A DNA stretch of 63,947 nt, the filler included, from Psammoneis japonica (lineage: Eukaryota), in assembly GCA_008632985.1 (NCBI GenBank). It is 6 parts of 6 records of this genome, joined end to end, with 100 filler letters (N's around TTAATTAATTAA, not from the genome) between each part and the next. Parts side by side here need not be neighbours in the genome. Positions count along the whole stretch, not along the records: positions 55,936 to 63,947 come from QPGO01000546.1; 5 more parts are not named here. One strand, written 5' to 3'. This document shows positions 1 to 63,947 of the stretch, piece by piece (positions within the stretch are counted from its first letter, which is position 1; each line of letters opens with the position of its first letter). A program made the translations under genes and the position numbers. The notes below the pieces were generated by a model, which saw only the letters and a program-made list of their open reading frames with translations, had not been told where the DNA came from and did no database searches.

Positions 1-485
1 TTTAAATTTGTACGAAAACGAGGGAGACTTGATAAGAAGAGAGGTGTGCTCATGGCTGAGATAAAAGAGCAGTTCAAGAACGGAAACGAGGGTAGCAAAC
101 TGGGAATTTCTTTAATGCGATCAGAAGCGGGCGTATACTTGTTTGGCTCGAAAGCAGCATGGGTGCAGAAGCGTGGAAGGCCAGAGGCACGGTCATCAAT
201 GAAGACCTTTTGGGTTTCGATGGTACAAAGGATACCGCCCAGAGTGACCAACTGCGGCTCACGTTCAAAGTTGAGCGCGCTTCAAACAAAAGTGACTGGA
301 GCGTTACCAGCACGATGGAAAATCTCGACAATGAGAAGGTCGTCTCTATGCTGACTCATAAACTGGACTCTTCTCAGGACTTCTATACAGATGATATTCT
401 ATTCGCCGCTATTAATTCGGTTGACTCAGAGGATTCGTCGCTCTTATTGGGTCGCACGGTTCAAAAGATCACCGCAAGGTCTTGA
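1..485 (+). CDS. 3' end of a sulfatase paralog (C-terminal domain), with one apparent frameshift near 150
   Basis: ORFs 46-354 and 159-485 align colinearly with 3549-3992 (VLMAEIKE/VLMAEIRE ... INEDLLGF ... SDQLRLTF ... DSEDSSLL ... ARS*). Confidence 0.8.
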
Positions 486-944
486 GGGACCACGCGGTCG
501 CACTTCTCAGTCCCTCGTCAATACGTGGCATTTAGTTTAGATGTACGCTGTTGAAATCTAACAAGTTAAACAAAACCGTTCCTATAAAAAGATGTAACTA
601 GTAGCTGTTCAGGTTTACGACGGACAGATGCTGTATATAAAGTTGTTCTCCTCATCTCAAGCCACATGGCCGACGAAAGGGCAATTTCTCTGTCATTTCC
701 CATTTTGAATTTGAGACATAGCCCAAGGATATTTTAGTTTTGTGTTGTGGCGATCTGGAGGAGGAAGGTCCAGGTCCAACCATTGGGGTGTGATTGTGCA
801 ACTGAGACGCCATCACTTCCCAATGGATCTTCACAAGAAAGACATAGTCCACGCACTGCCAAGACCTTGCGTCGTCTGACACTAAAAAAGGAATCATTGT
901 CTTTGTGGATCGAGTTTCTATTTTCCACTTCTCTTGTACTTGTA

Positions 945-1405
945 CGTTAGACCCTCTATCTATCTACTGTAGCTACTCTCTACTAGAGTAGCTACTAGCT
1001 AGAGAGGACCTCTCTCTAGAGTAGTAGAGGGCTAGAGCGAGAGTGGTACCGTATTGTTGTGGAGGGCTAGCTACTACTAGCTACTCTAGAGTAGCTAGCT
1101 AGCTCTAGCTCTAGAGAGAGCTCTAAGCTACTAGCTACTCTCTAGCTAGAGACTAGAGTAGCTACTCTAGTACTCTCTAGCTAGAGAGACTAGAGTAGCT
1201 ACTCTAGAGAGTAGAACTCTCTAGCTAGAGTAGTTCTAGGTACTCTCTACTCTCTAGAGCCTAGAGTGGACATACAGGTAGAGAGAGTTGAGTACTCTAC
1301 TCTCGATCTATCTACAGCACTGTACAGTAGACTCTCTAGCTCTCTACTAGCTAGCTAGCTCTCTCTAGAGAGTAGAGAGAGCCCTCTCTGCTGGCGATAG
1401 CGTAG
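945..1405. repeat. Low-complexity CTAG/TAG/CTA/GAG-rich tract, very TpA-rich
   Basis: Seen directly, e.g. ctagctagctagctctagctctagagagag; no ORF. Confidence 0.9.
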
Positions 1406-1685
1406 ACAATAAGTCATCGTACAGTAACAAAATGTTTAACGAAAATGACTTATTGTATCTTTTGTTACATAAAAAAATCAAAACAATTTGTTGGACATCT
1501 GCTATTTAACATATTGGATCCCGAGACAAAAAGAAATCAGGAAAGAATGAATCCACCGATGCATCACAAATCACACAACGTACTGTAACATCACACAAGC
1601 ATTCTACTCGCAATCTTAACACTCTAACTCAACACCAACATTCGACGTGATTCATCGTTCTCGCGCCTTCGTCCTCTTTGCTTCG

Positions 1686-3992
1686 ATGATCAACAAAGCG
1701 GCATGTATCGTGCTTGCTGCACTTGTTGTTGACGTCTTTGACGCATCTTCGGCGCAAAAACAAGAAAAGCCCAACATTGTATTGATTGTAGCGGATGATC
1801 TCGACGCCGACGAGCTTGGAGTAACAGCTCAAGACACAGGCACTTGGCCAACTAATACAGGAGCTGGACTACTCGGCTTGTGGACAAAGAAACATGATTC
1901 AAATGTACTCACTCCGCAGATTGATTCGCTGGCCAAAGAGGGTGCACTCCTAACCAAATACCACGTTAGCAACACGCAGTGCACAGGAAACCGCTATGCC
2001 ATGCTGACTGGACGACAAGCAACCAGAGGAGACGACTTGCTAAACCACTTTCCTATTGGGACTCTCGTCAATTTGGCTTGGGAAGCGGGTATTCTGAGAA
2101 ACGAAACCAATGTTGCCAAATCTCTCCAAGCATTGGGATATCGGACCGGCATTATTGGAAAGTGGCACAATGTTGCCGAGTCTGACGAACGCAGGCTCCC
2201 TAAAAGAAATCGACCAGATCATTTGCCACAGGCCACCTACGATCACACGCTGTCGGTTCAAGACAAACTCAAGGCTCATTATGACGCGCACGTGGCATAT
2301 CTCAAAGATGGATTCGGCTGGGATGTGGTGGATAGGATGGAATGGGGTAATTCCATTGTAAATTTACAGTGGCAAGCCCAAGGTGCTGTCGAGTTTATCA
2401 AAGAGAGCGCTAATAAGAGCCCCTTCTTCCTCTATGTTGCTCTCCCTGTGCCACACGGTCAATATTTCTTTCCATTTAACGATCTGGAGGGTTTTGACGA
2501 TCGAGTCACCTCCCGGGGAATCATCACCGACGTGCCCACGGTGTTGCCGCCTGTATTCAGTGTCTATGCCCGCACGAGAGCGGCTGGTGTGAAGAAAGCG
2601 AATGCTATGGCCACACGAATGGATGACTATGTTGGAGTGATTCTGCGAGAGCTAAAAGATTTGGGGTTGAGTGACAACACCCTTGTACTGTTTACGAGTG
2701 ACCACGCAAGTCGCGGAAAGAACGGATGTTATTCTGGCGGTGCTCACGTGCCTTTTATCGCTCGTTGGCCTGGAAAGATTAGGCCAAACACAAAGATTGA
2801 CTCCCTCGTAGCCAGCGTTGACCTAGCCCCCACGATTATCGATGCCGCGGGAGGAACCGCTCCTGCAGATATGATTGACGGGCATAGTTTCAAACCCATG
2901 CTGTTGGGACAACCAGAACCGAAGAACTACCGGTCGAGCATCATACTTGAAGCACAGACTTGTCGAGCCGTTGTCACAAAAAACTCGAGTTACGTTGCGA
3001 ACAGAGTGACCCCCGAGATTGCCAAGGCAATGGCACAAAATCCAGGAGATGTCTTCTGGTCTGGAAAGGATCACCACAACTATGATAACGACGTCATGTA
3101 TCCTGCGTACTGGGATGCGGATCAGCTGTATAATCTTGAAACCGATCTTTATCAGCAGGTTAACGTCGTCGCGGAGAAAAGCTATGATGCCCAGCTAAAG
3201 TCTCTCAGGGCCGAGCTAGACCGGTATATTGCGACGACTCGTCACTCCTTTGGTGAGTTTGGAACCGGCATTTACCAAGGTGCCACGCAAGCCACACAGA
3301 ACTTTCTCGAGTTCACCGAATCTGAAGGTTACGTGAAAGGAAGCCTTAAAACCTCTGACGGTTGGGTTGGGAACTTGGACAACTACATGGTGCACCCTAC
3401 TGGGCACGGTTATTTACAACTTCCAAAAGGTAGTCATGCAAGGAACATCGCGGTGATGAATGCTGGTCTTCCACGTTCAAAACGATATGAAGTTGTGTTG
3501 GACTTCCAGCTTTGAATGTAAAAAGGCAGCCTTGATAGGAGGCGTGGCGTGCTCATGGCTGAAATCAGAGAGCTGTCGAAGAACGGAACAGGGAGGAGCG
3601 CTTTGGGAATTGCTTTGATGCGATCAAGAAGAGGGCACAAATACTTGTTGCGGCTCGCAAACAGCATGAATGTGGAATTGTGGAGAGCCAAAGGAACGGT
3701 CATCAACGAAGACCTTTTGGGTTTCGGTAGCTCAAAGGGTGTTGTCCAGAGTGATCAACTGCGACTCACGTTCATACTGGAGCGTGGTTCAAACGAAAGT
3801 GACTGGGCTTTTACCGGCAGGTTGGAAAACCTCGACGATGAGAAGGTTGTATCTATGCTGACTGGCACATTGAACTCTTCCCGGGACTTTTTCTCCGACG
3901 AGGTTCTGTTTGCCAGCATTAATTCTCTAGACTCAGAGGATTCGTCGCTCTTATCCAGACGGACAATTCAAAGGATTGCAGCAAGGTCGTAA
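1686..3992 (+). CDS. Secreted formylglycine-type (S1) sulfatase with C-terminal extension; compensating indels give in-frame stops at 3513-3521
   Basis: Signal peptide, KPNIVLIVADDL, CTGNRYAMLTGR, GYRTGIIGKWH, LFTSDH, VPFIARWPG, QLYNLETD; ORF 3549-3992 is in the same frame and matches the upstream paralog. Confidence 0.85.
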
Positions 3993-4226
3993 AACCAAAA
4001 CATCAGTTTATACTACTTGTCAGTAATCCATCAATGCGACAAATTTCATGCCACGAAGTAGTTTTCTCTATGAAATAAGCTAGACTTCTCTATGAATAAG
4101 GCGGGCTATGTCATCGGACCCATAGGTGCGGTAGCTATCTTGCGGCTAAAGACTCCGGGAAAACTTCTCAGTCTTACTCTGCGCGGGGTCTGTCTATCTC
4201 AGCAACGAGGAGAGGCCGACAACCCT

Positions 4227-6279
4227 TCAAGCAACACCTCCAATCATTGTTCTATTCCCTACAGAGTCTTCTGTTGTTGATGCCTCTCCTCTTTTTGCCA
4301 ATGTCAATTCAAAATTCTGTAACTTCAACCGATCTAGATAAGGAAAATATTCAGGAGGCTCCCATCGAGTTGAATTGCCAGTGGCAGCATCCCAGTACAT
4401 TGACCCAGTGTCTATTGGGGCAAAGTCACCCCTGCTTGCAAATGGTAATAACAACCGATTCGCAATAAACGGCATCGACTTGATAAGCATCGATGGCATG
4501 AATCGTCTAGGAATGCATTGCGCCCACACTCTGAGTCCCATCACTACATGACCGACTCCACTTAATCGCCAACTAAGGAAATGCTCCCAGAGTGCGTCCT
4601 GAGACAGCGCGACGAAAAGAAGGTTGGATACGTTTGGTTTGATCAACAACGCACAATCTTACAAAACGATGATGCAGCGACGAAGTACATACCGGAAGAC
4701 GAAAGAATCCTGTGAAGAAGTCCCTCAACTCCTGCGGGCGAAGGAGGCACAGCAGTTCAAAACCAAAATGCATAAAGTCGCGCTGACGTCTCTCGTCGGT
4801 TGGCCACACTGCTCCCCAACCAGATGCAGCTACAGCATCCAGATCACTCTTATCAATAGGATCGCCACGCTCCAACTTTGATCGGACGTCCTTCAGCGAG
4901 GGCGCAACGGAGGCGGCCACTCGTGGTGCAATTTCCATTGCTCGAGCCACCATGTATCCTGATGCCGGATGAACGAGTGACGACGTGGCTCCTATCATGA
5001 ATCATATGGAAAAGAGTGAATGAGTATTATCGAACACCCCTTAACGATGAAAACCAGGTCAGAAGCAATGACGGATCTTACCGAAGCCAAGCGTTCGCTG
5101 CGGAACAACAGGATCAGCCCCACCCATGGGAATAGCTGCTCGTTCATCCTCTAAGACCTCGGTTGCCACAATCCCTAGTGCATGCATTCGTTTCTTTAAT
5201 CTTGCTTGCAAGTCTTTTGAGGATGCACCTGGTCTAGATACGAGGACAGTCTCTTCCAGAAATAATTCATCTTCTGCCAAAGGCATGGCATATACAAACG
5301 ACGGAAATCGATCATTTGATGCTCGAAGCTCTGGATCGTCATGAAGATGCTTTTCACAATAGTCCATTAGAACCATTCGCTCCAATTTGTAAGGTCCCAA
5401 ATTCTGCCCCGGCAACGTCGAGGCACATCGAAACACGAAATCAGTGACTCCTTTTTTTAAACGGAAGCACCAACCGCATCACACCCGAAAGTGACTTACC
5501 TCCACCCGAAACCTTGCACCATATGTCACTTGAAAGCCAGGATCAAACTTAGTATCATGCTCTACAAATTGTCGAGAAAAGCCAGTCGCATCTGCAACCA
5601 GCAGTGCCTTTACAGCTGATACGCATCCCTTGGAATCACGAATTGTGACAATTGAAGGCTGGTCCTCGAAATGTTGCAAGTCACAGGCTCTAGCGCATCC
5701 AAATATGACACCTCTGTCCGAACATTCCTTAAGCAGTCGCTCCTTCATTTTCTTTCGGTTTACTCGTCCGTACGGTCGACGAATGATTAATTCGTCCGTT
5801 TCTTCGTCGAAAATCACACCCTGGCAACAAAAAAATTTTTTTTGTTGGAATCACACGGACGAAAAAGCGAAGGGTTGCTGCCCAGCAATCTTCAGACTCA
5901 CCACTTGCTTCCACACACGGTCGATGCAATCTGCATACCCAAACGGTTCTGCTTCATCCATCCACACGCCGTAGTTGTTCGGCCAAGGTTTGTCGAGAAC
6001 TGGATCCACGACACCGACAGAACATCCTTCTTTTGCAAGAGCTGATGCAAGCAACAGACCACCCGGACCAGCACCACAGACAATAACATCTAATACCTCA
6101 GAGTGCAAGAAATCGTCGTTTCCATTGGCGATCGCGTCGAGAGCATTCGTTCTTCTCGTACCAAGCGTCGACCGGAAATCCCGGAAGGATGGAGGTTGAT
6201 GCCTAATGACAGGTAAAACTGCAAAAGCAGAAATTCCGACCACGCTAACCGAGAGGATAAGAAACGCAATTTGTTTCAT
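4227..6279 (-). CDS. LCYB: Plastid-targeted lycopene cyclase family protein (beta/epsilon type); 5 exons: 6279-5902, 5820-5500, 5403-5082, 4991-4693, 4598-4227
   Basis: Signal peptide ending ISA-FAV, FAD motif VIVCGAGPGG, WPNNYGVWMDE, FVYAMP..LFLEET, GATSSLVHPASGY; GT-AG introns restore the reading frame. Confidence 0.85.
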
Positions 6280-6601
6280 TCTCGATTGTCATCAACCAGA
6301 TTGCCAATCGCAATCACAAATGCTGACAATGCTGAATGAAGATAGATACAGTAGATAGGTTAGATAGATAGATGTTGCTGAAATCGCAAAAGTCCCACCG
6401 ACCAAACGGCATTGCGTGTTGAAGTTGTGAAGCGCGATCTCTTCTACGACAATATGTACCAGAGACTACGTAGATAACTTCAACATGTCGGAGGGAGAAA
6501 ACCAAAATCAAAAAATCAAAACTTTCGGAGTGATGCGTGGAGCGAGTGGCATCAGTGAGTACACGTTCTGTGTTCACAATCTATTCTATCTACACTACTA
6601 G

Positions 6602-9115
6602 CTAGTACCCTGCAGGTTTCCCACCTTTTCGAATATCAGATACGGCTTGCAGGGTATTCGTTTCCATGTCGACTGCCACCGCTTGCACTGTGCCCATGTA
6701 GTCGACGGGCAACAGTGTATGGCCCCTTTTCTTCAATGCAGCTAGGGTTTCGATTGATATGACGACTGAAATATTCTTGTCGGTTTGAGCCACCAATGGC
6801 TCGCGTTCCCATGTTGTAACGGCCCTGCCATGATAAAGCAGTTGATCGTGCAACCGTGGACTTGCCACTGCTTCGTACAAGGGCATTCCCAACCAAGCGT
6901 AATTCAATATCACTTGTACAACAGCTGATATAATTTTCGGACCACCACTTGCCCCAAGAACAAGCAACAAGCTTCCCAAATCGTTTTCGTCTCTACTTTC
7001 TTCATCATCCTCCTCGCTATCACTATCTGTGGAACGAAAAACCATGGTAGGAGACATGGACGACAATGGGCGTTTCTTGGGCGAAATGTAGTTCGCTTTG
7101 GAAGGATGGAGGCCAAAGTAGTTGAGCTTTCCTGGTGTAGCAAAATCGTCCATCTGGTTGTTGAACACTATCCCTGTAGACGGACTCATCACTATGGAGC
7201 CAAAGTACGTGTTTACTGTTGAAGTGATTGCAACCGCATTACGGTCCTTGTCCACCACTGAAAGATGAGTTGTACCGTGGTCGTGAAGGTATCCAAAATG
7301 TCTTAGTTCACGTCGTCGTCGCGCCTCGTCTGGTAGCAACAACTGTCGTCGATCTCCTTCATTTGCGTCTCGCATCTCTGCTGTTCCATTTTGTCCATCT
7401 CCATCATTCAGTTTTGCCCATTTTGGTCCGCCATAGCGTGACATTGGTAGCTCTCCATCATCGTGGGTCAGCCGCCGAAGTTTCTCCATGTACGTTCCTT
7501 GTACCATGTCGGCAACAGCAGAAGCGGTTGTATTCTGATTGAATGCTGGATCGCTCAATGACATGCGGATAGCAAAAACGTGCTTCAACGATTCAACAAG
7601 GCGGTGTTTTGACAATGTATCCGCCAAGTAGGCATATGGATTCTTGTAACCCGACAAGAATCTCGCGGCACCGACAATGGCTGCACCGCCCGAACTGGGC
7701 GGACCAATCCCGACAAGATTGATACCGTGAACATTTCGTGCTACAAGTGGGCTTCTCAATACGGGTTTGTATTCCGATAAATCGTCCGCTGTAATAATGC
7801 CACCGGCCTCTTGAATGTCCTTGGCGATTCGTTCTCCCATCTCTCCCTTGTACATGACATCCGCTCCTCCATTCATGATTGCCTCTAGAGTCTTTGCCAG
7901 CTTTGGTAATTTCAACATATCACCTTCTCGAACAAGTCTAGTACTGCCATTCTTATCTCGAATCGAAAAAGCGTTCCATAACTCTGGAAAGGGCTCCATC
8001 TTTTTCGTATTGATTTTGACTTCGTGAGCCAAATAGGGAGATACCACAAAGCCGTCTCGAGCCAACACCATGGCGGGTTCTACCACCTTGGCCCAGGATA
8101 ATGTACCGTGTCGAGCATGTGCAAGTTCTAGCCCTCGAAGTTCCGCTGGAACAGCAATCGCCAAGCCACCGACTGGCACATGCGCAAGATATATGGAGAA
8201 GAAGTGGCTGGAATTGAGACGACGAGTGAAATTGAAGAGAACATTCCGAAACAGACACTCACCTTCCGAAGACGCTCCCGGAGCTTTGAACATGTTTTTG
8301 CTAGCACCTGCCGGTGCCTCCTCTCTGCAATCTATAAACTCGGTAACCTTTTCCGACGCATCCACCTTGTCTGCTGTGTCTACTACCCGTGCATCATGAA
8401 ACGGGGGCGAGACGTATTGTTCATGATTCACCTTGGCCTTGTGCGTGTGGAGATTGGAATGAATCAAAATCATGGCACCACCACCAATGCCCGAGGAGGC
8501 AGGATTGACAACTCCCAAACACAGAGTCGTGGCAACCGCGGCATCCACGGCGTTTCCGTTCTCGTACTGCAAAATGTTGTTGCCCACGTTGCTACAAATT
8601 CCATGTCGGATGCGACCGCGCCTTGCATGTTTTTGACTAGGAAAGAACAATAGAGAAGAATAAAAGTGAGAAGAAATACCCGTTTGCCATGCCGTTTGAT
8701 TCAAAACCAGAGAGCAAAACACGTACTTGTGCAGGTAGGTTCGAGCGCCGCAATCGGATCATCACAAACGTCCATGTCAGAATCGTCAGGAAGAATCACT
8801 TGATGATGATCATCGTAATCGTCACTCGACTATTGGTTGCAGGAACCCATTCCAGGACACTGCTAAAATTAAAACAATGAACCCAAGTCAAGCAGTAGAG
8901 CACAAATGGCTTGCTTTCGGAATCGAAAATGGCGAACCGTTGTGCATCTCATACTTGTCATCCCCGGAAAAGAACGCTTCAAAGGATAAATGACGATTAT
9001 ACGACGGTTTCTGAGTTTGTGTAGCCGTCTTTCGTCGATGAGGCGCATTGGATGATTCGTCACGGTGCAAAAGGTCATGATCAAAGGATGTTCGTCGTCG
9101 TTGTTGTGTTTGCAT
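6602..9115 (-). CDS. GGT: Gamma-glutamyltranspeptidase with introns; 5' end uncertain
   Basis: GNAVDAAVATTLCLGVVNPASSGIGGG, PPSSGG, catalytic HGTTHLSVVD, NNQMDDF, KRPLSSMSP, GASGGPKI. Confidence 0.9.
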
Positions 9116-9698
9116 GCTCGCCTTGCGAGGGCCGCTTTTGATAGGACGATTCAAGCAGACTGCCTTCTTCAATTTTTACAGAATTTTTAATCATGGTTCC
9201 ACTGCTGGGTCGTTTGTGCTAATGATGATGTATCTTAGCTTGATGCAGGATACGTATGATAGGTCAATCGAGATACGAGTTACGGTAGTGCCTTCGTTGT
9301 TCTTGTCGTTGTTCTTTGTTCCCTGTTCTCAAAAAGGGGTCTGTGATTGTGCTCTGTCCGCCGTGCGAAAAGCAATTTTGAATTTATTCTTCACACTTTG
9401 TGTTGAATTATATATCCAATTTGAACGATATTCAGAAAATACTATTATTCAAATCCCTAGTTATCAATTTATTTCCCGCCATTTTTTTGCCTTGATTTTT
9501 TTTATTTCAGATGTTATGATCGACCATGGCGTCGCCATCTACCCCGATGCTGTTGTGTGCACCCGCAAGACATGTTCATTTCAAGAACCGTTCATAAATA
9601 GAGAAGGACCAGCAGGCGATATCATACTGGATCTTTGTTCAGAATCGATTCTCGTTGTTGAAGCAGCGCGCTCCCAGTTGACTACCTCGACACTCGAC

Positions 9699-11426
9699 AT
9701 GGCAGTTCCCACTCGATATCTCACCAAGTCGCTCTTCAAAAAGGCTCTCGAGTGTCCTCGAAAGCTTGCATATGCGCTCTCGTCCGACTATACAGAAAAG
9801 CCAAAGGACGCATTTCTTCAGAGCTTGGTGGACGATGGGAAACTGATTGGTGCCTACAGCCGTCTCTTGTTTCCCAACGGCATTGAAATTATGGAGAGGG
9901 ACCAGTTGACGAGCTTGTCCAACAAACCAACAATTTATTGGAAGCAAATGACTCTATTATAACGATATTTGAAGCTGCCGTTCGAACCGAGAATTGCCTT
10001 ATTCGTGCAGACATTCTACAGAAAACTGCTTGTGGTGACTTGGAATTGATGGAAGTCAAGGCCAAATCATGGGACGCTGCAAAGGGTCTTGATCAAATTG
10101 TCACCAAGAGCGGTGATATCAAATCTGCCTTTTTACCATATATTCAGGATGTGGCATTCCAGAAATTGGTTCTTCAAGAATGCTTTCCTGGCCGCAATGT
10201 GACGGCATACCTTGTGTTGCCAGACAAGACCAAAATCAACAACACCATTCCTGGACTGAACAGCTTGTTTCAACGAGACGAGAATGGAAATTTCTGGTTG
10301 TACGATGCTTCTCGACAATTGATTCTGGACTCGAATGAAATACTAGTCTCAAAAATTCATGTCGACGATCTGGTTGACAAGGTGATTGACGGTCAAGTCT
10401 CTGCACCTGGCATTCATGGGGACTTTCGGCAAGTAGTTTGTGATTTGGCTGACATTTTGCGACAAGAGGATGGGATTGAAAGTTTATCGCCTCNTAGCAA
10501 TGCCGAAACTGTGAATTCCGTACTCGACAAGAAAATTCTGGATATGATGCTTGCTGGAGTCGAGCGGCTGGTATTTCAAACGCCAGTCAGGAAAATCTTG
10601 GTTGACTTGCACTACGGTGAAAAATCGTCGATTCATTTATATCAAACAATCAATATTTCATGGCGGACTTGGAACCTCAGATCTTGGACTGGATAAGAGT
10701 GGCAAAGATCCAAAGAAGAAAGGATTGGATTCAGTCGCTCAGAGAAAAGCAGTATTATCAAGCGCAACGTGGATTCGGTTATCTGCGACCGAGACTACCT
10801 TTGTCAAGAAATGGCTTCATGGGAGTACCCTTGGCACTTTATTGACTTGAAACAATTTCTTCGGCGCGTCCCTACACGACAAACAAGCGCCTTGGGAGAT
10901 ACTCGCGTTTCAATTCTCCCACCACATTTTGGATCGAGATGGGAGCGTCACGCACGCGTCTGAATTTCTACACGCAGCACCTGGACAATGCCCGAATCGC
11001 CGTTCCTTGTTGCTTTGGCTGAGGCTTTGCGACAGTACAATGGCACAATCTTTCGTTGGGGAGCGCATGAGAACACTGTCCTCTCCAATCTTGTCAAATC
11101 TGAAGCTCTTGGGTCCCGATTTAACATGATTGAGTCGCTGATTGTCAGTGGCGAGAGAGCAATGGTTGATCTTATGCGAATCGCTCAAAAGGCTTTACAT
11201 CCCGTAGCAATGGGAGTTCATCCATCAAAAAGTTGTTGCTTCCGACGATGAAAAATGTCAGTATCTGAAAGACTTTTACAGTCTACCATACAATGCAGAA
11301 TTTCACGGGCATGCATGGTGGCAACAAGACTGCGAAAGTGGATTCCTTTAGACCCATACTCGGTTCTATCCTCCAACACGACTGGTGCAAAAGTGGCGGA
11401 CGGCGGAGACGCGTTGTCGCCTACAA
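9699..11426 (+). CDS. DUF2779-like protein (PD-(D/E)xK nuclease-like N-terminus, RNase H-like C-terminus); several frameshifts, truncated by gap
   Basis: RYLTKSLFKKALECPRKL, IRADIL..LELMEVKAKS, YIQDVAFQK, EYPWHFID, GTIFRWGAHENTVL, MVDL, spread over successive frames; family call is from motif recall. Confidence 0.7.
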
Positions 11427-11526
11427 NNNNNNNNNNNNNNNNNNNNNNNNNNNNNNNNNNNNNNNNNNNNTTAATTAATTAANNNNNNNNNNNNNNNNNN
11501 NNNNNNNNNNNNNNNNNNNNNNNNNN
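11427..11526. other. Artificial contig linker N44-TTAATTAATTAA-N44 (also 22635-22734, 33808-33907, 44849-44948, 55836-55935)
   Basis: The same 100-bp cassette with stops in all six frames occurs five times. Confidence 0.97.
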
Positions 11527-11851
11527 TTGCACCCTTTGTCATTTTGCGCCCTTGGCCATTTTGTGCCCTTTGTGATTTTGCACCCTTTGTGATTTTTCCC
11601 TTTGTGATTTTGACCCTTTGCGCCATTTTTTGTTTTGTTGCCCTTTGCTGCATTTTGCGCCTTTGTGATTTTGCCCCCTTGGCCATTTTGCCGCCCCTTT
11701 GGCCATTTTGCCCCTTTGTGATTTTGCACCCTTGCGCCATTTTGCCCCTTTGTGATTTTGACCCTTTGTTTTTGCCTTTTTGATTTTGCCCTTTGTGATT
11801 TTGCACCCTTGGCCATTTTGTGCCCTTTGTGATTTTTTTGGCCTTTGCGAT
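11527..11851. repeat. ~17-bp minisatellite (ccctttgYgattttgca), left part
   Basis: Tandem degenerate units; the array resumes at 21594. Confidence 0.9.
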
Positions 11852-12040
11852 TGAACAAACGCTGCCATGAGACAGCCAAGAATTGGGTGTGAGACAAGAC
11901 AGAGTGTTGGACAGCATCAGCAGGTTCCACAGTTGTGAGATGTCACGCTGCTGGGACCACCAAATGAGTGACAGTGGACCAGCCATTGCCAATGGTGTGT
12001 GAATTGCCAGCATTCGTGACAGTGTGCCAGCATTTGTTCA
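11852..12040 (-). repeat. Copia 3' LTR
   Basis: Aligns with 21410-21593; TG...CA ends with terminal inverted repeat. Confidence 0.88.
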
Positions 12041-15000
12041 GCCCCCTTGAACTGATGCTGGCTCCACTTGGGCCAGATTGACAGACAAGTGCAACCTGAT
12101 GCTGCCCTGCTCCAGGGCATCATTTTCATTTGGGGATGAGCAAAGCCGCACATGCGTGGCAAACCCATTCTGTTTGTCCCCTTTTGGGGCTTGCAACAGG
12201 ACATGGCTTGCAATTTCCCGGAGCTTCAGCCCAGGCAACAAACTTGGTTGGCACATCCGCCAAATTCGTGCACCCGTCTTTCCAAGCAATGCATGCTGTT
12301 CCAGTGGCTTGTGCCTCACGAGTCCTGTGACAGGCAACCACACTGTGCTTCTTCTTCAAAGCAGACTCCAGCTCAGCTGAGTTCTTGAAGACAGCTTCAT
12401 TGTCGCAGACGACATCAGTGGCTCCATCCATGGGGATTCCCAGCATCCGAAGCTTGCAACGCAAGGCTTCAATTTGCTCCACTGCAGTCTTCATTGCCAT
12501 GAACTCTGACCCAAATGTGGATGATTCCATGGCATTCTGCCGCTCAGAGCAACACAAGATGGGAGCTCGTTGTTGAATGTCAGGATCCCAGTGTGGGGCC
12601 TGCACATCACACAACATCCGGCATGATCAGCGCCAACAAAGCAAGCAGCAGTCATGCTGTTCCCACGTGCTTCTGGCATGTTCGGCGGAATTGGCTCAGC
12701 TGCACCAGGACAATGTTCTCCCCAGTTGCACTTGGCAAAACGACTCTCGTCAAAGACCGGCTCAGCGTTGTCGAACACTGGCGTAGACTTGGAGTGAGCC
12801 TTCAAGCATGAAAAGACATGGAGCACCTCGCCCAGGTGTTGAACTCGTGGTGCTGCCAAGCAGGAGGACATGAGTGAGGAAGCGACAAAAGTGTCCACTC
12901 GCCTCAGCTCAACTGTCCATCGCAGCACACCAACAAGGCCTTGGCAGCAGCTGGCCATTTTGACACTCAACTCAGGTGAGCCATCCAGCTCAGGCCCATG
13001 CCCTGAGCTCAAGGGCGTCAATGCCTTTGTCGGAAGGCCCGCCAGTTTTCTTGAGCTCCAACTCAACATCGGTCAATGCCCTTTTGACACAAAGGTCAGA
13101 GGACATGGCCCAGCGCGTCTTGCCATCCAAGTCAGACAACTGGCACTTTCTGATCTGGGCACCCAAGCACTCTTCCAGCTCGCAGACACTTCCATCCTTG
13201 AGCCCGTGCCTGGAGCTCACATGATCCATGACCTTCTGAGGTTCATGGGAGATGCACAACAAGTCATCCATGCACACAAGCACATGTTCCCAGTGCTTGA
13301 AGCCACCTGGCTTGACCGCAGCTCACATCCAGACATCCGGGTCAGCCTTGCAAGACTTGAACCCAGCGTCATGCAAGGTGGCTGCCATGTGTTCCCTGAA
13401 TCTCGCACCTGAAGACTTGAGACCACACAAGGCTCAGACAACAATTGCCGGCCTTCCTTTGTTGTGCTTCCCAAATTCCAGGCCAGCAGCAGTGCAACAC
13501 TTCTCCTCAGTGTGTGCGTTCAAGTGGGCACTCTGANNNNNNNNNNNNNNNNNNNNNNNNNNNNNNNNNNNNNNNNNNNNNNNNNNNNNNNNNNNNNNNN
13601 NNNNNNNNNNNNNNNNNNNNNNNNNNNNNNNNNNNNNNNNNNNNNNNNNNNNNNNNNNNNNNNNNNNNNNNNNNNNNNNNNNNNNNNNNNNNNNNNNNNN
13701 NNNNNNNNNNNNNNNNNNNNNNNNNNNNNNNNNNNNNNNNNNNNNNNNNNNNNNNNNNNNNNNNNNNNNNNNNNNNNNNNNNNNNNNNNNNNNNNNNNNN
13801 NNNNNNNNNNNNNNNNNNNNNNNNNNNNNNNNNNNNNNNNNNNNNNNNNNNNNNNNNNNNNNNNNNNNNNNNNNNNNNNNNNNNNNNNNNNNNNNNNNNN
13901 NNNNNNNNNNNNNNNNNNNNNNNNNNNNNNNNNNNNNNNNNNNNNNNNNNNNNNNNNNNNNNNNNNNNNNNNNNNNNNNNNNNNNNNNNNNNNNNNNNNN
14001 NNNNNNNNNNNNNNNNNNNNNNNNNNNNNNNNNNNNNNNNNNNNNNNNNNNNNNNNNNNNNNNNNNNNNNNNNNNNNNNNNNNNNNNNNNNNNNNNNNNN
14101 NNNNNNNNNNNNNNNNNNNNNNNNNNNNNNNNNNNNNNNNNNNGTCATCAGCCGTTGCGGCACGGGCATCACATCGGTGATCGACTGTCTCCTTCATGAT
14201 CTGGCAGTCATTCCCTTCAGAGTCCATCTGAGTGAACAGTTCTTTGCAATTGCGTCAGTGGCACAGGAACCAGTGGATCCATCAGGAAACTCCACATCGT
14301 GTGTCCTCAAGTCTGGGACAGGGTTGTCATTCCCAGCGCCAATGGGAACCCCGTCATCATCTCATTTGCATGCAATGACCCCAGCATGAGTCAGCTTGCC
14401 TCCACGTGGTGACATGACTTGAGCTGTGAGGTGTTCATCTGGCCCCTCCGGGGTGTGCTCATCAGCTTCTGGTTTGGAAGCATCGGGTTCCATGGGTTCG
14501 ACAGCATTGCCCCACTCGTCCATGAAGTCATCAGGGAGTTCAGGGAAGTCAGCATTGGCGCCCTGTTCCGGGATGTCAAGTCATTCGATCAAGGCCTGAT
14601 TGACTGACGCAAGATCCGTTTTGATCGCCGGAGTTTTAAGGTCATCCTCCGGCATGGCCCACACATCTTTCCGAATGATGGGTCTGCCTGATTCGGGAAG
14701 GATGACAAATGCCATGTTGTCAGCGCAGTTGCAGTTGTCGGCTGCTCCAAGCCAACGGCCGATGCACTTCTTCTTGTGTGGGAACTCTGCCACAGGCATG
14801 TGACAGCAGACAGGTTGACACCAATCAAAGAGAGAGAGCGACAAAATGTCAGGTGTTGAACCTGTCACCTCTTCTTCTGGGACTCGTCCTCCCATGTCCG
14901 ATGTGCTGGCAGTCGCAATCATGCGTTGGACATCACATGTCCATTTGGCACTGCGGGACCAAAGTCGCCTGTGAGCGCCAGTCCGGCGCAGAGTCACTCG

Positions 15001-15504
15001 GACTCTCTTCTTCAACTCATGGATGGATGCCTCGGCCAGGTTCTGCCAGGGGCTGTGCGGGGTGGACACCTCCTGGTGCATCCTGCATTCCTTGCAAATC
15101 TCCTTGGTCTGGCCTTCTGCCATTTCCGGTGTGCCATCCAACACAAGGACTTGCGGAATGCCAACATCATGCACAAATGACATGATGGCATTCGGGTGCA
15201 TTGACCTGACCTTGGAAACATCTGGTCAGAGCAGAAGTGTCTCTTGACAGCAGGGAACTCAAGCCACAGAGCTTTCTTCCAGACTTTCCGCTCGGATGGC
15301 ACGCAGACATTGTGGACCCCTGCCTGGGTCGTCACTCTGAGGGTGTTCTTGGTGGCTGTCAAACCAATGTTCCACCTCTTGGAGAGCATCTCGGGTGTGA
15401 TGGTTGATGCACGACTTGAGGTCAACAGTGCATGCACCCATTTCCGCTTGGCACAATCCAGGTGGATGTCTGGGTTGCACCGGTCGTGCAGCCCGTCTCC
15501 CTCA

Positions 15505-15900
15505 GACGGGTTCCAGCCCCAGGTGGGACTTTTTGTGACATTGGGCCCGCAGAATTCTGCGTGCGAGCTCTGCAGCAAAATCATTGGGCAATGAACATGT
15601 GAATGATCGCCAACAGAAAAAGAGGCAATTTTGCAAACGCATCTCCTCCTCCACACTTGAAGCACGTGCTTTGCAGCATGCCCGGGTGTGTTCTTCAGAC
15701 ATTGAAGAACACACCCAGAGTGTTTTTGTCAACATGAATGCAGACAACAGAAAGCCTTTGGCTTCGCAAAACAGGCGGTGTGGAACAATTTTTTGTGACA
15801 GAGCACGCAGAAATGTGCGCGTGAAACATGCGACGGATGACAAAAAACAAACATGTCACAGCTCAGCAGTGCAAGGTCCCACCCAGAGCTGGAGCGCGTC
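15505..15900 (+). mobile_element. MITE copy 1 (~396 bp) inside the Copia
   Basis: TIR GACGGGTTCCAG..AGGTGGGAC / GTCCCACC..CTGGAGCGCGTC; 4-bp TSD ctca/ctca. Confidence 0.88.
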
Positions 15901-16131
15901 CTCAATGTTGTTGTGGGAGATGCGCTCGCCTGAGCAACCAGGTGGCGATGCAGAGAATCGTCGTCATCAGTGTCCACAATGGCGTTCTTGTCATGATGAG
16001 ATGTTTGGTGTGAATGAATTGAAGCGACACACCTGGTCGCGTTCATCATCATTGCCTGTCCGTCAGACTTCACTGACCCTTGGCGCTCACTGGCACATGC
16101 GTGCGCTTCCTCCTTTTGCGCCATGGCATCA

Positions 16132-18850
16132 AAACCAAAATTCTGCATTTAAAGTGCTGCTGCACTTCCACCCTGCAACTCCGGCAACAAGCCAACCCAC
16201 ACCCCCAGCACACCAACAGCGTGGCAGGAATGCATTGCGATTGGCCAAGATGGGTGTCACCAACAAATGATGATGCCCGCCAGGAACAGTTGGGAGTGGT
16301 GTCACAGACAGCAACAGCAAATTAAAAACAAAACCAAAATTCTGTGTTTGAAGTGCTGCTGCGCTTCCACCCTGCAACTCCGGCAACAAGCTGACCCACA
16401 CCCCCAGCACACATGTGTGCGGCAGGAATGCATTGCGACCAGCCAAGATGGGCGTCACCAACAAATGATGATGCCCGCCGGGAACAGCTGGGAGCAGTGT
16501 CGCAGACAGCAACGGCAAATTGATTTGGCACCTTCAAAGCACTTGAAACCACAGCAATGGAGTGGCTCTTTGCTTCTGACTGGATCTGATCATTCCACTG
16601 AAGCAAGCCATGTTGGAACACTCCAAAGTGAGAAGGGATCTGAAACAGAGCAAACACCGTAAATTTCACAAACAGGGACCAAAACATCACCAGCCACCGA
16701 GTTGGTCTCAAATCAAACCTCTGGCAGCAGCAACAACAAAAAGGAGTTCATGACATGGAGCAAAGAACTCAAAAAGGCACTGAGGAAAGGGGGAGTCACT
16801 GGAGCTTGGCAGGCATGGATGGAGAGCCGTCGGATGATCGGACAACAGGCCATCAGAAAATGTTTTCATGACATGCAGAACTTGTGCTGAGTCTCGCGCA
16901 GGAACTTGGCAGGAAGCATCGGCAAAAAGGCAAAAAGCCAAATCAAGCCGAGTTGATCTCAAATTCACACTTCTGGAAGCAGCAAAGATGGAAGGGTGTT
17001 CGCTGCATGAAGCAGAGAACTTGAAAGGACAGCAGGCAGAGGGGGGGGGTCTTTGGAGCTTGGCAGGTGTGGATGGAGAGCAGTCGAGTGATTGGGAGAT
17101 CGGCCGTTTGAAAACATTTCCTTGACACGCAGAACTTGCACTGAAACTTGTGTGGACTTGTCGGCACGCGGAAGATTGGCCAATGCACACTGAATTGGTC
17201 TCTTCTTCAAACTTCTGAAAGGAACAACGACAGGAAGATGTTCACCACACAACACAGGAAACTTGAACAGACAACAGAGAGAAGGGGGGTCGTTGATGCT
17301 TGAGAGGCATGGAGAGAGAGCAATCGGCAGTTTGACGAGTCGTCCGTCTGAAATGACTTGCAGAACACGCAGAATTTGCGCTGAGACCTGTGTGGAAACT
17401 TTGCACGCGAGAACAAAAAACACCGAGAAAAACGTCGAGCGATTGAGCCAAGAGAGCTGGGTGCAATTCGTTCTCCACTGCACAAGATTGTCAATGATCA
17501 CAGAACAATGGCATGTCGACAAAGGAACACGTCTGAACAGGCAGGTGAGAGCCGTCATTGCACCATCAGAAAAAGGCAACATCTGCGCCAGAGCTTGCGC
17601 AGAAAACCACGCAGAGGGCATGGCCATGAAACAAAGGCAGAATTGTGACAGCAACAGCAAATTGATTTGGCACCTTCAAAGCACTTGAAACCACAGCAAT
17701 GGAATGGCTCTTTGCTTCTGGCTGGATCTGATCATTCCACTGAAGCAAGCCGTGCTGGAACATTCCAAAGTGAGAAGGGATCTGAAACAGAGCAAACACC
17801 GCAAATTTCACAAACAGGGACCAAAACATCACCAACCACTGAGTTGGTCTCAAAGTCAAACTTCTGGTGGCAGCAACAACAAAAAGGAGTTCACCACACA
17901 GAGCAAAGAACTTAAAAAGGCACTGAGGAAAGGGGGGGTCATTGGAGCTTGGCAGGTGCAGATGGAGAGCCGTCGGATGATCGGAAAACAGGCCGTCAGA
18001 AAATGTTTTCATGACACGCAGAACTTGTGCTGAGTCTTGCACAGGAACTTGGCAGGAAGCATTGGCAACAGGCAAAGATCCAAATCAAGCCAAGTTGATC
18101 TCGAATTCACACTTCTGGAAGCAGCAAAGATGGAAGGGTGTTCGCTGCACAAAGCAGAGAACTTAAAAGGACAGCAGGCAGAGGGGGGGTCTTTGGAGCT
18201 TGGCAGGTGTGGACAGAGAGCAGTTGAGAGATTGGGAGATCGGCCATTTGAAAATGTTTCCTTGACGCGCAGAACTTGTGCTGAAACTTGTGTGGACTTG
18301 TCGGCACGTGGAAGGTTGGCCAACGCACACTGAGCTGGTCTCTTCTTCAAACTTCTGAAAGGAACAATGACAGGAAGATGTTCGCCACATGACACAGGAA
18401 ACTTGAATGGACAACAGAGAGAAGGGGGGTCGTTGACACTTGAGAGGCATGGAGAGAGAGCAATCGGCAGTTTGACGAGTCGTTCATCTGAAATGACTTG
18501 CAGAACACACAGAATTTGCGCTGAAACCTGTGTGGAAACTTTGCAAGTGAGAACAAAAAATGTCAAAAAGAACGTCAAGCAATTGAGCCAAGAGAGCTGG
18601 ACGCAATTCGTTTTCCACTGCATGAGATTGTCGCTGATCATGGAACAATGGCATGTCGACAAAGGAGCGTGTGCGGAAAAACACGCAGAGGGTGCAGCCG
18701 TGAAACAAAGGCAGAATTGTGGCCACAAGGAATGCATGGAATTGCACGAGAATCGATCATTGCCATCAATGCAAAGGCAGCCAATTGGTTGTCCTCGTGT
18801 CATGACTTCTTTTTTCTTTTTGTGGGAGCCGCGTTTTGGTTTGCATTCAG
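16132..18850 (-). mobile_element. 2.7-kb non-autonomous non-LTR retroelement built of tandem units, with a LINE-like 3' end
   Basis: 15-bp TSD tgcgccatggcatca at 16117-16131 and 18851-18865; removing it restores the Copia frame (..WEPSADAMAQKEEA..); its 3' ~130 nt match the LINE 3' end at 34524-34655; ~1.14-kb internal duplication. Confidence 0.85.
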
Positions 18851-21409
18851 TGCGCCATGGCATCAGCAGAAGGCTCCCATCTCAGGGGTGATGTGAGTTC
18901 CAGCTGGGGAAGGTTCTCCAGATCCTCCTTTGTCGGCTTGTGTGAGTCAAAAACTGAAGCAACACCTCGCATGTGCAACGGCACCCTGATCTTCGAGTCA
19001 GGGAAAGCAACAGAGTGTGCGCTGTTAGAATCAAACTGGCGAGGGGTGTCATGGGCAGTCAGTCCATTTGCTTGCAGTTGGTTGGGGCACAGCAGAGTGT
19101 CAGTCATCCTGTCCCCAAAACACATGGCCTCATGGACTGACAGCAGGTGTGGTTGTCCATCAGTTGGATCAACCCACACAGCAGCAGCCGTGCAAATGGG
19201 AATGTTTTTCATTGGCGCGCGCTCTTCGGAGCAAGGGTGCACCATGACAGTGCGGTCGATGTCAGAGTGCATTGCAAAATTGGACCCAACAGCACACGCA
19301 TCAGCACGCGAGTCCAAGTCATTGGTTGCTTCACCATCTGAATGTCCAGCAGATGACAAAGAGACACACACATCCTTTGAGAATTGCCCAGACAAATGCA
19401 CAGTGCCAGCAGGTTCAGCAACAGTCGGCTCTGTGCCTTTTGGTGCTGGCGCAGCTGTTCATGCCTCTTTCTGAGGTTTCTTGTGGGCGCTGCGTCTGAG
19501 CTGCTTGCCTGCATTGGCAGCAGGTTTGCCCGACTCTTCGGAGTCCTTTTGTTCATCAGCAGGTTTGGGTTCAGGCTCGGCAACAGCCACCTTTTTAACA
19601 GCGCAAGTTTTGACATCAACCGACTCAGCCTCTGAAGATGCAGCTGCTGCTTTGCATTTCTTCTTGGCTTTTTTGGCCTCACAGAGCTTCTTGACTTGCT
19701 CTTGCTCAGGACCATCAAGAGCACTCCACTCTTCAATGGGACAGTGGCCTGCCCTGATCCTGGGCTTGTCCTTTTTTGGTTGGTGCTTGCATCCAGGGTT
19801 TCTGCACCAGTTGTTGCGGCGTTGGACGGGTGCGATTCCGCAAGCATCAGCGTTGCGGTTCTCAGCATTTTCTGCCAGAGTCTTCACACGCTGCTGGCAT
19901 GCTTCGAAATCCACTGGCTTTGTTGGGTCTCCATCCACTGCACTCTTGCCAGTCTCCAACCCAGGGTCGGAGACACCCTTGAGAAAGTCAGAGACCTTCT
20001 TGGTCTCGGCTGCCGGCTCATCAAGCTTGGACAAGTCGTTGCGAGCTTTCTGATGGCATTGAGCATGCTGGTTGAAAGTAAAACAACCCCATCCGGTGCA
20101 CTTTGCGGCAGCAATCTGTGCACAGGCACAGTTTTTTTGGGTGGTGGCAGCAGCCGATCCTTCCGCCTGCCTCTTGAGTGCAAAGAAGGCAGTGCGACCA
20201 TTGTGGTTGTGATTGGAAGGTTTGACAAAAGCCCACCCGGGCCCCCCCTGTCACTGGCTTCTTCAAGAGATCACACAGGCATTGCCTGTCCTGTGTGTGC
20301 TGAGCTCCTGCAAGTCGAGTGGTGGCAATGAGGTCTTCGTCAATGGCAGAGCAGGTGGCAGCCAACATTTTGGCAGTGGCGTCTTCATGCTCCCCAGCCA
20401 GGCAGACAAGGGGTGTGCCGGCAATGGCGCTGTGGTGATGGCGTGGCTCGCTCTCCAGCAACTCTTGGAAGGCAGGCCAGCCGTGCAGATTCTTGAGTTC
20501 CACGGCCGTCTTGGCAGCTGACACATCGTCCGAGTCCGCTGACTTGAATTGTTCCAGTTCTGTGAGACGTGCCGTCCATGTCCCAATGACGTCGCCAGCA
20601 AAGAGAGCAGCAGTCGGCTGTTGTTTTCGGGCTCTGTGGCAGTCAATCCATGCGCGCAGTGCCTTGAACTTGCGATTCACCAGGTGTGGGAAGTGGACTT
20701 GAGGGTTGGCGGTGGCATCCACGCTTTTCACCATGCCCTCAGTCACAGCAGCAATCTCTGCCAAAGGGGCCTGTTCCAAGTCCTGAGCAGCAGCAAAACC
20801 TTGACCGGCTGTGCAGGTGTGCGTCTGCACATTGCATCCACAACGCGCAAGACAAGCCGCAAAGGCCACGGCAGCGGCCGCTGTGTGTCAGCAGTCACTT
20901 GCATTTCAACACATGAGCATCCACTTGTGTGAGTGGAGAAAAGTGAGAAAAGATTTGACGGTTTCTGCTTGGCAACCCCGTGAGCAGGTGGCGTCACTCC
21001 TGAGCAACAATTTCCAACAGACATGCACCCACATGTGCAGTGTGTCCAAACCATTTGACAGCGCACTTTGGTCAAACAAATGCGCACAGTCAATTGACAG
21101 ACCTCAGCACACAAATCATTGTGTTGTCTTCATCACAAATGTTTGCATGTCTTAGCCAACATGTTCCATCCACGTGATCAAACATTCCGTCCACTGACGT
21201 CATGTCCAACGGATCACAGCTCTGGTCTCCAAGAGCGTGTCGTTCACATCCATGAATGTTGGCATGTGCAAAAGACTCAGCGATTGCGCGAGCAACCATG
21301 GGACCAACATGGCTCTTGCCACAAAAATCAATCGATCGCAACATGCCGTTGCACTGTTTGCATGCCCGTTCCAGACGATGAACATCACAGCGCATTGGCT
21401 CTGACAAAG

Positions 21410-21593
21410 TGAACAAATGCCACCGTGACAGCCAAGAACTGGGCACAGGACAAGACAGAGTGTTGGACAGCATCAACAGGTTCTAGAGCTGTGAGATGCT
21501 GTGCTGCTGGGACCACCAAACAAGCAACAGTGGGCCAATCGCCAACAGCACATGAACTGCCCATGTTTGTGACAGCATGTCAGCATTTGTTCA
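21410..21593 (-). repeat. Copia 5' LTR
   Basis: Aligns with 11852-12040; followed on the minus strand by ttgtcagagcc, resembling a Met-i PBS (ggtatcagagcc). Confidence 0.85.
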
Positions 21594-21830
21594 TGATTTT
21601 GCACCCTTTGCGATTTTGCACCCTTTGTGATTTTGCACCCTTTGCCGCCACATTGCGCCCTTTGCGATTTTGCACCCTTTGCCGCCATTTTGTGCCCTTG
21701 GTCATTTTGTGCCCTTTGTGATTTTGTGCCCTTTGCGATTTTGCACCCTTTGTGATTTTGCACACTTTGCCGCCATTTTGCGCCCTTGGCCATTTTGTGC
21801 CCTTTGTGATTTTGTGCCCTTTGGTGCATT
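21594..21830. repeat. ~17-bp minisatellite, right part
   Basis: Same unit as 11527-11851. Confidence 0.9.
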
Positions 21831-22081
21831 TGGTGGAGGGTTTGGGCTTGGGTCATGAGGTGGCACGAAACGCTTCCGGTTGAATGACAGACCCCACCTG
21901 GTCGATGCCAAGTGGCCATGGTTGAAGAACAGACCATGCAAAAATGGATGCGCACCCGTGTCTGTTTCTCATCCACAGCCGAACTCAGGACATGCATTTG
22001 CCAAAGCGATCGATGCAATTTTGCTCCTGTGACAGACAGACCATGCAAAATGGGTGCGTGCCGCATCCAACTTGCATCCAC

Positions 22082-22420
22082 GACGTCCAGGTCCAGGTGG
22101 GACCTCGCACTGCTGAGCTGTGACATCGACAGTTTTTTGAATCTCGTCGTATGTCGCGCACGCAGAATTCTACGTGATTTTTTCACATTTTGTGTCATTT
22201 TGCGGTGCACTTGTTGAGCGATCCGTCCAAAAACTTTTGACATTTTTTGTTGCAGCGCGATTCTACAATGTCTTGAGAATCGCGTGGGGCAGGTGCATTT
22301 GCAAAAACGTCGAGTGGCAAGAGGCACAATTGTGCCACAAACTTGGCCGTTCATTTGATGTTGAAGATGAACACATCCATTGATTAAATTCTCGTGCTGC
22401 GGAGCTCGCACGCAGAATGA
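22082..22420 (-). mobile_element. Truncated MITE relative (another fragment at 22741-22850)
   Basis: Aligns with 23767-24110. Confidence 0.7.
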
Positions 22421-22851
22421 CAGGATTTGAACAGGATTTGGATGCGCGCGAAGCATCGCGTGCTGTTTAGTTTACCGCGCACAGTTTTGTGTGCTTCAGT
22501 TCCGCGCGTTCACGCGCGATGTAGTTTGCTTTCGAGCCAACAAGGCTCACAAGAACAATGACAGTACCCGATTGCACGATCACACGTCTTTCGGCTCCTG
22601 CAACGGTCTCTGAGCGGAGACTCATCTGCCATTTNNNNNNNNNNNNNNNNNNNNNNNNNNNNNNNNNNNNNNNNNNNNTTAATTAATTAANNNNNNNNNN
22701 NNNNNNNNNNNNNNNNNNNNNNNNNNNNNNNNNNATCATTGACGCGCTCCAGGTCTGGGTGGGACCTTGCACTGCTGAACTGTGACATGGACAGTTTTTT
22801 GAATCACATCGCATGTCGCGCACGCAGATTTCTACGTGATTTTTTTGATCG

Positions 22852-25800
22852 GACAAACAATGCCACCCATCTCTCTCCAATCCAAAAGTTCCTGCAAGCG
22901 GGGTGACCATGAAAGAGGGTCCAACCAACTCGTTGCCTTCTGCTGATGTTCCTCTTTCACATGCATCATTTGCTGACCTTCTTTTGGGCTCAATGAAGGC
23001 TGGTGCTCCAGATCCCAAGACGATTCCAGATGATGACCGTGACACTCCCGATCAGGGGAGGGAACCAGATCCCTGCAAACAAGACACTGATGTCCCTTTG
23101 TCCACTGATCAAGACCAAGAATTTGAGTGCCTTGATGTGACCAGCAACCAGCATTTGTCACCCCTCAGTGCCGTGTGCATCTCTCTGATTTTTTCTCCCC
23201 CAGAATCACCTGCAACCTTTGCATCCTCAGCTGCTCCTGTTGTCCCCATCAACCGTGTGCTTCATGATTCGACGATGTGTTGTGCACAGATTGACGCTGG
23301 TGCTTGGGCATCCTGTGCAGGGAACAAGACCCTCCTTCATGCTTGCACTCCATTTGGACCTGATGACCCTTGTCCTTTGTAGATGCTTCCTGCTGCTGAA
23401 GGCTCTGATGCGGCCCCCTCATGGCTTTGGTTGTTTGCAAGTGCCTGCAGACAATCCTGAAGGGTTCCTTCTTGTGCGCACCTTTCACCATCCAAGCCTG
23501 CACTCCACTTTGATTTATGAACGTGATTTTGCGCGGGCTTCTGGGTTTGGGGGTGGTCGGTTGCCACTTGTTTGCATGATTTTTCCTGAATTTCACCGTG
23601 CTTCACCGTGGTGAAAATAACAAGCCATGAGTCTGTGACGGAGGTGGCCCATCTGCCAACTCTCATTTGTTTTGTGTTTGTTGTGTGTCAAAGATCATTG
23701 TGCATGCATGAAAAGTTGGTAGACAGCAAACTGCGTTTTTGAGAAATGTCAATGATTGTCATCATTGATGCGCTCCAGGTCTGGGTGGGACCTTGCACTG
23801 CTGAACTGTGACATGGACAGTTTTTTGAATCACATCGCATGTCGCGCACGCAGATTTCTACGTGATTTTTTTGATGTTTTGTGTCATCTCACGGTGCACT
23901 TGTTGAGCGATCCGTCCAACAACTTTTGACATTTGCTTGTTGCAGCGCGATTCTATGATGTCTTAAGAATTGTGCAGGGCAGGCACGTTTGCAAAAACGT
24001 CGAGTGGCAAGAGGCACTGTTGCACCACAAACTTGGCCGTTCATTTGATGTTGAAGACAAATGTGTTCATTGGTTGAATTCTCGCACTTCGGAGCTCGCA
24101 CGTGGGATTCTACGGGCCCAATGTCACACGGAGTCTCACCTGGGGCTGGAACACGTCCATTGTGTGCTTCAATCGTGGTGCTGATGGTTCTCGTTTTCGT
24201 GCGCAATCAGGAACACTGACGAAAATGTCGCCAAAATGGAAAACTGAGACATTTTGCATTGTCTTGCGACAATCAAGAAACAATGCATTCTCTTTAGCTC
24301 GGCGGATCTACATGCATGCTGGAACAATCGTTCATTGCCAGTTTGATGAGACATTTCGACAATGTCGCCAAAATCGCCAGTGGCACTCGAGCAACTGGTC
24401 AATGCAACATGATGCAAATTAACACATGATGAGTTTTAGCAAGGAAGACACATGGAGACAATGTGAGACAAAGTGAGACAAATTGAGACAAAGTGGGGTG
24501 ACTGTGAACAATTCTTGCATTCAAAAATGAACACTGTGAAAAACCTTGTTCAAGTGCAATGGCAATTTTGGGACAAACGCGGGGATGACCCCCCTTGAAC
24601 CTCAGGCTGTTCGATTGGAGCTCCTTGGGACTTGCCAACCACAGCTTTGCAGCACCTGGTGCAAATCCTGCTGTGACAGTCAGCTCGTCACCAGTCAGTC
24701 CCGGGAAGAATGGAAATGCTGCCACAAGTTGCAGTCGTGATCACACAGGTCATGCACTGAAAAGACTCAATGGCAAGTTCAACACCATGACCTGCGCAGG
24801 CCATGCATGCTGTGATCATCAGGTTGTTTGCTGACTGTGGTCAATGCCAGAACCTGCGTGGATTCCATGTGCTGTGACAAATGGACAAACTTGAGGCGGA
24901 ACACAGCTTTAATTGTGAATCGTCTGATGCATGTCAGTGCGCAGTTTTTCACGTCAATGTTCAACAAACTCCATCTGACCCCTCACTGATGGACACTGAG
25001 TTGTTCTTGATGCAGTGTGATTCGACCGCCCATGTCTTGCTGCCGCTGTCTGCCCCTGCTCTGGTCCGCTCTCTCAAGGTTGAGACTGAACGTCTTCTGT
25101 GGCATCAATGACTTGGACATCCCAGCAACCACCACTTGTGCAATGCTCACAGGCACATCAAGGGCATTCCAAAGTTCTGACATGCCAATCCAGTCCTTGA
25201 CATTTGTCCTGCATGTGTCCAAGCCAAGCAAGTCAAGACTCCTGCTGGACCCAATGCAACTCAAAAGGCAACTCGACTGCCTCACTCGCACCAAGCTTCG
25301 TAAACTTGACACATGGCCTGAATGGGAAGAAGGCAAGCAGTGCCAGTTGGGCCAATTTTGTGCTCTTGGCATGCATGGCCCTCCCCAACCACATCCCCCT
25401 GGAGTGAATGTCATGCACCCGCATTGGGATTGCATGGTGAAGCCGTGTGGACAACATCATTCTCGGCAATGTGGGGATGGATCCAAGTTGGCAATGCCAG
25501 CTTTGCATGAGCTGACTTCCACCCATTCGTCGTGTGTGGAACGCTCCATCAAAAAGATGTTCTTTGCTCTCAGTGCAGCCACATTGTGTCGTGTCTTTGG
25601 AGGTGATGCTCGGGATGCCTGTGCTCATTCTCCTGGCCCTTCACAGCCGGTTTTTGTTGCCATTGATGATTTCTTCCGCTCAAGCATGCTCTTCAAGGCC
25701 ATCCTGAAGCTGGTGTTCTCTGGGAAAAGCGCGTCAATTTGATCCTCAAGGGTGCAAAACTTCTTTTCCGCAACACTGCTCATGACAAGTGCATCCACTC

Positions 25801-25915
25801 TGGTGAACATGATGGTGTCAAGGTCCTTCTGCTCTGTCAGGTCGATGATTTTGCACTTGCTTGTCCCTCCAAAAAGATTGCAAAAGAGATCTGCGACCAT
25901 GTTGGTGTCACAAAT
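22852..25915 (+). mobile_element. Internally deleted fragments of a second Ty1/Copia element
   Basis: Protease-like AQIDAGAWASC, GAG-pre-integrase LLWHQ*LGHP, RT STHSSCVE..GGDARDACAHSP and HDKCIH..LLLCQVDDFALAC. Confidence 0.8.
23767..24157 (-). mobile_element. MITE copy 2 (diverged interior, same TIRs)
   Basis: TIRs gatgcgctccag..ggtgggac / gtctcacc..ctggaacacgtc; 4-bp TSD catt/catt. Confidence 0.85.
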
Positions 25916-27374
25916 GCGTGCGATCGTACGGTTTTGTTGGTCCGTCCATCGAACGATTTTCGATTTCAGCTCTGGCACTTTTTTTTCCCGCGAAAGTGGT
26001 GGCGTCTGCGCACACTTCTACGCAGTGCACACTGGAAATTGATGCCAACAAATCACTTTTAGAGAAACGCTCCATGGCGTTGTCGACCCCTGCTCCTGCC
26101 TCACGCTGAAGTTTTCCTGCCTGTCCTTGGCATTGCAGCTCTTCTTTTTGTTGCAGTGGCCATCAATGTGAGTGGGCATGAAGAAGAAAGGGAGCCATTT
26201 GGGGAAGAAGACCTAGAGCCGCTTGAGCGCAATGAGGCGCTGCCGCCAAGCATGACAGAACCGAAACATTTGAAGGTCGCCTGACACCACAAGACACTTC
26301 ACACGGAGGCTGATGTGCCGGGCGCTCTAAAGGACATGAGCGCTGCTGAGTGGAAGAATCAGAAATTTTTGCGAGAGAGCTTCAAAGTGCCAAAGAGCAG
26401 AAGGCAGCGGAAAGATCAACAAACACATCATGCTTTTCCAATTTGCCTCATTTTGTTTGGTCCTGCAAGCTCAGACTTGTGCCATCGAATGACAGCAGCA
26501 AATTGGTGGTTGAATCTGTCGAAAGAAGAGCAAAAGGAAGCTTGGGAAAGGTTGAGGAGGCAGTTTGTAACTCCGTCAAAATCTGCAGACCTGAACTGTC
26601 AGTGCGATGCAGCCAAAGTGCATTGGGGTTTTCAACTCAGATGACGTTCGAAAGAGGAAAGTTGAAGAATCCGGATCGCACGAGAAGCTTCATGGAACAG
26701 CAAAGCATTCCAAACATTCTGACATGCCCAGATCCAACGTGCAGCTTCGAGATCAAGCTGCACGACACCCAGAGGCCTTGGCTTGTCATCACCTGAAGGT
26801 CGCCATGGATCGTTCTCAAGTCACTGCCGAGAATGAATCATTGGTTGATGGTGGGTGTGAACCATGCATGATGACATGCTCAACTGTGCATGCCCCTGAA
26901 AAGTCTGGAAGGCTGTGCTTGAACAAACGTTCCATTCCAAAAGTCAGTCTCCGCTCTCGTGATCGCGATGCTTTGGTTGCGCAGTTTGGGCCGGCAGTCG
27001 CGGCGTTGAAAAACAATGGCTCAGTTCAAAGCACAGATGATCTCACTCCAGATTTGATTGTTGAGAGCCTTGAAAAATCACAGAACTGCAAACTCAGCTG
27101 CGTGTCAGATGCCAAGAATTGGACCCCCAACCTCTGTCTGGATGGGCAACGTTCCCATCGCAAGTCGCTGCTGGAGAAAAGGGTGCTCCCTTCAGCATCT
27201 GACGACAGTGGCACTGCTGCCATCTTTGAAGATGATGAATCTGGCAGTGATGATGATGGTTGTGATTTGCATTGATTTGCACAACCAACTCAACAATTGA
27301 AATTCTGGTGCCTTGCAACGACCTGCATCTGCGGTGTGATGAATGCCCACCGCCAGTTCCGGTGGGCCCCAGCA

Positions 27375-28489
27375 GGAACCTGTCAGTTGTCGGACTGACA
27401 TTGTTGTTCGCAGCGCTGTGTGGGCTGTGCTGGAAAATCGAGTCATTGTGACCGCGACAATTTTGGCGGTTGTGTAGAAGCCGCGTGGGAACTTGGCACA
27501 CGGTTGGGAACCAACATTTGAATTTTGTCTCATTCCAACCGTCGGAACCAGCGCAGGCGATTTTGACAAATTCGGCCGACTCCCGACATAGAGCCATGCA
27601 GGCATGTGCCACTGTTCCGGGAACCGGCCGTCGCGTTCCCGGAGTGAGCGATGCACATGATGTGGCACTGGAGGGTCATTTCTGACTCGCAGAAATCTGC
27701 ATGTTGTCTGGCATTGAAACTCAAAAAGTGCTCTCAACCCAACGGTGGTTCCTGCACATGCTGGCTACGACAATGTTGTGCAGGTCTCTGGCATGTGACG
27801 TCACAGAGTTCAATCGTGTTTGAATGCCGCAAACCAAATGCTGACTGTGAAAAAGCATGTGCAAATGAACAAACACACAAATGGAACCGCCCAATTAAAA
27901 CAAATGTACATCCACATGTGTGTGCAACACACACATGTGTGTACAAAGCAAACCCACGAAACGACACCGCCATCGAGAGGCCGTCACCATCAACCATGGC
28001 GTCTTCCAGCGGTCCCACACGAAGAACACATCACCAGGATCACTCAACAGAGATCCATGCCAATGCATTTTGTTGGTCTCTGTGTTGCGTCAGTCCTCTA
28101 ACTGATGCGTTCCTGTGGAAACCGGTCAGTCACGTGGATGCGTCCTCACCTTCGGGTGAGCTTTGGCGTCGGGGACCTCCGCCTCAGCGCACCCTCAGGT
28201 TCGGCCGCTCCGGCCTCCGTGGAATTTGTGTGTGTGGGAGAACTGGTGCTCAGCCTGCCGGCTTCGTGACTGGCTCCGATGACCTCAGCTGACGCTTCGG
28301 TCATTCCCGCACAGAACCCATCAGTCATCGGACTGACATCATTGTTCGTAGCGCTGTGTAGACTGTGCATGGAAACTCGAGTCATTGTGACCGAAACCAC
28401 TTTGGCGGTTGTGTAGAGCCCCACGTGGGAACTTGGCACATGGTTGGGAACCAATGTTTGAATTTTGTCTCGTTCCAACCGTCGGAACC
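27375..28489. repeat. ~175-bp direct repeat pair (27375-27549 and 28314-28489) in an unclassified TpA-depleted repeat
   Basis: Direct alignment; the second copy is interrupted by the Gypsy LTR. Confidence 0.75.
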
Positions 28490-31400
28490 TGCAGTGTCTC
28501 GCACCCTGTTTTTCTGATGTGTGGCATTGATGAATCCATCAGACACAACGGAAGCCGTTGTAACGGGCTTCGCTGAAAGCGACCCTCATTACCTCGGTCT
28601 TTCGCTCACAATTTTGTTGTCACCAAAGTCTTTATCTCGTTAGACCTTGCACTGTAATTACAGTCGATTCAAAGAACTGGATGGAGACTGGGAACAATGC
28701 AAACAAATTGACTAAACGTGAGAAAAGAGAACTGCGCGCAAGAGCAGCAGTTTGGGCTGTTGAGCACCAGAAACAAGTGCAACAGCGTAAATGACACGAG
28801 CAGAATTTGGCGAGCCGAGTGCATCATTTGGAGTCAAAGGCAGAGTCCCTGGAAAGGACTGTTGAACAATTGCACTCCCTTTTTCATGATGAGTGAATCG
28901 TTGAAGGAGCCTTGCATTGGCTGTGAAGCTAAATTTGAGCATTCTGACTTGGAGGACGTGAAATTGACCCAATTGCATGATGACGGCAGCACTCGTACAA
29001 AAAAGTGTCCGCGTTTTGATGGCACTCATGGCATTGAAGCATTGTCATTCGTTGAGGATTGTTTTTGTAAAATTGCTGTGAAACTGGAGCACACTGCTGG
29101 CGAGGAGTTGTTCAAAAATTTCGAGGAAGTGCTTGCGGACACGGCAGAGGACAAATGGGCGAATTTGACCAATGCAATTGACGATGCCGACAAAACTGTC
29201 GAGCGTTTTGATCAGGAAATCAATCGTTTTTACTTGTCTCATTGTGACAATGAAGCGCGTGATGCGATGATTGAACATTTGCCAACTTTGAAAAAACCAT
29301 TCAAATCTGAAGTGCAGGCGCGTGCGGATTGCATGGAAACCTTGATTCGGTGCTCCAACAAACTTCCGGGAAATGCTCCTCAAGTCAACGAAGCTCAGAA
29401 GAAAAAGATGACATTCGACAGCTTCCCTCGTCCGTGGCATGAGATGCATGCTCGAGCAGGACGAGCGACAGTGAACGACACTCTCGCTGAGATCATCAGT
29501 CACATGAACAACGAGAAATCTTTTGCTGACAAGAGCAGCAACAAGAAACAGGACAAGAAGAGGAAAGGCAATGGTGCTTCGTCTCAAGCTTCAAGACGCT
29601 CTCGTGGCAACAGTGGCAGAACAGATCCAGAATCTAGATGCCCGGTGCACACGAATCACGACCACAAGTGGAAGGACTGTGTTTTGAATCCAGAAAGCCA
29701 AAACTGTTGGCCGAGGTCAGACCGTGGTGGTCGTGGCGGAGGCCGTGGTGGAGGCCGAGGAAACTGCCAAGGCAGAGGACCCCAAGGTCGAGGCGGTCAT
29801 GGCAACTTCCAAGGTCGAGGACATGGCAATTGTGGCAATCAAGGAGGATGTGGAGGCCGAGGTTACGGCAATTATGACAACTCCCAGAATTCTCAAGGGA
29901 GTGGATCCTGTTGTCAAAATCAAAACGGCACCCAAGCCAACGGTGACACCCAAGGCTGTGGAAATCCGGCTGGAGCAGCTCCTCCTGGTGGCTGGCAAAT
30001 GGAGTCACACCATTTTGATCAAGGAGGGCCTCGTGAGATGCGAGGTGGAAATGGATGCGATCAGAACGGTCGCACCCATCAAGGCCAACGAAGTTGGCGT
30101 AATTGACAAGGGACGGAAGTGCCCGAGTCAGAGCGTGTCGCTCAATCTTTTTATGTTTCGTGTGATTGTGAAGAAAACACATGTTTTAATGTTGATGACA
30201 ATGTGGGAGACCTGATGGAATCTTGTGCTGTGAATGAAGAAAAATTGGGCGGCGTTTTGGAGCACGCTGTGCCAACCCCTAAAACTGCAACTCCTGAACC
30301 ATTGAATGTGGTGCCAATGACGTTGATGGCGGTGCATGCCATTCAAAATCAAGAGAGCAAGCAAGTGTTGCGCATGTCATTGGATTCAGGAGGTGCCAAC
30401 ACTCTTGTTCATTCTCGAGTTTTGCCGAAGGGAGCGAATCCGACCATGAACGATGAAGGCTTTCAGACGGCAGCCGGACGATGTGAATCCTCCCGATGCG
30501 TTGTTATGAAGGACTTGACATTGCCAGAATTTGACAAGTCAAAACAAGTCGACAGCATTGCGGCTCAAGTTTTTGACACCCCATGCAAGTGTGGTGTAAT
30601 TTTGGGACAAGACTTTTTGTCGAAGGCCGGAATCGTGCTTGATTTTCGATTTGGAATGACAAAGTGGTTGGGAACGTCGATCCCAATGAAGCAATCCAAT
30701 CATTGGAACTCAGTTCAGAATTGGTTGGACACACTGGAAGACGATGGAGAGGACGGAGACGATGAGGAAGCCTTTGGACAATCTTTTGTGATGGACGCCA
30801 AATGTGAGAAAGTGTCATCCGTGAAAGTGGCGCAAGCTCAAACTCACCCAACTCAAGAACAACGTGATGAGCTGCAGGCAGTGCTTGAAAAGCATGAAAC
30901 CCTCTTTGATGGAATGCTTGGCAAACATCCGCATGAGACTGTTCATTTGGAAGTTGATCCTGACGCTGTCCCCTTCCATTCTAAGGCTTGCGAAGCATCC
31001 AAGAGGGATGAAGCCGTCCCCAAGAAAGAACTGCAGCATTTGTGTGATTTTGGCGTGCTGGAACCAGTGGGACCAACTGAATGGGCAGCCGGAACTTTTG
31101 CAACTCCCAAAAAGGATGGACGAGTTCAATGGGAATCCGATTTTTGAGAGTTGAACAAGGTGCTCAAGCGAAAGGTCTGTCCTCTGCCGATCATTCAAGA
31201 CGTCATTCACCGACGCTCGGGACACAAGCACTTGACCAAATTGGACCTCACCATGTTTTATTGTCATGTCGAACTTGACGAAGAATCCAAGGATTTGTGT
31301 GCCATCGTCACTCCGTTTGGAAAATTTCGACACTGTCGATTGGCCATGGGTTTGAAAACCTCTCCCGACATTGCTCAAGCCATCATTGAAAAAGTGGCAA

Positions 31401-33807
31401 ACGGAATCGATGTTGAAACTTACATCGATGATGTTGCTCAATTTGATGATTCGTTTGATGCTCACATGCATCGACTCGATGAGCTGTCATCCAGACTAGA
31501 AAAGAACAACTTGAAAATTAACCCACTCAAGTGCGAATGGTGTGTCCAAGAGACGGATTTTTTAGGCCATTGGCTCACACCTGCAGGAGTCCGACCGTGG
31601 AAGAAGAAAGTGGAAGCGGTGCTGCGAATGCAACCACCTAAAACTGTGACGCAACTACGATCGTTTGTCGGTGCGGCAACTCATTGTCGCAACATGTGGC
31701 CTCGTCGCTCACACGTGCTCACTCCACTCACGAAGTTAACAGGCAAGAGCAAGTTGGAATGGACCCCTGAATGTCAACGAGCCTTTGAAGACATGAAAAC
31801 CTTGATGCTGGACGACACCCTTTGGGTCTACCCGGATCATGACAAGCCATTCCACATTTGTGCTGACTCTTCGGACTATCAGATGGGAGCCGTAATTGTG
31901 CAAGACGGGAAACCAGTGGCTTGCTGGTCCCGAAAACTCAGCGCAGCACAACAGAACCACTCTACGATTGAAAAGGAATTGTTGGCGGTGGCAATGTGTT
32001 TCAAAGAATTTCGGAGCATGTTGTTCGGAGCTGACTGCACTGTTTTTACGGATCATAAAAATCTCACCTTTCGCACGCTCAATTCTCAACGAGTTCTTAG
32101 GTGGCGACTCTTCTTGGAAGATTTTGCCCCAACTTTCGAATGCGTTGATGGCAAAGATGACCTCTTGGCGGATTGTTTTTCAAGATTGCCGCATGTGGAC
32201 CCTCCTGCGGAAGGGAAGTGTGCTCCTGACAAGGGCAAACTGATTGATTTTAAGGCGATCGACCCTGCCATGCTGCCGCATGAAGAAGAACTGGACGACC
32301 AAAACCGTGTGTCTCATTTTTCCTGTCGTCGTGAAGAACCATCTCCATTTTACTCTTCTGTCATGGACGACCCCGAATTGTGTGAATCATTTTTGAACTG
32401 TCCTTCTCTTGAGGAAATGCAAAACCCCACAACTGTGCAACGAATTCAAGAATGCCAATTCATCGACGTGGAGCTGAACAACATGCGACAACAACACCCA
32501 GAACGCTTCGTGGTGGAACATGTGAATCAGCATCCTGTAATTTGTTGTCGTGCTCGACCGAATGATCCTCCGACTGCATGGAAAATTTGTGTTCCAACGG
32601 CGTTGCTGCATGACATCATACGATGGCATCACAGGATTTTGGGACATGCAGGAGTGCACCGAATGCATTCCACTGTTGGCGCACATTTCTGTCATCCTGC
32701 CCTTCGTCAATCCTGTGAAGGATTTAATTGTGCTGATTGTCAACGTTTGAAAACTTTAGGCCCTGGATGTGGGGACCTGCCTGAACGAGAAGCGCCTTTG
32801 TTGCCATGGACGGAAGTTGCGGTTGATCTCATCGGTCCCTGGAAGATTGAAATTCAAAACCATGAAATCGAATTCAACGCTTTGACTTGCATTGATGCCG
32901 TTTCAAATGTGACTGAACTCATTCGCATCGAAAACAAAACCTTGTCTCACATTGCCCAACAATTTGAAAATTGTTGGTTGTCTCGTCATCCTCGTCCCAA
33001 CCGTTGCATCCATGACAATGGTGGAGAATTCGTTGGAGAGGACTTCCAATTGCTGTTGCAACAAGCGGGAGTGGAAGACGCTCCGACTGCGTCGCGAAAT
33101 CCACAAGCCAATGCGGCATGCGAGCGTGTGCATCAAACTGTTGGAAACATCTCACGCACTTTGCTTCATGTTCATCCTCCACAGAATGTTGAGCAGGCTA
33201 ATCAACTGGTGGACAATGCATTGGCAACCGCCATGCATGCAATGCGATGTGCGGTTTCTCGTGCTCTCAAGATTTCACCCGGTGCCATGGTTTTTCAACG
33301 TGACATGATTCTTGACTTGCCGGTCCTAGCCGATCTTGCTGCCATTCAAGAACACCGACAAGCGATTGTCAATGCGAATCTCCGTCGAGCCAACGCTAAA
33401 CGCCGATCCTGCGATTTTCAAGTTGGTGGACACGTTCTACTCAAGTCTGTCGATCCCACCAAGCTCGAACCACGAGCTCACGGTCCATGTCCTGTCGTTC
33501 AAGTGCACGCTAACGGTGCGATTACGGTCCAACGTGCACCTCATGTGACAGAACGATTGAACATTCGTCGCGTCGCACCGTGTCGCACCTGAGGTTGAGG
33601 GTTTTCTCCCCAACATTTGGGTTTCCCTTCTATCCTCATCCATTGGAATTTAAATTTTTGAGTCCCGCATGATTCTCGACACTCGAATCATGGAAGGGAA
33701 GAGTGCAGTGTCTCGCACCTTTTTCTGATGTGGCATCAATGAATCTATTGACATAACGGAAGCCGTTGTGACGGGCTTCGCTGAAAGCGACCTCGTTACC
33801 TCGGTCT
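28490..33807 (+). mobile_element. Ty3/Gypsy LTR retrotransposon, near complete
   Basis: LTRs start tgcagtgtctcgcacc at 28490 and 33704; PPT ggaagggaagag 33692-33703; 3' LTR runs into a gap. Confidence 0.95.
28886..33592 (+). pseudogene. Gypsy gag-pol in a single frame with two in-frame TGA (30104, 31145) and many Tyr->Cys/His changes
   Basis: Zn-knuckle-like CPVH..H.WKDC, protease LDSGG, RT YIDD, RNase H ADSSDYQMG..EKELL, integrase VDLIGP..HDNGGEF..NPQANAACER. Confidence 0.92.
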
Positions 33808-34523
33808 NNNNNNNNNNNNNNNNNNNNNNNNNNNNNNNNNNNNNNNNNNNNTTAATTAATTAANNNNNNNNNNNNNNNNNNNNNNNNNNNNNNNNNNNNN
33901 NNNNNNNGAATTGCTCAGGCTCACCCACACTCGAGCAGCGGGAGTCCATTTGCTCGAGTTGAATCCCAATGGTCGAACCGAGGTGCAATTTGTTGCCTGA
34001 TTTGAATCCAACTCTTCAAATGACATGCCGTCATTCTCTTTTTCTTCAGAAAGACGTTGCTTCTTCCTTGCTCATCATGCTTTGTTGCTGTTGAGTGCAT
34101 CTGGATCGGTGTCGGAAAATTCGGGCAGCATTTCGGCACGATCAAGTGGCGCCCTTCCAAATTTCGTCTCTTGACGGCTCCACTTCGCAGCCACACCTCT
34201 GCAGATTCATTGCCAGTTGCTGGTGGATGAAGGTTTTGATGGGGCTTTCCAACAGTGATGAGAAGAAACATGTGATGTGATCGTTTTCCGCCCTTCTTGA
34301 GGCTGAACAAGTGTCCCGTTTTGTGCAAATTCACTCTGTCAGCAACACAATGTTGTTCTCTTCCGTCAAATTTGAAACCCCGTTGATGCTGCCATGCTGC
34401 TTCTTCAACTCTCCACCCACAATTTGGACTCCCTCATCAATGACATTGAATTTTGCATGTTGCAGAGCTCTGCCCACAGGTCTGCTGGCATCCATTGATT
34501 CCGAGCGAGAGAATCCAGGAACA

Positions 34524-37500
34524 AAACAAAACCCAAAATCTAATTTTAAGTGCTGCTGCACTTCCACCCTGCAACTCCGGCAACAAGCTGACCCACACTC
34601 CCAGTGCACTGGGTGCGGCAGGAGCACACAACAATTGGCCAAGATCGGCATCACCCTCTGGTGATGCCGTGCCAAAGTGGCTTGCGATGGCACGCACAGC
34701 CAGACGCCGGGCCTCTCGAATGCTCGACTCAAACATTGGCTTTACCATGGCGAGCCAGTTTTGGAGTCTGTGGGTGGAATGGGTGAGATGTTCATCTGCC
34801 GAAGCAAACAACTCTGCTCAATCCTGGGCCAAGTGCTCATCTGCCCTCAAGCACATCTCTTTAACCTCCGCCTCTGTGTCCCGTCGTTGCGAAGACTTTC
34901 GTGTCTCTGAGTTGTGTCCGTGCACTGCATCATTGTGGGAGTCCCACAATTCCCACCATTGTGACCACACACAACCACCAACAGTTGCCGCCCAGTCCAA
35001 TCTTTTGTCTTTGTCGGATGGAGAGCAACAAAAGCCGGAAGACTCCAAGTGCGACGTTTGTGCCTCATTCCACAGACAGGAGAAACGCCCACTGAAAATG
35101 TGGCGCCAACCAATGTTGTCTTGAGATTGAAACAGCTCTGTGACGCTGTGATGGACTTGGGTAGAATGGAGCAATTCCTCATTGAACCAACCCTCCAAGG
35201 CATGCAACAACAGGTCTCGTGTGGACGGGGAAGTGTGCATGTCGTCACATTTCTTCCGCAATCCTTGGAGGAACGTGCGCCGCCACGATGCATCATGGGC
35301 GCAACGCAGAATGTGATCCCTGTCTTCAAAGGGATGTTGGCAGTGCACACAACAGTCGGGGCATGTGGGATTGCATCTGTGGACAATCTTGTTCATTGGC
35401 AGCAGATCCTGAACCAATTTCACGGTGCTCACCTTTCGTCTTATGTTGCGAGACATCAGTTTGGAATGAACTTTCCAGTCGATGGATTCGCACACTGGGT
35501 CAGACCATCTGCACTTCTCCTGCATGTGTTGGATCAGAGCTGGGCTGGACACTTCGCAATGGAGAACTGATTTAAATTTCGAGTTCGCCGAAGCCGACTG
35601 GACATTCAGCAGTGCACAACAATGGGGCATTCGGGGAGCCATCAAGGTGTCTCCAGTGTGTTGACCCTGAAACAAACCTGCCAACCCGTTGGCTCTGACA
35701 CTCAACTTTGCTGGGAACGAGAGGGACTCGAACGGAGTGTTGTCATCCTGATGACTTTTAGTCCACTTCATGTCGACAACGTTGCTTTCAAGATGGCCAT
35801 TGCATTGGGCCTCCAAACTTGTCAGTGAAGCAAAGATCTCGTGGACAACGTCCCAATCCGGCGCCAATGTGTTGGCGACATGATTCCGACAATGAAAATC
35901 TTGTTGTCATTGTGAGTCATCGGCATCCAAAGGAAGCGGTGGGGGAGAATGAAAGTTGGCAACGTTGCGCACCAGAGAGGAGTTGTCACAATGGGCAACC
36001 ACACTGTGTGAAAAACAACAGCTGCAAAAGTCCATCACTCGAATGAGAAAGCGGAGAACTGACAAAAATCCGCGTGCTTCTGCACAATGCAAGGACGGTC
36101 GGAATCCAAAGACCGGTCCTGCACAATCCACCAGAATCACTCCGTCAACTGCTGGCGTCCAGCCAAAGGTGCCATTGAAATGCAACACAGACCCATCACT
36201 CCCCACTTCTGCACGGAAGCGCCCAAGGGACTCTGCCACTTCAAATGCCGATGCATGCATGTGAAGCGCACTGAACAGGGTTGACTCCCATGGCAACAAA
36301 GACCGCAGCCATTCGCAGAAGTCACCAAGGATGGGAGTTGTTGGAGGCATCTTCGCTGGGGATGCAGTGGATCTTGCTCGCCATCTGCCATCTAGAGTCG
36401 TGTCCACCATGACAGGTGATGCCAATGGGGATGGATCGGGAACTGTTTCCAACTGCTGAAGTGTTTCAGCACATGCGTCCTTGACTGGAAACACTTGACA
36501 ACCCGCATCAGAGCGGATGCACAAAAACTCTTCGGAGGGCTCGCAACAGGCCGGATGAAGCACACGCATCTTGGAGGCAGGAACGGTCCATTGACCTGAA
36601 GGGGTTTGGAGGATGGAGGCACCTTCGTTGCACAACAGAGCCATCGCCCGGCTCCATTGTTTCCAGGCGCGAGCAGACGGGTGTGCCTGTTCGACTGGAT
36701 TGAGTGACGATGTGCTGCTCACAAGGGAAGTTTGCCCTTTCAACTTGAGCTCATCTAAATGTCGACCATCGGGAAGAGTGACGTCTGAAACAGCAAGCAC
36801 CCGCAGGAACAGCCTGCAACAATTCACCCACCTGATCTCTTTCTCCGAGAAAAGATTAGAATCCAGCACCACATCCATGATGTGTTGATCATTCTCTCGT
36901 TGTGCAGGAAGGACGCCAGTGAAGTCCAGTTCGAAGTGAGCGTCCATGCGGGTGAGAAAGGATCTCATTGACACAAACCATTTGGACTCGGAGTGTGGGA
37001 GTTTTGTGTTGACATCTTGCAGAAAACTTGACCCTGTTCCGAGCTGGAGCTGCATGCATGCCACTGCAATGCGGGACAAAGCATGAGGTTGCCCAGTTCC
37101 GCGCCAGTGTCGAAGGAACTGCAAACATTGAGCGACACCCTGCTCCACGTCAAGAGAACAGAATCCTCCGCCTCCCAAGGTGTGCGGTCCGAACAAAACA
37201 TCCCGCTTGGTGTCACGGTTGTAGCCGCACTTGGCAAATGCAGTTCGCACAGCCTTGCGTTGAATCTCAAGCAATTCCTTTGGCTGAAAATGTGTGTTCG
37301 GAAGGACACACGTGGCAGAGGCCAGGTGGCACGCAAAGCAGTGAGTCCATGCCTCATGACGGTCCAATGGACACGACCGGAGAAACAGAGAAATGTCGTC
37401 ACTTTTTGTTTTTGGTGCTTTGCACTGAGTCTTCTAAGTGCCTGCAGGAGATTTGCAACGGCCCAGTGTCTCATGGGAGGAGCAAGCGGAAAGTTGGGTG

Positions 37501-40500
37501 CTGGATCTTTTGGTGGATCTGTTGGCGGAGTGGATTTCAATGTCAATCTCATCATTGTGTGCCCAAAGGCATGGCTCGCCATCAGCAGCAAAATGCCATT
37601 CAACAGCATGAAACAAGCACTTTGGAAGCTCCAGCTCATGCCCTGCCACGTCCAGGAGGTCGCACCACAGCTGATTGTCTTGCTGCACTTGAGGGACAAG
37701 GTCCAGCGCATCTGGTTGGGGATCAGCACAAAAGGCGTTCACTTGATTCGAAGTGTCGTCAACACACCCTCTGGCACACATCCGCATTGAAGCTGTCCGG
37801 TCGGGAGTTTCAAAGTGGGCCCCATGAGCTTGACTGTCAAACAGCCAAAATGAGCTGTTGCAAATTTGATTCCAGCAAAAGGGTGAATTTCCGCTGCCCT
37901 GACCAGTGCCGTAGACAGGGAGCTCATCTGAATGGGAGCAAGATGATGTTGAGAGGCCAAGAACTGTGTCTTTGGCCAGCATCTTGCATCATGTGAAGTG
38001 GTGTTTGCCGTCTGAGTTGCTGATTTTGGCGTGCCGTTGCTGCGGCTTTCGAGTGCTGTTAAAGCAGGAATGTTGCAATCGCAGCATGAGGTGCAATCTC
38101 CATCACTGTGCATCGCAGTTTTCCGGGATGCTCCGCCAATCTCAAGCACAAGTTCCTCAAGGTGCACCGGTGCATGAGCATTCAAAAAGGGATGCGTCCC
38201 ATAAATTCCTGGATTGTGCAGATGACGGTGTTCCATGTTCTGCGCCAAGGCTCTCCATTTCACACTGGATGTCAATTGGAAATCTGCCTCGTAGATGTGG
38301 ATGACTCGGAGACGATGCACCTTGTTGTTTCCCGGCTCTTTGAAAATCATGACGTTGACAACATCCTTCCACCTGTTGAACGAGCACCCCCAATGCAGAG
38401 CACAGTTTAACAAATTCAAGCGAATCCGAATCAGCCACTGTTGAACTTCATTTGAATGCTGACACTCAGACGTGAGATCACCTTCGGGGGTGGTGGAGCC
38501 CGAATGAGAATGAGCCACGTGCATTGCTTTCCAGTGTCCCAAATGAAGGCCCGAGAAAATAGAAGCAGATGCAGTTTCCTTCCATGCCTTGAGTTTCCCT
38601 TTAAGATCTGATTCAGACAGGAAGTCAGACACCAACACTGGTGAACGTCGTCGAAGATGTTGAACGAAGAGAGCAGCAGCACTGTTGAGAGAGGATGTGT
38701 CGCATTCTCCATCTAAGATCAAGTCAGCCACAACCGTGTCACCTTCGTGTCCGAGATCCACAGACAGGGGAGGAACTGCAGGAGGTGTGCCATGTGCCTG
38801 TCCAAAGTGTCGCTGATTCTGAGAACACAATGCTGCTGAAACGTCGTCTGGGGCATCGATCGTGATCCAATTTTTGCACTCTTTAGGATTGGCAGCCGGG
38901 TTGTGAGGGACCTGTGCGCCATTGACTCCTGTGTCATGTTTTGCCTTGCATGCATTGATCTTGCGAAACAACCGGGCGGTTTCTTCTGACTTCCGCATGT
39001 TCCGAATAATTCTTGCCGATTTGTGGGCGGCAGCTGCACCGTCCAGGTCCAATTTGGCAATCTTCTCTGCCAGTTCCCGCTCACGTTGCTCAATGCTCTC
39101 CTGATGGGTTCCAGTCCCAGGTGGGACTCCGTGTGACATTGGGCCCGTAGAATTCTACGTGCGAGCTCCGCAGTGAATTTACACTGCAATGAAAACACAA
39201 ATGATCGCCAACAGAAAAAGAGGCAATTTTACGAACGCATCTCCTCCTTCATGCTTGAAGTGCATCATCAATGGTTTGCCTGGGTGTGTTCTTCAGACAT
39301 CAAAGAATGTGCCCAGCGCATTTTTGTTCTCATGAATGTTGAAAATAGAAAGCCTTTGGCTTTGCAAAACAGGGAGCATGAAACAATTTCGTAGAATGTG
39401 ACACGCAGAAATGTGCGTGCGCGACACACGATGTGATCCAAAAAACTGTTGATGTCACAGTGCAGCAGTGCAAGGTCCCACCTAGAGCTGGAACGCATCT
39501 CCTTTGCAACTGCCTTGCATTCAGCCTGTGCCTTGCGAAAGGCAACCTGACATTCATGAAATGTCGTTGGAATGGAGAATGAGCCTGTCAGCTCTGAACG
39601 CACCTGCTGGATCTGGGTGACATGATCAAGACGGTTCCTCATCATGGAAAGAACACGAGCAAAGATGTGTGCTCTGTGATGGAGATCTGCCAACTTGACC
39701 GACCAGTCGGGTTCACGGTGGGATCGACACTTTTTCACGGATGCTGGGGAGAACTGAAGAAGATCTCGGTCCAAGCGTTCTGCCAGTTCGTGATTCGGAG
39801 CATCAGACTCGATCAGCTGGGTGGATCGTTCCAAGACAGAACGGCCATCAAGCATGGGTCCAATGGAGGTTAAATGCGAGGTGACCTGGGGTTTGGAGGA
39901 AGCCTGAATGTCGCGAAAGGAAGCTTTGGGTAGATCGACGGTTGGGTTCCCGAACAGTTCCATCGTGTCGAAGTCCACAAAATGTGCCCGATGATCTGAC
40001 GTGACACGGTGTCCAAATGCCTCACATCCGCCCAGGCGAGCCGCAGACAATGCTCCTGGAGATGCCAGAACACAGTCCAGTCTTTTGGAGCCTCTTGCAC
40101 ATGTGGAAAATTCGGAAACACCGAGGATTTGGAACAGGACGTCGGACAAATTGAAGCATTGGGCAAGTGCAGCTGGGGAGTCTGCATCCAAAGAGAAGTC
40201 CGCATTGAAGTCACCAAACAAGATCACTTCTCGGTCATTCTCCGCACGAAACTCTTGGAGCACACGCGAGAGGTCCGTGCAGAAGGCTTTGCGGGGGTCG
40301 ACAGAGTTGCGGCCCTGTTGGCGCAGCAAATGCAATTGTTGAGCATGGGCAGTTGTCTTCCCTGGTTGTTTTTGTTTTTTAGCGCAGACTCTGTGGCATG
40401 AGACAAACATGACTTGTCACCCATTGCAACCGTCAAACACCTGAACAGACCACCGGCCCAACGGATCAAACTCCTGGGAGCGGAGTCGGGCCGAGATGGA

Positions 40501-42970
40501 ATTGCACGAGACAATTGCTGTGCCACCCAGTTTGCATTGGGCAGAAAAGGGAGTGGAGCTGCAAGAGAATGTGCCTCTCCCGTGGAGGAGGGACTTCAAA
40601 ATCGCAGACCGACACACAGAGAGCACATCGAACTGGGTGGCATCCAGACACATTTCTGAAATTCCAACCACGTCCGCTTGAATTTCGTTGGCAATCTGAC
40701 AATGACCGTTGAGATCCCCGCCGCGCTTGTCAAACTTGCATCCATTGGCGTTGAAGGCATGGAGTCTAGTGTGGTGTGGCAGTTTCGACCGCAGTTCATG
40801 TCCGATTGGTTCACTTGTCTTGAGGTGGGAAAAATCGATCCTGCGATCTGCTGAAGGAGCACAGTGTCTGCCGTCTAGTGTGTGTTGCCATGCAGTCAAA
40901 GGTGCAGCTGAAGAAGACTCGCTGTTCATGGTTGGGCCTCGCTCCTCCGAGGAGAAGACTGGGGCTCACAGCGATGCAAAGGGTCTGAGGCAGTTTGAAA
41001 GGAGAACTTGCGACATCGAGAGGCACATCGAAAAATGTGTGCCAAAGTGTGGAACTCTTGAAGTGTTGAGGCAATGTCAGGAGGGCGCCCAATCTGTTGA
41101 GGGGGAGGAGGTGGCGAAGTCCAACCCCACGCTAAAAATCCTTCTCTTTGTCACGATGGTTGCCAGACCTCTCTGGTGTTTCGTTGTTGTCAGGACGTTT
41201 CCGTGCAATGCTCTGTGTGGGTTGGCTTGCCTGCAACAGTTGGACGATCTGATTCATCTGTGACTGCATCCCGGACAGTTGTTGCGAGCAGCAGTCCTGT
41301 GTGGCCATCATGTCATTCATGTGTTGAGTGGTGAACGTGTTGTTCAATGCCTCCATGTCCCGAGAATGTTGTGCACGCATCTCAGCGAGGGCTTTGTCAT
41401 GTTTCTCTTGCATTGGGTTCACAGTCTGTTGAACTTCTGCCAACTGTGCTGCAACAATTGACGAGCCAGCGGTCGACTGTGTTGCCTGTGCATGAGCATG
41501 CGAGGAAGACGTCGAGCTTCGACACCCGGGAATGCCACACAGGAAGGTGGGGAGAACTGGGAGCAATGAGTGAAAATGTGAGGAGGCACCGCCGAGCCTT
41601 GAGAGGTCCCTCGTCCAGGGTGACCTCGTCCTTCATGTCCACGTCTGGCACATGGTTTTGAAGCAGGTTGTGTCGAACCTGGAGCCTGATCATCAGTCAG
41701 TGGAGAAACATCCGAAAATGCAAGAGATTCAAGACTGCGAATGCCAGCCGACATGACAGATTTGCTGGTGTCGGATGATTCTTCGAGGACACCTGACACT
41801 TGAGGAGGTTCCGAAAACAGGGGAGATGGGCAAGATTCTTTCAAAATGGAAGGGATCAAATTCATGACGCATGATGAAACAGCTGCACGGATGGTTTCGA
41901 AGTTCCGACGGTCCACAAGAATGTTGTGTCGTCCATCAACAATCGTGGATTGAAACACATCCTTCACTCCAGTCAGCGCTTTAAGGTGATTTTCGAAACA
42001 AAACATCATGTCCGGGGTGGTGTTCAGCAGTGGTGCCACGAAGGCATCTTCATTGTGACGAGCTTGCGTCTTGATGGCGTTGTGAAATGCAAGAGGGGAG
42101 ACATGATGAGTTTTCGCCATCACGATGTGAGTCGGGAGTTTGTTCGAAGCGCAAAGCAAAGCCTTGCCCGCAGTGCGATGTTCTTCGCGTAAAACTTCAA
42201 TGGCAAAAGCAGCTGTTCGAAGCGGTGTGGCAAGTCCATCATTGTTGGCACGCATCGAAGCAGGCATCAACCGAAATTGTGGCATTTTAGTGTGGAAACT
42301 TCCGAGATCACTGATGAACAATTTGGCAGCTTCGTCGACCGGAGCATGTTCAGTGGATGCAGCAACATGACATGCCGGAGTGGCCGTGTCGATGTCAGAC
42401 TCGTTCCAGAAATGACGTTTCACACCCACATTGTTGGAGTCCAAAATGCTCTGGACATGTGGATGGGAGCGTGTTTCGCGCAGTGGAGTCTTTGTGAGAA
42501 TGCGGTGATGCAGGCGGTGAGTTGCCGGGCGTTTTTCGCCGCTGTGATTCGTCGTGATGACAAAGTGTTGTTCGTGTTGGAGAGAAGCAATCCATTCTGC
42601 CACGTTGAGATTCGTGACACGGTTGTTGTGGTTGTCAAGAATCTGAACATCCTTGTGGCAAGTGAACAGAATTTGCTGTGAGACTTGCAAATGGGTGGCA
42701 GCAAGAGTCATGGGCTTGCACGACAATTCTTTGCCACGAATTTCAAAACGGATGGTGATCTCTTCGAACTGATGCTCAGTCGGCTTGGAAGAAAGCTCAA
42801 TGGAAGACTGGTCAACAGTGACATCGTCTGCCACAATGGCGTCTTTGTTGTGAGTGGGGGCGCGGCTGCCGTCAGTGACGGAAGAAGACGCCATGGTGGT
42901 TGGCTGTTCTGTGGGGAACCTGGCATTAAAATTACGCAGGCAACATCAACGCGAGTGCGTGCAGAGTTGC
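34524..42970 (-). mobile_element. Full-length degenerate LINE (ORF1; ORF2 with APE, RT and RNase H), possibly Ambal-like
   Basis: 16-bp TSD agagaatccaggaaca at 34508-34523 and 42971-42986; ORF1 from 42894; APE GDFNA..RLDC..SDHR; RT LRVIHIYEAD, GTGQGSGNSP, GCVDDT; RNase H SDGS..AE..CDN..KSHQD. Confidence 0.9.
39103..39499 (+). mobile_element. MITE copy 3 inside LINE ORF2
   Basis: TIRs gatgggttccag / ctggaacgcatc; 4-bp TSD tcct/tcct; removing it restores VAKESIEQRER. Confidence 0.9.
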
Positions 42971-44948
42971 AGAGAATCCAGGAACAGTCGATGCATGTGT
43001 TTTGATGTGAACAATTTTCGGACGTCAGACATGATGGGTTTTTGCCCTTTGGCCCTCAGGGAGCTTTGCAGGTGGGTTGGTGAGGTGGGTGCAGGTTGCA
43101 GTGCAAAAAGCCAAAGATTTTCAAGAAGCTGTGAGCACCATCGTCAAGAGACCGGGCACGTGACAATTCTCGTGCTTTTTGTTTTCCCGCCAATGAAATG
43201 AACTTCAACTTGGTGACGTGTTGTGCCACTTGCGCAGAAATCTGCTCCAAATTTCAAAAAATCAATTCCAGCCATGCAGATTCCAGATTTCCATTCAGAA
43301 CAGGTGCAGATTTTCTCAAGCCAGTCTACGTAAAGGGACCTTGCAGCTGAGTCATTCGACCAAAATGTTTTTTTGCACATTCGTCGGCGCCACCCCACAA
43401 TCCTCGTGCTTTTTGCACGAGAAAAAAAAAAAAGACTTCAACCATGGTGAGCAAATCATTTGCGGCGGCGTTGATGTTGACAATTGAGCGGCAATTGCAT
43501 TGGGAGAGTCTTTTTAAACCCCATTGGAAGCATCTGGTGTGGTGATTGCCGCTCGAATTTTTCCTTTAGAAGCTTTTTTTTTTCCATCCACTGCTTCTCA
43601 TGCATTTTCGCTGTTGTGGCCTCCATCCCAGTCAAAGGTTGCAAGTGCCTCTGTGACTGAAGCACACAAAGGTCACATGCATTCATTGAATGATTCAATG
43701 GAAGTGGTGGTGTGGATGGAGTCACCTTCGGACATTCGCGCTTGTTGGTCAAGCACCGCTGTGCTTCGTGCTTTTGTGTGGCAAGAACATGCCAACGACA
43801 AGGGTGATTGCTTGGTTGCAACTTCATCAATGTTTTAATTTGAGAGACAAGCACACATGGAATGCATTGATCAACCCTGTGGGAAGGCCATCAGTGGGTG
43901 ATTGCCACTCAAACTGTCAAATGTCGCACTTTTGCTGACGCTTTTTTTGCTCTTCATCACAATTTCTGCAGCAGGTGCATCGACCGGCAACGCCATTTCT
44001 GAGGTTCAAGTCAGGGTTCTTTAGATGCAATCATGTCTGTTCACTCACATGCACACAGCAGATGACAGGGTGAGGTGTCTGGCTTTTTGGGGTGGTTCCA
44101 CAGAGCAGAGCAAACACAGATCCGCCTGGAAGTGGTTTGCCAGCCGCCGCCCAACTTGGCAACCAAATCAACTCAGACTGCAAGGAGATTCATCACATGT
44201 TGTCATCAAATCAACAGTGCCTTGCCACGCATTCTCCATTGCAATGATCATGGGAGGTTGGAATGAAAAGAAAAGCTTGGAAAGCACTTGAGATGCCGGA
44301 AGATGTTGGGCTGGAGGTCACAGCGCACCGGCCTGGTCCCGGCCTGGCCTGACCAAAGTGGCAGACGAAAGTCTCTAAGTCATGCAGTGTCTCTTGGAGA
44401 CCTGTCATCAATGCATTGCGTGTCCAAGCCAGTCATCCAAGGCTCTTGAGCTGGTTCATCTTAGAAAGTGATGCCAACCACTGGCGGGGAGAGGGTCCTC
44501 AGACATTTGATTTGCGCAGCAAAATTCTCGTCTGCGCTTCACTTCACATTCTTTTTGAAATGATGGGCAAGACAACTTCACCCTGACAATGAAGACATTG
44601 AAAACAATTAATTTTGTGAGCACAACAACAGAAAATGTCATAAAACTTGCCTCGAGTTCTCACCTCATGACAAATGCTCCGGCATCTGACTCGTGATCGG
44701 AGGCATCAAAAGCGGTGCTCTCGTCCAAATTTCACCGTGCTTCTTTTCAAAACAATTTAAAAACTTCACCTCGACCCAAATCCATTGGAGCAGGGAGATT
44801 CGGGCAACTGAAAATTCCATCGAGTTGCAACTTGGACAGGCAACATGTNNNNNNNNNNNNNNNNNNNNNNNNNNNNNNNNNNNNNNNNNNNNTTAATTAA
44901 TTAANNNNNNNNNNNNNNNNNNNNNNNNNNNNNNNNNNNNNNNNNNNN

Positions 44949-47900
44949 GGGGTATACGTGGCATAACTGTCGGTGTAGTACTAGGAGCTGGACTGCTGCT
45001 TGGTTTTGCTGATGCATGTCACTGGGTGCAGGGCTGCTACTGGGTTCTACCGAAGGCGATGCGCTTGGCGCTGGACTGCCACTCGGGGAACTACTCGGAG
45101 ACTTACTCGGTGCTGGGCTGCTACTCGGTGGAGTAGTGGAGTGTGATGGACTACCACTGGGGGCCAGACTTGCACTTGGTAGCTCAGAGGGCGTGGTACT
45201 TGGTACTGGACTCGCACTTGGCGATTGTGAAGGTACTGGCGTTGGAGACGGGTCGGTATGGCATCTGTGACGATCACATATCCGTCTTCGGCCGTACACG
45301 TAAATTCATTAGAGACTGTTTCAGCTTCGAGTTCAGCGCTCACGATGTAATTTGCTTCAATGCAAACATCAATTGTGTATGGAACTTCAATCGTGCGCAT
45401 TTCACCAGCCACCATTTCCGTCGGATCAATCAAANTCAAGAAAACTTGTGAGACTGGAGAGCGAGGGGGCTTGCGTCACATTTTGCACCGCTTTGGTAAC
45501 GTTCAGTGTTGTACTTCCGCATTAGTTATGTCANNNNNNNNNNNNNNNNNNNNNNNNNNNNNNNNNNNNNNNNNNNNNNNNNNNNNNNNNNNNNNNNNNN
45601 NNNNNNNNNNNNNNNNNNNNNNGAGCAAGAAGTTTTTCCACTGTTTGTCACGAACTTAATCGTTTGATACACTACATCCTGATCCATGTCGCGGAATATG
45701 ATGCACTCGACACTTTCGACAGTTTCCATTCAACTCAAATATATCGCCACTGTCAACTGTGCTGTTATAGAGTGTCTCATTGCTCAAACCCTTACATGTT
45801 TATGAAGACACTTTCGTTAGCAGCNTGGAGGATCGACACCATTGAGATCATATACGTCGATACACTCGCTGGAATCCCCTTGAGAGTTTACAGCTTCAGC
45901 GCAGGACTTCCAATAATATGAAAATGTGAAGCTAGTGTAATCCGCTGACCTGGGGGTCTGGGTGCTCAATGTCAGAGCACGCAGTACTTCCGTCATCGCT
46001 GAGACATTCCATTTCAAACCTGTAACAATGACAACAAGCGAGAGACACGCGTCAGCCTTTGCAAAATTTCACATTTTATGCTAACAGTTTTTGAATATAC
46101 TTACATCAAGTGTGCAGTTGATTGGCTGAGATGGAGCTGTACTTGGATAAGAGCTTGGGCGCTGGGCTACTNACTGGGAGTCGTACTGGGTGTGCCGCTT
46201 GGTACAGGACTACGACTTGGTGGTGGTGTCGTGTGAGTTGGTTCGTTGCTCGGAGCCGGGCTAGCTGATGGTTCTTGACTCGGTAACGAGCTTTGGAGCT
46301 GGACTGCTACTTGGAATGGCGCTAGGTGTCTGGCTGGGTGCAGGACTTGCGCTCGGCTCGGAACTTGGCGTTTCACTTGGAGCAGGACTGCTTGATGGAA
46401 CCTAGTCGGAGGAGCAGGTGGAGCCAGAGGTAGCTCTGTTGGTGTTAACGATGGAAGTGACGTTGGCAAAGGCGTCGGGTCTGGTAGGTGGTCCTGTTGG
46501 CTCCGGAGTTGGTCGCGCCGTCGGAACGGGAGTAGGAGGAGATGACGGTGGCAAAGTAGGAAGAGGCGACGGAGGCAGGGTAGGTGGGCCACTCGGCTCT
46601 GGAGTAGGCAAAGGTGTCGGGTTTGGTGTAGGATTAGGTGTAGGTGGTCCTGTAGGCTCCGGAGTTGGCCGCACTGTCGGAACGGGTGTAGGAGGAGTTG
46701 ACGGCGGTGGAGTGGGGGGGGCACTTGGTTGTGGAGTAGGCAGAGGCGTCGGGTTTGGTGTAGGATTAGGTGTAGGTGGTCCTGTTGGCTCTGGAGTGGG
46801 CCGCACCGTCGGAACGGGTGTAGGAGGAGTTGACGGAGGCGGGGTAGGTGGGCCACTCGGTTCTGGAGTAGGCAAAAGGTGTCGGGTTTGGTGTTAGGAT
46901 TTGGAGTAGGTGGTCCTGTTGGCTCCGGAGTTGGCCGCACCGTCGGAACGGGTGTAGGAGGAGTTGACGGCGGTGGAGTAGGTGGGCCACTCGGTTGTGG
47001 AGTAGGAGGAGGTGTCGGGTTTGGTGTAGGATTAGGTGTAGGTGGTCCTGTTGGCTCTGGAGTGGGCCGCACCGTCGGAACGGGTGTAGGAGGAGTTGAC
47101 GGAGGCGGGGTAGGTGGGCCACTCGGTTCTGGAGTAGGCAAAGGTGTCGGGTTTGGTGTAGGATTAGGTGTAGGTGGTCCTGTAGGCTCCGGAGTTGGCC
47201 GCACTGTCGGAACGGGTGTAGGAGGAGTTGACGGCGGTGGAGTGGGGGGGGCACTTGGTTGTGGAGTAGGCAGAGGCGTCGGGTTTGGTGTAGGATTAGG
47301 TGTAGGTGGTCCTGTTGGCTCCGGAGTCGGCCGCACGTCGGAACGGGTGTAGGAGGAGTTGAGGGTGGTGGGCTGGGTGGGGCACTTGGCTCTGGAGTAG
47401 GTAAAGGTGTCGGATTTGGTGTAGGATTAGGTGTAGGTGGTCCTGTTGGCTCCGGAGTGGGCCGCACCGTCGGAACGGGTGTAGGAGGAGTTGACGGTGG
47501 CGGGGTAGGAAGAGGAGTTGGAGCCGGTGTAGGCGGTGTCACCGGTGGCAATTCTGGTATTTCTGTTGGGGCAGATGAAGGTGGAGGGGTCGGTGGCATT
47601 GTTGGCGACGGCGTGGGAGGCGGAGTAGGTTGAGCTACTGGCGGAAGACCTGGAACTGCTGTTGGTGCCGACGTTGACGGTGGTGGTGTAGGGTTGGGTG
47701 TCGGTGAAGGTGTAGGCTCGCAACGTGATGGTGGAGGGAAAGGCCTTGAAGGTGGAGGAAACGGCTTGCCAGGTATAAACTTTGGTGGTCTAAACTTTGC
47801 TGGTCTCTTTTTCTTGCCATTGCCACCAAACTTTGCTTTTCGACCTTTCTTGCCCTTCTTCCGGACTTTCTTCCCTCCCCTTTTCTTGAATCCTTTTCTA

Positions 47901-48759
47901 GCATCAAACAGACCTTTTCGAGGGCCTTTCTTCTTCTTCTTTTGGAATGGCATGGGCGCTGGAAAAACTGCGGGTTTCTTTCGAAGAGGCTTTTGGGGTG
48001 TTTCGACACACTCACAGCGAGGATGATCGCGGTGTAGAAACACGGCCACTTTGGCACCCTTCCAACCGGACCCCTTTTGACCATACGTGCTTTTTCGTGA
48101 AGGGCACACGTAAACACCATGTGGAACTTCGTCACCTGGACATAGCCAAATAACGTTCTTGCACCAGGATTCTTCACTGGACTGAACTCATCCGGTTCAT
48201 TGAAGGCCTCTTAGAATCACGGGTGTCGAATCCGCTGGAATCTTCATCAAGTCTTCGCTTCCAACCATTACCTCGCTTTCTGAACACTTTCTTCTTCACA
48301 GGTCCAGGCTTACCCCATACTGGTCCTGGTGTACCCGGAATCGGACAAAAGCACTCAGCGGGCACGTTTGCTTGCGAGTACAAGCAAGGTTGCGAGAATC
48401 GGAGGCGGGATGAGAAGCCTCCTGATCAACCTTTTCATTTTGCATTACGTGGGAAGAAGCTTCCGTCGATTCAGTCTGAAGGTTCGAATAAGACTCAGTA
48501 GAAGCACTTTCGGAACGACGCTCCGAGAATATGCTTCCGAGCATGCTTTGCCATTCAGTGTGCCCTACGGCGCTGAAGTTTCGGTTTCTTCTAGTCCCGG
48601 AGTCTCGTCCATTTTCATGGGAGCTGTTCCAGTGCTATCTTCCGTGACTTTATGGAAGCTGAAACCTGATGGCCAACCACGCGCCTCGCCAACCGTGACG
48701 GTGCATCCGCTGAGAACCAGCAACAAACACAAACCAGTCGCAGCAGCACTGCAGCGCAT
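44949..48759 (-). CDS. Secreted Lys-rich plus Pro/Thr/Ser-rich mucin- or extensin-like protein with Cys-containing domains; frameshifts, intron(s) and gaps
   Basis: Signal peptide [22 protein letters not shown], a Lys/Gly-rich block, 44-aa PT repeats, xPS repeats. Confidence 0.7.
46480..47510 (-). repeat. 132-bp coding tandem repeat ([44 protein letters not shown])
   Basis: Period of 132 nt, e.g. tggtcctgtt at 46911 and 47043. Confidence 0.92.
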
Positions 48760-49510
48760 CTTGCTTCCTTCCCTGGGAGGCATCGAGTGCATCTTGAAAG
48801 ACGTACACACAAACGGTTCTTCAAAGGTTGCGAATCAATATTTCGGTTTCGCGGTGAGAAAAAATTGTGAGATCTTAGTGGGTTTGGTGAGGCGAAAAAA
48901 GTGAGAGCAGATCGAATTTTGAAATCAAATTCCATTCACAAGACTCGAGAGTGTTTTCGTTTATCCATACTTTAGAGCTATCATTCAAGATCAAAATTTC
49001 AAAATAGAAATGAAACACTATGTATCTGAATATTATTACATCTATGCTATCCAATATTTTTCAAATTTTTATTATTCGGAAATGGATGCTGGTAATTTCA
49101 TAATAAGATTTTCATCTTGAGTAAAACGAAATAGTTCTATCCAGGTATCGTAGAACAGTGCGACAAAAATTCTCCGGGCCCGCAGAAGGCTCCTCGAGAG
49201 CAACTTTTGGTTTGCAGTATGGCCTACCGGTATTGTAAAATAGTAGGGCCCCTACGTAAGGTTTTAGCCACAGAGAGAAGGATTGAGTCATCAAAGCGCT
49301 CTACTAAGCTAGAGAGAAGGCAAAGAAAAAATCGAAGAACATATCTCACTGTATGGAAGAAAAAGTTGGAAAAGAACTAGATGCTGGTGGTTGCGTCAAC
49401 CATTAATACCATTTAAAACTAGAAGAGTTACAATTACGGGGTTGAAAAGTCAGATTTATTGAGAGACTTCGGATCAATCAAATGAAGTCATTATACTACA
49501 GAGTATCTTT

Positions 49511-51261
49511 CTAACAGTTTCTAGCGCAGAATTTGAGTCGAGCGAGTAGGACCATAAATGCCAATGATCCACAGGATGCAATAGCACACACGGTTGTAAT
49601 GACTGTCAAGTTTTTCCAGTCGTTTTCTCGAGATGTGCCCATGGCAGTGACAAGTGACATTGACAACCAGGGACTAATTTGACCCCGAAATCTATACAAG
49701 ATATCAGGAACCCGTACTCCAACCCGCATGATATCTCGTCGTCACATGTTCATTTTCGTCGGCTCGTCGATCATCTCTTGCAGAATGTAGTGGTTTTCTA
49801 GCCACAGTGTTGGTGGCAAGAATTACACTAGGTAAGAAGCCCCACTCTGTCGCAAGAGTTGCGACAAAATGAACAGCAATCGTCAATGGAACAATGTAGA
49901 AGAATCTTGAAACTTGACAATTGCAATGTCGCCGAGAGAAGCCACCGAGACAAACACGGTTGTAGCACCAATAACCACAAGCAGCTGTCGCCCGACACTA
50001 TGCCTTGCAAAGAAATGTCTGAACGACATTGAAGCAATTGTAATTGCTCCCGTAGACGCAAGAGACAAAATCTGCAGCATCATCGGGTCGGAACGAAAGA
50101 GCCAATACACAAATGATTCCATTGGGTAACTTGAGTTTGGAACTGAATGTTTCAATAGGAGGTAGAGTCCGACTCGATGGGAGTATCTCCAATTTAGTTT
50201 GAACAAAAGCCACAATAGAGCACTTAATAAGAGTGACAGGATGATTACCAAGCTGTTGGTGTCGTGAGCTTGACCAATGGACTTCGCATCGCAAACACAA
50301 CGACTGCCACCTGGAAAATCACTCCACACAGAATCTCGATTTCCTGAAAGTTTCGGTGATTAGTAGCAATTCCAGTACTAGTTACTGTAGTACTACCACC
50401 TCCGATGGCCCCAACGTCTTGTCCTTGTAAATCACTGTCTGTGTCCTCCTCCCGGTTGTCGCAGTCCGGATAACTTGGGTGATTGAGAAACAAAGTTGTC
50501 GAGGACTGAGCATCGCCATTGATCGAATCTTGAGTCGGTCCGGTGTCCTTTTGTTGATGGAGCCCCACCTTATACCATACTGAAACTACAGCACCGGCCG
50601 CTGCCATAACTCCAGCAGCCACCAGTAACACCACCACAACCGAGTCGTTGAGTTCGGTATCATTCTTGAGAACCAAATGTCGATATGCAAAGAGCACAAA
50701 CGCAATCAAATTTGCCACCAAGGAACCAAGATTGCGAGCGGTTGCTGCTTCTGATTGAAACTCAGCAGCAGCCTGCTCAAACGGCTCTTGCTGTGCTGCT
50801 TGATCAACAAGCTCGAGTCCCAGAAGAAATTCTGGCCAGGCTGAAGTGACTCCTCTCGCAAAAGCCATCAAAAAGCAACACACGACGTCTCCTTTTGGAA
50901 CAAGCGCAGTGGAGGCAATGGAGATTCCACTTAAAGTTAATAGAACTGGTAAAAGTGCCTCACGACGAAACCATTGGCTGCAAAAAGCGTAAAACGGCTT
51001 GAGCGAACATGGGACGAAGGATGTTGCGATATAGACACCGAGAAGGTTCAGCGGCACCGAAGCTCGGGTATTAACAATGTATAGTAGAGCTGTAGACGGA
51101 AGAGAAAGGGTCGCTCCATTCATAGCGAATAAAAGTCGCAGCGATAGCGGCAACGACAAGGGCTCGGTACTTTCGACGACGGCAGGCAATTGCTGCAAGA
51201 GGGGTGTCGTTTGATCATCATCACTTTCTCTATCCTCTGTTTCTTGGAGGAGGTCGTTCAT
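49511..51261 (-). CDS. MFS-like membrane transporter, probably BT1/folate-biopterin type; frameshifted
   Basis: Many hydrophobic helices across ORFs 51261-50245, 50329-49883 and 49729-49511; PCSLKPFY, FQSEAATARNLGSL. Confidence 0.6.
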
Positions 51262-51616
51262 CTCCTTCCTTCAGCTACCACGAGAGCCTCTATACACCAT
51301 GCTCCGCCTCCTAATATTGCCCCAACCTCACAATTCGTTGCACAGTCAGCAGTCAGCTCTCAGTTCCTTCGTCCATACAAGTACATACCATCTTCATCTT
51401 GATACTGTAGCCTGCTGTTTTCCTGTTTTGGCTTTTCAGGACTAGCGACGGAGCGAGCGACGGACGGACCGGACTTCGAATCCTGCTTTCGTCTGTGCGG
51501 CGTTCACCATCCGTCCTCATGCCGCCATCAGCGGCCAGCGGCGCAATGGACCAGGGACTGGCGGCGGATTTTCGCAAAGCCCGTGTCGCAAGGTTGCACC
51601 CTTACGACTTACGACC

Positions 51617-53210
51617 ATGACAAAGAAGTTGCGTAGTGGGTCAACGGGATCTTCGTCAGTACAAAGATTGGTCTCATGGGGAAGTCATGCTTTATCTTTA
51701 CTCAAAGTGGTTGGATCTGGCTCGCGATGACAGATGACAAGGTGGCAGAAACTGTATCTGTTGGGGAGTCAAGCGAGAAGCTTCGGCATGGTGTTCGAAC
51801 CAATAAATCAAAATGCACAGAGGCACTGCGATGTGAGTAGTTTGTAGAGCAGGAAATCCTATGATTGAAAGTGTCAATGCTACATTGATTGGCTCAGGAC
51901 TCAGGAGGAGTGACGTTCAAAATGGACGGGCTTTTTGCAGCACAACTCTAACTTGCACGTACTCTCAGACCGCCCCTTCAAATGGGTTTGGCGTCGGTTC
52001 CGCATTATCGAGTTAGACACCTCCTCCATGTTAAGAGCAACTGGATTTCTCCCTGACTGGGCCACTACGCTTGCAAAACCGACAACCGACAGAGAGCTGC
52101 GCTTTTGGATGCGCTCAAACAAGCAAATCCGTGGGACCTACAGGTGCACCACAATATCAGATCAGCAGACGCTGAAACAATCGAAGTCAACGGCTGACCT
52201 CCAATGATTGTCATGATTTTGTTCAACTCGTTTCTACTGTCGTCCCCGCTGTTTCCTTGTTGATTTCCTTCAACAGCGGTGGGGCGGGTGCAAGTGAGAA
52301 CCATGTTCACTGTCACGTGTGACTGTCTCCTCCCATTCCGCTTTTGTCGACGGAGACTGTTGTTGATGGTTGGAACTATTATGCTATTTCCAAGGTGGCC
52401 GAGATGCACGAATAGTTTTCTTTATATCATTTAGCAGTACGCATTTCATTTCTCAACTACCGGCATACAATTTTGGATAAGATTGGAGATGCACCGCACA
52501 ATGCCCAAGGAGTCCATGTCTACGTTTTCTGTCGACGCGCTGAACGATCATTGCGACTGGCTCCAACGCTCAAACTGGGTTCCAGCGAAATCATGAGAGT
52601 CTTTGATGCACAGACTTTGGATGAAATTCAGAAACTAGGCATTGCGAGACGTGTCCTGCAAGTCGCAGGAAGCCATGTGGAACATAATAATGGCAAACGT
52701 ACTAAAGAACAGATAGCTGATGTGCGTTATTTCAGTAGTTGTTGTACCACCTTCACAGCGTGCGTCTTCGAGTTCTTCGTCTGCCGTACAAGTATAGAAT
52801 TATTGGGAATAACCTTTCGAGTCCTAAAGCGATAGAGTGATCTCATCTCAACCACATGGCGCGTGATATGGACGGAATATTGGGGCACCATAGCAAGACA
52901 CTGCGTATGCTCTTGTTCTTCAATCCGCGAGTACTGAATTTTGTATGGTCGTTTCCTCAGTTTGTTCGATTTTGCACCCAAGCCCAGACATCGATATTGC
53001 CATGTTTAAATGAAGAGACGGGTCTTATGGAAGCATCAGTACCGCCCAGCTCTTGAACCAAATCAGGGAAGCTGCAGTCTCGACACAGTCCCACGCTATA
53101 TAATTCCAAACCGATCGAGGCCGAAGGATTCGCTGGACTATCATCATCGTTAAACCACACAAGAATGGGAGAATACTGTATTATCTTGGCCATCCGGAAG
53201 GGACTGTAAC
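51617..53210 (+). CDS. Hypothetical protein, fragmented model
   Basis: Successive coding-like plus-strand ORFs (51935, 52473, 52856) and a putative gtgagt donor near 51833; no family recognised. Confidence 0.3.
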
Positions 53211-53265
53211 GGACTCAATCCATGCACAAGAGCGCGATGGGTCGGAACAAAGGTTTACGGAGAAA

Positions 53266-54591
53266 TCATGGCCACTGGTGATTGGGATACAGAGCTGTTC
53301 CATCCTCCAAATCCTCGTATACCTTGACCGCCTTCTGATACAACATCTGCTCTTCTTCTTGCATGACTTGATTATCTGTCAACACATCTGAAAGGTACTC
53401 TGTACTGTTGTTATGTACGAGCATAAAGTCAACAAATCCTTTTATCGCCCCGGCATTGACGTTCATTCGAGGCAATCCGCAGGTTTCCGATAACTGCATT
53501 TGGATCCTTGTCATTTCAGAAACAGGGTCTTCTAGAAGCGTCCTGTGGCTGAGAAGTAAACAGAACATGCCAATTGTATCTTTACGACTAGATTCAACAT
53601 CGCAACGACGCAAAACGTACCTCGACATTACTCGGCACAAGTGTCTGGAATGGCGAACCGCTAGTTTGTTGTACGAGATCCAGAGTTTGAATCCATGGGC
53701 TCTACTTATATTTTCTCGCTTTTTCAGTGACTCTGCCACCTCCCACGGGTGTCTAAAAGTGAAAATGACAGCAGGAGTACCCTCGAGTACCTTGAGCCAA
53801 TTGGGAAGAGTAAAGCAAAGCCGCGGATCCTTTAAAACCCAAGGTCTGTTTCGTGCCATGTTGTAATGGAGAAGGGCTTTATTCAAGTGCTGTCGTGTTT
53901 CCAAGGGACAAGCTTGTGGTGGAAGACACGATTTTGTCACGTCGAAGGCGTCTGGGGAACTATCCCATGAAACGTGCTGTTGTTGTAGCCACGCGTCATT
54001 TTGCATGACAACGTTGATATTCTCAAAATACCCACTGGGGTTGGAAGCATCCCGCTCGAGTTGGGATCCTGGACATTTAAAGACATGCCCTTGACCAGCA
54101 AACCAGCCAAGAGAGACGATCCAGAACGGTGCATGCTCAAAACAACCACGCCGGGGACCATGTCATGTTTGGATGCTGACTTTGTATTGTTTGTAGGACG
54201 TGAATTCAAAGGCGTCTGACAATTTCTTTTCAGCCTGAACAACTCTGGAAGATGTAGAAGCCATATTATTCGTGCTAGACTTCATCGAAAGTACTGTTTG
54301 TTCCTTTTGTATGTCGATGGGCGACTGACAAAGTACAGGAAAGAATTACAAGTGATGAGATGTAAGGAATGAGGCGACAGAATCTCTCGTTCAGCGACAT
54401 GGTAAACTTCATGAAAAAAAAAAAGAGTATACACTCACCTTAATGAATCTCGGTACAATCCAAATCAAAGCAAGGTAATTACCAAGGGCAACACTCCAGA
54501 GAAACAGAATCAAAACTACGCCGATCCAACACTTCTTACTTGCTGGTTTGGGTTGACGTCGAAGTCGGTCTATTCTTTCACGTTGTCTCAT
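53266..54591 (-). CDS. Type II membrane sulfotransferase family protein, with introns
   Basis: N-terminal TM helix, 5'-PSB-like VVLSMHRSGSSLLAGLL, WVLKDPRLC, FRHPWEVAESL. Confidence 0.8.
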
Positions 54592-54855
54592 GGTATGACG
54601 TTAGTGTTCTGGAATATGGCAACAACGGTTCAAGAAAGGGCATTGCGTTGCCTTAGACTAGAGATGTACTCCGCTTTCTGTGGATAAGGACGAGCGGCCG
54701 ACTTGGACTCGTCATGGCAGAGGATACAGTGTAGTGATTGCTAAAAAGATAAGGCTAACCTTATTTTTTTCGAGCTAGCGTGCGAGGGAGCACGCACGAT
54801 GGGAAACCATACCGTCCGTCCTTCTCCTGCGTCATGACGTCATTGGACCAGGAAT

Positions 54856-54905
54856 AGGAACCCGGATCCAACATTTTTTCGAAAAAATGTTGGATCCGGG
54901 TTCCT
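54856..54905. repeat. Perfect 50-bp palindrome; second, truncated copy at 54957-54997
   Basis: aggaacccggatccaacattttttc|gaaaaaatgttggatccgggttcct. Confidence 0.95.
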
Positions 54906-54997
54906 GAGTCATAAGTAGAATTGTATATATTTTTTATACACTTGATTTTTTAGGTAAGGAACCCGGATCCAACATTTTTTTGAAAAAATGTTGGATC

Positions 54998-55835
54998 TGT
55001 TACGACGATTCTGCAGAATCTGAGATTCTGCTGAATCCTGGCATGGAATCTTGTGAAAATGAATTCTGTGGAATCAGACCTCGTGCCCATGTTTTGATTC
55101 TTGTGAATGATGGATTTTGAAGAATCCGTCTTGCCCACTCACCAGAATTCCTGTTTCTTGCAGTTGCCGGATTCTGAAGAATTTTGGCTGCTGGCTCAAG
55201 ACGTGGCACCCTTGTCTCTCAGCCTCTGTTGCTCTTTTGCAGCACCTTTCTTGTTGTGATTCTGTTGAGTTTCTTGGTCAAGAGGAGAGTCTCTTTGTGT
55301 TGCTTTTGCTGCCATCATGTCAGTTGCCCTTCCCCCCTCCTGCCCTGATGCCACTGCTGTGACTTCTCCCGAGAAGGTCAGGAACATCTTCATGGAGACC
55401 AAGCACTGAGATGCCTTCAACAAGGCTGCATTTGGCGTTGAGAATGATGACTTTGCCAGTGCTGTCATCCCGCCAAAGTCCAAGCTCCTGCTTCGATCTG
55501 AGTGGGAGAAGAGGGTTCGGGCAGCGAAGTTCTGGAACACGGGAGCTGATGGGCTCAGTGCAAAAGAGTTTCGCAAGCTTTTCACCCACCAAGCTCATGT
55601 GTGGCAGAAGGTTTTTTTGGTGAAGACAAGTGACCTTGGCCATGACACGCTTTTCCAGATCAAGAAAGGCGCAGATGGATCTGTGACATCCAAGCTCATT
55701 GTTCTCTACATTGAGCAGGTTTTTGATGTTGTGGCACAGCACCATGGACAAACAGGTGGTCATCTCAAATTGGGTCGCACGTTCAATGACATCAAGAAAA
55801 AGTTTTACAATGTCACAGAATTGCTGGTTTCTCAC
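54998..55835 (+). mobile_element. 5' fragment of a probable Ginger/TDD-like integrase element
   Basis: Starts TGTTA where the second palindrome breaks; encodes EQVFDVVAQHHGQTGGHLKLGRTFNDIKKKFYNVTE (integrase zinc-binding-like). Confidence 0.5.
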
Positions 55836-55935
55836 NNNNNNNNNNNNNNNNNNNNNNNNNNNNNNNNNNNNNNNNNNNNTTAATTAATTAANNNNNNNNN
55901 NNNNNNNNNNNNNNNNNNNNNNNNNNNNNNNNNNN

Positions 55936-58047
55936 GTCACTGCTTGAACAAGCAATTGTCTGTGACAAACAAGCTGTTGCACTTGTTGTTGCCGAGTGCC
56001 AAGGACTTGGAGCTGATTGGAGACCAACAAACACTGATTGAAGAGGCCTTTTTTGTGGTTGATTTGGGTGTGGTGGTCTCACAGGTCTGTCAATGTAAGC
56101 CCACTGCAGCAGAGAGCAATGTGCACCTTTGGAAGACACTGTTGCTCAACACTCACCTGTTTGCTGTGTTTCAACAGGGCGCCGCTTCTTCCCTTGGATT
56201 GAACCCTTCCATGCGGTCAAATGGAGTCCTGATCCGGTCATCATCAAGGTGAGTCCAGCTTTTGACTTTTGACTTCGTTTCTCTTTGTGATTCTTTTTGT
56301 CTTGCCACCCTCTCAGACACTTGCAATTTTGGGCTGTAACTTTGACTGTGCCTTGAGAAATGAAACTCAATTGGTGCAACAAATCACTCAAGGTCTCCCT
56401 GCACACCCGATGTCATCCATGCCAACCCCTGCAAGGCCCGGGCTCATCTCATTGAGGTGCATCAAACAAGAACAGCTCAAGTTCTGTCCTGTCACATGAT
56501 GGTTTGCATCCCTCACCATTGTCCTGGCCACCACAGGTGGTTTGCTGTGGAGTTCACATGGTCACTTTTGACAACGTCACTGAAGTGAGAAAATGTGCAG
56601 CCATCAGCAAAAAGATTGAGCTCATTTTACAAATCACAACTGATGACGGTGGAAGTCAATGTCATCTCAGCAGCAAGTTTGGTGCACCGCGACACAAGTG
56701 GCATCCTCTTTTGGCTGCAGCCAAGCAATGTGGCCTCAATGTTGCTGGAGTGTTGTTTCATGTTGGTTCTGGATGTTGCGATGCCTCCAGACACGAGTTG
56801 GCACTGAAGGATGCTCGTGAAATCTTTGACACAGCTGAAAGCAAGCATGGCATGCACGTGAAGCTCTTGGATGTTGGCGGTGGCTTCCCTGGAGAGACCC
56901 ACTCCATTTGGAATCCTGCTGTTGAAATTGATGAGGATGACAAGAGCAACAATGAAGGAAAGTCTGGGGAAGACGCTTGTGTTGATGACCATTTCATGTT
57001 CTTCAAGGAAATTGCTGAACAGGTGTCCCCAGTTGCAGATCATCTCTTCCCTGTTGAGTCTGGTGCAAAGGTCATTGGTGAACCCAGAAGGTGCTTTGTG
57101 GCACCAGCTGCAACCTTCTGCATGTCAGCGGTTGCCATTTGAAGCAATGAGGTTGATTCTTTGTTTGTGCCAGAACCCATCAACAACACGGAGGCTGCCG
57201 CTGCTTTGGATGACATGACCCGCAAGGAATGAAAGGTGTTGGTGCACCACCACAGACATGAATCTTCTGTGGGAGCCATCAATGTCTTGGAAAATGACCA
57301 GCTCCTGCACCCCATGAAGGAAACAATTGAGGATTGCAACAAGCTTTTTGCTGGTCAGCAATTGGCTCAGCAAGAAGTTGATGTTTACAAGGACAATTTG
57401 GACCACCACAAAGAGAGATTAGAGAGCGCTCTAGATCAGCTGGGACCTCCTGATGCAAAGCAAATGAAGTCCACTGTTCACATGGTTGAAGGTGTGAACC
57501 ATCCTTTGGTGGCCAAAGTAGCTGCAAACTTGGAAGAGGAAGGTTCTCTTGAAACTTCTGCCTTGTTGACATTGGCTGCTGCCGGCAAAGCCACTGTCAA
57601 CAGTGCAATGTTGCAAGCAGTCACCGACTGTTCTCCTTTGCAAAACAATTGCACCTGTTGCATCAATGATGGAGCATGCGGTGCTTTCAACAACATCATG
57701 TTTGATCATGCAACTGATTGTCCACGTGTTCTTCGACTTGCAGAAGATGCCCCTGGTGTCAAGACCAAAAATGGGTTCAAGCATCTGGACTCGGGTGGTG
57801 ATCACTTGATGGAAGCAACGGCAAAGAATGCAAGTTGTTTGTTTTGACTCTCTTTGGTGGTCCCACCTGCAATTCAATTGATGTGGTGGCACACTCTGTG
57901 TTGCTGCCAAAGCTCAAGGTTGGTGACTTTCTCTGCATCATGAACAATGTGGGAGCTTGCACCATGGCGGCAGCCAGCTTGTTCAACGGGTTTGTTCCCA
58001 CTGAGAAATTTTGTGTGTGCTCCATCATTCAGCCTGAGTGCTTTTAA
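55936..58047 (+). pseudogene. ODC: Ornithine decarboxylase pseudogene; introns retained, Tyr codons erased
   Basis: FFVVDLG, PFHAVK (PFYAVK), GCNFDCA, IHANPCK (IYANPCK), SSKFGA, FHVGSG, LDVGGGFPG, CCINDGACGAFN (YYINDGVYGxFN), GPTCNSID, GACT (GAYT); in-frame TGA stops. Confidence 0.92.
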
Positions 58048-58718
58048 GAAATGATCAAAGGGCCTGAGGCCATTGTCAACCCTGGATCCGTCAATGAAAA
58101 GAAGGAGGTCAACTGAAAAGGTTGAAGCAGTTTTGTGTCTCAAAGAATGCAATGCAGAGACCAAACATGACACGGTCGACTGGAAAACAAGTGAAACAAA
58201 ATGATGCAAATGACAAATGCACCAACAAACAAGAGCAATTGCCCTCTGAGATTCAAACATGGGCAGATGGGCAGAAGAGCGCAACAGAGCTCCTCTGCAT
58301 GACTGTTGTTGTGCAAGACCGTTCCAGTCACACATGGAAATCACTTCAATGGTGCACAGTCCTTTAAAATGAGAAAAAAAAGTGGAACAAAAAAAAAAGA
58401 GGTGTCCACTTGCCATTCTGTTCTGTGCCAAGCAAGCAACATCACATCACCACCCGTGTGACGAGCTTGTCGTTCAGGGCCCTGCGCAACAGTTGTCAGT
58501 TTGTGCTGTCATTGCCGGCGAACACATCCAAACGAAAAGCTCTCAAAAGAGCAGTGCGGACATCCTTCTCCCCAAGATTGACAAGTGCAACACCATCAGT
58601 CATTGAAGCATCGAATGTTTTGTCTCAGCTCTTTGTTTGTGTAAATGATGACGCACAGCCGTTCAGCGAAGCGTCAAATTGCAATGGGGCAAAAAGCGCG
58701 TGCACGTGGCGTGGAAAG

Positions 58719-58720
<2 letters not shown>

Positions 58721-58802
<82 letters not shown>
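58721..58802. repeat. Perfect (GT)n microsatellite, 82 bp
   Basis: Seen directly. Confidence 0.98.
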
Positions 58803-58804
<2 letters not shown>

Positions 58805-59085
58805 GTCTTCACGCGTCACCGCAGAAAATGGGCCCAAAGTTGTTTGCGCGTTTTACTGGCAGGCCTATGGATGATGATGTTGCCAGTGTTGTTCTTCGGG
58901 TTCGGAAAGACTGCGTTGGGTTCGGATTGACTTACTTCCCGTGACATTGACAATTTTATGCTACCGGTGATACTGTACTGTATTGCGGCTGGTGACGGCA
59001 GAATTTTTTCGTTATCACACTCATATATTCATGAAACACACACAAACTAGCTGAATGTCGAAGAAGAAAACCATAATAATTTTTC

Positions 59086-61509
59086 ATGTCGGAAAGGATT
59101 GAGCAGAGTATCCAAGACGATCGTCACAATCTCGGCAGAAGACGAGCGATCGACACGAAAGAAGAATCATGGTTGCGGCGATCATCTATCGCTTCTCGTG
59201 TGGACCTTTCAAGCCAGTCTGCAAACACAGAGAGACAACGTCGTCGATTGACATCAGTCGTTCTTGCGCTGGCTTTCTCCTTTCTGGTTGTGTTCCTTCT
59301 GGTTGCGGTCGTCAATGAGGTACTTATCAGGCCTCACATCACAGAAGAGAATACGAAAAAGGAATTTGCGGATGACATACAAACGACCTACCGAGATATC
59401 GTCAAAGACACGGTTCCATTTGTCCAAGACTGGTATCGCGGTCTTAAAGTTGAAGATGAGGGTCTTCTGCCAGGTTATAGCAAGACTGCTGACGCCGAGT
59501 CAGAAACAGATCCGTCTTGTCTTGAGCGATGGTTGGATGACATTCGATTTAACCTCTCGCCTGACGGCAATCCCTTCACCGCTCCTGAAGGTATTGAACG
59601 AGTCCTAGCAGACATGGGTCTGGCACGCCATCGTTCAATTCGTGAGCATCTCACCGACTTGTTGACAGAGCCACAGCCACTGATTCCCATTTTCGACTCT
59701 GCCTTGAATTGCACTTCTTCGATGGAAGTGCCACTGCGCTTGGCATGCACTGCCGAGTTCCTTTGTCCCGATCGTCTCAGTGTATCTACACCGCAACAGA
59801 CAATGTACCTTGTGGAAACTCTGCACAGGGCCGTCGTTCTAGAAAAGTTGACTACGGAATTGCTGAAAGACCCTCCTGCACTTCGCGAAGTTGTAGACAC
59901 CATGCAGACGAATCAACATGAGCGATACGAACAGTACGTGAATGAGAAATATGGACGATTGCCGGTGTTGCATGAGTTTCGTATGGCAAAGTATGAAGGC
60001 GTTGCAAACACTTTGAATTATATTGCACGAGCATTGGGTGAGGACGAGCTCCCAACAGTAGTGATGCCAGATGCACAACTTAATCTCCTGGAGGCCGTAA
60101 AAGTTGATGCGCTGCTTGGTTTCGAGCAGAATGCGCGAGTGGGTCTAGCTCTTGCATCAGCGGTTCAAATCGAACCTACTATGAAAAACTATGAACTCAA
60201 ATGGAGACTTGGGGAGGACTGGGTTGATGCATACATTGCGTGGAATTCGGCATTTATCGTGGGATCTGTTCCATATGGAGTCTTATCGAAGCTGTATATA
60301 CCTTCTGTGAGCTGCACACACAAGTCAGATCTTGGGGAAGACTTTTTGTCTTTTCGAGCTGTGTCACTTGCCCTTTCATTAATGCAGATACAGGAACCAA
60401 TTTTTGAGGGGCTCAACCTCATTTCCGGCCACAATATGACGCTTACCGAAATGGATGCCTTTTATTCGCATACGCGCAACGCAGGATATGAAGGTCGCCA
60501 CAATTTGGCTGGTGCTATGGGAATCACAAATTACAGAAGCTTGAAGCTCCCGGTACCATCCAAGGATAGGGTAGAGAGGATGCTTTTTACTCTTTGTGGG
60601 GGGACATGCCACGATAACACATGGATGATGTCGGACAAGCATCCGATTTCCATGTTGAGCAATGAGGGATTCAATGTCTACGTCGCCTTCGTTATCTGGA
60701 TTACGTCTGTTCTCGCTGGAGTTGGTTTGGAGCTTCTTGTTTTGCTAAATTTCCTCCATCAAGGTTGGAACAATGACCTCGAAAGGTTTTGGCGGTTCGC
60801 ACAGTTCCTCTTCCCATTGTTCATGATGACAACGCTGGGTTTGGCTGTACATCATAATTTTATGGCTCTAATGCTAATTGTGCCGGGGTTGTGGAAGTTT
60901 GGTTTCCCTGAAGCTACCATGTACATGTATGCGACTCTTTATAAGGATCAGCAGCGAGCTGCTAAGAGGTTTGCCCATTTCCTTAACGCCGTGGGTACTG
61001 TCATACATCATGGAGCTGCGTCGCTGGTGATTTCTACGCTCCTTTCGGGCGCGGGTAGTCCGGGGCGCGAAGTATTGAACCCAATCCTCGTGTTGGTAAT
61101 GCAGCATTGGTTCGTTTTATTGAAGTATGTAAATAGGTACCTCTACATGATTCTAGAATTGGGGTTGGAAGTCTGGTTTGAGTATGCCATGTTCTCCGAG
61201 ATGGAAGCATTCTTTCGTAATCACTGGACGTTGGCTCTTGCAGGAAATGTAATGCTCGTCGCTCACTGGATGTACATTCTAGCAGCTGGAGTGGGGCTTG
61301 CAGTGGCCGACAGGAGTGCAGGTACCGCAAATGCTGACATCGACATTCGAAGCTCGTATCTGAAATTTTTCAGGGTAAAAAGGCGATTCGATAATTCTGA
61401 AACGGCACCTTCTTCTGTACCAGAGCTTGATTCTTCCTCCTCTCCATTAGAACTTGACGTCGTCCATGAATCTAGCTGTGACAAGGAATGCCCGTGGAGA
61501 GCCTCCTAA
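59086..61509 (+). CDS. Hypothetical 807-aa membrane protein (N-terminal TM, soluble domain, multi-pass C-terminus)
   Basis: Uninterrupted ORF, normal Tyr usage, several hydrophobic helices. Confidence 0.85.
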   Translation: MSERIEQSIQDDRHNLGRRRAIDTKEESWLRRSSIASRVDLSSQSANTERQRRRLTSVVLALAFSFLVVFLLVAVVNEVLIRPHITEENTKKEFADDIQTTYRDIVKDTVPFVQDWYRGLKVEDEGLLPGYSKTADAESETDPSCLERWLDDIRFNLSPDGNPFTAPEGIERVLADMGLARHRSIREHLTDLLTEPQPLIPIFDSALNCTSSMEVPLRLACTAEFLCPDRLSVSTPQQTMYLVETLHRAVVLEKLTTELLKDPPALREVVDTMQTNQHERYEQYVNEKYGRLPVLHEFRMAKYEGVANTLNYIARALGEDELPTVVMPDAQLNLLEAVKVDALLGFEQNARVGLALASAVQIEPTMKNYELKWRLGEDWVDAYIAWNSAFIVGSVPYGVLSKLYIPSVSCTHKSDLGEDFLSFRAVSLALSLMQIQEPIFEGLNLISGHNMTLTEMDAFYSHTRNAGYEGRHNLAGAMGITNYRSLKLPVPSKDRVERMLFTLCGGTCHDNTWMMSDKHPISMLSNEGFNVYVAFVIWITSVLAGVGLELLVLLNFLHQGWNNDLERFWRFAQFLFPLFMMTTLGLAVHHNFMALMLIVPGLWKFGFPEATMYMYATLYKDQQRAAKRFAHFLNAVGTVIHHGAASLVISTLLSGAGSPGREVLNPILVLVMQHWFVLLKYVNRYLYMILELGLEVWFEYAMFSEMEAFFRNHWTLALAGNVMLVAHWMYILAAGVGLAVADRSAGTANADIDIRSSYLKFFRVKRRFDNSETAPSSVPELDSSSSPLELDVVHESSCDKECPWRAS

Positions 61510-62022
61510 GTTGACCGATGCATTAATTCATATTGACAAGATCACGGCAAGCCAAAGCCCGACCCCTGGACCTGAGAAGAAGTCGGGAGGCATGTCACTG
61601 CCCATTTCATATTTATTACATGTTATAGTTACATCTCAAAAAAAAGGTTGCGCTTGTTTGGACGCTAAAAGAATCGTAGGGCCCTAGATCAATGGCGTCA
61701 GGCCTTGATGTCCGCGTACTTTTTGCTCTCCAGAGGAGGTAGAATTCATCTTATTACATTCTTTGAGCAACGTGTTCTAATTTCTTCAAAATCAAGTCAA
61801 AGCACTGGAATAAGGCTCTAGGGGACTTTCCATTCAATGTGTTTTTGCTCCATCACCCTCCACGTCTGCCCAATGTCACCCTCGTTTTCGACCCGTTCCA
61901 TTGCCATATTACTGAGTCTGGTGCATTGGAAAAAAGGTCCGTCTTGATTCCTCCAACTCGAGTATTTGGATGTCAACAAGGCCAAGTCTTCGTCGGGATT
62001 TTTCTTGGGGTAGGGCCCTACT

Positions 62023-62105
62023 ACTAGAGCTTGGTAGCTACGGCCTCTAGAGTAGAGAGTTGAGCTCTCTCTAGCTAGCTATAGTAGAGAGTAGAGTTGA
62101 GAGAA
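62023..62105. repeat. Short CTAG/TAG-rich tract of the same type as 945-1405
   Basis: ctactagagc..ctctagagtagagag..ctctctagctagctatagtagagagtagag. Confidence 0.7.
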
Positions 62106-63143
62106 CGCGGTACCCTGAGATGGTGATTTTCAATTTTCAAACGTGACTTACAGTACTGTACAGTGAATGCACTTACTTCTACGTAGGACATGCTGTTTTG
62201 ATCGCACAATGAGATCAAACACGACTCACTCAGATCGGCGCCACATGCATCCATGGGCTCAAGTTCACATAGGCTCAAGTTCAAGAAATAGGCTGGTATG
62301 AAGGGCCGCCACGTGAATCCCATTTTGCGAATATGGGTTGGCCTGCGCGTCTTTTTGCTGTCTTTTCTACGTTTATTTCAGTACTGAAATTACGTGCAAT
62401 CTGAGAATTTTATTTCTCCCTCCGACACGGAAGCGAGAGCATGTTTCTTTACCATGACGACTGTACCGGCAGCTGAGTCGTCTGAAGAAGAGGATGATTT
62501 CAAAGAATATGATGATATTGTGAATTGAAACTCTAGATGCAATGTCATGAATTGCAATGGCAGTTGAAAAAATTAACACCGCTGTGATTGCAGTTGCCAT
62601 CAAACAGATTGTTTCATTCTGCAGCGGCATCCACCTTGTCGCATGACTTCACGGTAGACCAGATTGTGCAACATGAGCAACAATAGATTCAACAAGGGAG
62701 TTATATAAAGCACACGCCATCAAGTCCATCCTGAATGATTCAATTTGAATGTCGGCTTGAGATTCGGGCGCATCGGGATCGGGTTCAAATTTTGATGAAC
62801 GGCAGTGCCTTTCATTGTTGTTGGCCTTTCTGCGAAATGTAACCAAGCCCTTGGATCCAGATCCCTTCTGGATTGCATCCAATGCATCACTTTTGGTCAT
62901 TCCGCCTGGAATGCCGCCATTCTGGAGCACACGGTGAATGTCTTCCACATTTGGCCATTTCCCATCAGAGCTCACTGAGACGTCTGCCATCAAAAGAATG
63001 AGAGCATTGTTGACTCTCGTTTTAATGGGACAACCGCTTTTTTTCTTTCCTGCAACAGCGCTCTTTTTTCTTGCTGGATGCCATGGCTAGACCACACCAA
63101 TGAAGATGATGGTTGATGATGTCAGTGTGAGAAAATTGGAAAC

Positions 63144-63945
63144 TCAAATGATGAGTGCTGAATCACGCAAAGATCTGCGCACCTTTTCATCGGTCGCAAG
63201 ATCGCGCAACGCTTGGCACGTGGTGTGGCCATGGCGTAAAAGAGACGGCATTTTCACAACAAAGGAAGGTGGGGCATCGGTCGCTGATGACATGTTCGAG
63301 CCTTTGACGCATCAAAAAGGGAACAATGCAATCGTCGGCGACCGATGCCCCACCTTCCATTGTGCTCAAAATCGTGACGGCATGACGGCGCCATTGTGCC
63401 GTGCTTTGTCGTGGTGAAAAAGGCATGAGAGGTCACAAAAATCAACAATCTGATGGACAGATGATGGACCAAATGTTCGCCAAAAAGGTCACAAATCTGC
63501 ACGCACAAAATTGTCTTAAATGATGCATGTTAAAGATTTTTCCGTTGAGGCGACATGNCCAGCCCATCATTTAAGACAATTTTGTGCGTGCAGATTTGTG
63601 ACCTTTTTGGCGAACATTTGGTCCGTCACATGTCCGTCAGATTGTTGATTTTTGTGACCTCTCATGCCTTTTTCACCGCGACAAAGCACGGCACAATGGC
63701 GCCGTCACGCCGTCACGATTTTGAGCACAATGGAAGGTGGGGCATCAGTCGCTGATGATTGCATTGTTCCCTTTTGATGCGTTAAAGGCTCGAACATGTC
63801 GTCAGCGACCAATGCCCCACCTTCCTTTGTTGTGAAAATGCCGTCTCTTTTGTGCCATGGCCGCACCACGCACCAAGCGTTGCGCGATCTTGCGACCGAT
63901 GAAAAGGTGCGCAGATCTTTGCGCAACTCAGCACTCATCATTTGA
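63144..63945. repeat. ~380-bp imperfect inverted repeat (arms 63144-63525 and 63565-63945) in TpA-poor sequence
   Basis: Arms are reverse complements and give near-identical ORFs on opposite strands; the spacer contains an N. Confidence 0.85.
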
Positions 63946-63947
63946 AT

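Follow-up and report, generated by a model that had tools for sequence, protein, structure and literature searches.

The window, by which we mean the whole 63,947-nucleotide stretch of Psammoneis japonica DNA analysed here (GCA_008632985.1), consists of scaffolds sorted by falling length (S1 to S6) and joined by [N44]TTAATTAATTAA[N44] linkers at positions 11427, 22635, 33808, 44849 and 55836. An earlier note on this DNA had described 11527..44848 as one block of about 33 kb with flanking genes beside it. Because the N-linkers join unlinked scaffolds, concatenation created both the apparent contiguity and the flanking position of the genes: the interval comprises three unlinked scaffolds, and the genes sit on others. 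S2 (11527..22634) contains degraded repeats and is the piece most stripped of TpA, S3 (22735..33807) holds unclassified repeats and a Gypsy LTR retrotransposon, and S4 (33908..44848) carries a LINE-like element together with other repeats. The TpA-poor signal also occurs beyond these coordinates, at 55002-55835, 55936-58640 and 62500-63947. A gamma-glutamyltranspeptidase gene on the TpA-normal scaffold S1 (6602..8758, minus strand; Pfam E 4.9e-133), whose best relatives are all diatoms at identities of at most 56%, served as control.

The Gypsy element (28490..33807, plus strand) has Pfam matches to RVT_1, RNase H and integrase. Its putative 5' LTR starts at 28490, a single reading frame with two stops only spans 28712-33589, and the 3' LTR (33704-33807) is cut by the scaffold end. 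In the interior of the element 43 TAs remain. The LINE-like ORF2 remnant in S4 (35910..40965, minus strand) is recognised by weak Exo_endo_phos hits and by 124 homologues, Fragilaria crotonensis proteins among them, and falls into an APE part (39271-40965), an RT-like part (37742-39154) and a C-terminal part (35910-37433), all on the minus strand. S2 contains a tandem duplication (16505-17526 / 17647-18666), and a CMDD reading at about 13274 on the minus strand suggests a Copia-like reverse transcriptase remnant, for which the support beyond the motif is an RVT_2 lead from the atlas; a scan of 94 ORFs (33, then 42, with 19 re-scanned) gave no Pfam match in S2. Thus, of the transposon classes named in the earlier note, Gypsy stands on its Pfam domains and the LINE-like assignment on weak APE hits and homologues, whereas the pair of Copia elements is not confirmed.

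Three further stripped pieces lie on the smaller scaffolds. The end of S5 (55002..55835) holds 2 TAs in 834 bp (observed/expected, O/E, 0.054; CpG 0.38), and its border is abrupt, with 29 TAs in 54517-55001 immediately before it; a palindromic MITE-like structure (54856-54997) adjoins it. A high-copy, partly palindromic repeat at 62500..63947 is moderately TpA-poor (17 TAs, O/E 0.167). Part of this repeat (63144-63945) is palindromic, matching its reverse complement at 91%, and the repeat's summed contig depth is 500-1800, against about 70 for neighbouring genes. The start of S6 (55936..58640; 9 TAs, O/E 0.048, CpG 0.30) is a stripped block that gives way to normal sequence over some 200 bp, in the region of a (TG)n tract (~58722-58803), and contains a diatom-type ornithine decarboxylase pseudogene (56040..58021, plus strand; Orn_Arg_deC_N E 3.2e-33), the nearest cluster of which contains the Fistulifera solaris ornithine decarboxylase. 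The pseudogene has in-frame stops, a frameshift near 57850, and changes of Arg to Trp, Gln and stop. The block's summed contig depth of 52-97 (two versions, ~34 each) matches that of the adjacent gene (49-84), and it looks single copy by this measure, which is a poor one for copy number and would let a more diverged paralogue escape. The description of the process as targeted to repeats is therefore not sustained.

TpA is nearly absent from the transposon-bearing scaffolds and normal in genes, as the earlier note had claimed. The O/E ratio across the pieces of 11527-44848 is 0.03-0.12 compared with 0.62-0.65 in gene regions: S2 contains 20 TAs (TpA O/E 0.033, CpG O/E 0.55), S3 contains 85 (0.12 and 0.75) and S4 contains 52 (0.078 and 0.68), while the gene-bearing stretches, with 496, 424 and 160 TAs, range from 0.615 to 0.651. 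At the genome-typical value of 0.63, S2 would be expected to hold about 383 TAs rather than 20 (Poisson P ~1e-133). The loss is near saturation, with approximately 80-95% of TpA sites gone, and TG and CA are both raised in every stripped piece (O/E 1.4-1.8). The stripped DNA falls into discrete blocks whose borders span about 50-200 bp, and the transitions within the single scaffolds S5 and S6 lie at 54956-55001 and 58642-58854. Neighbouring bases matter, TAT (equivalently ATA) being the most mutable context and TAA (TTA) the least: surviving TAs are followed by A in 43% of cases as against 19-24% in the baselines, and by T in 7% as against 26-29% (chi-square p ~1e-25). One consequence is the loss of TAA and TAG stop codons, which leaves the dead DNA crowded with long but spurious ORFs. 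Ordinary CpG decay runs within the same blocks, where CpG O/E is 0.30-0.75 compared with 0.87-0.95 elsewhere; we infer that per-site TpA loss has been roughly 2-7 times faster than CpG loss in the same DNA.

The direction of change was read from columns in which relatives agree on tyrosine, in Gypsy pol, the LINE-like ORF and the ornithine decarboxylase pseudogene. Pooled over the three elements, tyrosine is kept in 8 of 47 such columns and is otherwise replaced by Cys (24), His (12), Phe (2) or Trp (1); the changes are thus almost exclusively A>G and T>C, which account for 36 of the 39 replacements. For residues other than tyrosine, retention is 764 of 933 columns (Fisher p = 1.8e-20 for Tyr versus the others), and the gamma-glutamyltranspeptidase control keeps its conserved tyrosines in 9/9 columns. 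The three elements contribute Cys 7, His 7, Phe 1 and Tyr 4 (Gypsy, n=19), Cys 12, His 3, Trp 1, Phe 1 and Tyr 4 (LINE-like, n=21), and Cys 5, His 2 and Tyr 0 (pseudogene, n=7). The proposed conversion of TpA to TpG or CpA is upheld by these counts, and motif readings cited for it are present in the sequence: CMDD at 13274(-), CVDD at 37766(-), RLDC at 40083(-), and GNCQ, GGHG, GHGNCG and GYGNY in gag at 29759-29861(+).

Sequence context sharpens this picture. At codon position 2, A>G is found in 25/47 TA columns, 3/84 AA columns (p = 5e-11 against TA), 0/97 GA columns and 2/52 CA columns; at codon position 1 it is found in 21/36 columns preceded by T and 6/151 preceded by other bases. T>C at codon position 1 affects 12/47 TA columns, 1/57 TT columns and 1/47 TG columns. 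Outside the TpA context, therefore, only 5/233 (A>G) and 2/104 (T>C) columns are changed. TpA becomes TpG or CpA as a single event that may fall on either strand: action on both strands, as had been suggested, agrees with the overall Cys:His ratio of 24:12 (p = 0.065), which comes without runs of either outcome, and with the joint rise of TG and CA. Within the LINE-like element, the 12:3 ratio hints at a strand bias, to which the whole-region TG and CA values lend no support. CpG decay, held in the earlier note to be visible and separate, co-occurs with the TpA changes, G>A being seen in 9/56 columns preceded by C and in 0/102 preceded by T.

Copies carry TA, TG or CA at one and the same site, so the changes were made in situ once insertion or duplication had taken place. 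In a five-copy element, TA, TG and CA are all seen in each of two alignment columns; between the two Gypsy LTRs there are 2 TA/CA differences and one each of TA/TG, TG/CA and CA/CG; and at 62946/62947 and 62988/62989 the window reads CA, in contrast to TG in other copies of the 62500..63947 repeat. The S2 tandem duplicates differ at 83 sites, 76 of them transitions and with 14 CA/TG doublets, which can also arise between copies from CpG decay and are alone not directional. The differences in the LTR pair and dispersed copies bear out the view that the process acts on DNA. Gypsy relatives rarely share this replacement: of 120 homologues, only one reaches 25% Cys/His or more at the Tyr columns, and among 79 related Gypsy loci from metagenomes none has a TpA O/E below 0.3 (range 0.42-1.08). 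By these comparisons, TpA poverty is not a property of the Gypsy family.

Taken together, we consider it probable that putatively silent DNA on unlinked scaffolds underwent a TpA-specific transition process. The affected DNA comprises the Gypsy LTR element, the LINE-like element, unclassified repeats and one apparently single-copy decarboxylase pseudogene. The agent is probably enzymatic, with silenced or foreign chromatin as its target, and adenine in DNA would be deaminated to hypoxanthine, which is read as G. A DNA adenine deaminase, as proposed for the same signature in Bigelowiella natans, is our leading guess, put forward tentatively and at somewhat less than an even chance; it is also the candidate favoured among those offered in the earlier note, in which a pattern confined to TA was to point to a deaminase and one including AA to Pol eta.

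Attack on the thymine is an improbable but chemically coherent alternative. A TET/JBP-type dioxygenase would oxidise the T of TpA in silent chromatin to 5hmU or 5fU, and mispairing with G would give T>C and hence CpA and TpG. 5fU mispairs with G, and dinoflagellate 5hmU favours TpA; we know of no thymine-modifying enzyme or modified base of this kind in diatoms. The result on double-stranded DNA is identical to that of adenine deamination, the present data do not separate the two, and the flanking preference reads equally well as RTA over YTA. Against this, the authors of the sole experimental precedent, in the part of their report available, read it as adenosine deamination, likewise without proof. 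A bias of repair or polymerase in place of a dedicated enzyme is very unlikely, whether through WA>WG synthesis by a Pol eta-type enzyme, GC-biased gene conversion, or heterochromatic T:G mismatch repair biased to G:C. CpG decay in the same blocks does imply frequent T:G mismatches and their repair there. However, Pol eta predicts change at AA along with TA and gene conversion predicts change in all A/T contexts, and the context counts given above largely refute both; near-saturation with most other residues kept would, moreover, need a very high site-specific rate.

We attach still less weight to ADAR-like or APOBEC-like editing of RNA or cDNA before integration, even though retroelements (Gypsy and LINE-like) are among the targets, sharp borders would fit such a history, and an A-rich tract downstream of the decarboxylase pseudogene (58365-58400) could be the tail of a retrocopy. 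The stripped block continues past that tract to 58640, the Gypsy strands are about equal (7:7), and the palindromic high-copy element, which has no reverse transcriptase, is also TpA-poor. The TA/TG/CA differences between LTRs, between tandem duplicates and among dispersed copies place the changes after integration; the strand-specific pre-integration scar of ADAR or APOBEC type is not what is found. An artefact of modified-base miscalling, assembly or polishing error, or a contaminant with TA-poor DNA would be a remote explanation. The scaffolds are small, unplaced and repeat-rich, and the read check is not independent, as the only runs containing this DNA derive from a single sample in a single study, possibly the one behind the assembly itself. 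Within that limit the suggested confirmation in raw reads was obtained: read-built Logan contigs reproduce the S6 block exactly at ~34x, with 0 differences over 56234-56920 (687 nt) and 56893-58625 (1733 nt), and normal and stripped sequence share a scaffold and a contig (56893-58625). Furthermore, TG and CA are mixed in one strand, where strand-wise miscalling of a palindromic TA should give TG-only and CA-only versions; the pseudogene also carries stops, a frameshift and CpG decay; and the assembly, to judge by its scaffold gaps and single Ns, seems to be of short-read or Sanger type. Finally, TpA is under-represented in most genomes, including the gene regions here at 0.62-0.65, and elements might be TA-poor by nature or selection, for example by avoiding TA-specific nucleases, TA-targeting transposons or cryptic TATA promoters. 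This merits almost no credence: related Gypsy loci are not so depleted, conserved and catalytic-motif tyrosines are replaced, a dead host gene has the same scar, and copies differ from one another at affected sites, which refutes the proposal for the three polarised elements.

The earlier note knew of no comparable system, yet one is described, in the available part of a 2026 preprint, from the chlorarachniophyte B. natans, where integrated viral DNA undergoes the same A:T>G:C hypermutation at TpA only (Mettrop et al., bioRxiv 10.64898/2026.01.13.699255). In mutation-accumulation lines, A>G or T>C changes, every one of them at TpA, made up 230/231 mutations in two integrated viral regions, with the mutation rate raised ~1000-fold in present-day lines; TpA-poor CDS were enriched for reverse transcriptase and endonuclease-RT domains, and an ADAT2-type DNA deaminase was proposed (bioRxiv 10.64898/2026.01.13.699255). 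As far as that text goes, the two cases share A>G and T>C changes only, confined to TpA and yielding TpG or CpA whichever strand is hit, a restriction to discrete blocks, made up of DNA that is foreign or presumably silent, and a long-term trace of TpA loss with CpA and TpG gain. The B. natans process acts on a single-copy target, and the diatom pseudogene may be one, to judge by contig depth. They differ in host, a stramenopile diatom as opposed to a rhizarian, and in the evidence, which is historical here. Depletion is far deeper here (O/E 0.03-0.12 vs Rho 0.45 for the B. natans NCLDV region), and the targets are retrotransposons, repeats and a host-gene pseudogene, with no viral insert seen in the window. 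A further difference is that the diatom blocks also show CpG decay and a measured flanking-base preference.

Other systems resemble the diatom process in part. Fungal RIP likewise produces dense transitions in discrete segments with sharp borders, on both strands, inactivating selfish DNA and hitting copies independently; however, it acts as C>T mostly at CpA and creates TpA and stops, whereas here TpA is lost, not raised, and TAA and TAG are removed. RIP also needs duplication, and although most diatom targets are repeats, contig depth suggests a single copy of the decarboxylase block. 5mC decay at CpG, seen in the same blocks as Arg to Trp, Gln and stop, also yields TG and CA but cannot remove TpA or convert Tyr codons, and TpA loss is the stronger signal here. 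In animals, APOBEC3 and ADAR drive hypermutation of selfish elements by deamination, but act on single-stranded cDNA or RNA and leave strand-specific pre-integration scars, in contrast to change on both strands, in place. ADAT2/ADAT3 and TadA would give A>I, read as G. The natural ADAT target A34 follows the conserved U33, a U-A step, and U is not known at position 35 of the natural substrates, whereas TAT is most mutable here. In the parts of the sources available, DNA activity is reported for a deaminase of this group, amphioxus BjADAT2 (PMC10354150), diatom DNMT4 is related to RID (PMC9998398), and ADAR prefers a 5' U (bioRxiv 10.64898/2026.01.13.699255).

Our findings add a new lineage to a recently described process, for which the sole prior report is the 2026 preprint on an unrelated alga. 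The scar is almost absent from public relatives of the elements, which means that diatoms in general do not undergo the process; the link between the diatom and rhizarian cases could be convergence. It is tempting to speculate, although we regard the proposition as doubtful, that a DNA adenine-deaminase defence guided by chromatin was inherited by diatoms and chlorarachniophytes alike. Such a defence would rewrite TpA, best at TAT, in whatever DNA the cell has silenced (transposons, viral inserts, dead host genes), would act regardless of copy number and would outpace methyl-CpG decay. If so, it would constitute a class of eukaryotic genome defence parallel to RIP and a natural A-to-G editor of double-stranded DNA, and its deletion of TAA and TAG would seed long open frames that are annotated as orphan genes.

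TpA is almost absent from 11527-44848. The observed/expected ratio (O/E) of this dinucleotide falls to 0.033 in S2 (11527-22634), where 20 TAs remain against approximately 383 expected at a genome-typical ratio, to 0.12 in S3 (22735-33807; 85 TAs) and to 0.078 in S4 (33908-44848; 52 TAs), compared with 0.615-0.651 in the gene-bearing stretches of the window, S1 to S6 being its six scaffold pieces in order. Across S2 to S4, the O/E of TG and CA rises to 1.4-1.8 and that of CpG drops to 0.55-0.75. The depletion is real and highly non-random, as the earlier note had proposed, and the motif readings that it quoted, with conserved tyrosines appearing as cysteine or histidine, are found in the sequence. 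Stripped (TpA-poor) DNA extends beyond the interval given in that note, comprising blocks at 55002-55835 (TpA O/E 0.054) and 55936-58640 (TpA 0.048, CpG 0.30) and a weaker stretch at 62500-63947 (TpA 0.167). A Pfam scan of 94 ORFs from S2 (33, then 42 and 19 as re-scans) returned no transposon domain. At the far end of the window, an 800-nt stretch (63144-63945) is its own reverse complement (91%), lies inside a repeat with a summed contig depth of 500-1800 and contains no protein domain; this stretch may represent an inverted duplication where the scaffold ends, or else an element of the foldback type.

The layout of the window constrains how these blocks are to be read. Linkers of the form [N44]TTAATTAATTAA[N44] occur five times (11427-11526, 22635-22734, 33808-33907, 44849-44948 and 55836-55935), separating pieces of 11426, 11108, 11073, 10941 and 10887 bases and a cut sixth piece; this is a chain of unplaced scaffolds in falling order of length, joined by six-frame-stop linkers. 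The window is several unrelated scaffolds and not a single locus, and neighbourhood across linkers is invalid. The 33-kb contiguity supposed for 11527-44848 therefore dissolves into exactly S2, S3 and S4, and the genes taken to flank it sit on other scaffolds. S1 bears two genes, both long ORFs without introns, for a sulfatase and a gamma-glutamyltranspeptidase. The best relatives of the latter are all from diatoms, at no more than 56% identity, which marks the host as a diatom or something closely related to diatoms. Direct repeats of approximately 460 nt, 77% identical and of ordinary TpA content, lie on either side of the sulfatase gene (21-481 and 3524-3988); upstream of it, a patch at 1001-1500 has more TAs than expected (68 in its 500 bases) and encloses nested inverted repeats (1084-1266). 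On S5, a G-rich stretch (46424-47648; GC skew 0.41) contains a 132-nt unit repeated in tandem at least eight times, the copies being 62-88% alike, within long minus-strand ORFs lacking any Pfam match; this is probably a repetitive protein gene.

The direction of change was established by comparing three units with relatives taken from public data and scoring a column only if those relatives agree on it. Gypsy pol (31148-33589), aligned with 40 of the 120 homologues listed, keeps 373 of 444 conserved columns, yet its 19 Tyr columns now read Tyr 4, Cys 7 (TGT/TGC), His 7 (CAT/CAC) and Phe 1. A host-derived unit, the ornithine-decarboxylase pseudogene at 56040-58021 (Pfam E 3.2e-33), carries in-frame stops and a frameshift, and its nearest cluster includes the ornithine decarboxylase of Fistulifera solaris; 149 of its 194 columns are kept, and its seven Tyr columns are Cys (5) or His (2), with Tyr at none. 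The LINE-like ORF on the minus strand at 37172-40467 keeps 250 of 342 conserved columns, with Tyr 4, Cys 12, His 3, Trp 1 and Phe 1 at 21 Tyr columns. Pooled, Tyr is kept at 8 of 47 columns versus 764 of 933 for other residues (p = 1.8e-20), and 24 Tyr columns have become Cys and 12 His, in agreement with the direction TpA to TpG/CpA first read from the motifs; the control gene, gamma-glutamyltranspeptidase on TpA-normal S1, keeps Tyr at 9/9. Some 350 bases past the downstream end of the decarboxylase pseudogene lies an A-rich tract (58365-58400), possibly a retrocopy tail; stripping runs on for 240 bases beyond this tract.

Context counts, in which the ancestral base was set by the consensus residue, confine the change to TpA. 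At codon position 2, A>G is found at 25/47 TA sites versus 3/84 AA, 0/97 GA and 2/52 CA; at codon position 1, T>C is found at 12/47 TA sites, 1/57 TT and 1/47 TG. The remaining comparisons agree, with A>G at codon position 1 in 21/36 columns after T versus 6/151 after other bases, and T>C at codon position 2 in 5/6 columns before A versus 6/149 otherwise. The specificity anticipated in the earlier note is thus upheld, and these contexts decide between explanations. Error-prone synthesis of the Pol eta type, with its WA pattern, is ruled out by the disparity between AA and TA, and context-free GC-biased conversion by the near-absence of change at GA, CA, TT and TG. A sense-strand excess of A>G, to which the LINE-like element alone would point (12:3), finds no support in Gypsy (7:7) or in the regional TG and CA values. 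Because the pooled Cys:His ratio is 24:12 (p = 0.065) and the two outcomes alternate along each element, both strands are affected, in many separate events. Moreover, G>A occurs after C in 9/56 columns versus 0/102 after T; CpG decay is therefore a second process in the stripped DNA.

Comparison among copies places the change after insertion. A short element present on three scaffolds in five copies, of which two are near-identical, leaving effectively four independent ones, reads TG 3, TA 1 and CA 1 at one column and CA 3, TG 1 and TA 1 at another. The seven differing sites of a putative Gypsy LTR pair are all transitions (TA/CA 2, TA/TG 1, a TG/CA doublet, CA/CG 1 and one other), and an S2 tandem duplicate differs at 83 of 1015 aligned positions, with 76 transitions and 14 CA/TG doublets. 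CA/TG doublets between copies, numbering 117 among the 6881 dinucleotides aligned in stripped pairs, were not counted towards the direction, since the decay of an ancestral CpG can likewise leave one copy with TG and the other with CA. The three-state TA/TG/CA columns and the Tyr test are unambiguous on direction, and the change arose in place.

Two switches between stripped and normal DNA fall within single scaffolds, with borders 50-200 bp wide. On S5, 29 TAs in 54517-55001 give way to two in the following 834 bases; on S6, nine TAs in 55936-58640 are succeeded by 16 in 58854-59187. Two copies of a perfect palindrome of approximately 45 nt surround a TA-rich spacer at 54856-54997, exactly where stripping on S5 starts; this structure may be a boundary element or a recent insertion of MITE-like type. 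On S6, the stripped block and the normal gene region are separated by a (TG)n microsatellite approximately 80 bases long (58722-58803).

Window DNA is present in only three public sequencing runs, all from one sample of one study and possibly the source of the assembly itself; for 55936-63947, no RNA run is among those listed. Logan contigs, built from the reads of one of these (X1), match the stripped S6 block with no differences over 56234-56920 and 56893-58625, the latter contig ending approximately 20 bases short of the block edge. Contigs of a second run (X2), taken by guess to be DNA, span 58741-63557 with none over 55936-58740, and the third run (X3) yielded no matching contig; neither absence was counted as evidence. 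Among X1 contigs at 80% likeness, the block occurs in a second version, 86-88% identical to the first and of equal depth (approximately 34), with 82 differences in 690 positions, 162 in 1126 and 51 in 358. The adjoining gene is also present in two versions (42 differences in 474 and 7 in 219), so that across 55936-63557 two versions of about equal depth stand 3-9% apart in the gene and 12-14% apart in the stripped block. This suggests that the organism carries two diverged haplotypes or homeologues, be it as a diploid of high heterozygosity or as a hybrid, or that the segment has been duplicated. Summed contig depth, a crude measure, is 52-97 for the stripped block versus 49-84 for the neighbouring gene; by that measure the block is therefore not a multi-copy repeat, and the dependence on repeats that had been proposed is not confirmed.

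The 169 surviving TAs reveal a flank preference. TTAA is over-represented 3.2-5.1x and CTAA 2.2-3.1x, whereas ATAC has a ratio of 0.09 and no ATAT is left, although normal regions would predict approximately 12. When each strand is counted, A follows 43% of surviving TAs, compared with 19-24% in the baselines, and T follows 7%, compared with 26-29%, a skew with chi-square p ~1e-25 against either baseline. Mutability therefore runs TAT > TAC > TAG > TAA or, equivalently, ATA > GTA > CTA > TTA. Comparing log losses from an assumed starting O/E of approximately 0.65-0.7 for TpA and 0.9-0.95 for CpG, we estimate that TpA would have been lost about 7x faster than CpG in S3, 5x in S2 and 2x in the S6 block. 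S2 holds 9 TAA, 6 TAG and 254 TGA trinucleotides, compared with 92, 124 and 205 in S1. With two of the three stop codons erased, long open frames arise on both strands: the window has 26 stop-to-stop frames that reach 250 aa or more, many of them overlapping, and the Gypsy frame of approximately 1626 codons has only two breaks. Annotators should be warned that stripped DNA yields long false ORFs.

TpA loss is not a trait of the Gypsy family. The 79 related loci from metagenomes have TpA O/E of 0.42-1.08 (median 0.72), none below 0.3, and the Tyr, Cys and His contents of the window Gypsy pol (0.61%, 4.3% and 5.0%) compare with medians of 3.55%, 1.85% and 2.98% among 120 homologues. Cys or His at 25% or more of Tyr columns was seen in 1/120 Gypsy homologues (4/12 columns) and in 3/105 LINE homologues (3/9, 2/6 and 2/7, tiny denominators), too weak for a claim that other hosts bear the scar. 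That one Gypsy homologue, P0239, comes from another public assembly, is Tyr-poor (1.5%) and Cys- and His-rich with a partial scar; its source may be this species itself, or a relative in which the process also operates.

We have shown a TpA-specific process that acts on both strands of DNA in place and in discrete blocks. The sharp borders and co-occurring CpG decay suggest that these blocks are methylated, silent units, and the process would be enzyme-driven and aimed at silenced chromatin. Deamination of adenine to hypoxanthine at TpA would be the most likely chemistry, although we put it at somewhat short of an even chance; thymine oxidation, which yields the same products, may be the cause instead.

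The earlier note knew of no described system of this kind, a view now out of date. Mettrop et al. (bioRxiv 10.64898/2026.01.13.699255) describe the same TpA process in mutation-accumulation lines of the rhizarian alga Bigelowiella natans: 231 of 302 nuclear point mutations fell within two integrated viral regions, the larger being single copy and silent, and 230 of the 231 were A>G or T>C, all at TpA. They also report 324 almost TpA-free coding sequences, enriched for reverse transcriptase and endonuclease domains, and propose an ADAT2-like DNA adenosine deaminase (bioRxiv 10.64898/2026.01.13.699255). A TpA-only A:T>G:C process is so far known from this one 2026 preprint and one species; no report of TpA-only hypermutation in diatoms was found in the open-access PMC and bioRxiv literature. 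The diatom case represents a new and distant lineage with a deeper scar. Here the targets include retrotransposons and a host pseudogene, CpG decay goes along with the TpA loss, and the preference for flanking bases has been measured.

The order of flanks, the CpG decay, the 50-200 bp borders and the host pseudogene target are testable details. For base-editing research, a natural enzyme that turns A into G at one specific dinucleotide of double-stranded DNA would be of interest, and its candidates can be filtered as those common to this diatom and B. natans and absent from diatoms with TpA-normal transposons. With a second, distant lineage, the process is no one-species oddity.

Follow-up and report, generated by a model that had tools for sequence, protein, structure and literature searches.

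The window, the whole 63,947-nucleotide stretch of DNA from the pennate diatom Psammoneis japonica that we analysed, contains a Ty3/Gypsy element with the hallmarks of its class: 162-bp LTRs with TG...CA ends, a polypurine tract and, in other copies, a short target duplication. All its features lie on the plus strand. The limits of the 5' LTR (28490..28651, TGCA...TGCA), in which most TA sites of the family are now TG or CA, were set from other copies bearing 5-bp target duplications; in 15 other copies these are exact (13) or carry one mismatch (2). A 12-bp perfect palindrome (28652..28663) directly follows this LTR at the position expected of a primer-binding site. Next comes an open frame of 464 amino acids from stop to stop (28712..30106; 0.6% tyrosine), without a Pfam match and probably gag, judging from its position, and then the N-terminal part of pol (30107..31147), which ends at an in-frame stop, likewise has no Pfam match and contains an LDSGG motif that we take to be protease-like. 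Reverse transcriptase, RNase H and integrase follow in Ty3/Gypsy order (31148..33592). A polypurine tract (33692..33703), with letters identical to those preceding the 3' LTR in other copies, leads to the 3' LTR (33704..33807), which is truncated at the contig end, leaving about 105 of 162 bases comparable between the two LTRs. At least 41 LTR matches belong to the family, and copy numbers are lower bounds, with 40 of 55 LTR candidates scored in the first LTR search.

The five LTR differences listed in the initial annotation are all real and correctly placed: with the 5' LTR given first, TG at 28528-9 and CA at 33737-8 (site 1), CA at 28537-8 and TA at 33746-7 (site 2), CA at 28546-7 and TA at 33754-5 (site 3), TA at 28561-2 and TG at 33769-70 (site 4), and CA at 28587-8 and CG at 33794-5 (site 5). 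Six of the seven substituted columns fall within these steps, in agreement with its view that the point differences lie at TpA or CpG. Absent from that list were an A/T column next to a one-base gap (28540-1) and a deficit of about 7 bases in the 3' LTR close to the contig end, which may be assembly noise. Across 16 other copies, with 32 LTRs, the former position has TA in 23, TG in 7 and CA in 2. Among the same 32 LTRs, TA predominates at site 1 (TA 19, TG 6, CA 3, gap 3, AA 1), site 2 (TA 22, TG 7, CA 3), site 3 (TA 23, TG 6, CA 3) and site 4 (TA 24, CA 7, TG 1). TG and CA are therefore the derived states at these four sites, and the TG/CA consensus that would have reversed the polarity was not found. 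For the catTG/catCA site, where the ancestor had been proposed to be TA or CG, TA stands and CG does not. The ctCA/ctCG difference is indeed at a CpG, and belongs to a separate process, ordinary CpG decay (site 5: CG 30, CA 1, TG 1). A single LTR pair is thin evidence by itself, but over 18 pairs 174 of 190 substitutions are of TA/TG, CA/TG, CA/CG or TA/CG type when strands are folded together, with 8 transversions, and the claim that each LTR retains TA lost from its partner is borne out in 5 of 17 pairs.

Outgroup comparison also points to TA as the ancestral state. In the pol region from reverse transcriptase to integrase, 15 of 20 tyrosines conserved across 120 outgroup proteins are now histidine or cysteine, and tyrosine content is 0.6% compared with a mean of 3.5%. 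The observed/expected ratio (o/e) of TpA is 0.11-0.21 in 16 of 17 close copies and 0.37-1.07 in 27 metagenome relatives, none of which shows the same erasure (lowest 0.37-0.38, at three loci), in a comparison limited by collapsed short-read contigs. The opposite course, in which CpG decay produced TG and CA and a RIP-like CpA>TpA change then produced TA, could draw on the genuine CpG decay in these copies and on old erased domains with CpG o/e near 0.3. However, besides the outgroup tyrosines and TpA ratios, the 17 copies contain 201 sites with TA, TG and CA but no CG, only 7 with all four states, and 597 that are invariant TG or CA; the outgroup test rules this course out for the family, and we give it practically no weight.

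The mutation spectrum is narrow. These site tallies exclude a divergent copy (L047, 80% identical), which was included only in the sum over 18 LTR pairs; partial loci (L048-L050) were left out of the alignment and the comparator L044 out of the rate counts. Copy interiors have lost 80% of TA, to TG or CA, and about 9% of CG, with transversions at or below 0.5%; in the family copies CG decays about 18 times more slowly than TA is lost. Taking the TA-richest copy as reference, T[A]>G was counted at 2907 of 5150 positions, compared with 1.2-3.1% in other A contexts, T[G]>A at 70 of 11179 and TA>CG at 8 of 4080, such double changes being rare because one change already destroys the TA motif. Minority changes at C[G] number 372 of 9494. 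The 3' base matters (C 4.1, T 4.2, G 1.4, A 1), and after T[A] the next A context is C[A] (1.75% vs 0.3-0.5%). That mutation affects both strands, as the initial annotation had it, is confirmed by a fitted strand ratio of 1.05 (site bootstrap 0.92-1.20). Outcomes common to copies do not exceed the site-bias prediction (0.65 vs 0.68), and changes are scattered singly, none of the 6 lags examined showing runs of one strand (p 0.08-0.80). We found no preference for hairpins or unpaired bases (36/40 and 15/40 permutations did equally well), no relation of TA retention to distance from CpG (p 0.18 and 0.69) and no dependence of it on local AT content. Losses of TA and CG correlate per copy (rho 0.81, 16 copies), yet the two are separable, since the TA-richest copy keeps 250 of 278 TA and has lost 16 of 299 CG, inside the range of 15-34 in other copies.

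The erasure extends well beyond the element. Three small contigs side by side in the window (11527..44848) are TA-erased almost throughout (TpA o/e 0.03-0.15), and the contig at 44949-55835 has a TpA o/e of 0.60. In the sampled genome, 143 of 360 bins, about 40% of the sampled DNA, are erased, and the bin distribution is bimodal. A host gene for an Orn/DAP/Arg decarboxylase, present as a broken copy (55943..58512, plus strand), has the same signature, with a TpA o/e of 0.05 and 13 of 16 conserved tyrosines now cysteine or histidine; both copies of this gene are hit, and a search for an unmutated orthologue found none. The targets may extend beyond foreign or mobile DNA, a description that the family copies do fit. 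Among 64 frames from erased DNA, 1 has a transposon Pfam match and 59 have no Pfam match at all, and erased and normal bins match other sequenced parts about equally (15/143 vs 22/194, with 0.6 Mb of 91 Mb covered), so an equation of erased DNA with repeats is not established genome-wide.

What befalls an LTR depends on the chromosome beside it. LTRs adjoining TA-rich DNA keep 186 of 204 TA and those adjoining TA-poor DNA 70 of 209 (rho 0.60, p 4e-4, 30 LTRs, without the 3' LTR of the window copy or, because of a gap, that of L039); the exceptions are two LTRs with TA-rich flanks in which both TA are changed. The outer 300-500 bp of copies are spared where the adjoining DNA is unmutated, and LTR CG loss follows the same division (2/150 next to TA-rich flanks, 16/148 next to TA-poor flanks). 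Reverse transcriptase error, RNA editing and cDNA editing cannot produce this pattern, and the initial annotation was right to place mutation after integration: the change is chromosomal and post-insertion, and is not reverse transcriptase error, RNA editing or RIP. Two A_deamin-family genes in the genome, the indels of the window 3' LTR at a contig end, and the fact that interior changes alone give no date relative to integration could be cited for reverse transcriptase error, ADAR-type RNA editing, cDNA deamination or an assembly artefact. Against these stand strand symmetry, reciprocal LTR differences, the flank dependence, a target duplication whose two copies differ by TA/CA, and the mutated host gene; the one-strand, clustered, pre-integration pattern of APOBEC or ADAR action was not seen. 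Contigs from a public run, possibly from the source sample and thus not independent, also speak against them, 116 of 132 differing places being transitions with paired CA/TG swaps. Events before integration, or artefacts, are accordingly very improbable.

Two other processes could act after insertion. Polymerase eta inserts G opposite template T in gap filling after AID attack, and its motif is WA; an error-prone polymerase, or failed repair, might do likewise in gap filling of methylated DNA. This would account for both strands of duplex DNA and for the co-variation of TA and CG loss per copy and at edges, as if T:G mismatch repair had opened patches. It sits poorly with an A[A]>G rate of just 0.5%, under that of C[A]>G and unlike the WA motif, with 49 transversions against 2907 transitions at TA, with the absence of clustering or of a link to CpG distance, and with the roughly 18-fold excess of TA loss over CG loss; we consider it unlikely, at perhaps one chance in a few. 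Fungal RIP requires RID/DNMT4 and a sexual cycle and is triggered by duplication, and a RIP-like system with reversed chemistry might likewise choose its targets by repeat pairing rather than chromatin state. The size of the family, the mutation of both decarboxylase copies and 27 PF00145 matches in the genome (at family level only) would suit such a system, as would a relationship of diatom DNMT4 to RID (PMC9998398, in excerpt). But LTRs, the most repeated part, are spared beside unmutated flanks, one copy escaped nearly whole despite 16 close relatives, and the gene adjoining the decarboxylase, also duplicated (90% identical), is unerased, with 143 transitions, 112 transversions and 86 shared TA. 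These lean against a duplication trigger, as does a single-copy main target in Bigelowiella natans (bioRxiv 10.64898/2026.01.13.699255, in part), and homology triggering is improbable.

That the copies underwent post-insertion, domain-bound TpA hypermutation is close to certain, and we put at about 80% the probability that a host process turns A:T into G:C at TpA within silenced chromosomal domains. Copies arrive TA-rich and then mutate independently, on both strands and by scattered single changes; the targeted domains are probably methylated heterochromatin. A TadA/ADAT2-type enzyme may deaminate adenine to hypoxanthine, with G fixed by replication. The likely effect would be to cripple transposons, whose tyrosines become histidine or cysteine and whose TA-rich promoter motifs disappear; now and then a host gene would be lost too. 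The chances that the chemistry is adenine deamination are about even, and a selected defence and a side effect seem similarly balanced. The T[A]Y context resembles TadA-type adenine deamination, which makes such an enzyme a candidate. An ADAT2 gene is present that has HAE and PCxxC as well as the Asn linked with DNA editing; ADAT2 and this Asn are widely conserved (PMC10354150, in excerpt), so their presence does not discriminate. A special deaminase, either a duplicated ADAT2 or a chromatin-domain fusion, was not found among 9 PF00383 and 5 PF14437 matches. The MPG/AAG glycosylase was not found, which proves nothing in an incomplete assembly, and Endonuclease V is present, which counts against deamination. 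We offer only tentatively, and would not favour, the fullest version: that the diatom carries a base editor of natural origin for genomic adenine, guided by chromatin, in which a TadA/ADAT deaminase at methylated heterochromatin rewrites duplex TpA over much of the genome to defend against transposons. Together with B. natans, it would then be the SAR-wide equivalent of fungal RIP, of opposite chemistry.

To our knowledge, few natural cases of adenine deamination in genomic DNA are on record. A process known from one rhizarian alga is here extended to a diatom and seen directly on transposon copies. The rules of targeting added here, namely action in the chromosome, restriction to domains, sparing of edges and a T[A]Y context, narrow the enzyme search. 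Diatoms are genetically tractable. DNMT5 knockouts have been reported in P. tricornutum (PMC9998398, in excerpt). LTR-based dating fails in the P. japonica genome, since two copies have identical LTRs beside interiors that have lost about three quarters of their TA; erased genes retain long open frames, and can be annotated as tyrosine-free, histidine- and cysteine-rich proteins.

Known systems share some of these features. APOBEC enzymes act on LTR retrotransposons by C>U change during reverse transcription, before integration; the diatom process is likewise probably a host hypermutation of retroelements, but it is an A>G change that acts on chromosomal DNA and affects both strands. In fungal RIP, transitions at one dinucleotide turn CpA into TpA, wrecking repeats once they have inserted and at times striking host genes. 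Both features recur here in the opposite direction, TpA being destroyed rather than made (T[G]>A 70/11179, TpA depleted), with no sign of homology triggering or strand-coordinated bursts. ABE7.10, with a stated preference for 5'-YAY (PMC10188366, in excerpt), shares the clean A>G change and favoured 5' and 3' pyrimidines, although the 5' T here is far stricter than Y. Amphioxus ADAT2 (ADAT2/3) prefers GAA and hairpin loops (PMC10354150, in excerpt), unlike the T[A]Y context without hairpin effect seen here. The closest counterpart comes from B. natans (Mettrop et al., bioRxiv 10.64898/2026.01.13.699255), where hypermutation specific to TpA strikes the integrated DNA of NCLDVs and virophages. 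The available part of the preprint describes an ongoing process, at a rate raised about 1000-fold, active in some lines only, and proposes ADAT2, unproven; its text lacks the words diatom, LTR and CpG. A diatom report of TpA hypermutation was not found in the literature searched, which covered few subscription journals. As far as the preprint goes, both processes make TpA>TpG and TpA>CpA changes on both strands with hardly any others, and both are confined to domains, with TpA-poor, CpA/TpG-rich windows and a normal spectrum elsewhere. They differ in host and target, a rhizarian with integrated viral DNA against a pennate diatom in which a host gene is hit as well as copies of an LTR retrotransposon, and in extent, TpA o/e being 0.45 in B. 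natans and 0.03-0.2, near saturation over about 40% of sampled DNA, here. The B. natans process has a rate measured per generation; what the diatom adds to the B. natans description is a sparing of edges that depends on the flank, TA loss that varies together with CpG decay, and a T[A]Y context.

The window joins several contigs with N spacers. One small contig ends in a Ty3/Gypsy element of 5.3 kb (28490-33807), with RT, RNase H, and integrase domains in Gypsy order (Pfam). The LTR measures 162 bp (TGCA ... TGCA), and other copies of the family have 5-bp target duplications; the 3' LTR of the window copy runs for 104 bases before the contig ends. The host is a pennate diatom, because the named homologues of a host gene come from Nitzschia and other Bacillariaceae (72-76% identity). 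Directly 3' of the 5' LTR, where an obvious primer-binding site is absent, lies a perfect 12-bp palindrome (28652-28663) that is identical in 16 of 18 copies despite containing two TA steps. Two full copies (L031 and L041, G000:C42:61975-72749) lie tail to tail, inverted relative to each other, and one 5-bp target word is common to all three junctions. At another locus (L039, contig G000:C198) the 3' LTR is interrupted by a gap of Ns, and the sequence past this gap matches the 3' flank of locus L035 exactly, a possible join of two loci in the scaffold.

An LTR search gave at least 41 matches, from which 20 regions were taken; 18 two-LTR copies, including the window copy, were aligned, and one divergent copy was left out of the site counts. 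The initial annotation had listed five differences between the LTRs of the window copy, and all five are confirmed. It placed these differences at TpA or CpG steps. The 18 LTR pairs together contain 190 substitutions, of which 174 belong to the TA or CG type; 8 are transversions. Among the 32 LTRs of 16 other copies, TA predominates at the four TA-type sites (19, 22, 23, and 24 LTRs) and CG at the fifth (30 LTRs).

Four lines of comparison support TA as the ancestral state in the family. In the 17 copies compared, TA, TG, and CA but never CG occur at 201 dinucleotide sites and all four at 7; 328 TG and 269 CA sites are invariant. The presence of TG and CA without CG at one site implies ancestral TA, because no other ancestor yields both by single steps with CG absent. 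The TA-richest copy (L044) retains TA at 250 of 278 such sites. With this copy as reference, T[A]>G changes number 2907 of 5150, and RIP-like T[G]>A changes 70 of 11179. At 20 positions where 60% or more of 120 outgroup proteins carry tyrosine, the window element reads histidine at 8, cysteine at 7, tyrosine at 4, and phenylalanine at 1, while retaining 11 of 12 conserved tryptophans and 35 of 37 conserved prolines. Finally, observed/expected TpA is 0.37-1.07 in metagenome relatives (27 loci), 0.59 in L044, and 0.11-0.21 in mutated copies. Three of the relatives (L128-L130) have TpA of 0.37-0.38 with TG/CA raised to 1.52-1.53, possibly a partial erasure in another organism.

At 166 interior sites TA is kept in 518 cells and replaced by TG in 1167 and by CA in 936. 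TA loss in the interior is 80% and CG loss 8-9%, so that TA decays about 18 times as fast as CG (-ln 0.20 versus 0.09). Pairwise comparisons among the closest five copies give 230-307 transitions and 1-12 transversions. The 5' T is nearly required, since TA>CG occurs in only 8 of 4080 cells. A 3' C or T raises the rate to 4.1 or 4.2 and G to 1.4, relative to 1 for A; with T as the second base upstream it falls to 0.42. Both strands are hit, as the initial annotation had proposed, and at equal rates; no clustering of mutations was found in the copies. Beyond site bias we found no outcomes common to copies, so every copy mutated independently of the others, starting from a founder rich in TA.

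The proposal that the mutations arose after integration is supported by the dependence of the LTRs on flanking DNA. Across 30 LTRs, TA count tracks that of the kilobase next to the LTR (rho 0.60, p 4e-4). Where the flank is rich in TA, the LTR keeps 91% of its TA, the stretch at 162-300 bp 71%, and the stretch at 300-500 bp 43%; where it is poor in TA, the values are 33%, 36%, and 16%. Past 1200 bp, 21-26% is kept with either kind of flank. Copies with one LTR spared (5' or 3'), both spared, or both hit all occur, and in one copy the two arms of the target duplication differ by TA/CA; as exceptions, two LTRs adjoining TA-rich DNA are completely hit. In two copies (L036 and L038) the LTR pairs are identical, yet about three quarters of interior TA is gone, and LTR dating would class both as brand new. 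CG loss has the same edge pattern (2/150 beside TA-rich versus 16/148 beside TA-poor flanks) and co-varies with TA loss per copy (rho 0.81), which together point to a shared chromatin state. Copy age could contribute further to this covariation, and L044, with CG differences but without TA loss, runs counter to strict coupling.

Erasure of TA, its rewriting to TG or CA, extends beyond the family. Two large contigs were sampled over 180 kb in all (360 bins): 143 bins have TpA below 0.2 of expectation, 194 are at or above 0.35, and 23 fall between; the erased share of 40% is rough, one of the two samples having started beside an element copy. Erased bins have observed/expected CpG of about 0.3, compared with 1.0 for normal bins. 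An Orn/DAP/Arg decarboxylase gene (55943-58512) and its syntenic copy on another contig (G000:C157:27970-30275) have both undergone erasure. At 50 sites one copy reads CA where the other reads TG, and only 3 TA are common to both; cysteine or histidine stands in place of conserved tyrosine at 13 of 16 aligned positions in the first copy and at 11 of 14 in the second. A search for an unhit orthologue of this gene found none. Just upstream of the C157 copy, about 750 bp that kept TA lie between two erased blocks. The neighbouring syntenic gene pair (59029-62012 and G000:C157:33068-36049) shares 86 TA and has an ordinary spectrum; being only 90% identical, its members may be strongly diverged haplotypes, homeologues, or the result of an ancient duplication. 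Elsewhere in the window, erased DNA at 34821-42945 holds long minus-strand frames with a weak endonuclease match (E 0.00085), perhaps a non-LTR element; an erased long inverted repeat (63144-63945) has two arms of about 380 bp that differ mainly at CG-type steps; and a strongly G-skewed tandem array with a 132-bp unit (46424-47648) has normal TpA, a repeat that escaped.

The main rival explanation is that an error-prone polymerase makes the TpA changes. The low A[A]>G rate and the scarcity of transversions speak against the known polymerases of this kind. The spectrum consists of pure A>G changes, in the context T[A]Y first and C[A] second, similar to the YAY preference described for ABE7.10 (PMC10188366). 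No hairpin preference of mutated sites was detected. The genome encodes an ADAT2 with active-site motifs and the asparagine that amphioxus ADAT2 needs for DNA editing (PMC10354150); a TadA-like gene has aspartate at that position (aligned by eye). There are also two distinct A_deamin (ADAT1/ADAR-type) genes (G000:C40:112674-113392 and C79:344558-345390). All of these would be candidates, with none singled out by gene content or context. Endonuclease V was found in the genome, and a search for MPG found none. The C5 DNA methylase family has 27 matches (contigs G000:C297, C301, C10, and others), several of which, on C297 and C10, are broken and lie in clusters.

A literature search found no published report of such a process in a diatom. 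RIP works similarly, but its defining chemistry is not seen here. A preprint on Bigelowiella natans (Mettrop et al., bioRxiv 10.64898/2026.01.13.699255) describes the same TpA signature in integrated viral DNA, measures it in mutation-accumulation lines, and proposes ADAT2; within the preprint text covered by a term search, diatom, LTR, and CpG are not mentioned. The diatom shows the testable features of that process and extends it to another group of hosts and to new targets, with near saturation and with rules for where it acts.

Follow-up and report, generated by a model that had tools for sequence, protein, structure and literature searches.

TpA and CpG depletion in an intron-bearing ornithine decarboxylase pseudogene of the diatom Psammoneis japonica

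An ornithine decarboxylase (ODC) copy in the genome of Psammoneis japonica, in which conserved tyrosines are replaced by histidine and cysteine, raises the question of which process mutated a host-type gene so heavily, and whether that process acted on DNA or on an RNA intermediate. The copy lies at the left edge of contig QPGO01000546.1, which occupies positions 55,936 to 63,947 of the window, a 63,947-nucleotide stretch of DNA made of six contigs joined end to end with filler. An initial annotation attributed its changes to TpA hypermutation of genomic DNA that reaches duplicated or transposon-captured genes. Our analysis upholds the tyrosine conversion, the retained introns and the action on DNA, and yields evidence neither for transposon capture nor for sensing of duplicates.

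Identity and layout of the ODC copy

The plus-strand interval 55936–58115 is a non-processed pseudogene of a diatom-type ODC, truncated at its 5′ end by the contig edge. It matches the Pfam domains Orn_Arg_deC_N (E=3.2e-33) and Orn_DAP_Arg_deC (E=4.8e-07), and its top match in the Protein Data Bank is mouse ODC (7odc_A, E=6.2e-33). The nearest relatives are diatom (Bacillariaceae) ODCs, and diatom ODCs are also the top named protein matches, led by the Nitzschia inconspicua protein P0001 with 77% identity over a 228-aa ORF. Raw identity in protein searches is 72% to P0002 and 70% to P0001, and becomes 85% and 83%, respectively, when sites explained by TA or CG changes are scored as matches. 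Frameshift-aware alignment with P0001 as the reference resolves two frameshifts, three premature stops and three GT..AG introns. Partial exon A (55936–56094) opens at the contig edge, corresponding roughly to residue 48 of N. inconspicua ODC, and is followed by intron 1 (56095–56177; 83 nt, GTAAG..CAG, phase 1), which contains no CG, 11 CA, 10 TG and a single TA located inside GTAAG. Exon B (56178–56248) carries the motif PFHAVK, in which a tyrosine has become histidine at position 110, a site that is tyrosine in a fraction of 0.91 of the homologues aligned there, and in which the codon for what we take to be the PLP-binding lysine of ODC is intact. Intron 2 (56249–56316; 68 nt, GTGAG..CAG) contains no TA and is absent from the orthologous loci L003, L001 and L007, exon C (56317–56456) carries IHANPCK and a frameshift near 56401, and intron 3 (56457–56536; 80 nt, GTGCA..CAG) contains neither TA nor CG. 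Exon D (56537–58115), placed by the alignment and by Pfam, holds the remaining coding region, with TGA stops at 57140 (arginine to stop, of the CpG type) and 57230; the frame shifts near 57803, and a TAA at 58045 precedes the original stop near 58113–58115. A functional ODC, a group IV PLP decarboxylase, keeps an intact reading frame, and these frameshifts and in-frame stops break it. The initial annotation, which ended the gene at 58047, correctly named it ODC; homology continues to about 58115, and the TAA at 58045 is a premature stop.

Protein alignment proceeds undisturbed across all three interruptions, in agreement with the annotated intron retention, and intron 1 matches the exact site and phase of an intron in L003, the closest genomic orthologue. 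Processed pseudogenes lack the parental introns; because this copy retains three, the first in common with L003, it is not a retrocopy. The genomic orthologues came from a metagenome scan that returned 17 ODC loci, the nearest full-length one being 68% identical to P0002, and since these loci are too distant to represent the ancestor, they served as controls and to compare intron positions.

Directional loss of TpA and CpG

The conversion of conserved tyrosines is real and directional, and all four motifs cited for it appear in the P0001 alignment: CFYAVKCN in P0001 corresponds to PFHAVKWS in the copy, DIIYANPCK to DVIHANPCK, YAYYINDGVYGAFN to CTCCINDGACGAFN, and MGAYT to VGACT. Twenty-one tyrosines of P0001 align to the copy, where seven are now histidine, 11 cysteine, one phenylalanine and one isoleucine, with one kept. 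Natural histidine or cysteine in orthologues had been named as a possible refutation; at the 11 positions that are at least 90% tyrosine in 120 homologues, the homologues carry histidine at a frequency of 0.00 and cysteine at no more than 0.01, while the copy has one or the other at nine. Orthologues are therefore not naturally histidine or cysteine at these sites. Arginine shows a second signature, with 18 of 34 residues now histidine, glutamine, cysteine, tryptophan or stop, including the nonsense codon at 57140, consistent with CpG to TpG/CpA change. In total, 80 of the 191 amino-acid differences from P0001 disappear when one change is reversed, of TA type in 30 cases and of CG type in 50, compared to a mean of 18 (sd 3.7, maximum 30) across 1000 shuffles, and the explained share of mismatches is 0.43 in the copy versus 0.03–0.11 in 14 intact orthologous loci. 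The remaining 111 differences belong to neither type and are probably mostly species divergence. The TpA loss originally described thus holds, but the description overlooked an equally prominent CpG signature that accounts for 50 amino-acid changes against 30 for TpA. In ordinary pseudogenes the mutation spectrum of decay is close to the genome average. The ODC copy resembles a non-processed pseudogene in its kept introns and flank, frameshifts and premature stops, and differs in that TA- or CG-type changes make up 31 of its 37 differences in columns with 90% or higher conservation across the 120 homologues.

Nucleotide composition gives the same picture. Across 55936–58435 the observed/expected ratio (o/e) is 0.03–0.09 for TA, 0.21–0.33 for CG and 1.5–2.0 for CA and TG, compared to 0.36–0.91 for TA and 0.86–1.20 for CG in the 14 intact orthologous gene loci. 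Retention relative to intact orthologous genes is 0.05 for TA and 0.27 for CG, CA and TG are raised to 1.30 and 1.24, and the other 12 dinucleotides lie at 0.81–1.09; abnormal loss among the 16 dinucleotides is therefore limited to TA and CG. At the 44 TA sites of L003 the copy has CA at 17, TG at 15, another dinucleotide at 11 and TA at one, whereas the control pair L003 and L004 keeps 22 of 45. At the 110 CG sites of L003 the copy has TG at 32, CA at 25 and CG at 11. These spectra are read from orthologues 57–65% identical in nucleotides and from protein conservation, with the ancestral DNA not in hand. The copy accordingly combines transitions confined to TpA (A to G and T to C), of the type described in Bigelowiella natans, with the CpG loss to TpG and CpA that characterizes methylation-driven decay. 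Four residual TAs cluster at 57386–57519, and we rejected a gene-conversion patch as their origin since a mutated tyrosine codon (57407) lies inside the cluster.

Boundaries, copy number and targeting

Depletion extends beyond the gene and ends within the contig. The 3′ flank at 58116–58440 is depleted of both TA and CpG, as mapped from TA and CG positions and 500-bp bins, and is followed at 58441–58930 by a TA-poor stretch of normal CpG content (o/e 0.87) that contains a (GT)n run at about 58721–58803; the 500-bp bin 58436–58935 holds four TA. TA o/e is 0.03–0.14 up to about 58930 versus 0.43–0.87 over 58936–62435, and CG o/e is 0.21–0.33 in the tract versus about 0.9 in adjoining DNA. The TA-poor tract stops sharply about 150 bp short of an intact neighboring gene, an 809-aa plus-strand ORF (59080–61509) of normal composition (TA o/e 0.43–0.81) that lies outside the hypermutated tract and marks its boundary; this ORF gave no Pfam match at 1e-5 and no usable ESM Atlas match. 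The CpG-poor tract ends near 58440, some 500 bp short of where TA depletion stops, and because the two are not strictly co-extensive a model with a single chromatin domain is too simple. Similar TA depletion recurs elsewhere in the window. A high-copy repeat at 62270–63947, with a summed depth of 750–1750 versus 50–100 elsewhere and loose ends at 62268 and 62271, is TA-depleted from about 62.45 kb (o/e 0.09–0.31), and transposons on contigs 2–4 bear the signature too (TA o/e 0.00–0.31), one of these contigs encoding gypsy-type reverse transcriptase, RNase H and integrase; the gypsy copy at 28.7–33.6 kb still contains TA. Pfam searches at 1e-5 and 0.01 covered the ODC flanks, without a match, as well as contigs 2 and 4, where they returned just weak endonuclease matches, in contig 4 and under the cut-off. 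The 2.9-kb ODC tract itself has no transposon protein match, and self-comparison found no similarity between it and the rest of the window, including the other contigs; the sole match of its contig against the window is an internal 130-nt repeat at 63.25 and 63.72 kb. Capture by a transposon, as initially suggested, is thus without evidence, with the reservation that the contig edge removes the tract's 5′ end, so an immediate upstream transposon or duplication boundary would be invisible. The locus carries a directional signature specific to two dinucleotides that reaches introns and flank, falls on both strands and has a sharp boundary. We consider the locus likely to be a copy of host ODC made at the DNA level and not processed, which lies in a silenced tract and which two kinds of context-specific transition, acting on genomic DNA, have almost saturated.

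One of three sequencing runs, all from one sample and one study, provides a view of copy number through its de Bruijn contigs. Contigs exact to the ODC tract have about the depth of the neighboring gene and not that of a repeat, and among the run contigs listed at 80% likeness just two versions have flanks that match, both near haplotype depth, with no third version evident. The second version is 86–88% identical, has equal depth and shares the 3′ flank up to 58512; the two are most simply alleles of one locus. Protein searches for an intact ODC paralogue found nothing closer than P0002 and P0001, in a collection that also lacks the window's own ORFs, so the missing parent says little.

These observations bear on an alternative in which homology sensing of duplicated DNA leads to mutation of one or both copies, with the ODC copy mutated as a duplicate, an explanation that we consider unlikely but that has several points in its favor. 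The kept introns imply that the copy arose by DNA duplication, ODC is probably essential and a functional copy would be expected elsewhere in the genome, and repeats or transposons make up the window's other hypermutated tracts. Fungal repeat-induced point mutation (RIP), the model for such targeting, converts C to T, mostly at CpA in Neurospora, creates TpA, and requires duplication and a premeiotic stage. Like RIP, the process at the ODC tract hypermutates genomic DNA regionally, by transitions at particular dinucleotides. Both fill repeats, and can fill duplicated genes, with missense and nonsense mutations, and both spare the unique genes next to them. Unlike RIP, which makes TpA from CpA, the process at the ODC copy loses TpA and gains CpA and TpG. 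DNMT4, related to the fungal RID gene, is present in some diatoms according to PMC9998398. Against duplicate sensing stand the lack of a paralogue in protein searches, the two versions that most simply are alleles, a TA-poor tract that overshoots ODC homology by about 800 bp, and a main target that is single-copy in the sole system with a measured process, as reported for B. natans (10.64898/2026.01.13.699255). The proposed RIP-like limit on gene duplication rests on a single case.

A further alternative, which we regard as improbable, is that the pseudogene is the ODC locus in its original place, or one allele of it, and no extra copy. It would have been disrupted, for instance by a repeat in exon 1 at the contig break, then silenced and decayed, with the second version perhaps the functional allele. 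Its ordinary genic surroundings, with an intact gene some 1 kb downstream, the contig break within exon 1, and the likeness, equal depth and shared 3′ flank of the second version all fit this account. However, an intact and a hypermutated allele should by rough estimate differ by more than 20%. The observed difference is 12–14%, and in the constrained neighboring gene the two versions are already about 9% apart. Protein searches also yielded no intact C-terminal ODC fragment above 68% identity, a weak argument given that the window's own ORFs are absent there as well.

Action on genomic DNA and candidate processes

The claim that mutation acted on genomic DNA is supported. The introns retain one, zero and zero TA, about 800 bp of 3′ flank is TA-depleted, and the strands are about equally affected, with the 17 CA and 15 TG at L003 TA sites mirrored by the seven tyrosine-to-histidine and 11 tyrosine-to-cysteine changes. 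Mutation of introns and flank on both strands indicates action on genomic DNA and not RNA editing followed by reverse transcription. ADAR-type A-to-I editing of RNA with subsequent reverse transcription and integration draws on the neighbor preference of ADAR, which A-to-G changes preceded by T (U in RNA) resemble (10.64898/2026.01.13.699255), but it predicts A-to-G on the sense strand alone and is contradicted by the retained and themselves mutated introns, the strand symmetry and the mutated flank outside the gene, leaving it very improbable. Artefact, whether a modified base in silent DNA miscalled at TA or natural histidine and cysteine variation, is hardly credible given homologues that lack these residues at conserved tyrosine sites, frameshifts, CpG-type nonsense codons and CpG loss not expected from TA miscalls, normal TA content 150 bp away on the same contig, and independent de Bruijn contigs with 0 differences over 687 and 1733 nt in data that may equal the assembly's own.

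For the favored reading of a silenced host-gene copy mutated in two contexts, we infer the enzymes, the methylation, the chromatin targeting and the presence of a working ODC elsewhere in the genome. A first process would convert TpA to CpA or TpG on both strands about equally, with about nine in ten TA sites gone, most likely through enzymatic deamination of adenine after T to hypoxanthine, which is read as G; alternatively, oxidized thymine could give T-to-C changes in the same pattern as adenine deamination on the opposite strand. A second process would convert CpG to TpG or CpA, with about seven in ten CG sites gone, most likely because 5-methylcytosine deaminates in silent, methylated DNA. 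Diatom transposon CpGs are described as methylated via DNMT5a (PMC9998398). The ODC tract is like such decaying methylated transposons in that CpG loss to TpG and CpA is confined to a silent tract, and differs in that its methylation is presumed and its CpG-poor part ends some 500 bp ahead of the TA-poor part. Tracts are probably chosen by a silent-chromatin state common to the window's transposon contigs, and not by foreign origin or reverse transcription.

In the literature searched we found no report of TpA-specific hypermutation in diatoms, and the only precedent was a 2026 preprint on B. natans (10.64898/2026.01.13.699255). In mutation-accumulation lines described there, a silent viral insert present in one copy undergoes de novo hypermutation from TpA to CpA/TpG, interpreted as defense against foreign DNA, and TA-poor coding sequences in that genome are enriched in reverse-transcriptase and transposase domains (10.64898/2026.01.13.699255). 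Both cases share TpA to CpA/TpG transitions on both strands, discrete tracts beside normal DNA, and a long-term footprint of TA loss with CA and TG gain. They differ in that B. natans is a rhizarian alga and P. japonica a diatom (stramenopile), and in that a rate was measured in B. natans, where TA loss is mild (Rho 0.45 in a giant-virus insert), whereas the ODC copy offers a footprint alone, near saturation. The targets differ as well: in place of viral or transposon DNA, the locus here is a diatom-type host gene with spliceosomal introns, one common to an orthologue, and it also shows CpG loss, which the main text of the preprint does not mention.

The ODC copy thus adds a near-saturated TpA footprint in a diatom, on a host-type gene that never passed through RNA, and it shows this process alongside CpG decay. 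Such a target argues for a process that mutates genomic DNA without singling out foreign sequence as such. As an intron-bearing gene of known, well-conserved sequence it lets the mutation spectrum be read with unusual clarity, conserved tyrosine and arginine codons serving as built-in reporters. If targeting depends on duplication, it would represent a second, chemically different RIP-like system with consequences for the growth of diatom gene families. A broader proposal, which we hold only speculatively and think rather unlikely, is a diatom genome defense based on TpA adenine deamination of genomic DNA and aimed at duplicated or newly silenced DNA, host duplicates included. Such a defense would be a RIP-like brake on gene duplication, with different chemistry, that evolved outside fungi, and the system would be either common to, or convergent with, that of chlorarachniophytes. 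As a separate observation, the ODC copy displays a 3′-neighbor preference, TAT and TAC being far more affected than TAA; were the defense proposal true, this preference would be an enzyme fingerprint.

Identity and anatomy of the ornithine decarboxylase copy

By homology, the feature from 55936 onward is a copy of an ornithine decarboxylase (ODC) gene. A 228-amino-acid open reading frame at 56456–57142 matches Pfam family Orn_Arg_deC_N (E = 3.2e-33), another at 57802–58047 matches Orn_DAP_Arg_deC (E = 4.8e-07), and among solved structures mouse ODC (7odc_A) matches best (E = 6.2e-33). Among the best 120 of 1478 proteins with E ≤ 0.001, all named top matches are diatom ODCs, in the order Nitzschia inconspicua (77%), Bacillariaceae sp., Seminavis, Cylindrotheca, Amphora and Mayamaea, which places the source with raphid pennate diatoms close to Nitzschia and not with Bigelowiella. 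Frameshift-aware alignment to the 694-amino-acid N. inconspicua protein (P0001) covers residues 48–694 with 643 matched columns, 452 of them identical. The contig edge forms the 5′ start of the copy and homology reaches ~58115; the initial annotation thus identified the gene correctly and ended it too early, at 58047.

Three GT..AG introns at 56095–56177 (83 nt), 56249–56316 (68 nt) and 56457–56536 (80 nt) lie within the copy, as the earlier claim of intron retention held, and the protein alignment is without a gap across each of them. Frameshifts occur near 56401 and 57803, and in-frame stops at 57140 (TGA), 57230 (TGA) and 58045 (TAA). Intron 1 is identical in site and phase to an intron (CAAT|GTAAG ... 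AG|GG) of L003, the closest orthologous locus obtained by a metagenome scan; L003 lacks introns 2 and 3, as do two further intact ODC loci of that scan, L001 and L007. Judged from its sequence, the copy is a non-processed pseudogene.

TA and CpG losses in protein and nucleotide comparisons

Each of the four tyrosine conversions quoted in the initial annotation is seen in the alignment to P0001. Of the 21 Tyr residues of P0001, the copy has His in place of 7 and Cys in place of 11, Phe and Ile replace one each, and a single Tyr is retained. In a set of 120 homologues, 11 positions are Tyr in at least 90% of cases, and the copy carries His or Cys at 9 of them; because these homologues nearly never carry either residue there (His 0.00, Cys ≤0.01), orthologues do not naturally have His or Cys at these sites, and the refuting alternative that the annotation had named fails. 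CpG loss is a second signature, which it had overlooked: 12 of 34 Arg residues of P0001 are retained, and 18 have turned into products of CpG transitions, namely 8 His, 4 Gln, 4 Cys, 1 Trp and 1 stop. The 191 amino-acid differences from P0001 comprise 30 undone by a single TA reversal (TA type), 50 undone by a single CG reversal (CG type) and 111 of neither type, whereas shuffling the P0001 residues 1000 times explains 18 on average (sd 3.7, maximum 30). The observation of the initial annotation is confirmed, far beyond chance. Once explained sites are scored as identical, no relative exceeds 85% (P0002, another close homologue) and P0001 stands at 83%, so the true parent is missing from this set, and species divergence probably accounts for much of the residual difference. 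Limiting the analysis to well-conserved columns gives a cleaner spectrum: 37 of 205 columns at least 90% conserved in the 120 homologues differ (13 TA, 18 CG, 6 neither), as do 80 of 394 columns where the six closest homologues agree (23 TA, 30 CG, 27 neither).

Intact diatom ODC genes were present at 17 loci from the metagenome scan, some pairs of which are near-duplicates, and we used as controls the 14 that have 250 or more aligned columns. Observed/expected (o/e) dinucleotide frequencies in these loci are 0.36–0.91 for TA and 0.86–1.20 for CG, 3–11% of their mismatches to P0001 are TA/CG-explained, and Tyr changes to His 0–2 times and is never replaced by Cys. The corresponding stretch of the copy gives 0.06 for TA and 0.28 for CG, 43% explained mismatches and 13 of 15 Tyr changed to His or Cys. 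The copy keeps 1 of 44 TA sites of L003 (17 became CA and 15 TG), compared with 22 of 45 kept in the intact control locus L004 (5 CA, 4 TG), and 11 of 110 CG sites (32 TG, 25 CA), compared with 47 of 111 in L004 (16 TG, 7 CA). Pooling four orthologues and taking the 12 ordered intact pairs as baseline, we found just two abnormal dinucleotides among the 16, TA (retention ratio 0.05) and CG (0.27), with CA (1.30) and TG (1.24) over-retained and the remaining 12 at 0.81–1.09. In the ODC copy, TpA hypermutation acts together with CpG decay.

DNA-level action, surviving contexts and related systems

Editing of spliced RNA followed by reverse transcription is ruled out by the retained introns, by depletion of the introns (1, 0 and 0 TA in introns 1, 2 and 3) as well as the 3′ flank, and by approximately equal products for the two DNA strands in the comparison with L003. 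The same observations support DNA-level action of the mutator, as the initial annotation had proposed. Its further suggestions are more speculative, namely that the copy may be a duplicate or transposon-captured gene and that the process would restrict gene duplication in the manner of RIP.

The depleted tracts retain 184 TA in 37.9 kb, and their contexts are a non-random sample when set against the 1064 TA present in the normal DNA of the same window (24.7 kb), although some survivors may be new mutations. TTAA is enriched 5.35-fold, TTAG 3.3-fold and CTAA 2.4-fold, and ATAT (0.23), ATAC (0.08) and GTAT (0.00) are depleted. Counting both strands, TAA survives ~7 times as often as TAT (survival proxy 0.27 versus 0.037), and TAA leads among the survivors of five of six tracts, tying with TAC in the sixth. 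These contexts suggest that the 3′ neighbour of the mutated A is preferred in the order T > C > G > A and may serve as an extended-context fingerprint of the mutator. Survival of 1 of 11 conserved Tyr codons corresponds to ~2.4 hits per TA site, and neither-type changes at 6 of 205 conserved codons to roughly 0.01 per site, from which we infer a TA-specific rate ~50–100 times background, as an order of magnitude.

The ODC copy is best filed with the TpA hypermutation first described in Bigelowiella natans, where mutation-accumulation lines show de novo TpA to CpA/TpG changes at ~1000 times background, targeting two inserts, one from a giant virus (single-copy and silent) and one from a virophage; TA-poor clusters in that genome are enriched in transposon domains, and an ADAT2-like deaminase is the proposed candidate (10.64898/2026.01.13.699255, 2026 preprint). 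The TpA process is alike, whereas the targets there are viral inserts and here a host-type gene in a diatom, with CpG decay alongside. In the accessible portion of the preprint, the main text is without mention of CpG and does not give the extended sequence context of TpA changes; its supplements might list host genes (10.64898/2026.01.13.699255). We found no report of TpA hypermutation in diatoms in the literature searched. CpG methylation of diatom transposons depends on DNMT5a, and DNMT4, which is related to the fungal RIP gene RID, occurs in some diatoms (PMC9998398).

Extent of the tract, its second version and the rest of the window

TA o/e is 0.03–0.09 over 55936–58435, 0.14 in the following 500 bp and 0.43–0.87 from 58936 to ~62.4 kb. 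The last CpG-poor stretch ends near 58440 and TA remains scarce up to ~58930, so the two processes are not strictly co-extensive. The intervening segment (58440–58930), upstream of the neighbouring gene start, is CpG-rich (o/e 0.87) and TA-poor with a (GT)n run of ~40 units. The neighbouring 809-amino-acid open frame from 59080 has normal composition and no match in Pfam at 1e-5 or in Atlas. A high-copy repeat from ~62.27 kb (summed contig depth 750–1750 versus 50–100 elsewhere) becomes TA-poor. Pfam searches of the ODC tract and its flank detect no transposon protein, and self-comparison within the window finds no similarity of the tract to the other five contigs. Exact contigs have depth 34–35 over the ODC stretch and 25 for the one listed in the neighbouring gene; we read the tract as not amplified because these depths are similar, contig depth being a poor measure of copy number.

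In sequencing run X1, every ODC contig is paired with a second version of approximately the same depth; one of these twins has 82 differences over 690 nt and another has 162 over 56893–58023 and 51 over 58150–58512. Such second versions cover nearly all of 55936–63500 at similar depth and diverge by 3–10% in the normal neighbouring gene and 12–14% in the pseudogene, most simply suggesting that the whole locus exists as two very divergent haplotypes or homeologues. Since we estimate that an intact allele would differ from a hypermutated one by >20%, we favour the reading that both versions are already hypermutated.

The window strings together six contigs, ~11 kb each and ordered from long to short (11426, 11108, 11073, 10941, 10887 and at least 8012 nt), with N44-TTAATTAATTAA-N44 linkers between them at 11427–11526, 22635–22734, 33808–33907, 44849–44948 and 55836–55935, so linkage is not readable from adjoining contigs; the ODC copy begins the sixth (55936 to the window end). 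TA-depleted tracts span 11527–22000, 22735–33807, 33908–44848, 54950–55835, 55936–58930 and 62450–63947. Contigs 2–4 have TA o/e 0.00–0.31, high CA and TG (1.2–2.3) and CpG 0.3–1.2, and contig 1, most of contig 5 and the gene neighbouring the ODC copy are of normal composition. As far as composition shows, the process in the ODC tract is the same as elsewhere in the window. Loss of TA removes TAA and TAG stops, which leaves long spurious open reading frames in many frames of the depleted contigs.

Contig 3 has Pfam matches to gypsy-type reverse transcriptase, RNase H and integrase; the retrotransposon copy at 28712–33589 (+), with RVT_1, RNase H and integrase, retains an open 814-amino-acid frame and a YIDD motif and is possibly a younger target, since its TA depletion is partial (o/e 0.03–0.31). 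In contig 4, weak endonuclease matches (Exo_endo_phos) fall below the Pfam cut-off within long open frames at 35910–40965 (−), which may represent a heavily mutated LINE-like element. Contig 5 holds a GC-rich segment at 46000–48200 (0.57–0.61) with strong GC skew (up to 0.41), long open reading frames overlapping on both strands and no Pfam match, and its final 900 nt (54950–55835) change abruptly to the depleted state (TA o/e 0.08–0.09, CG 0.34–0.45), with a translation that by eye looks like the N-terminal zinc-binding region of a retroelement integrase. Intergenic DNA at 960–1400 and 62011–62095 contains CTAG-rich simple sequence with units such as ctagctactctagagtag; the bin at 1001–1500 is the reverse of the depleted tracts (TA o/e 1.68, CA and TG 0.43–0.49), and loose ends of sequencing run X2 near 62.05–62.1 kb have letters similar to the CTAG-rich sequence.
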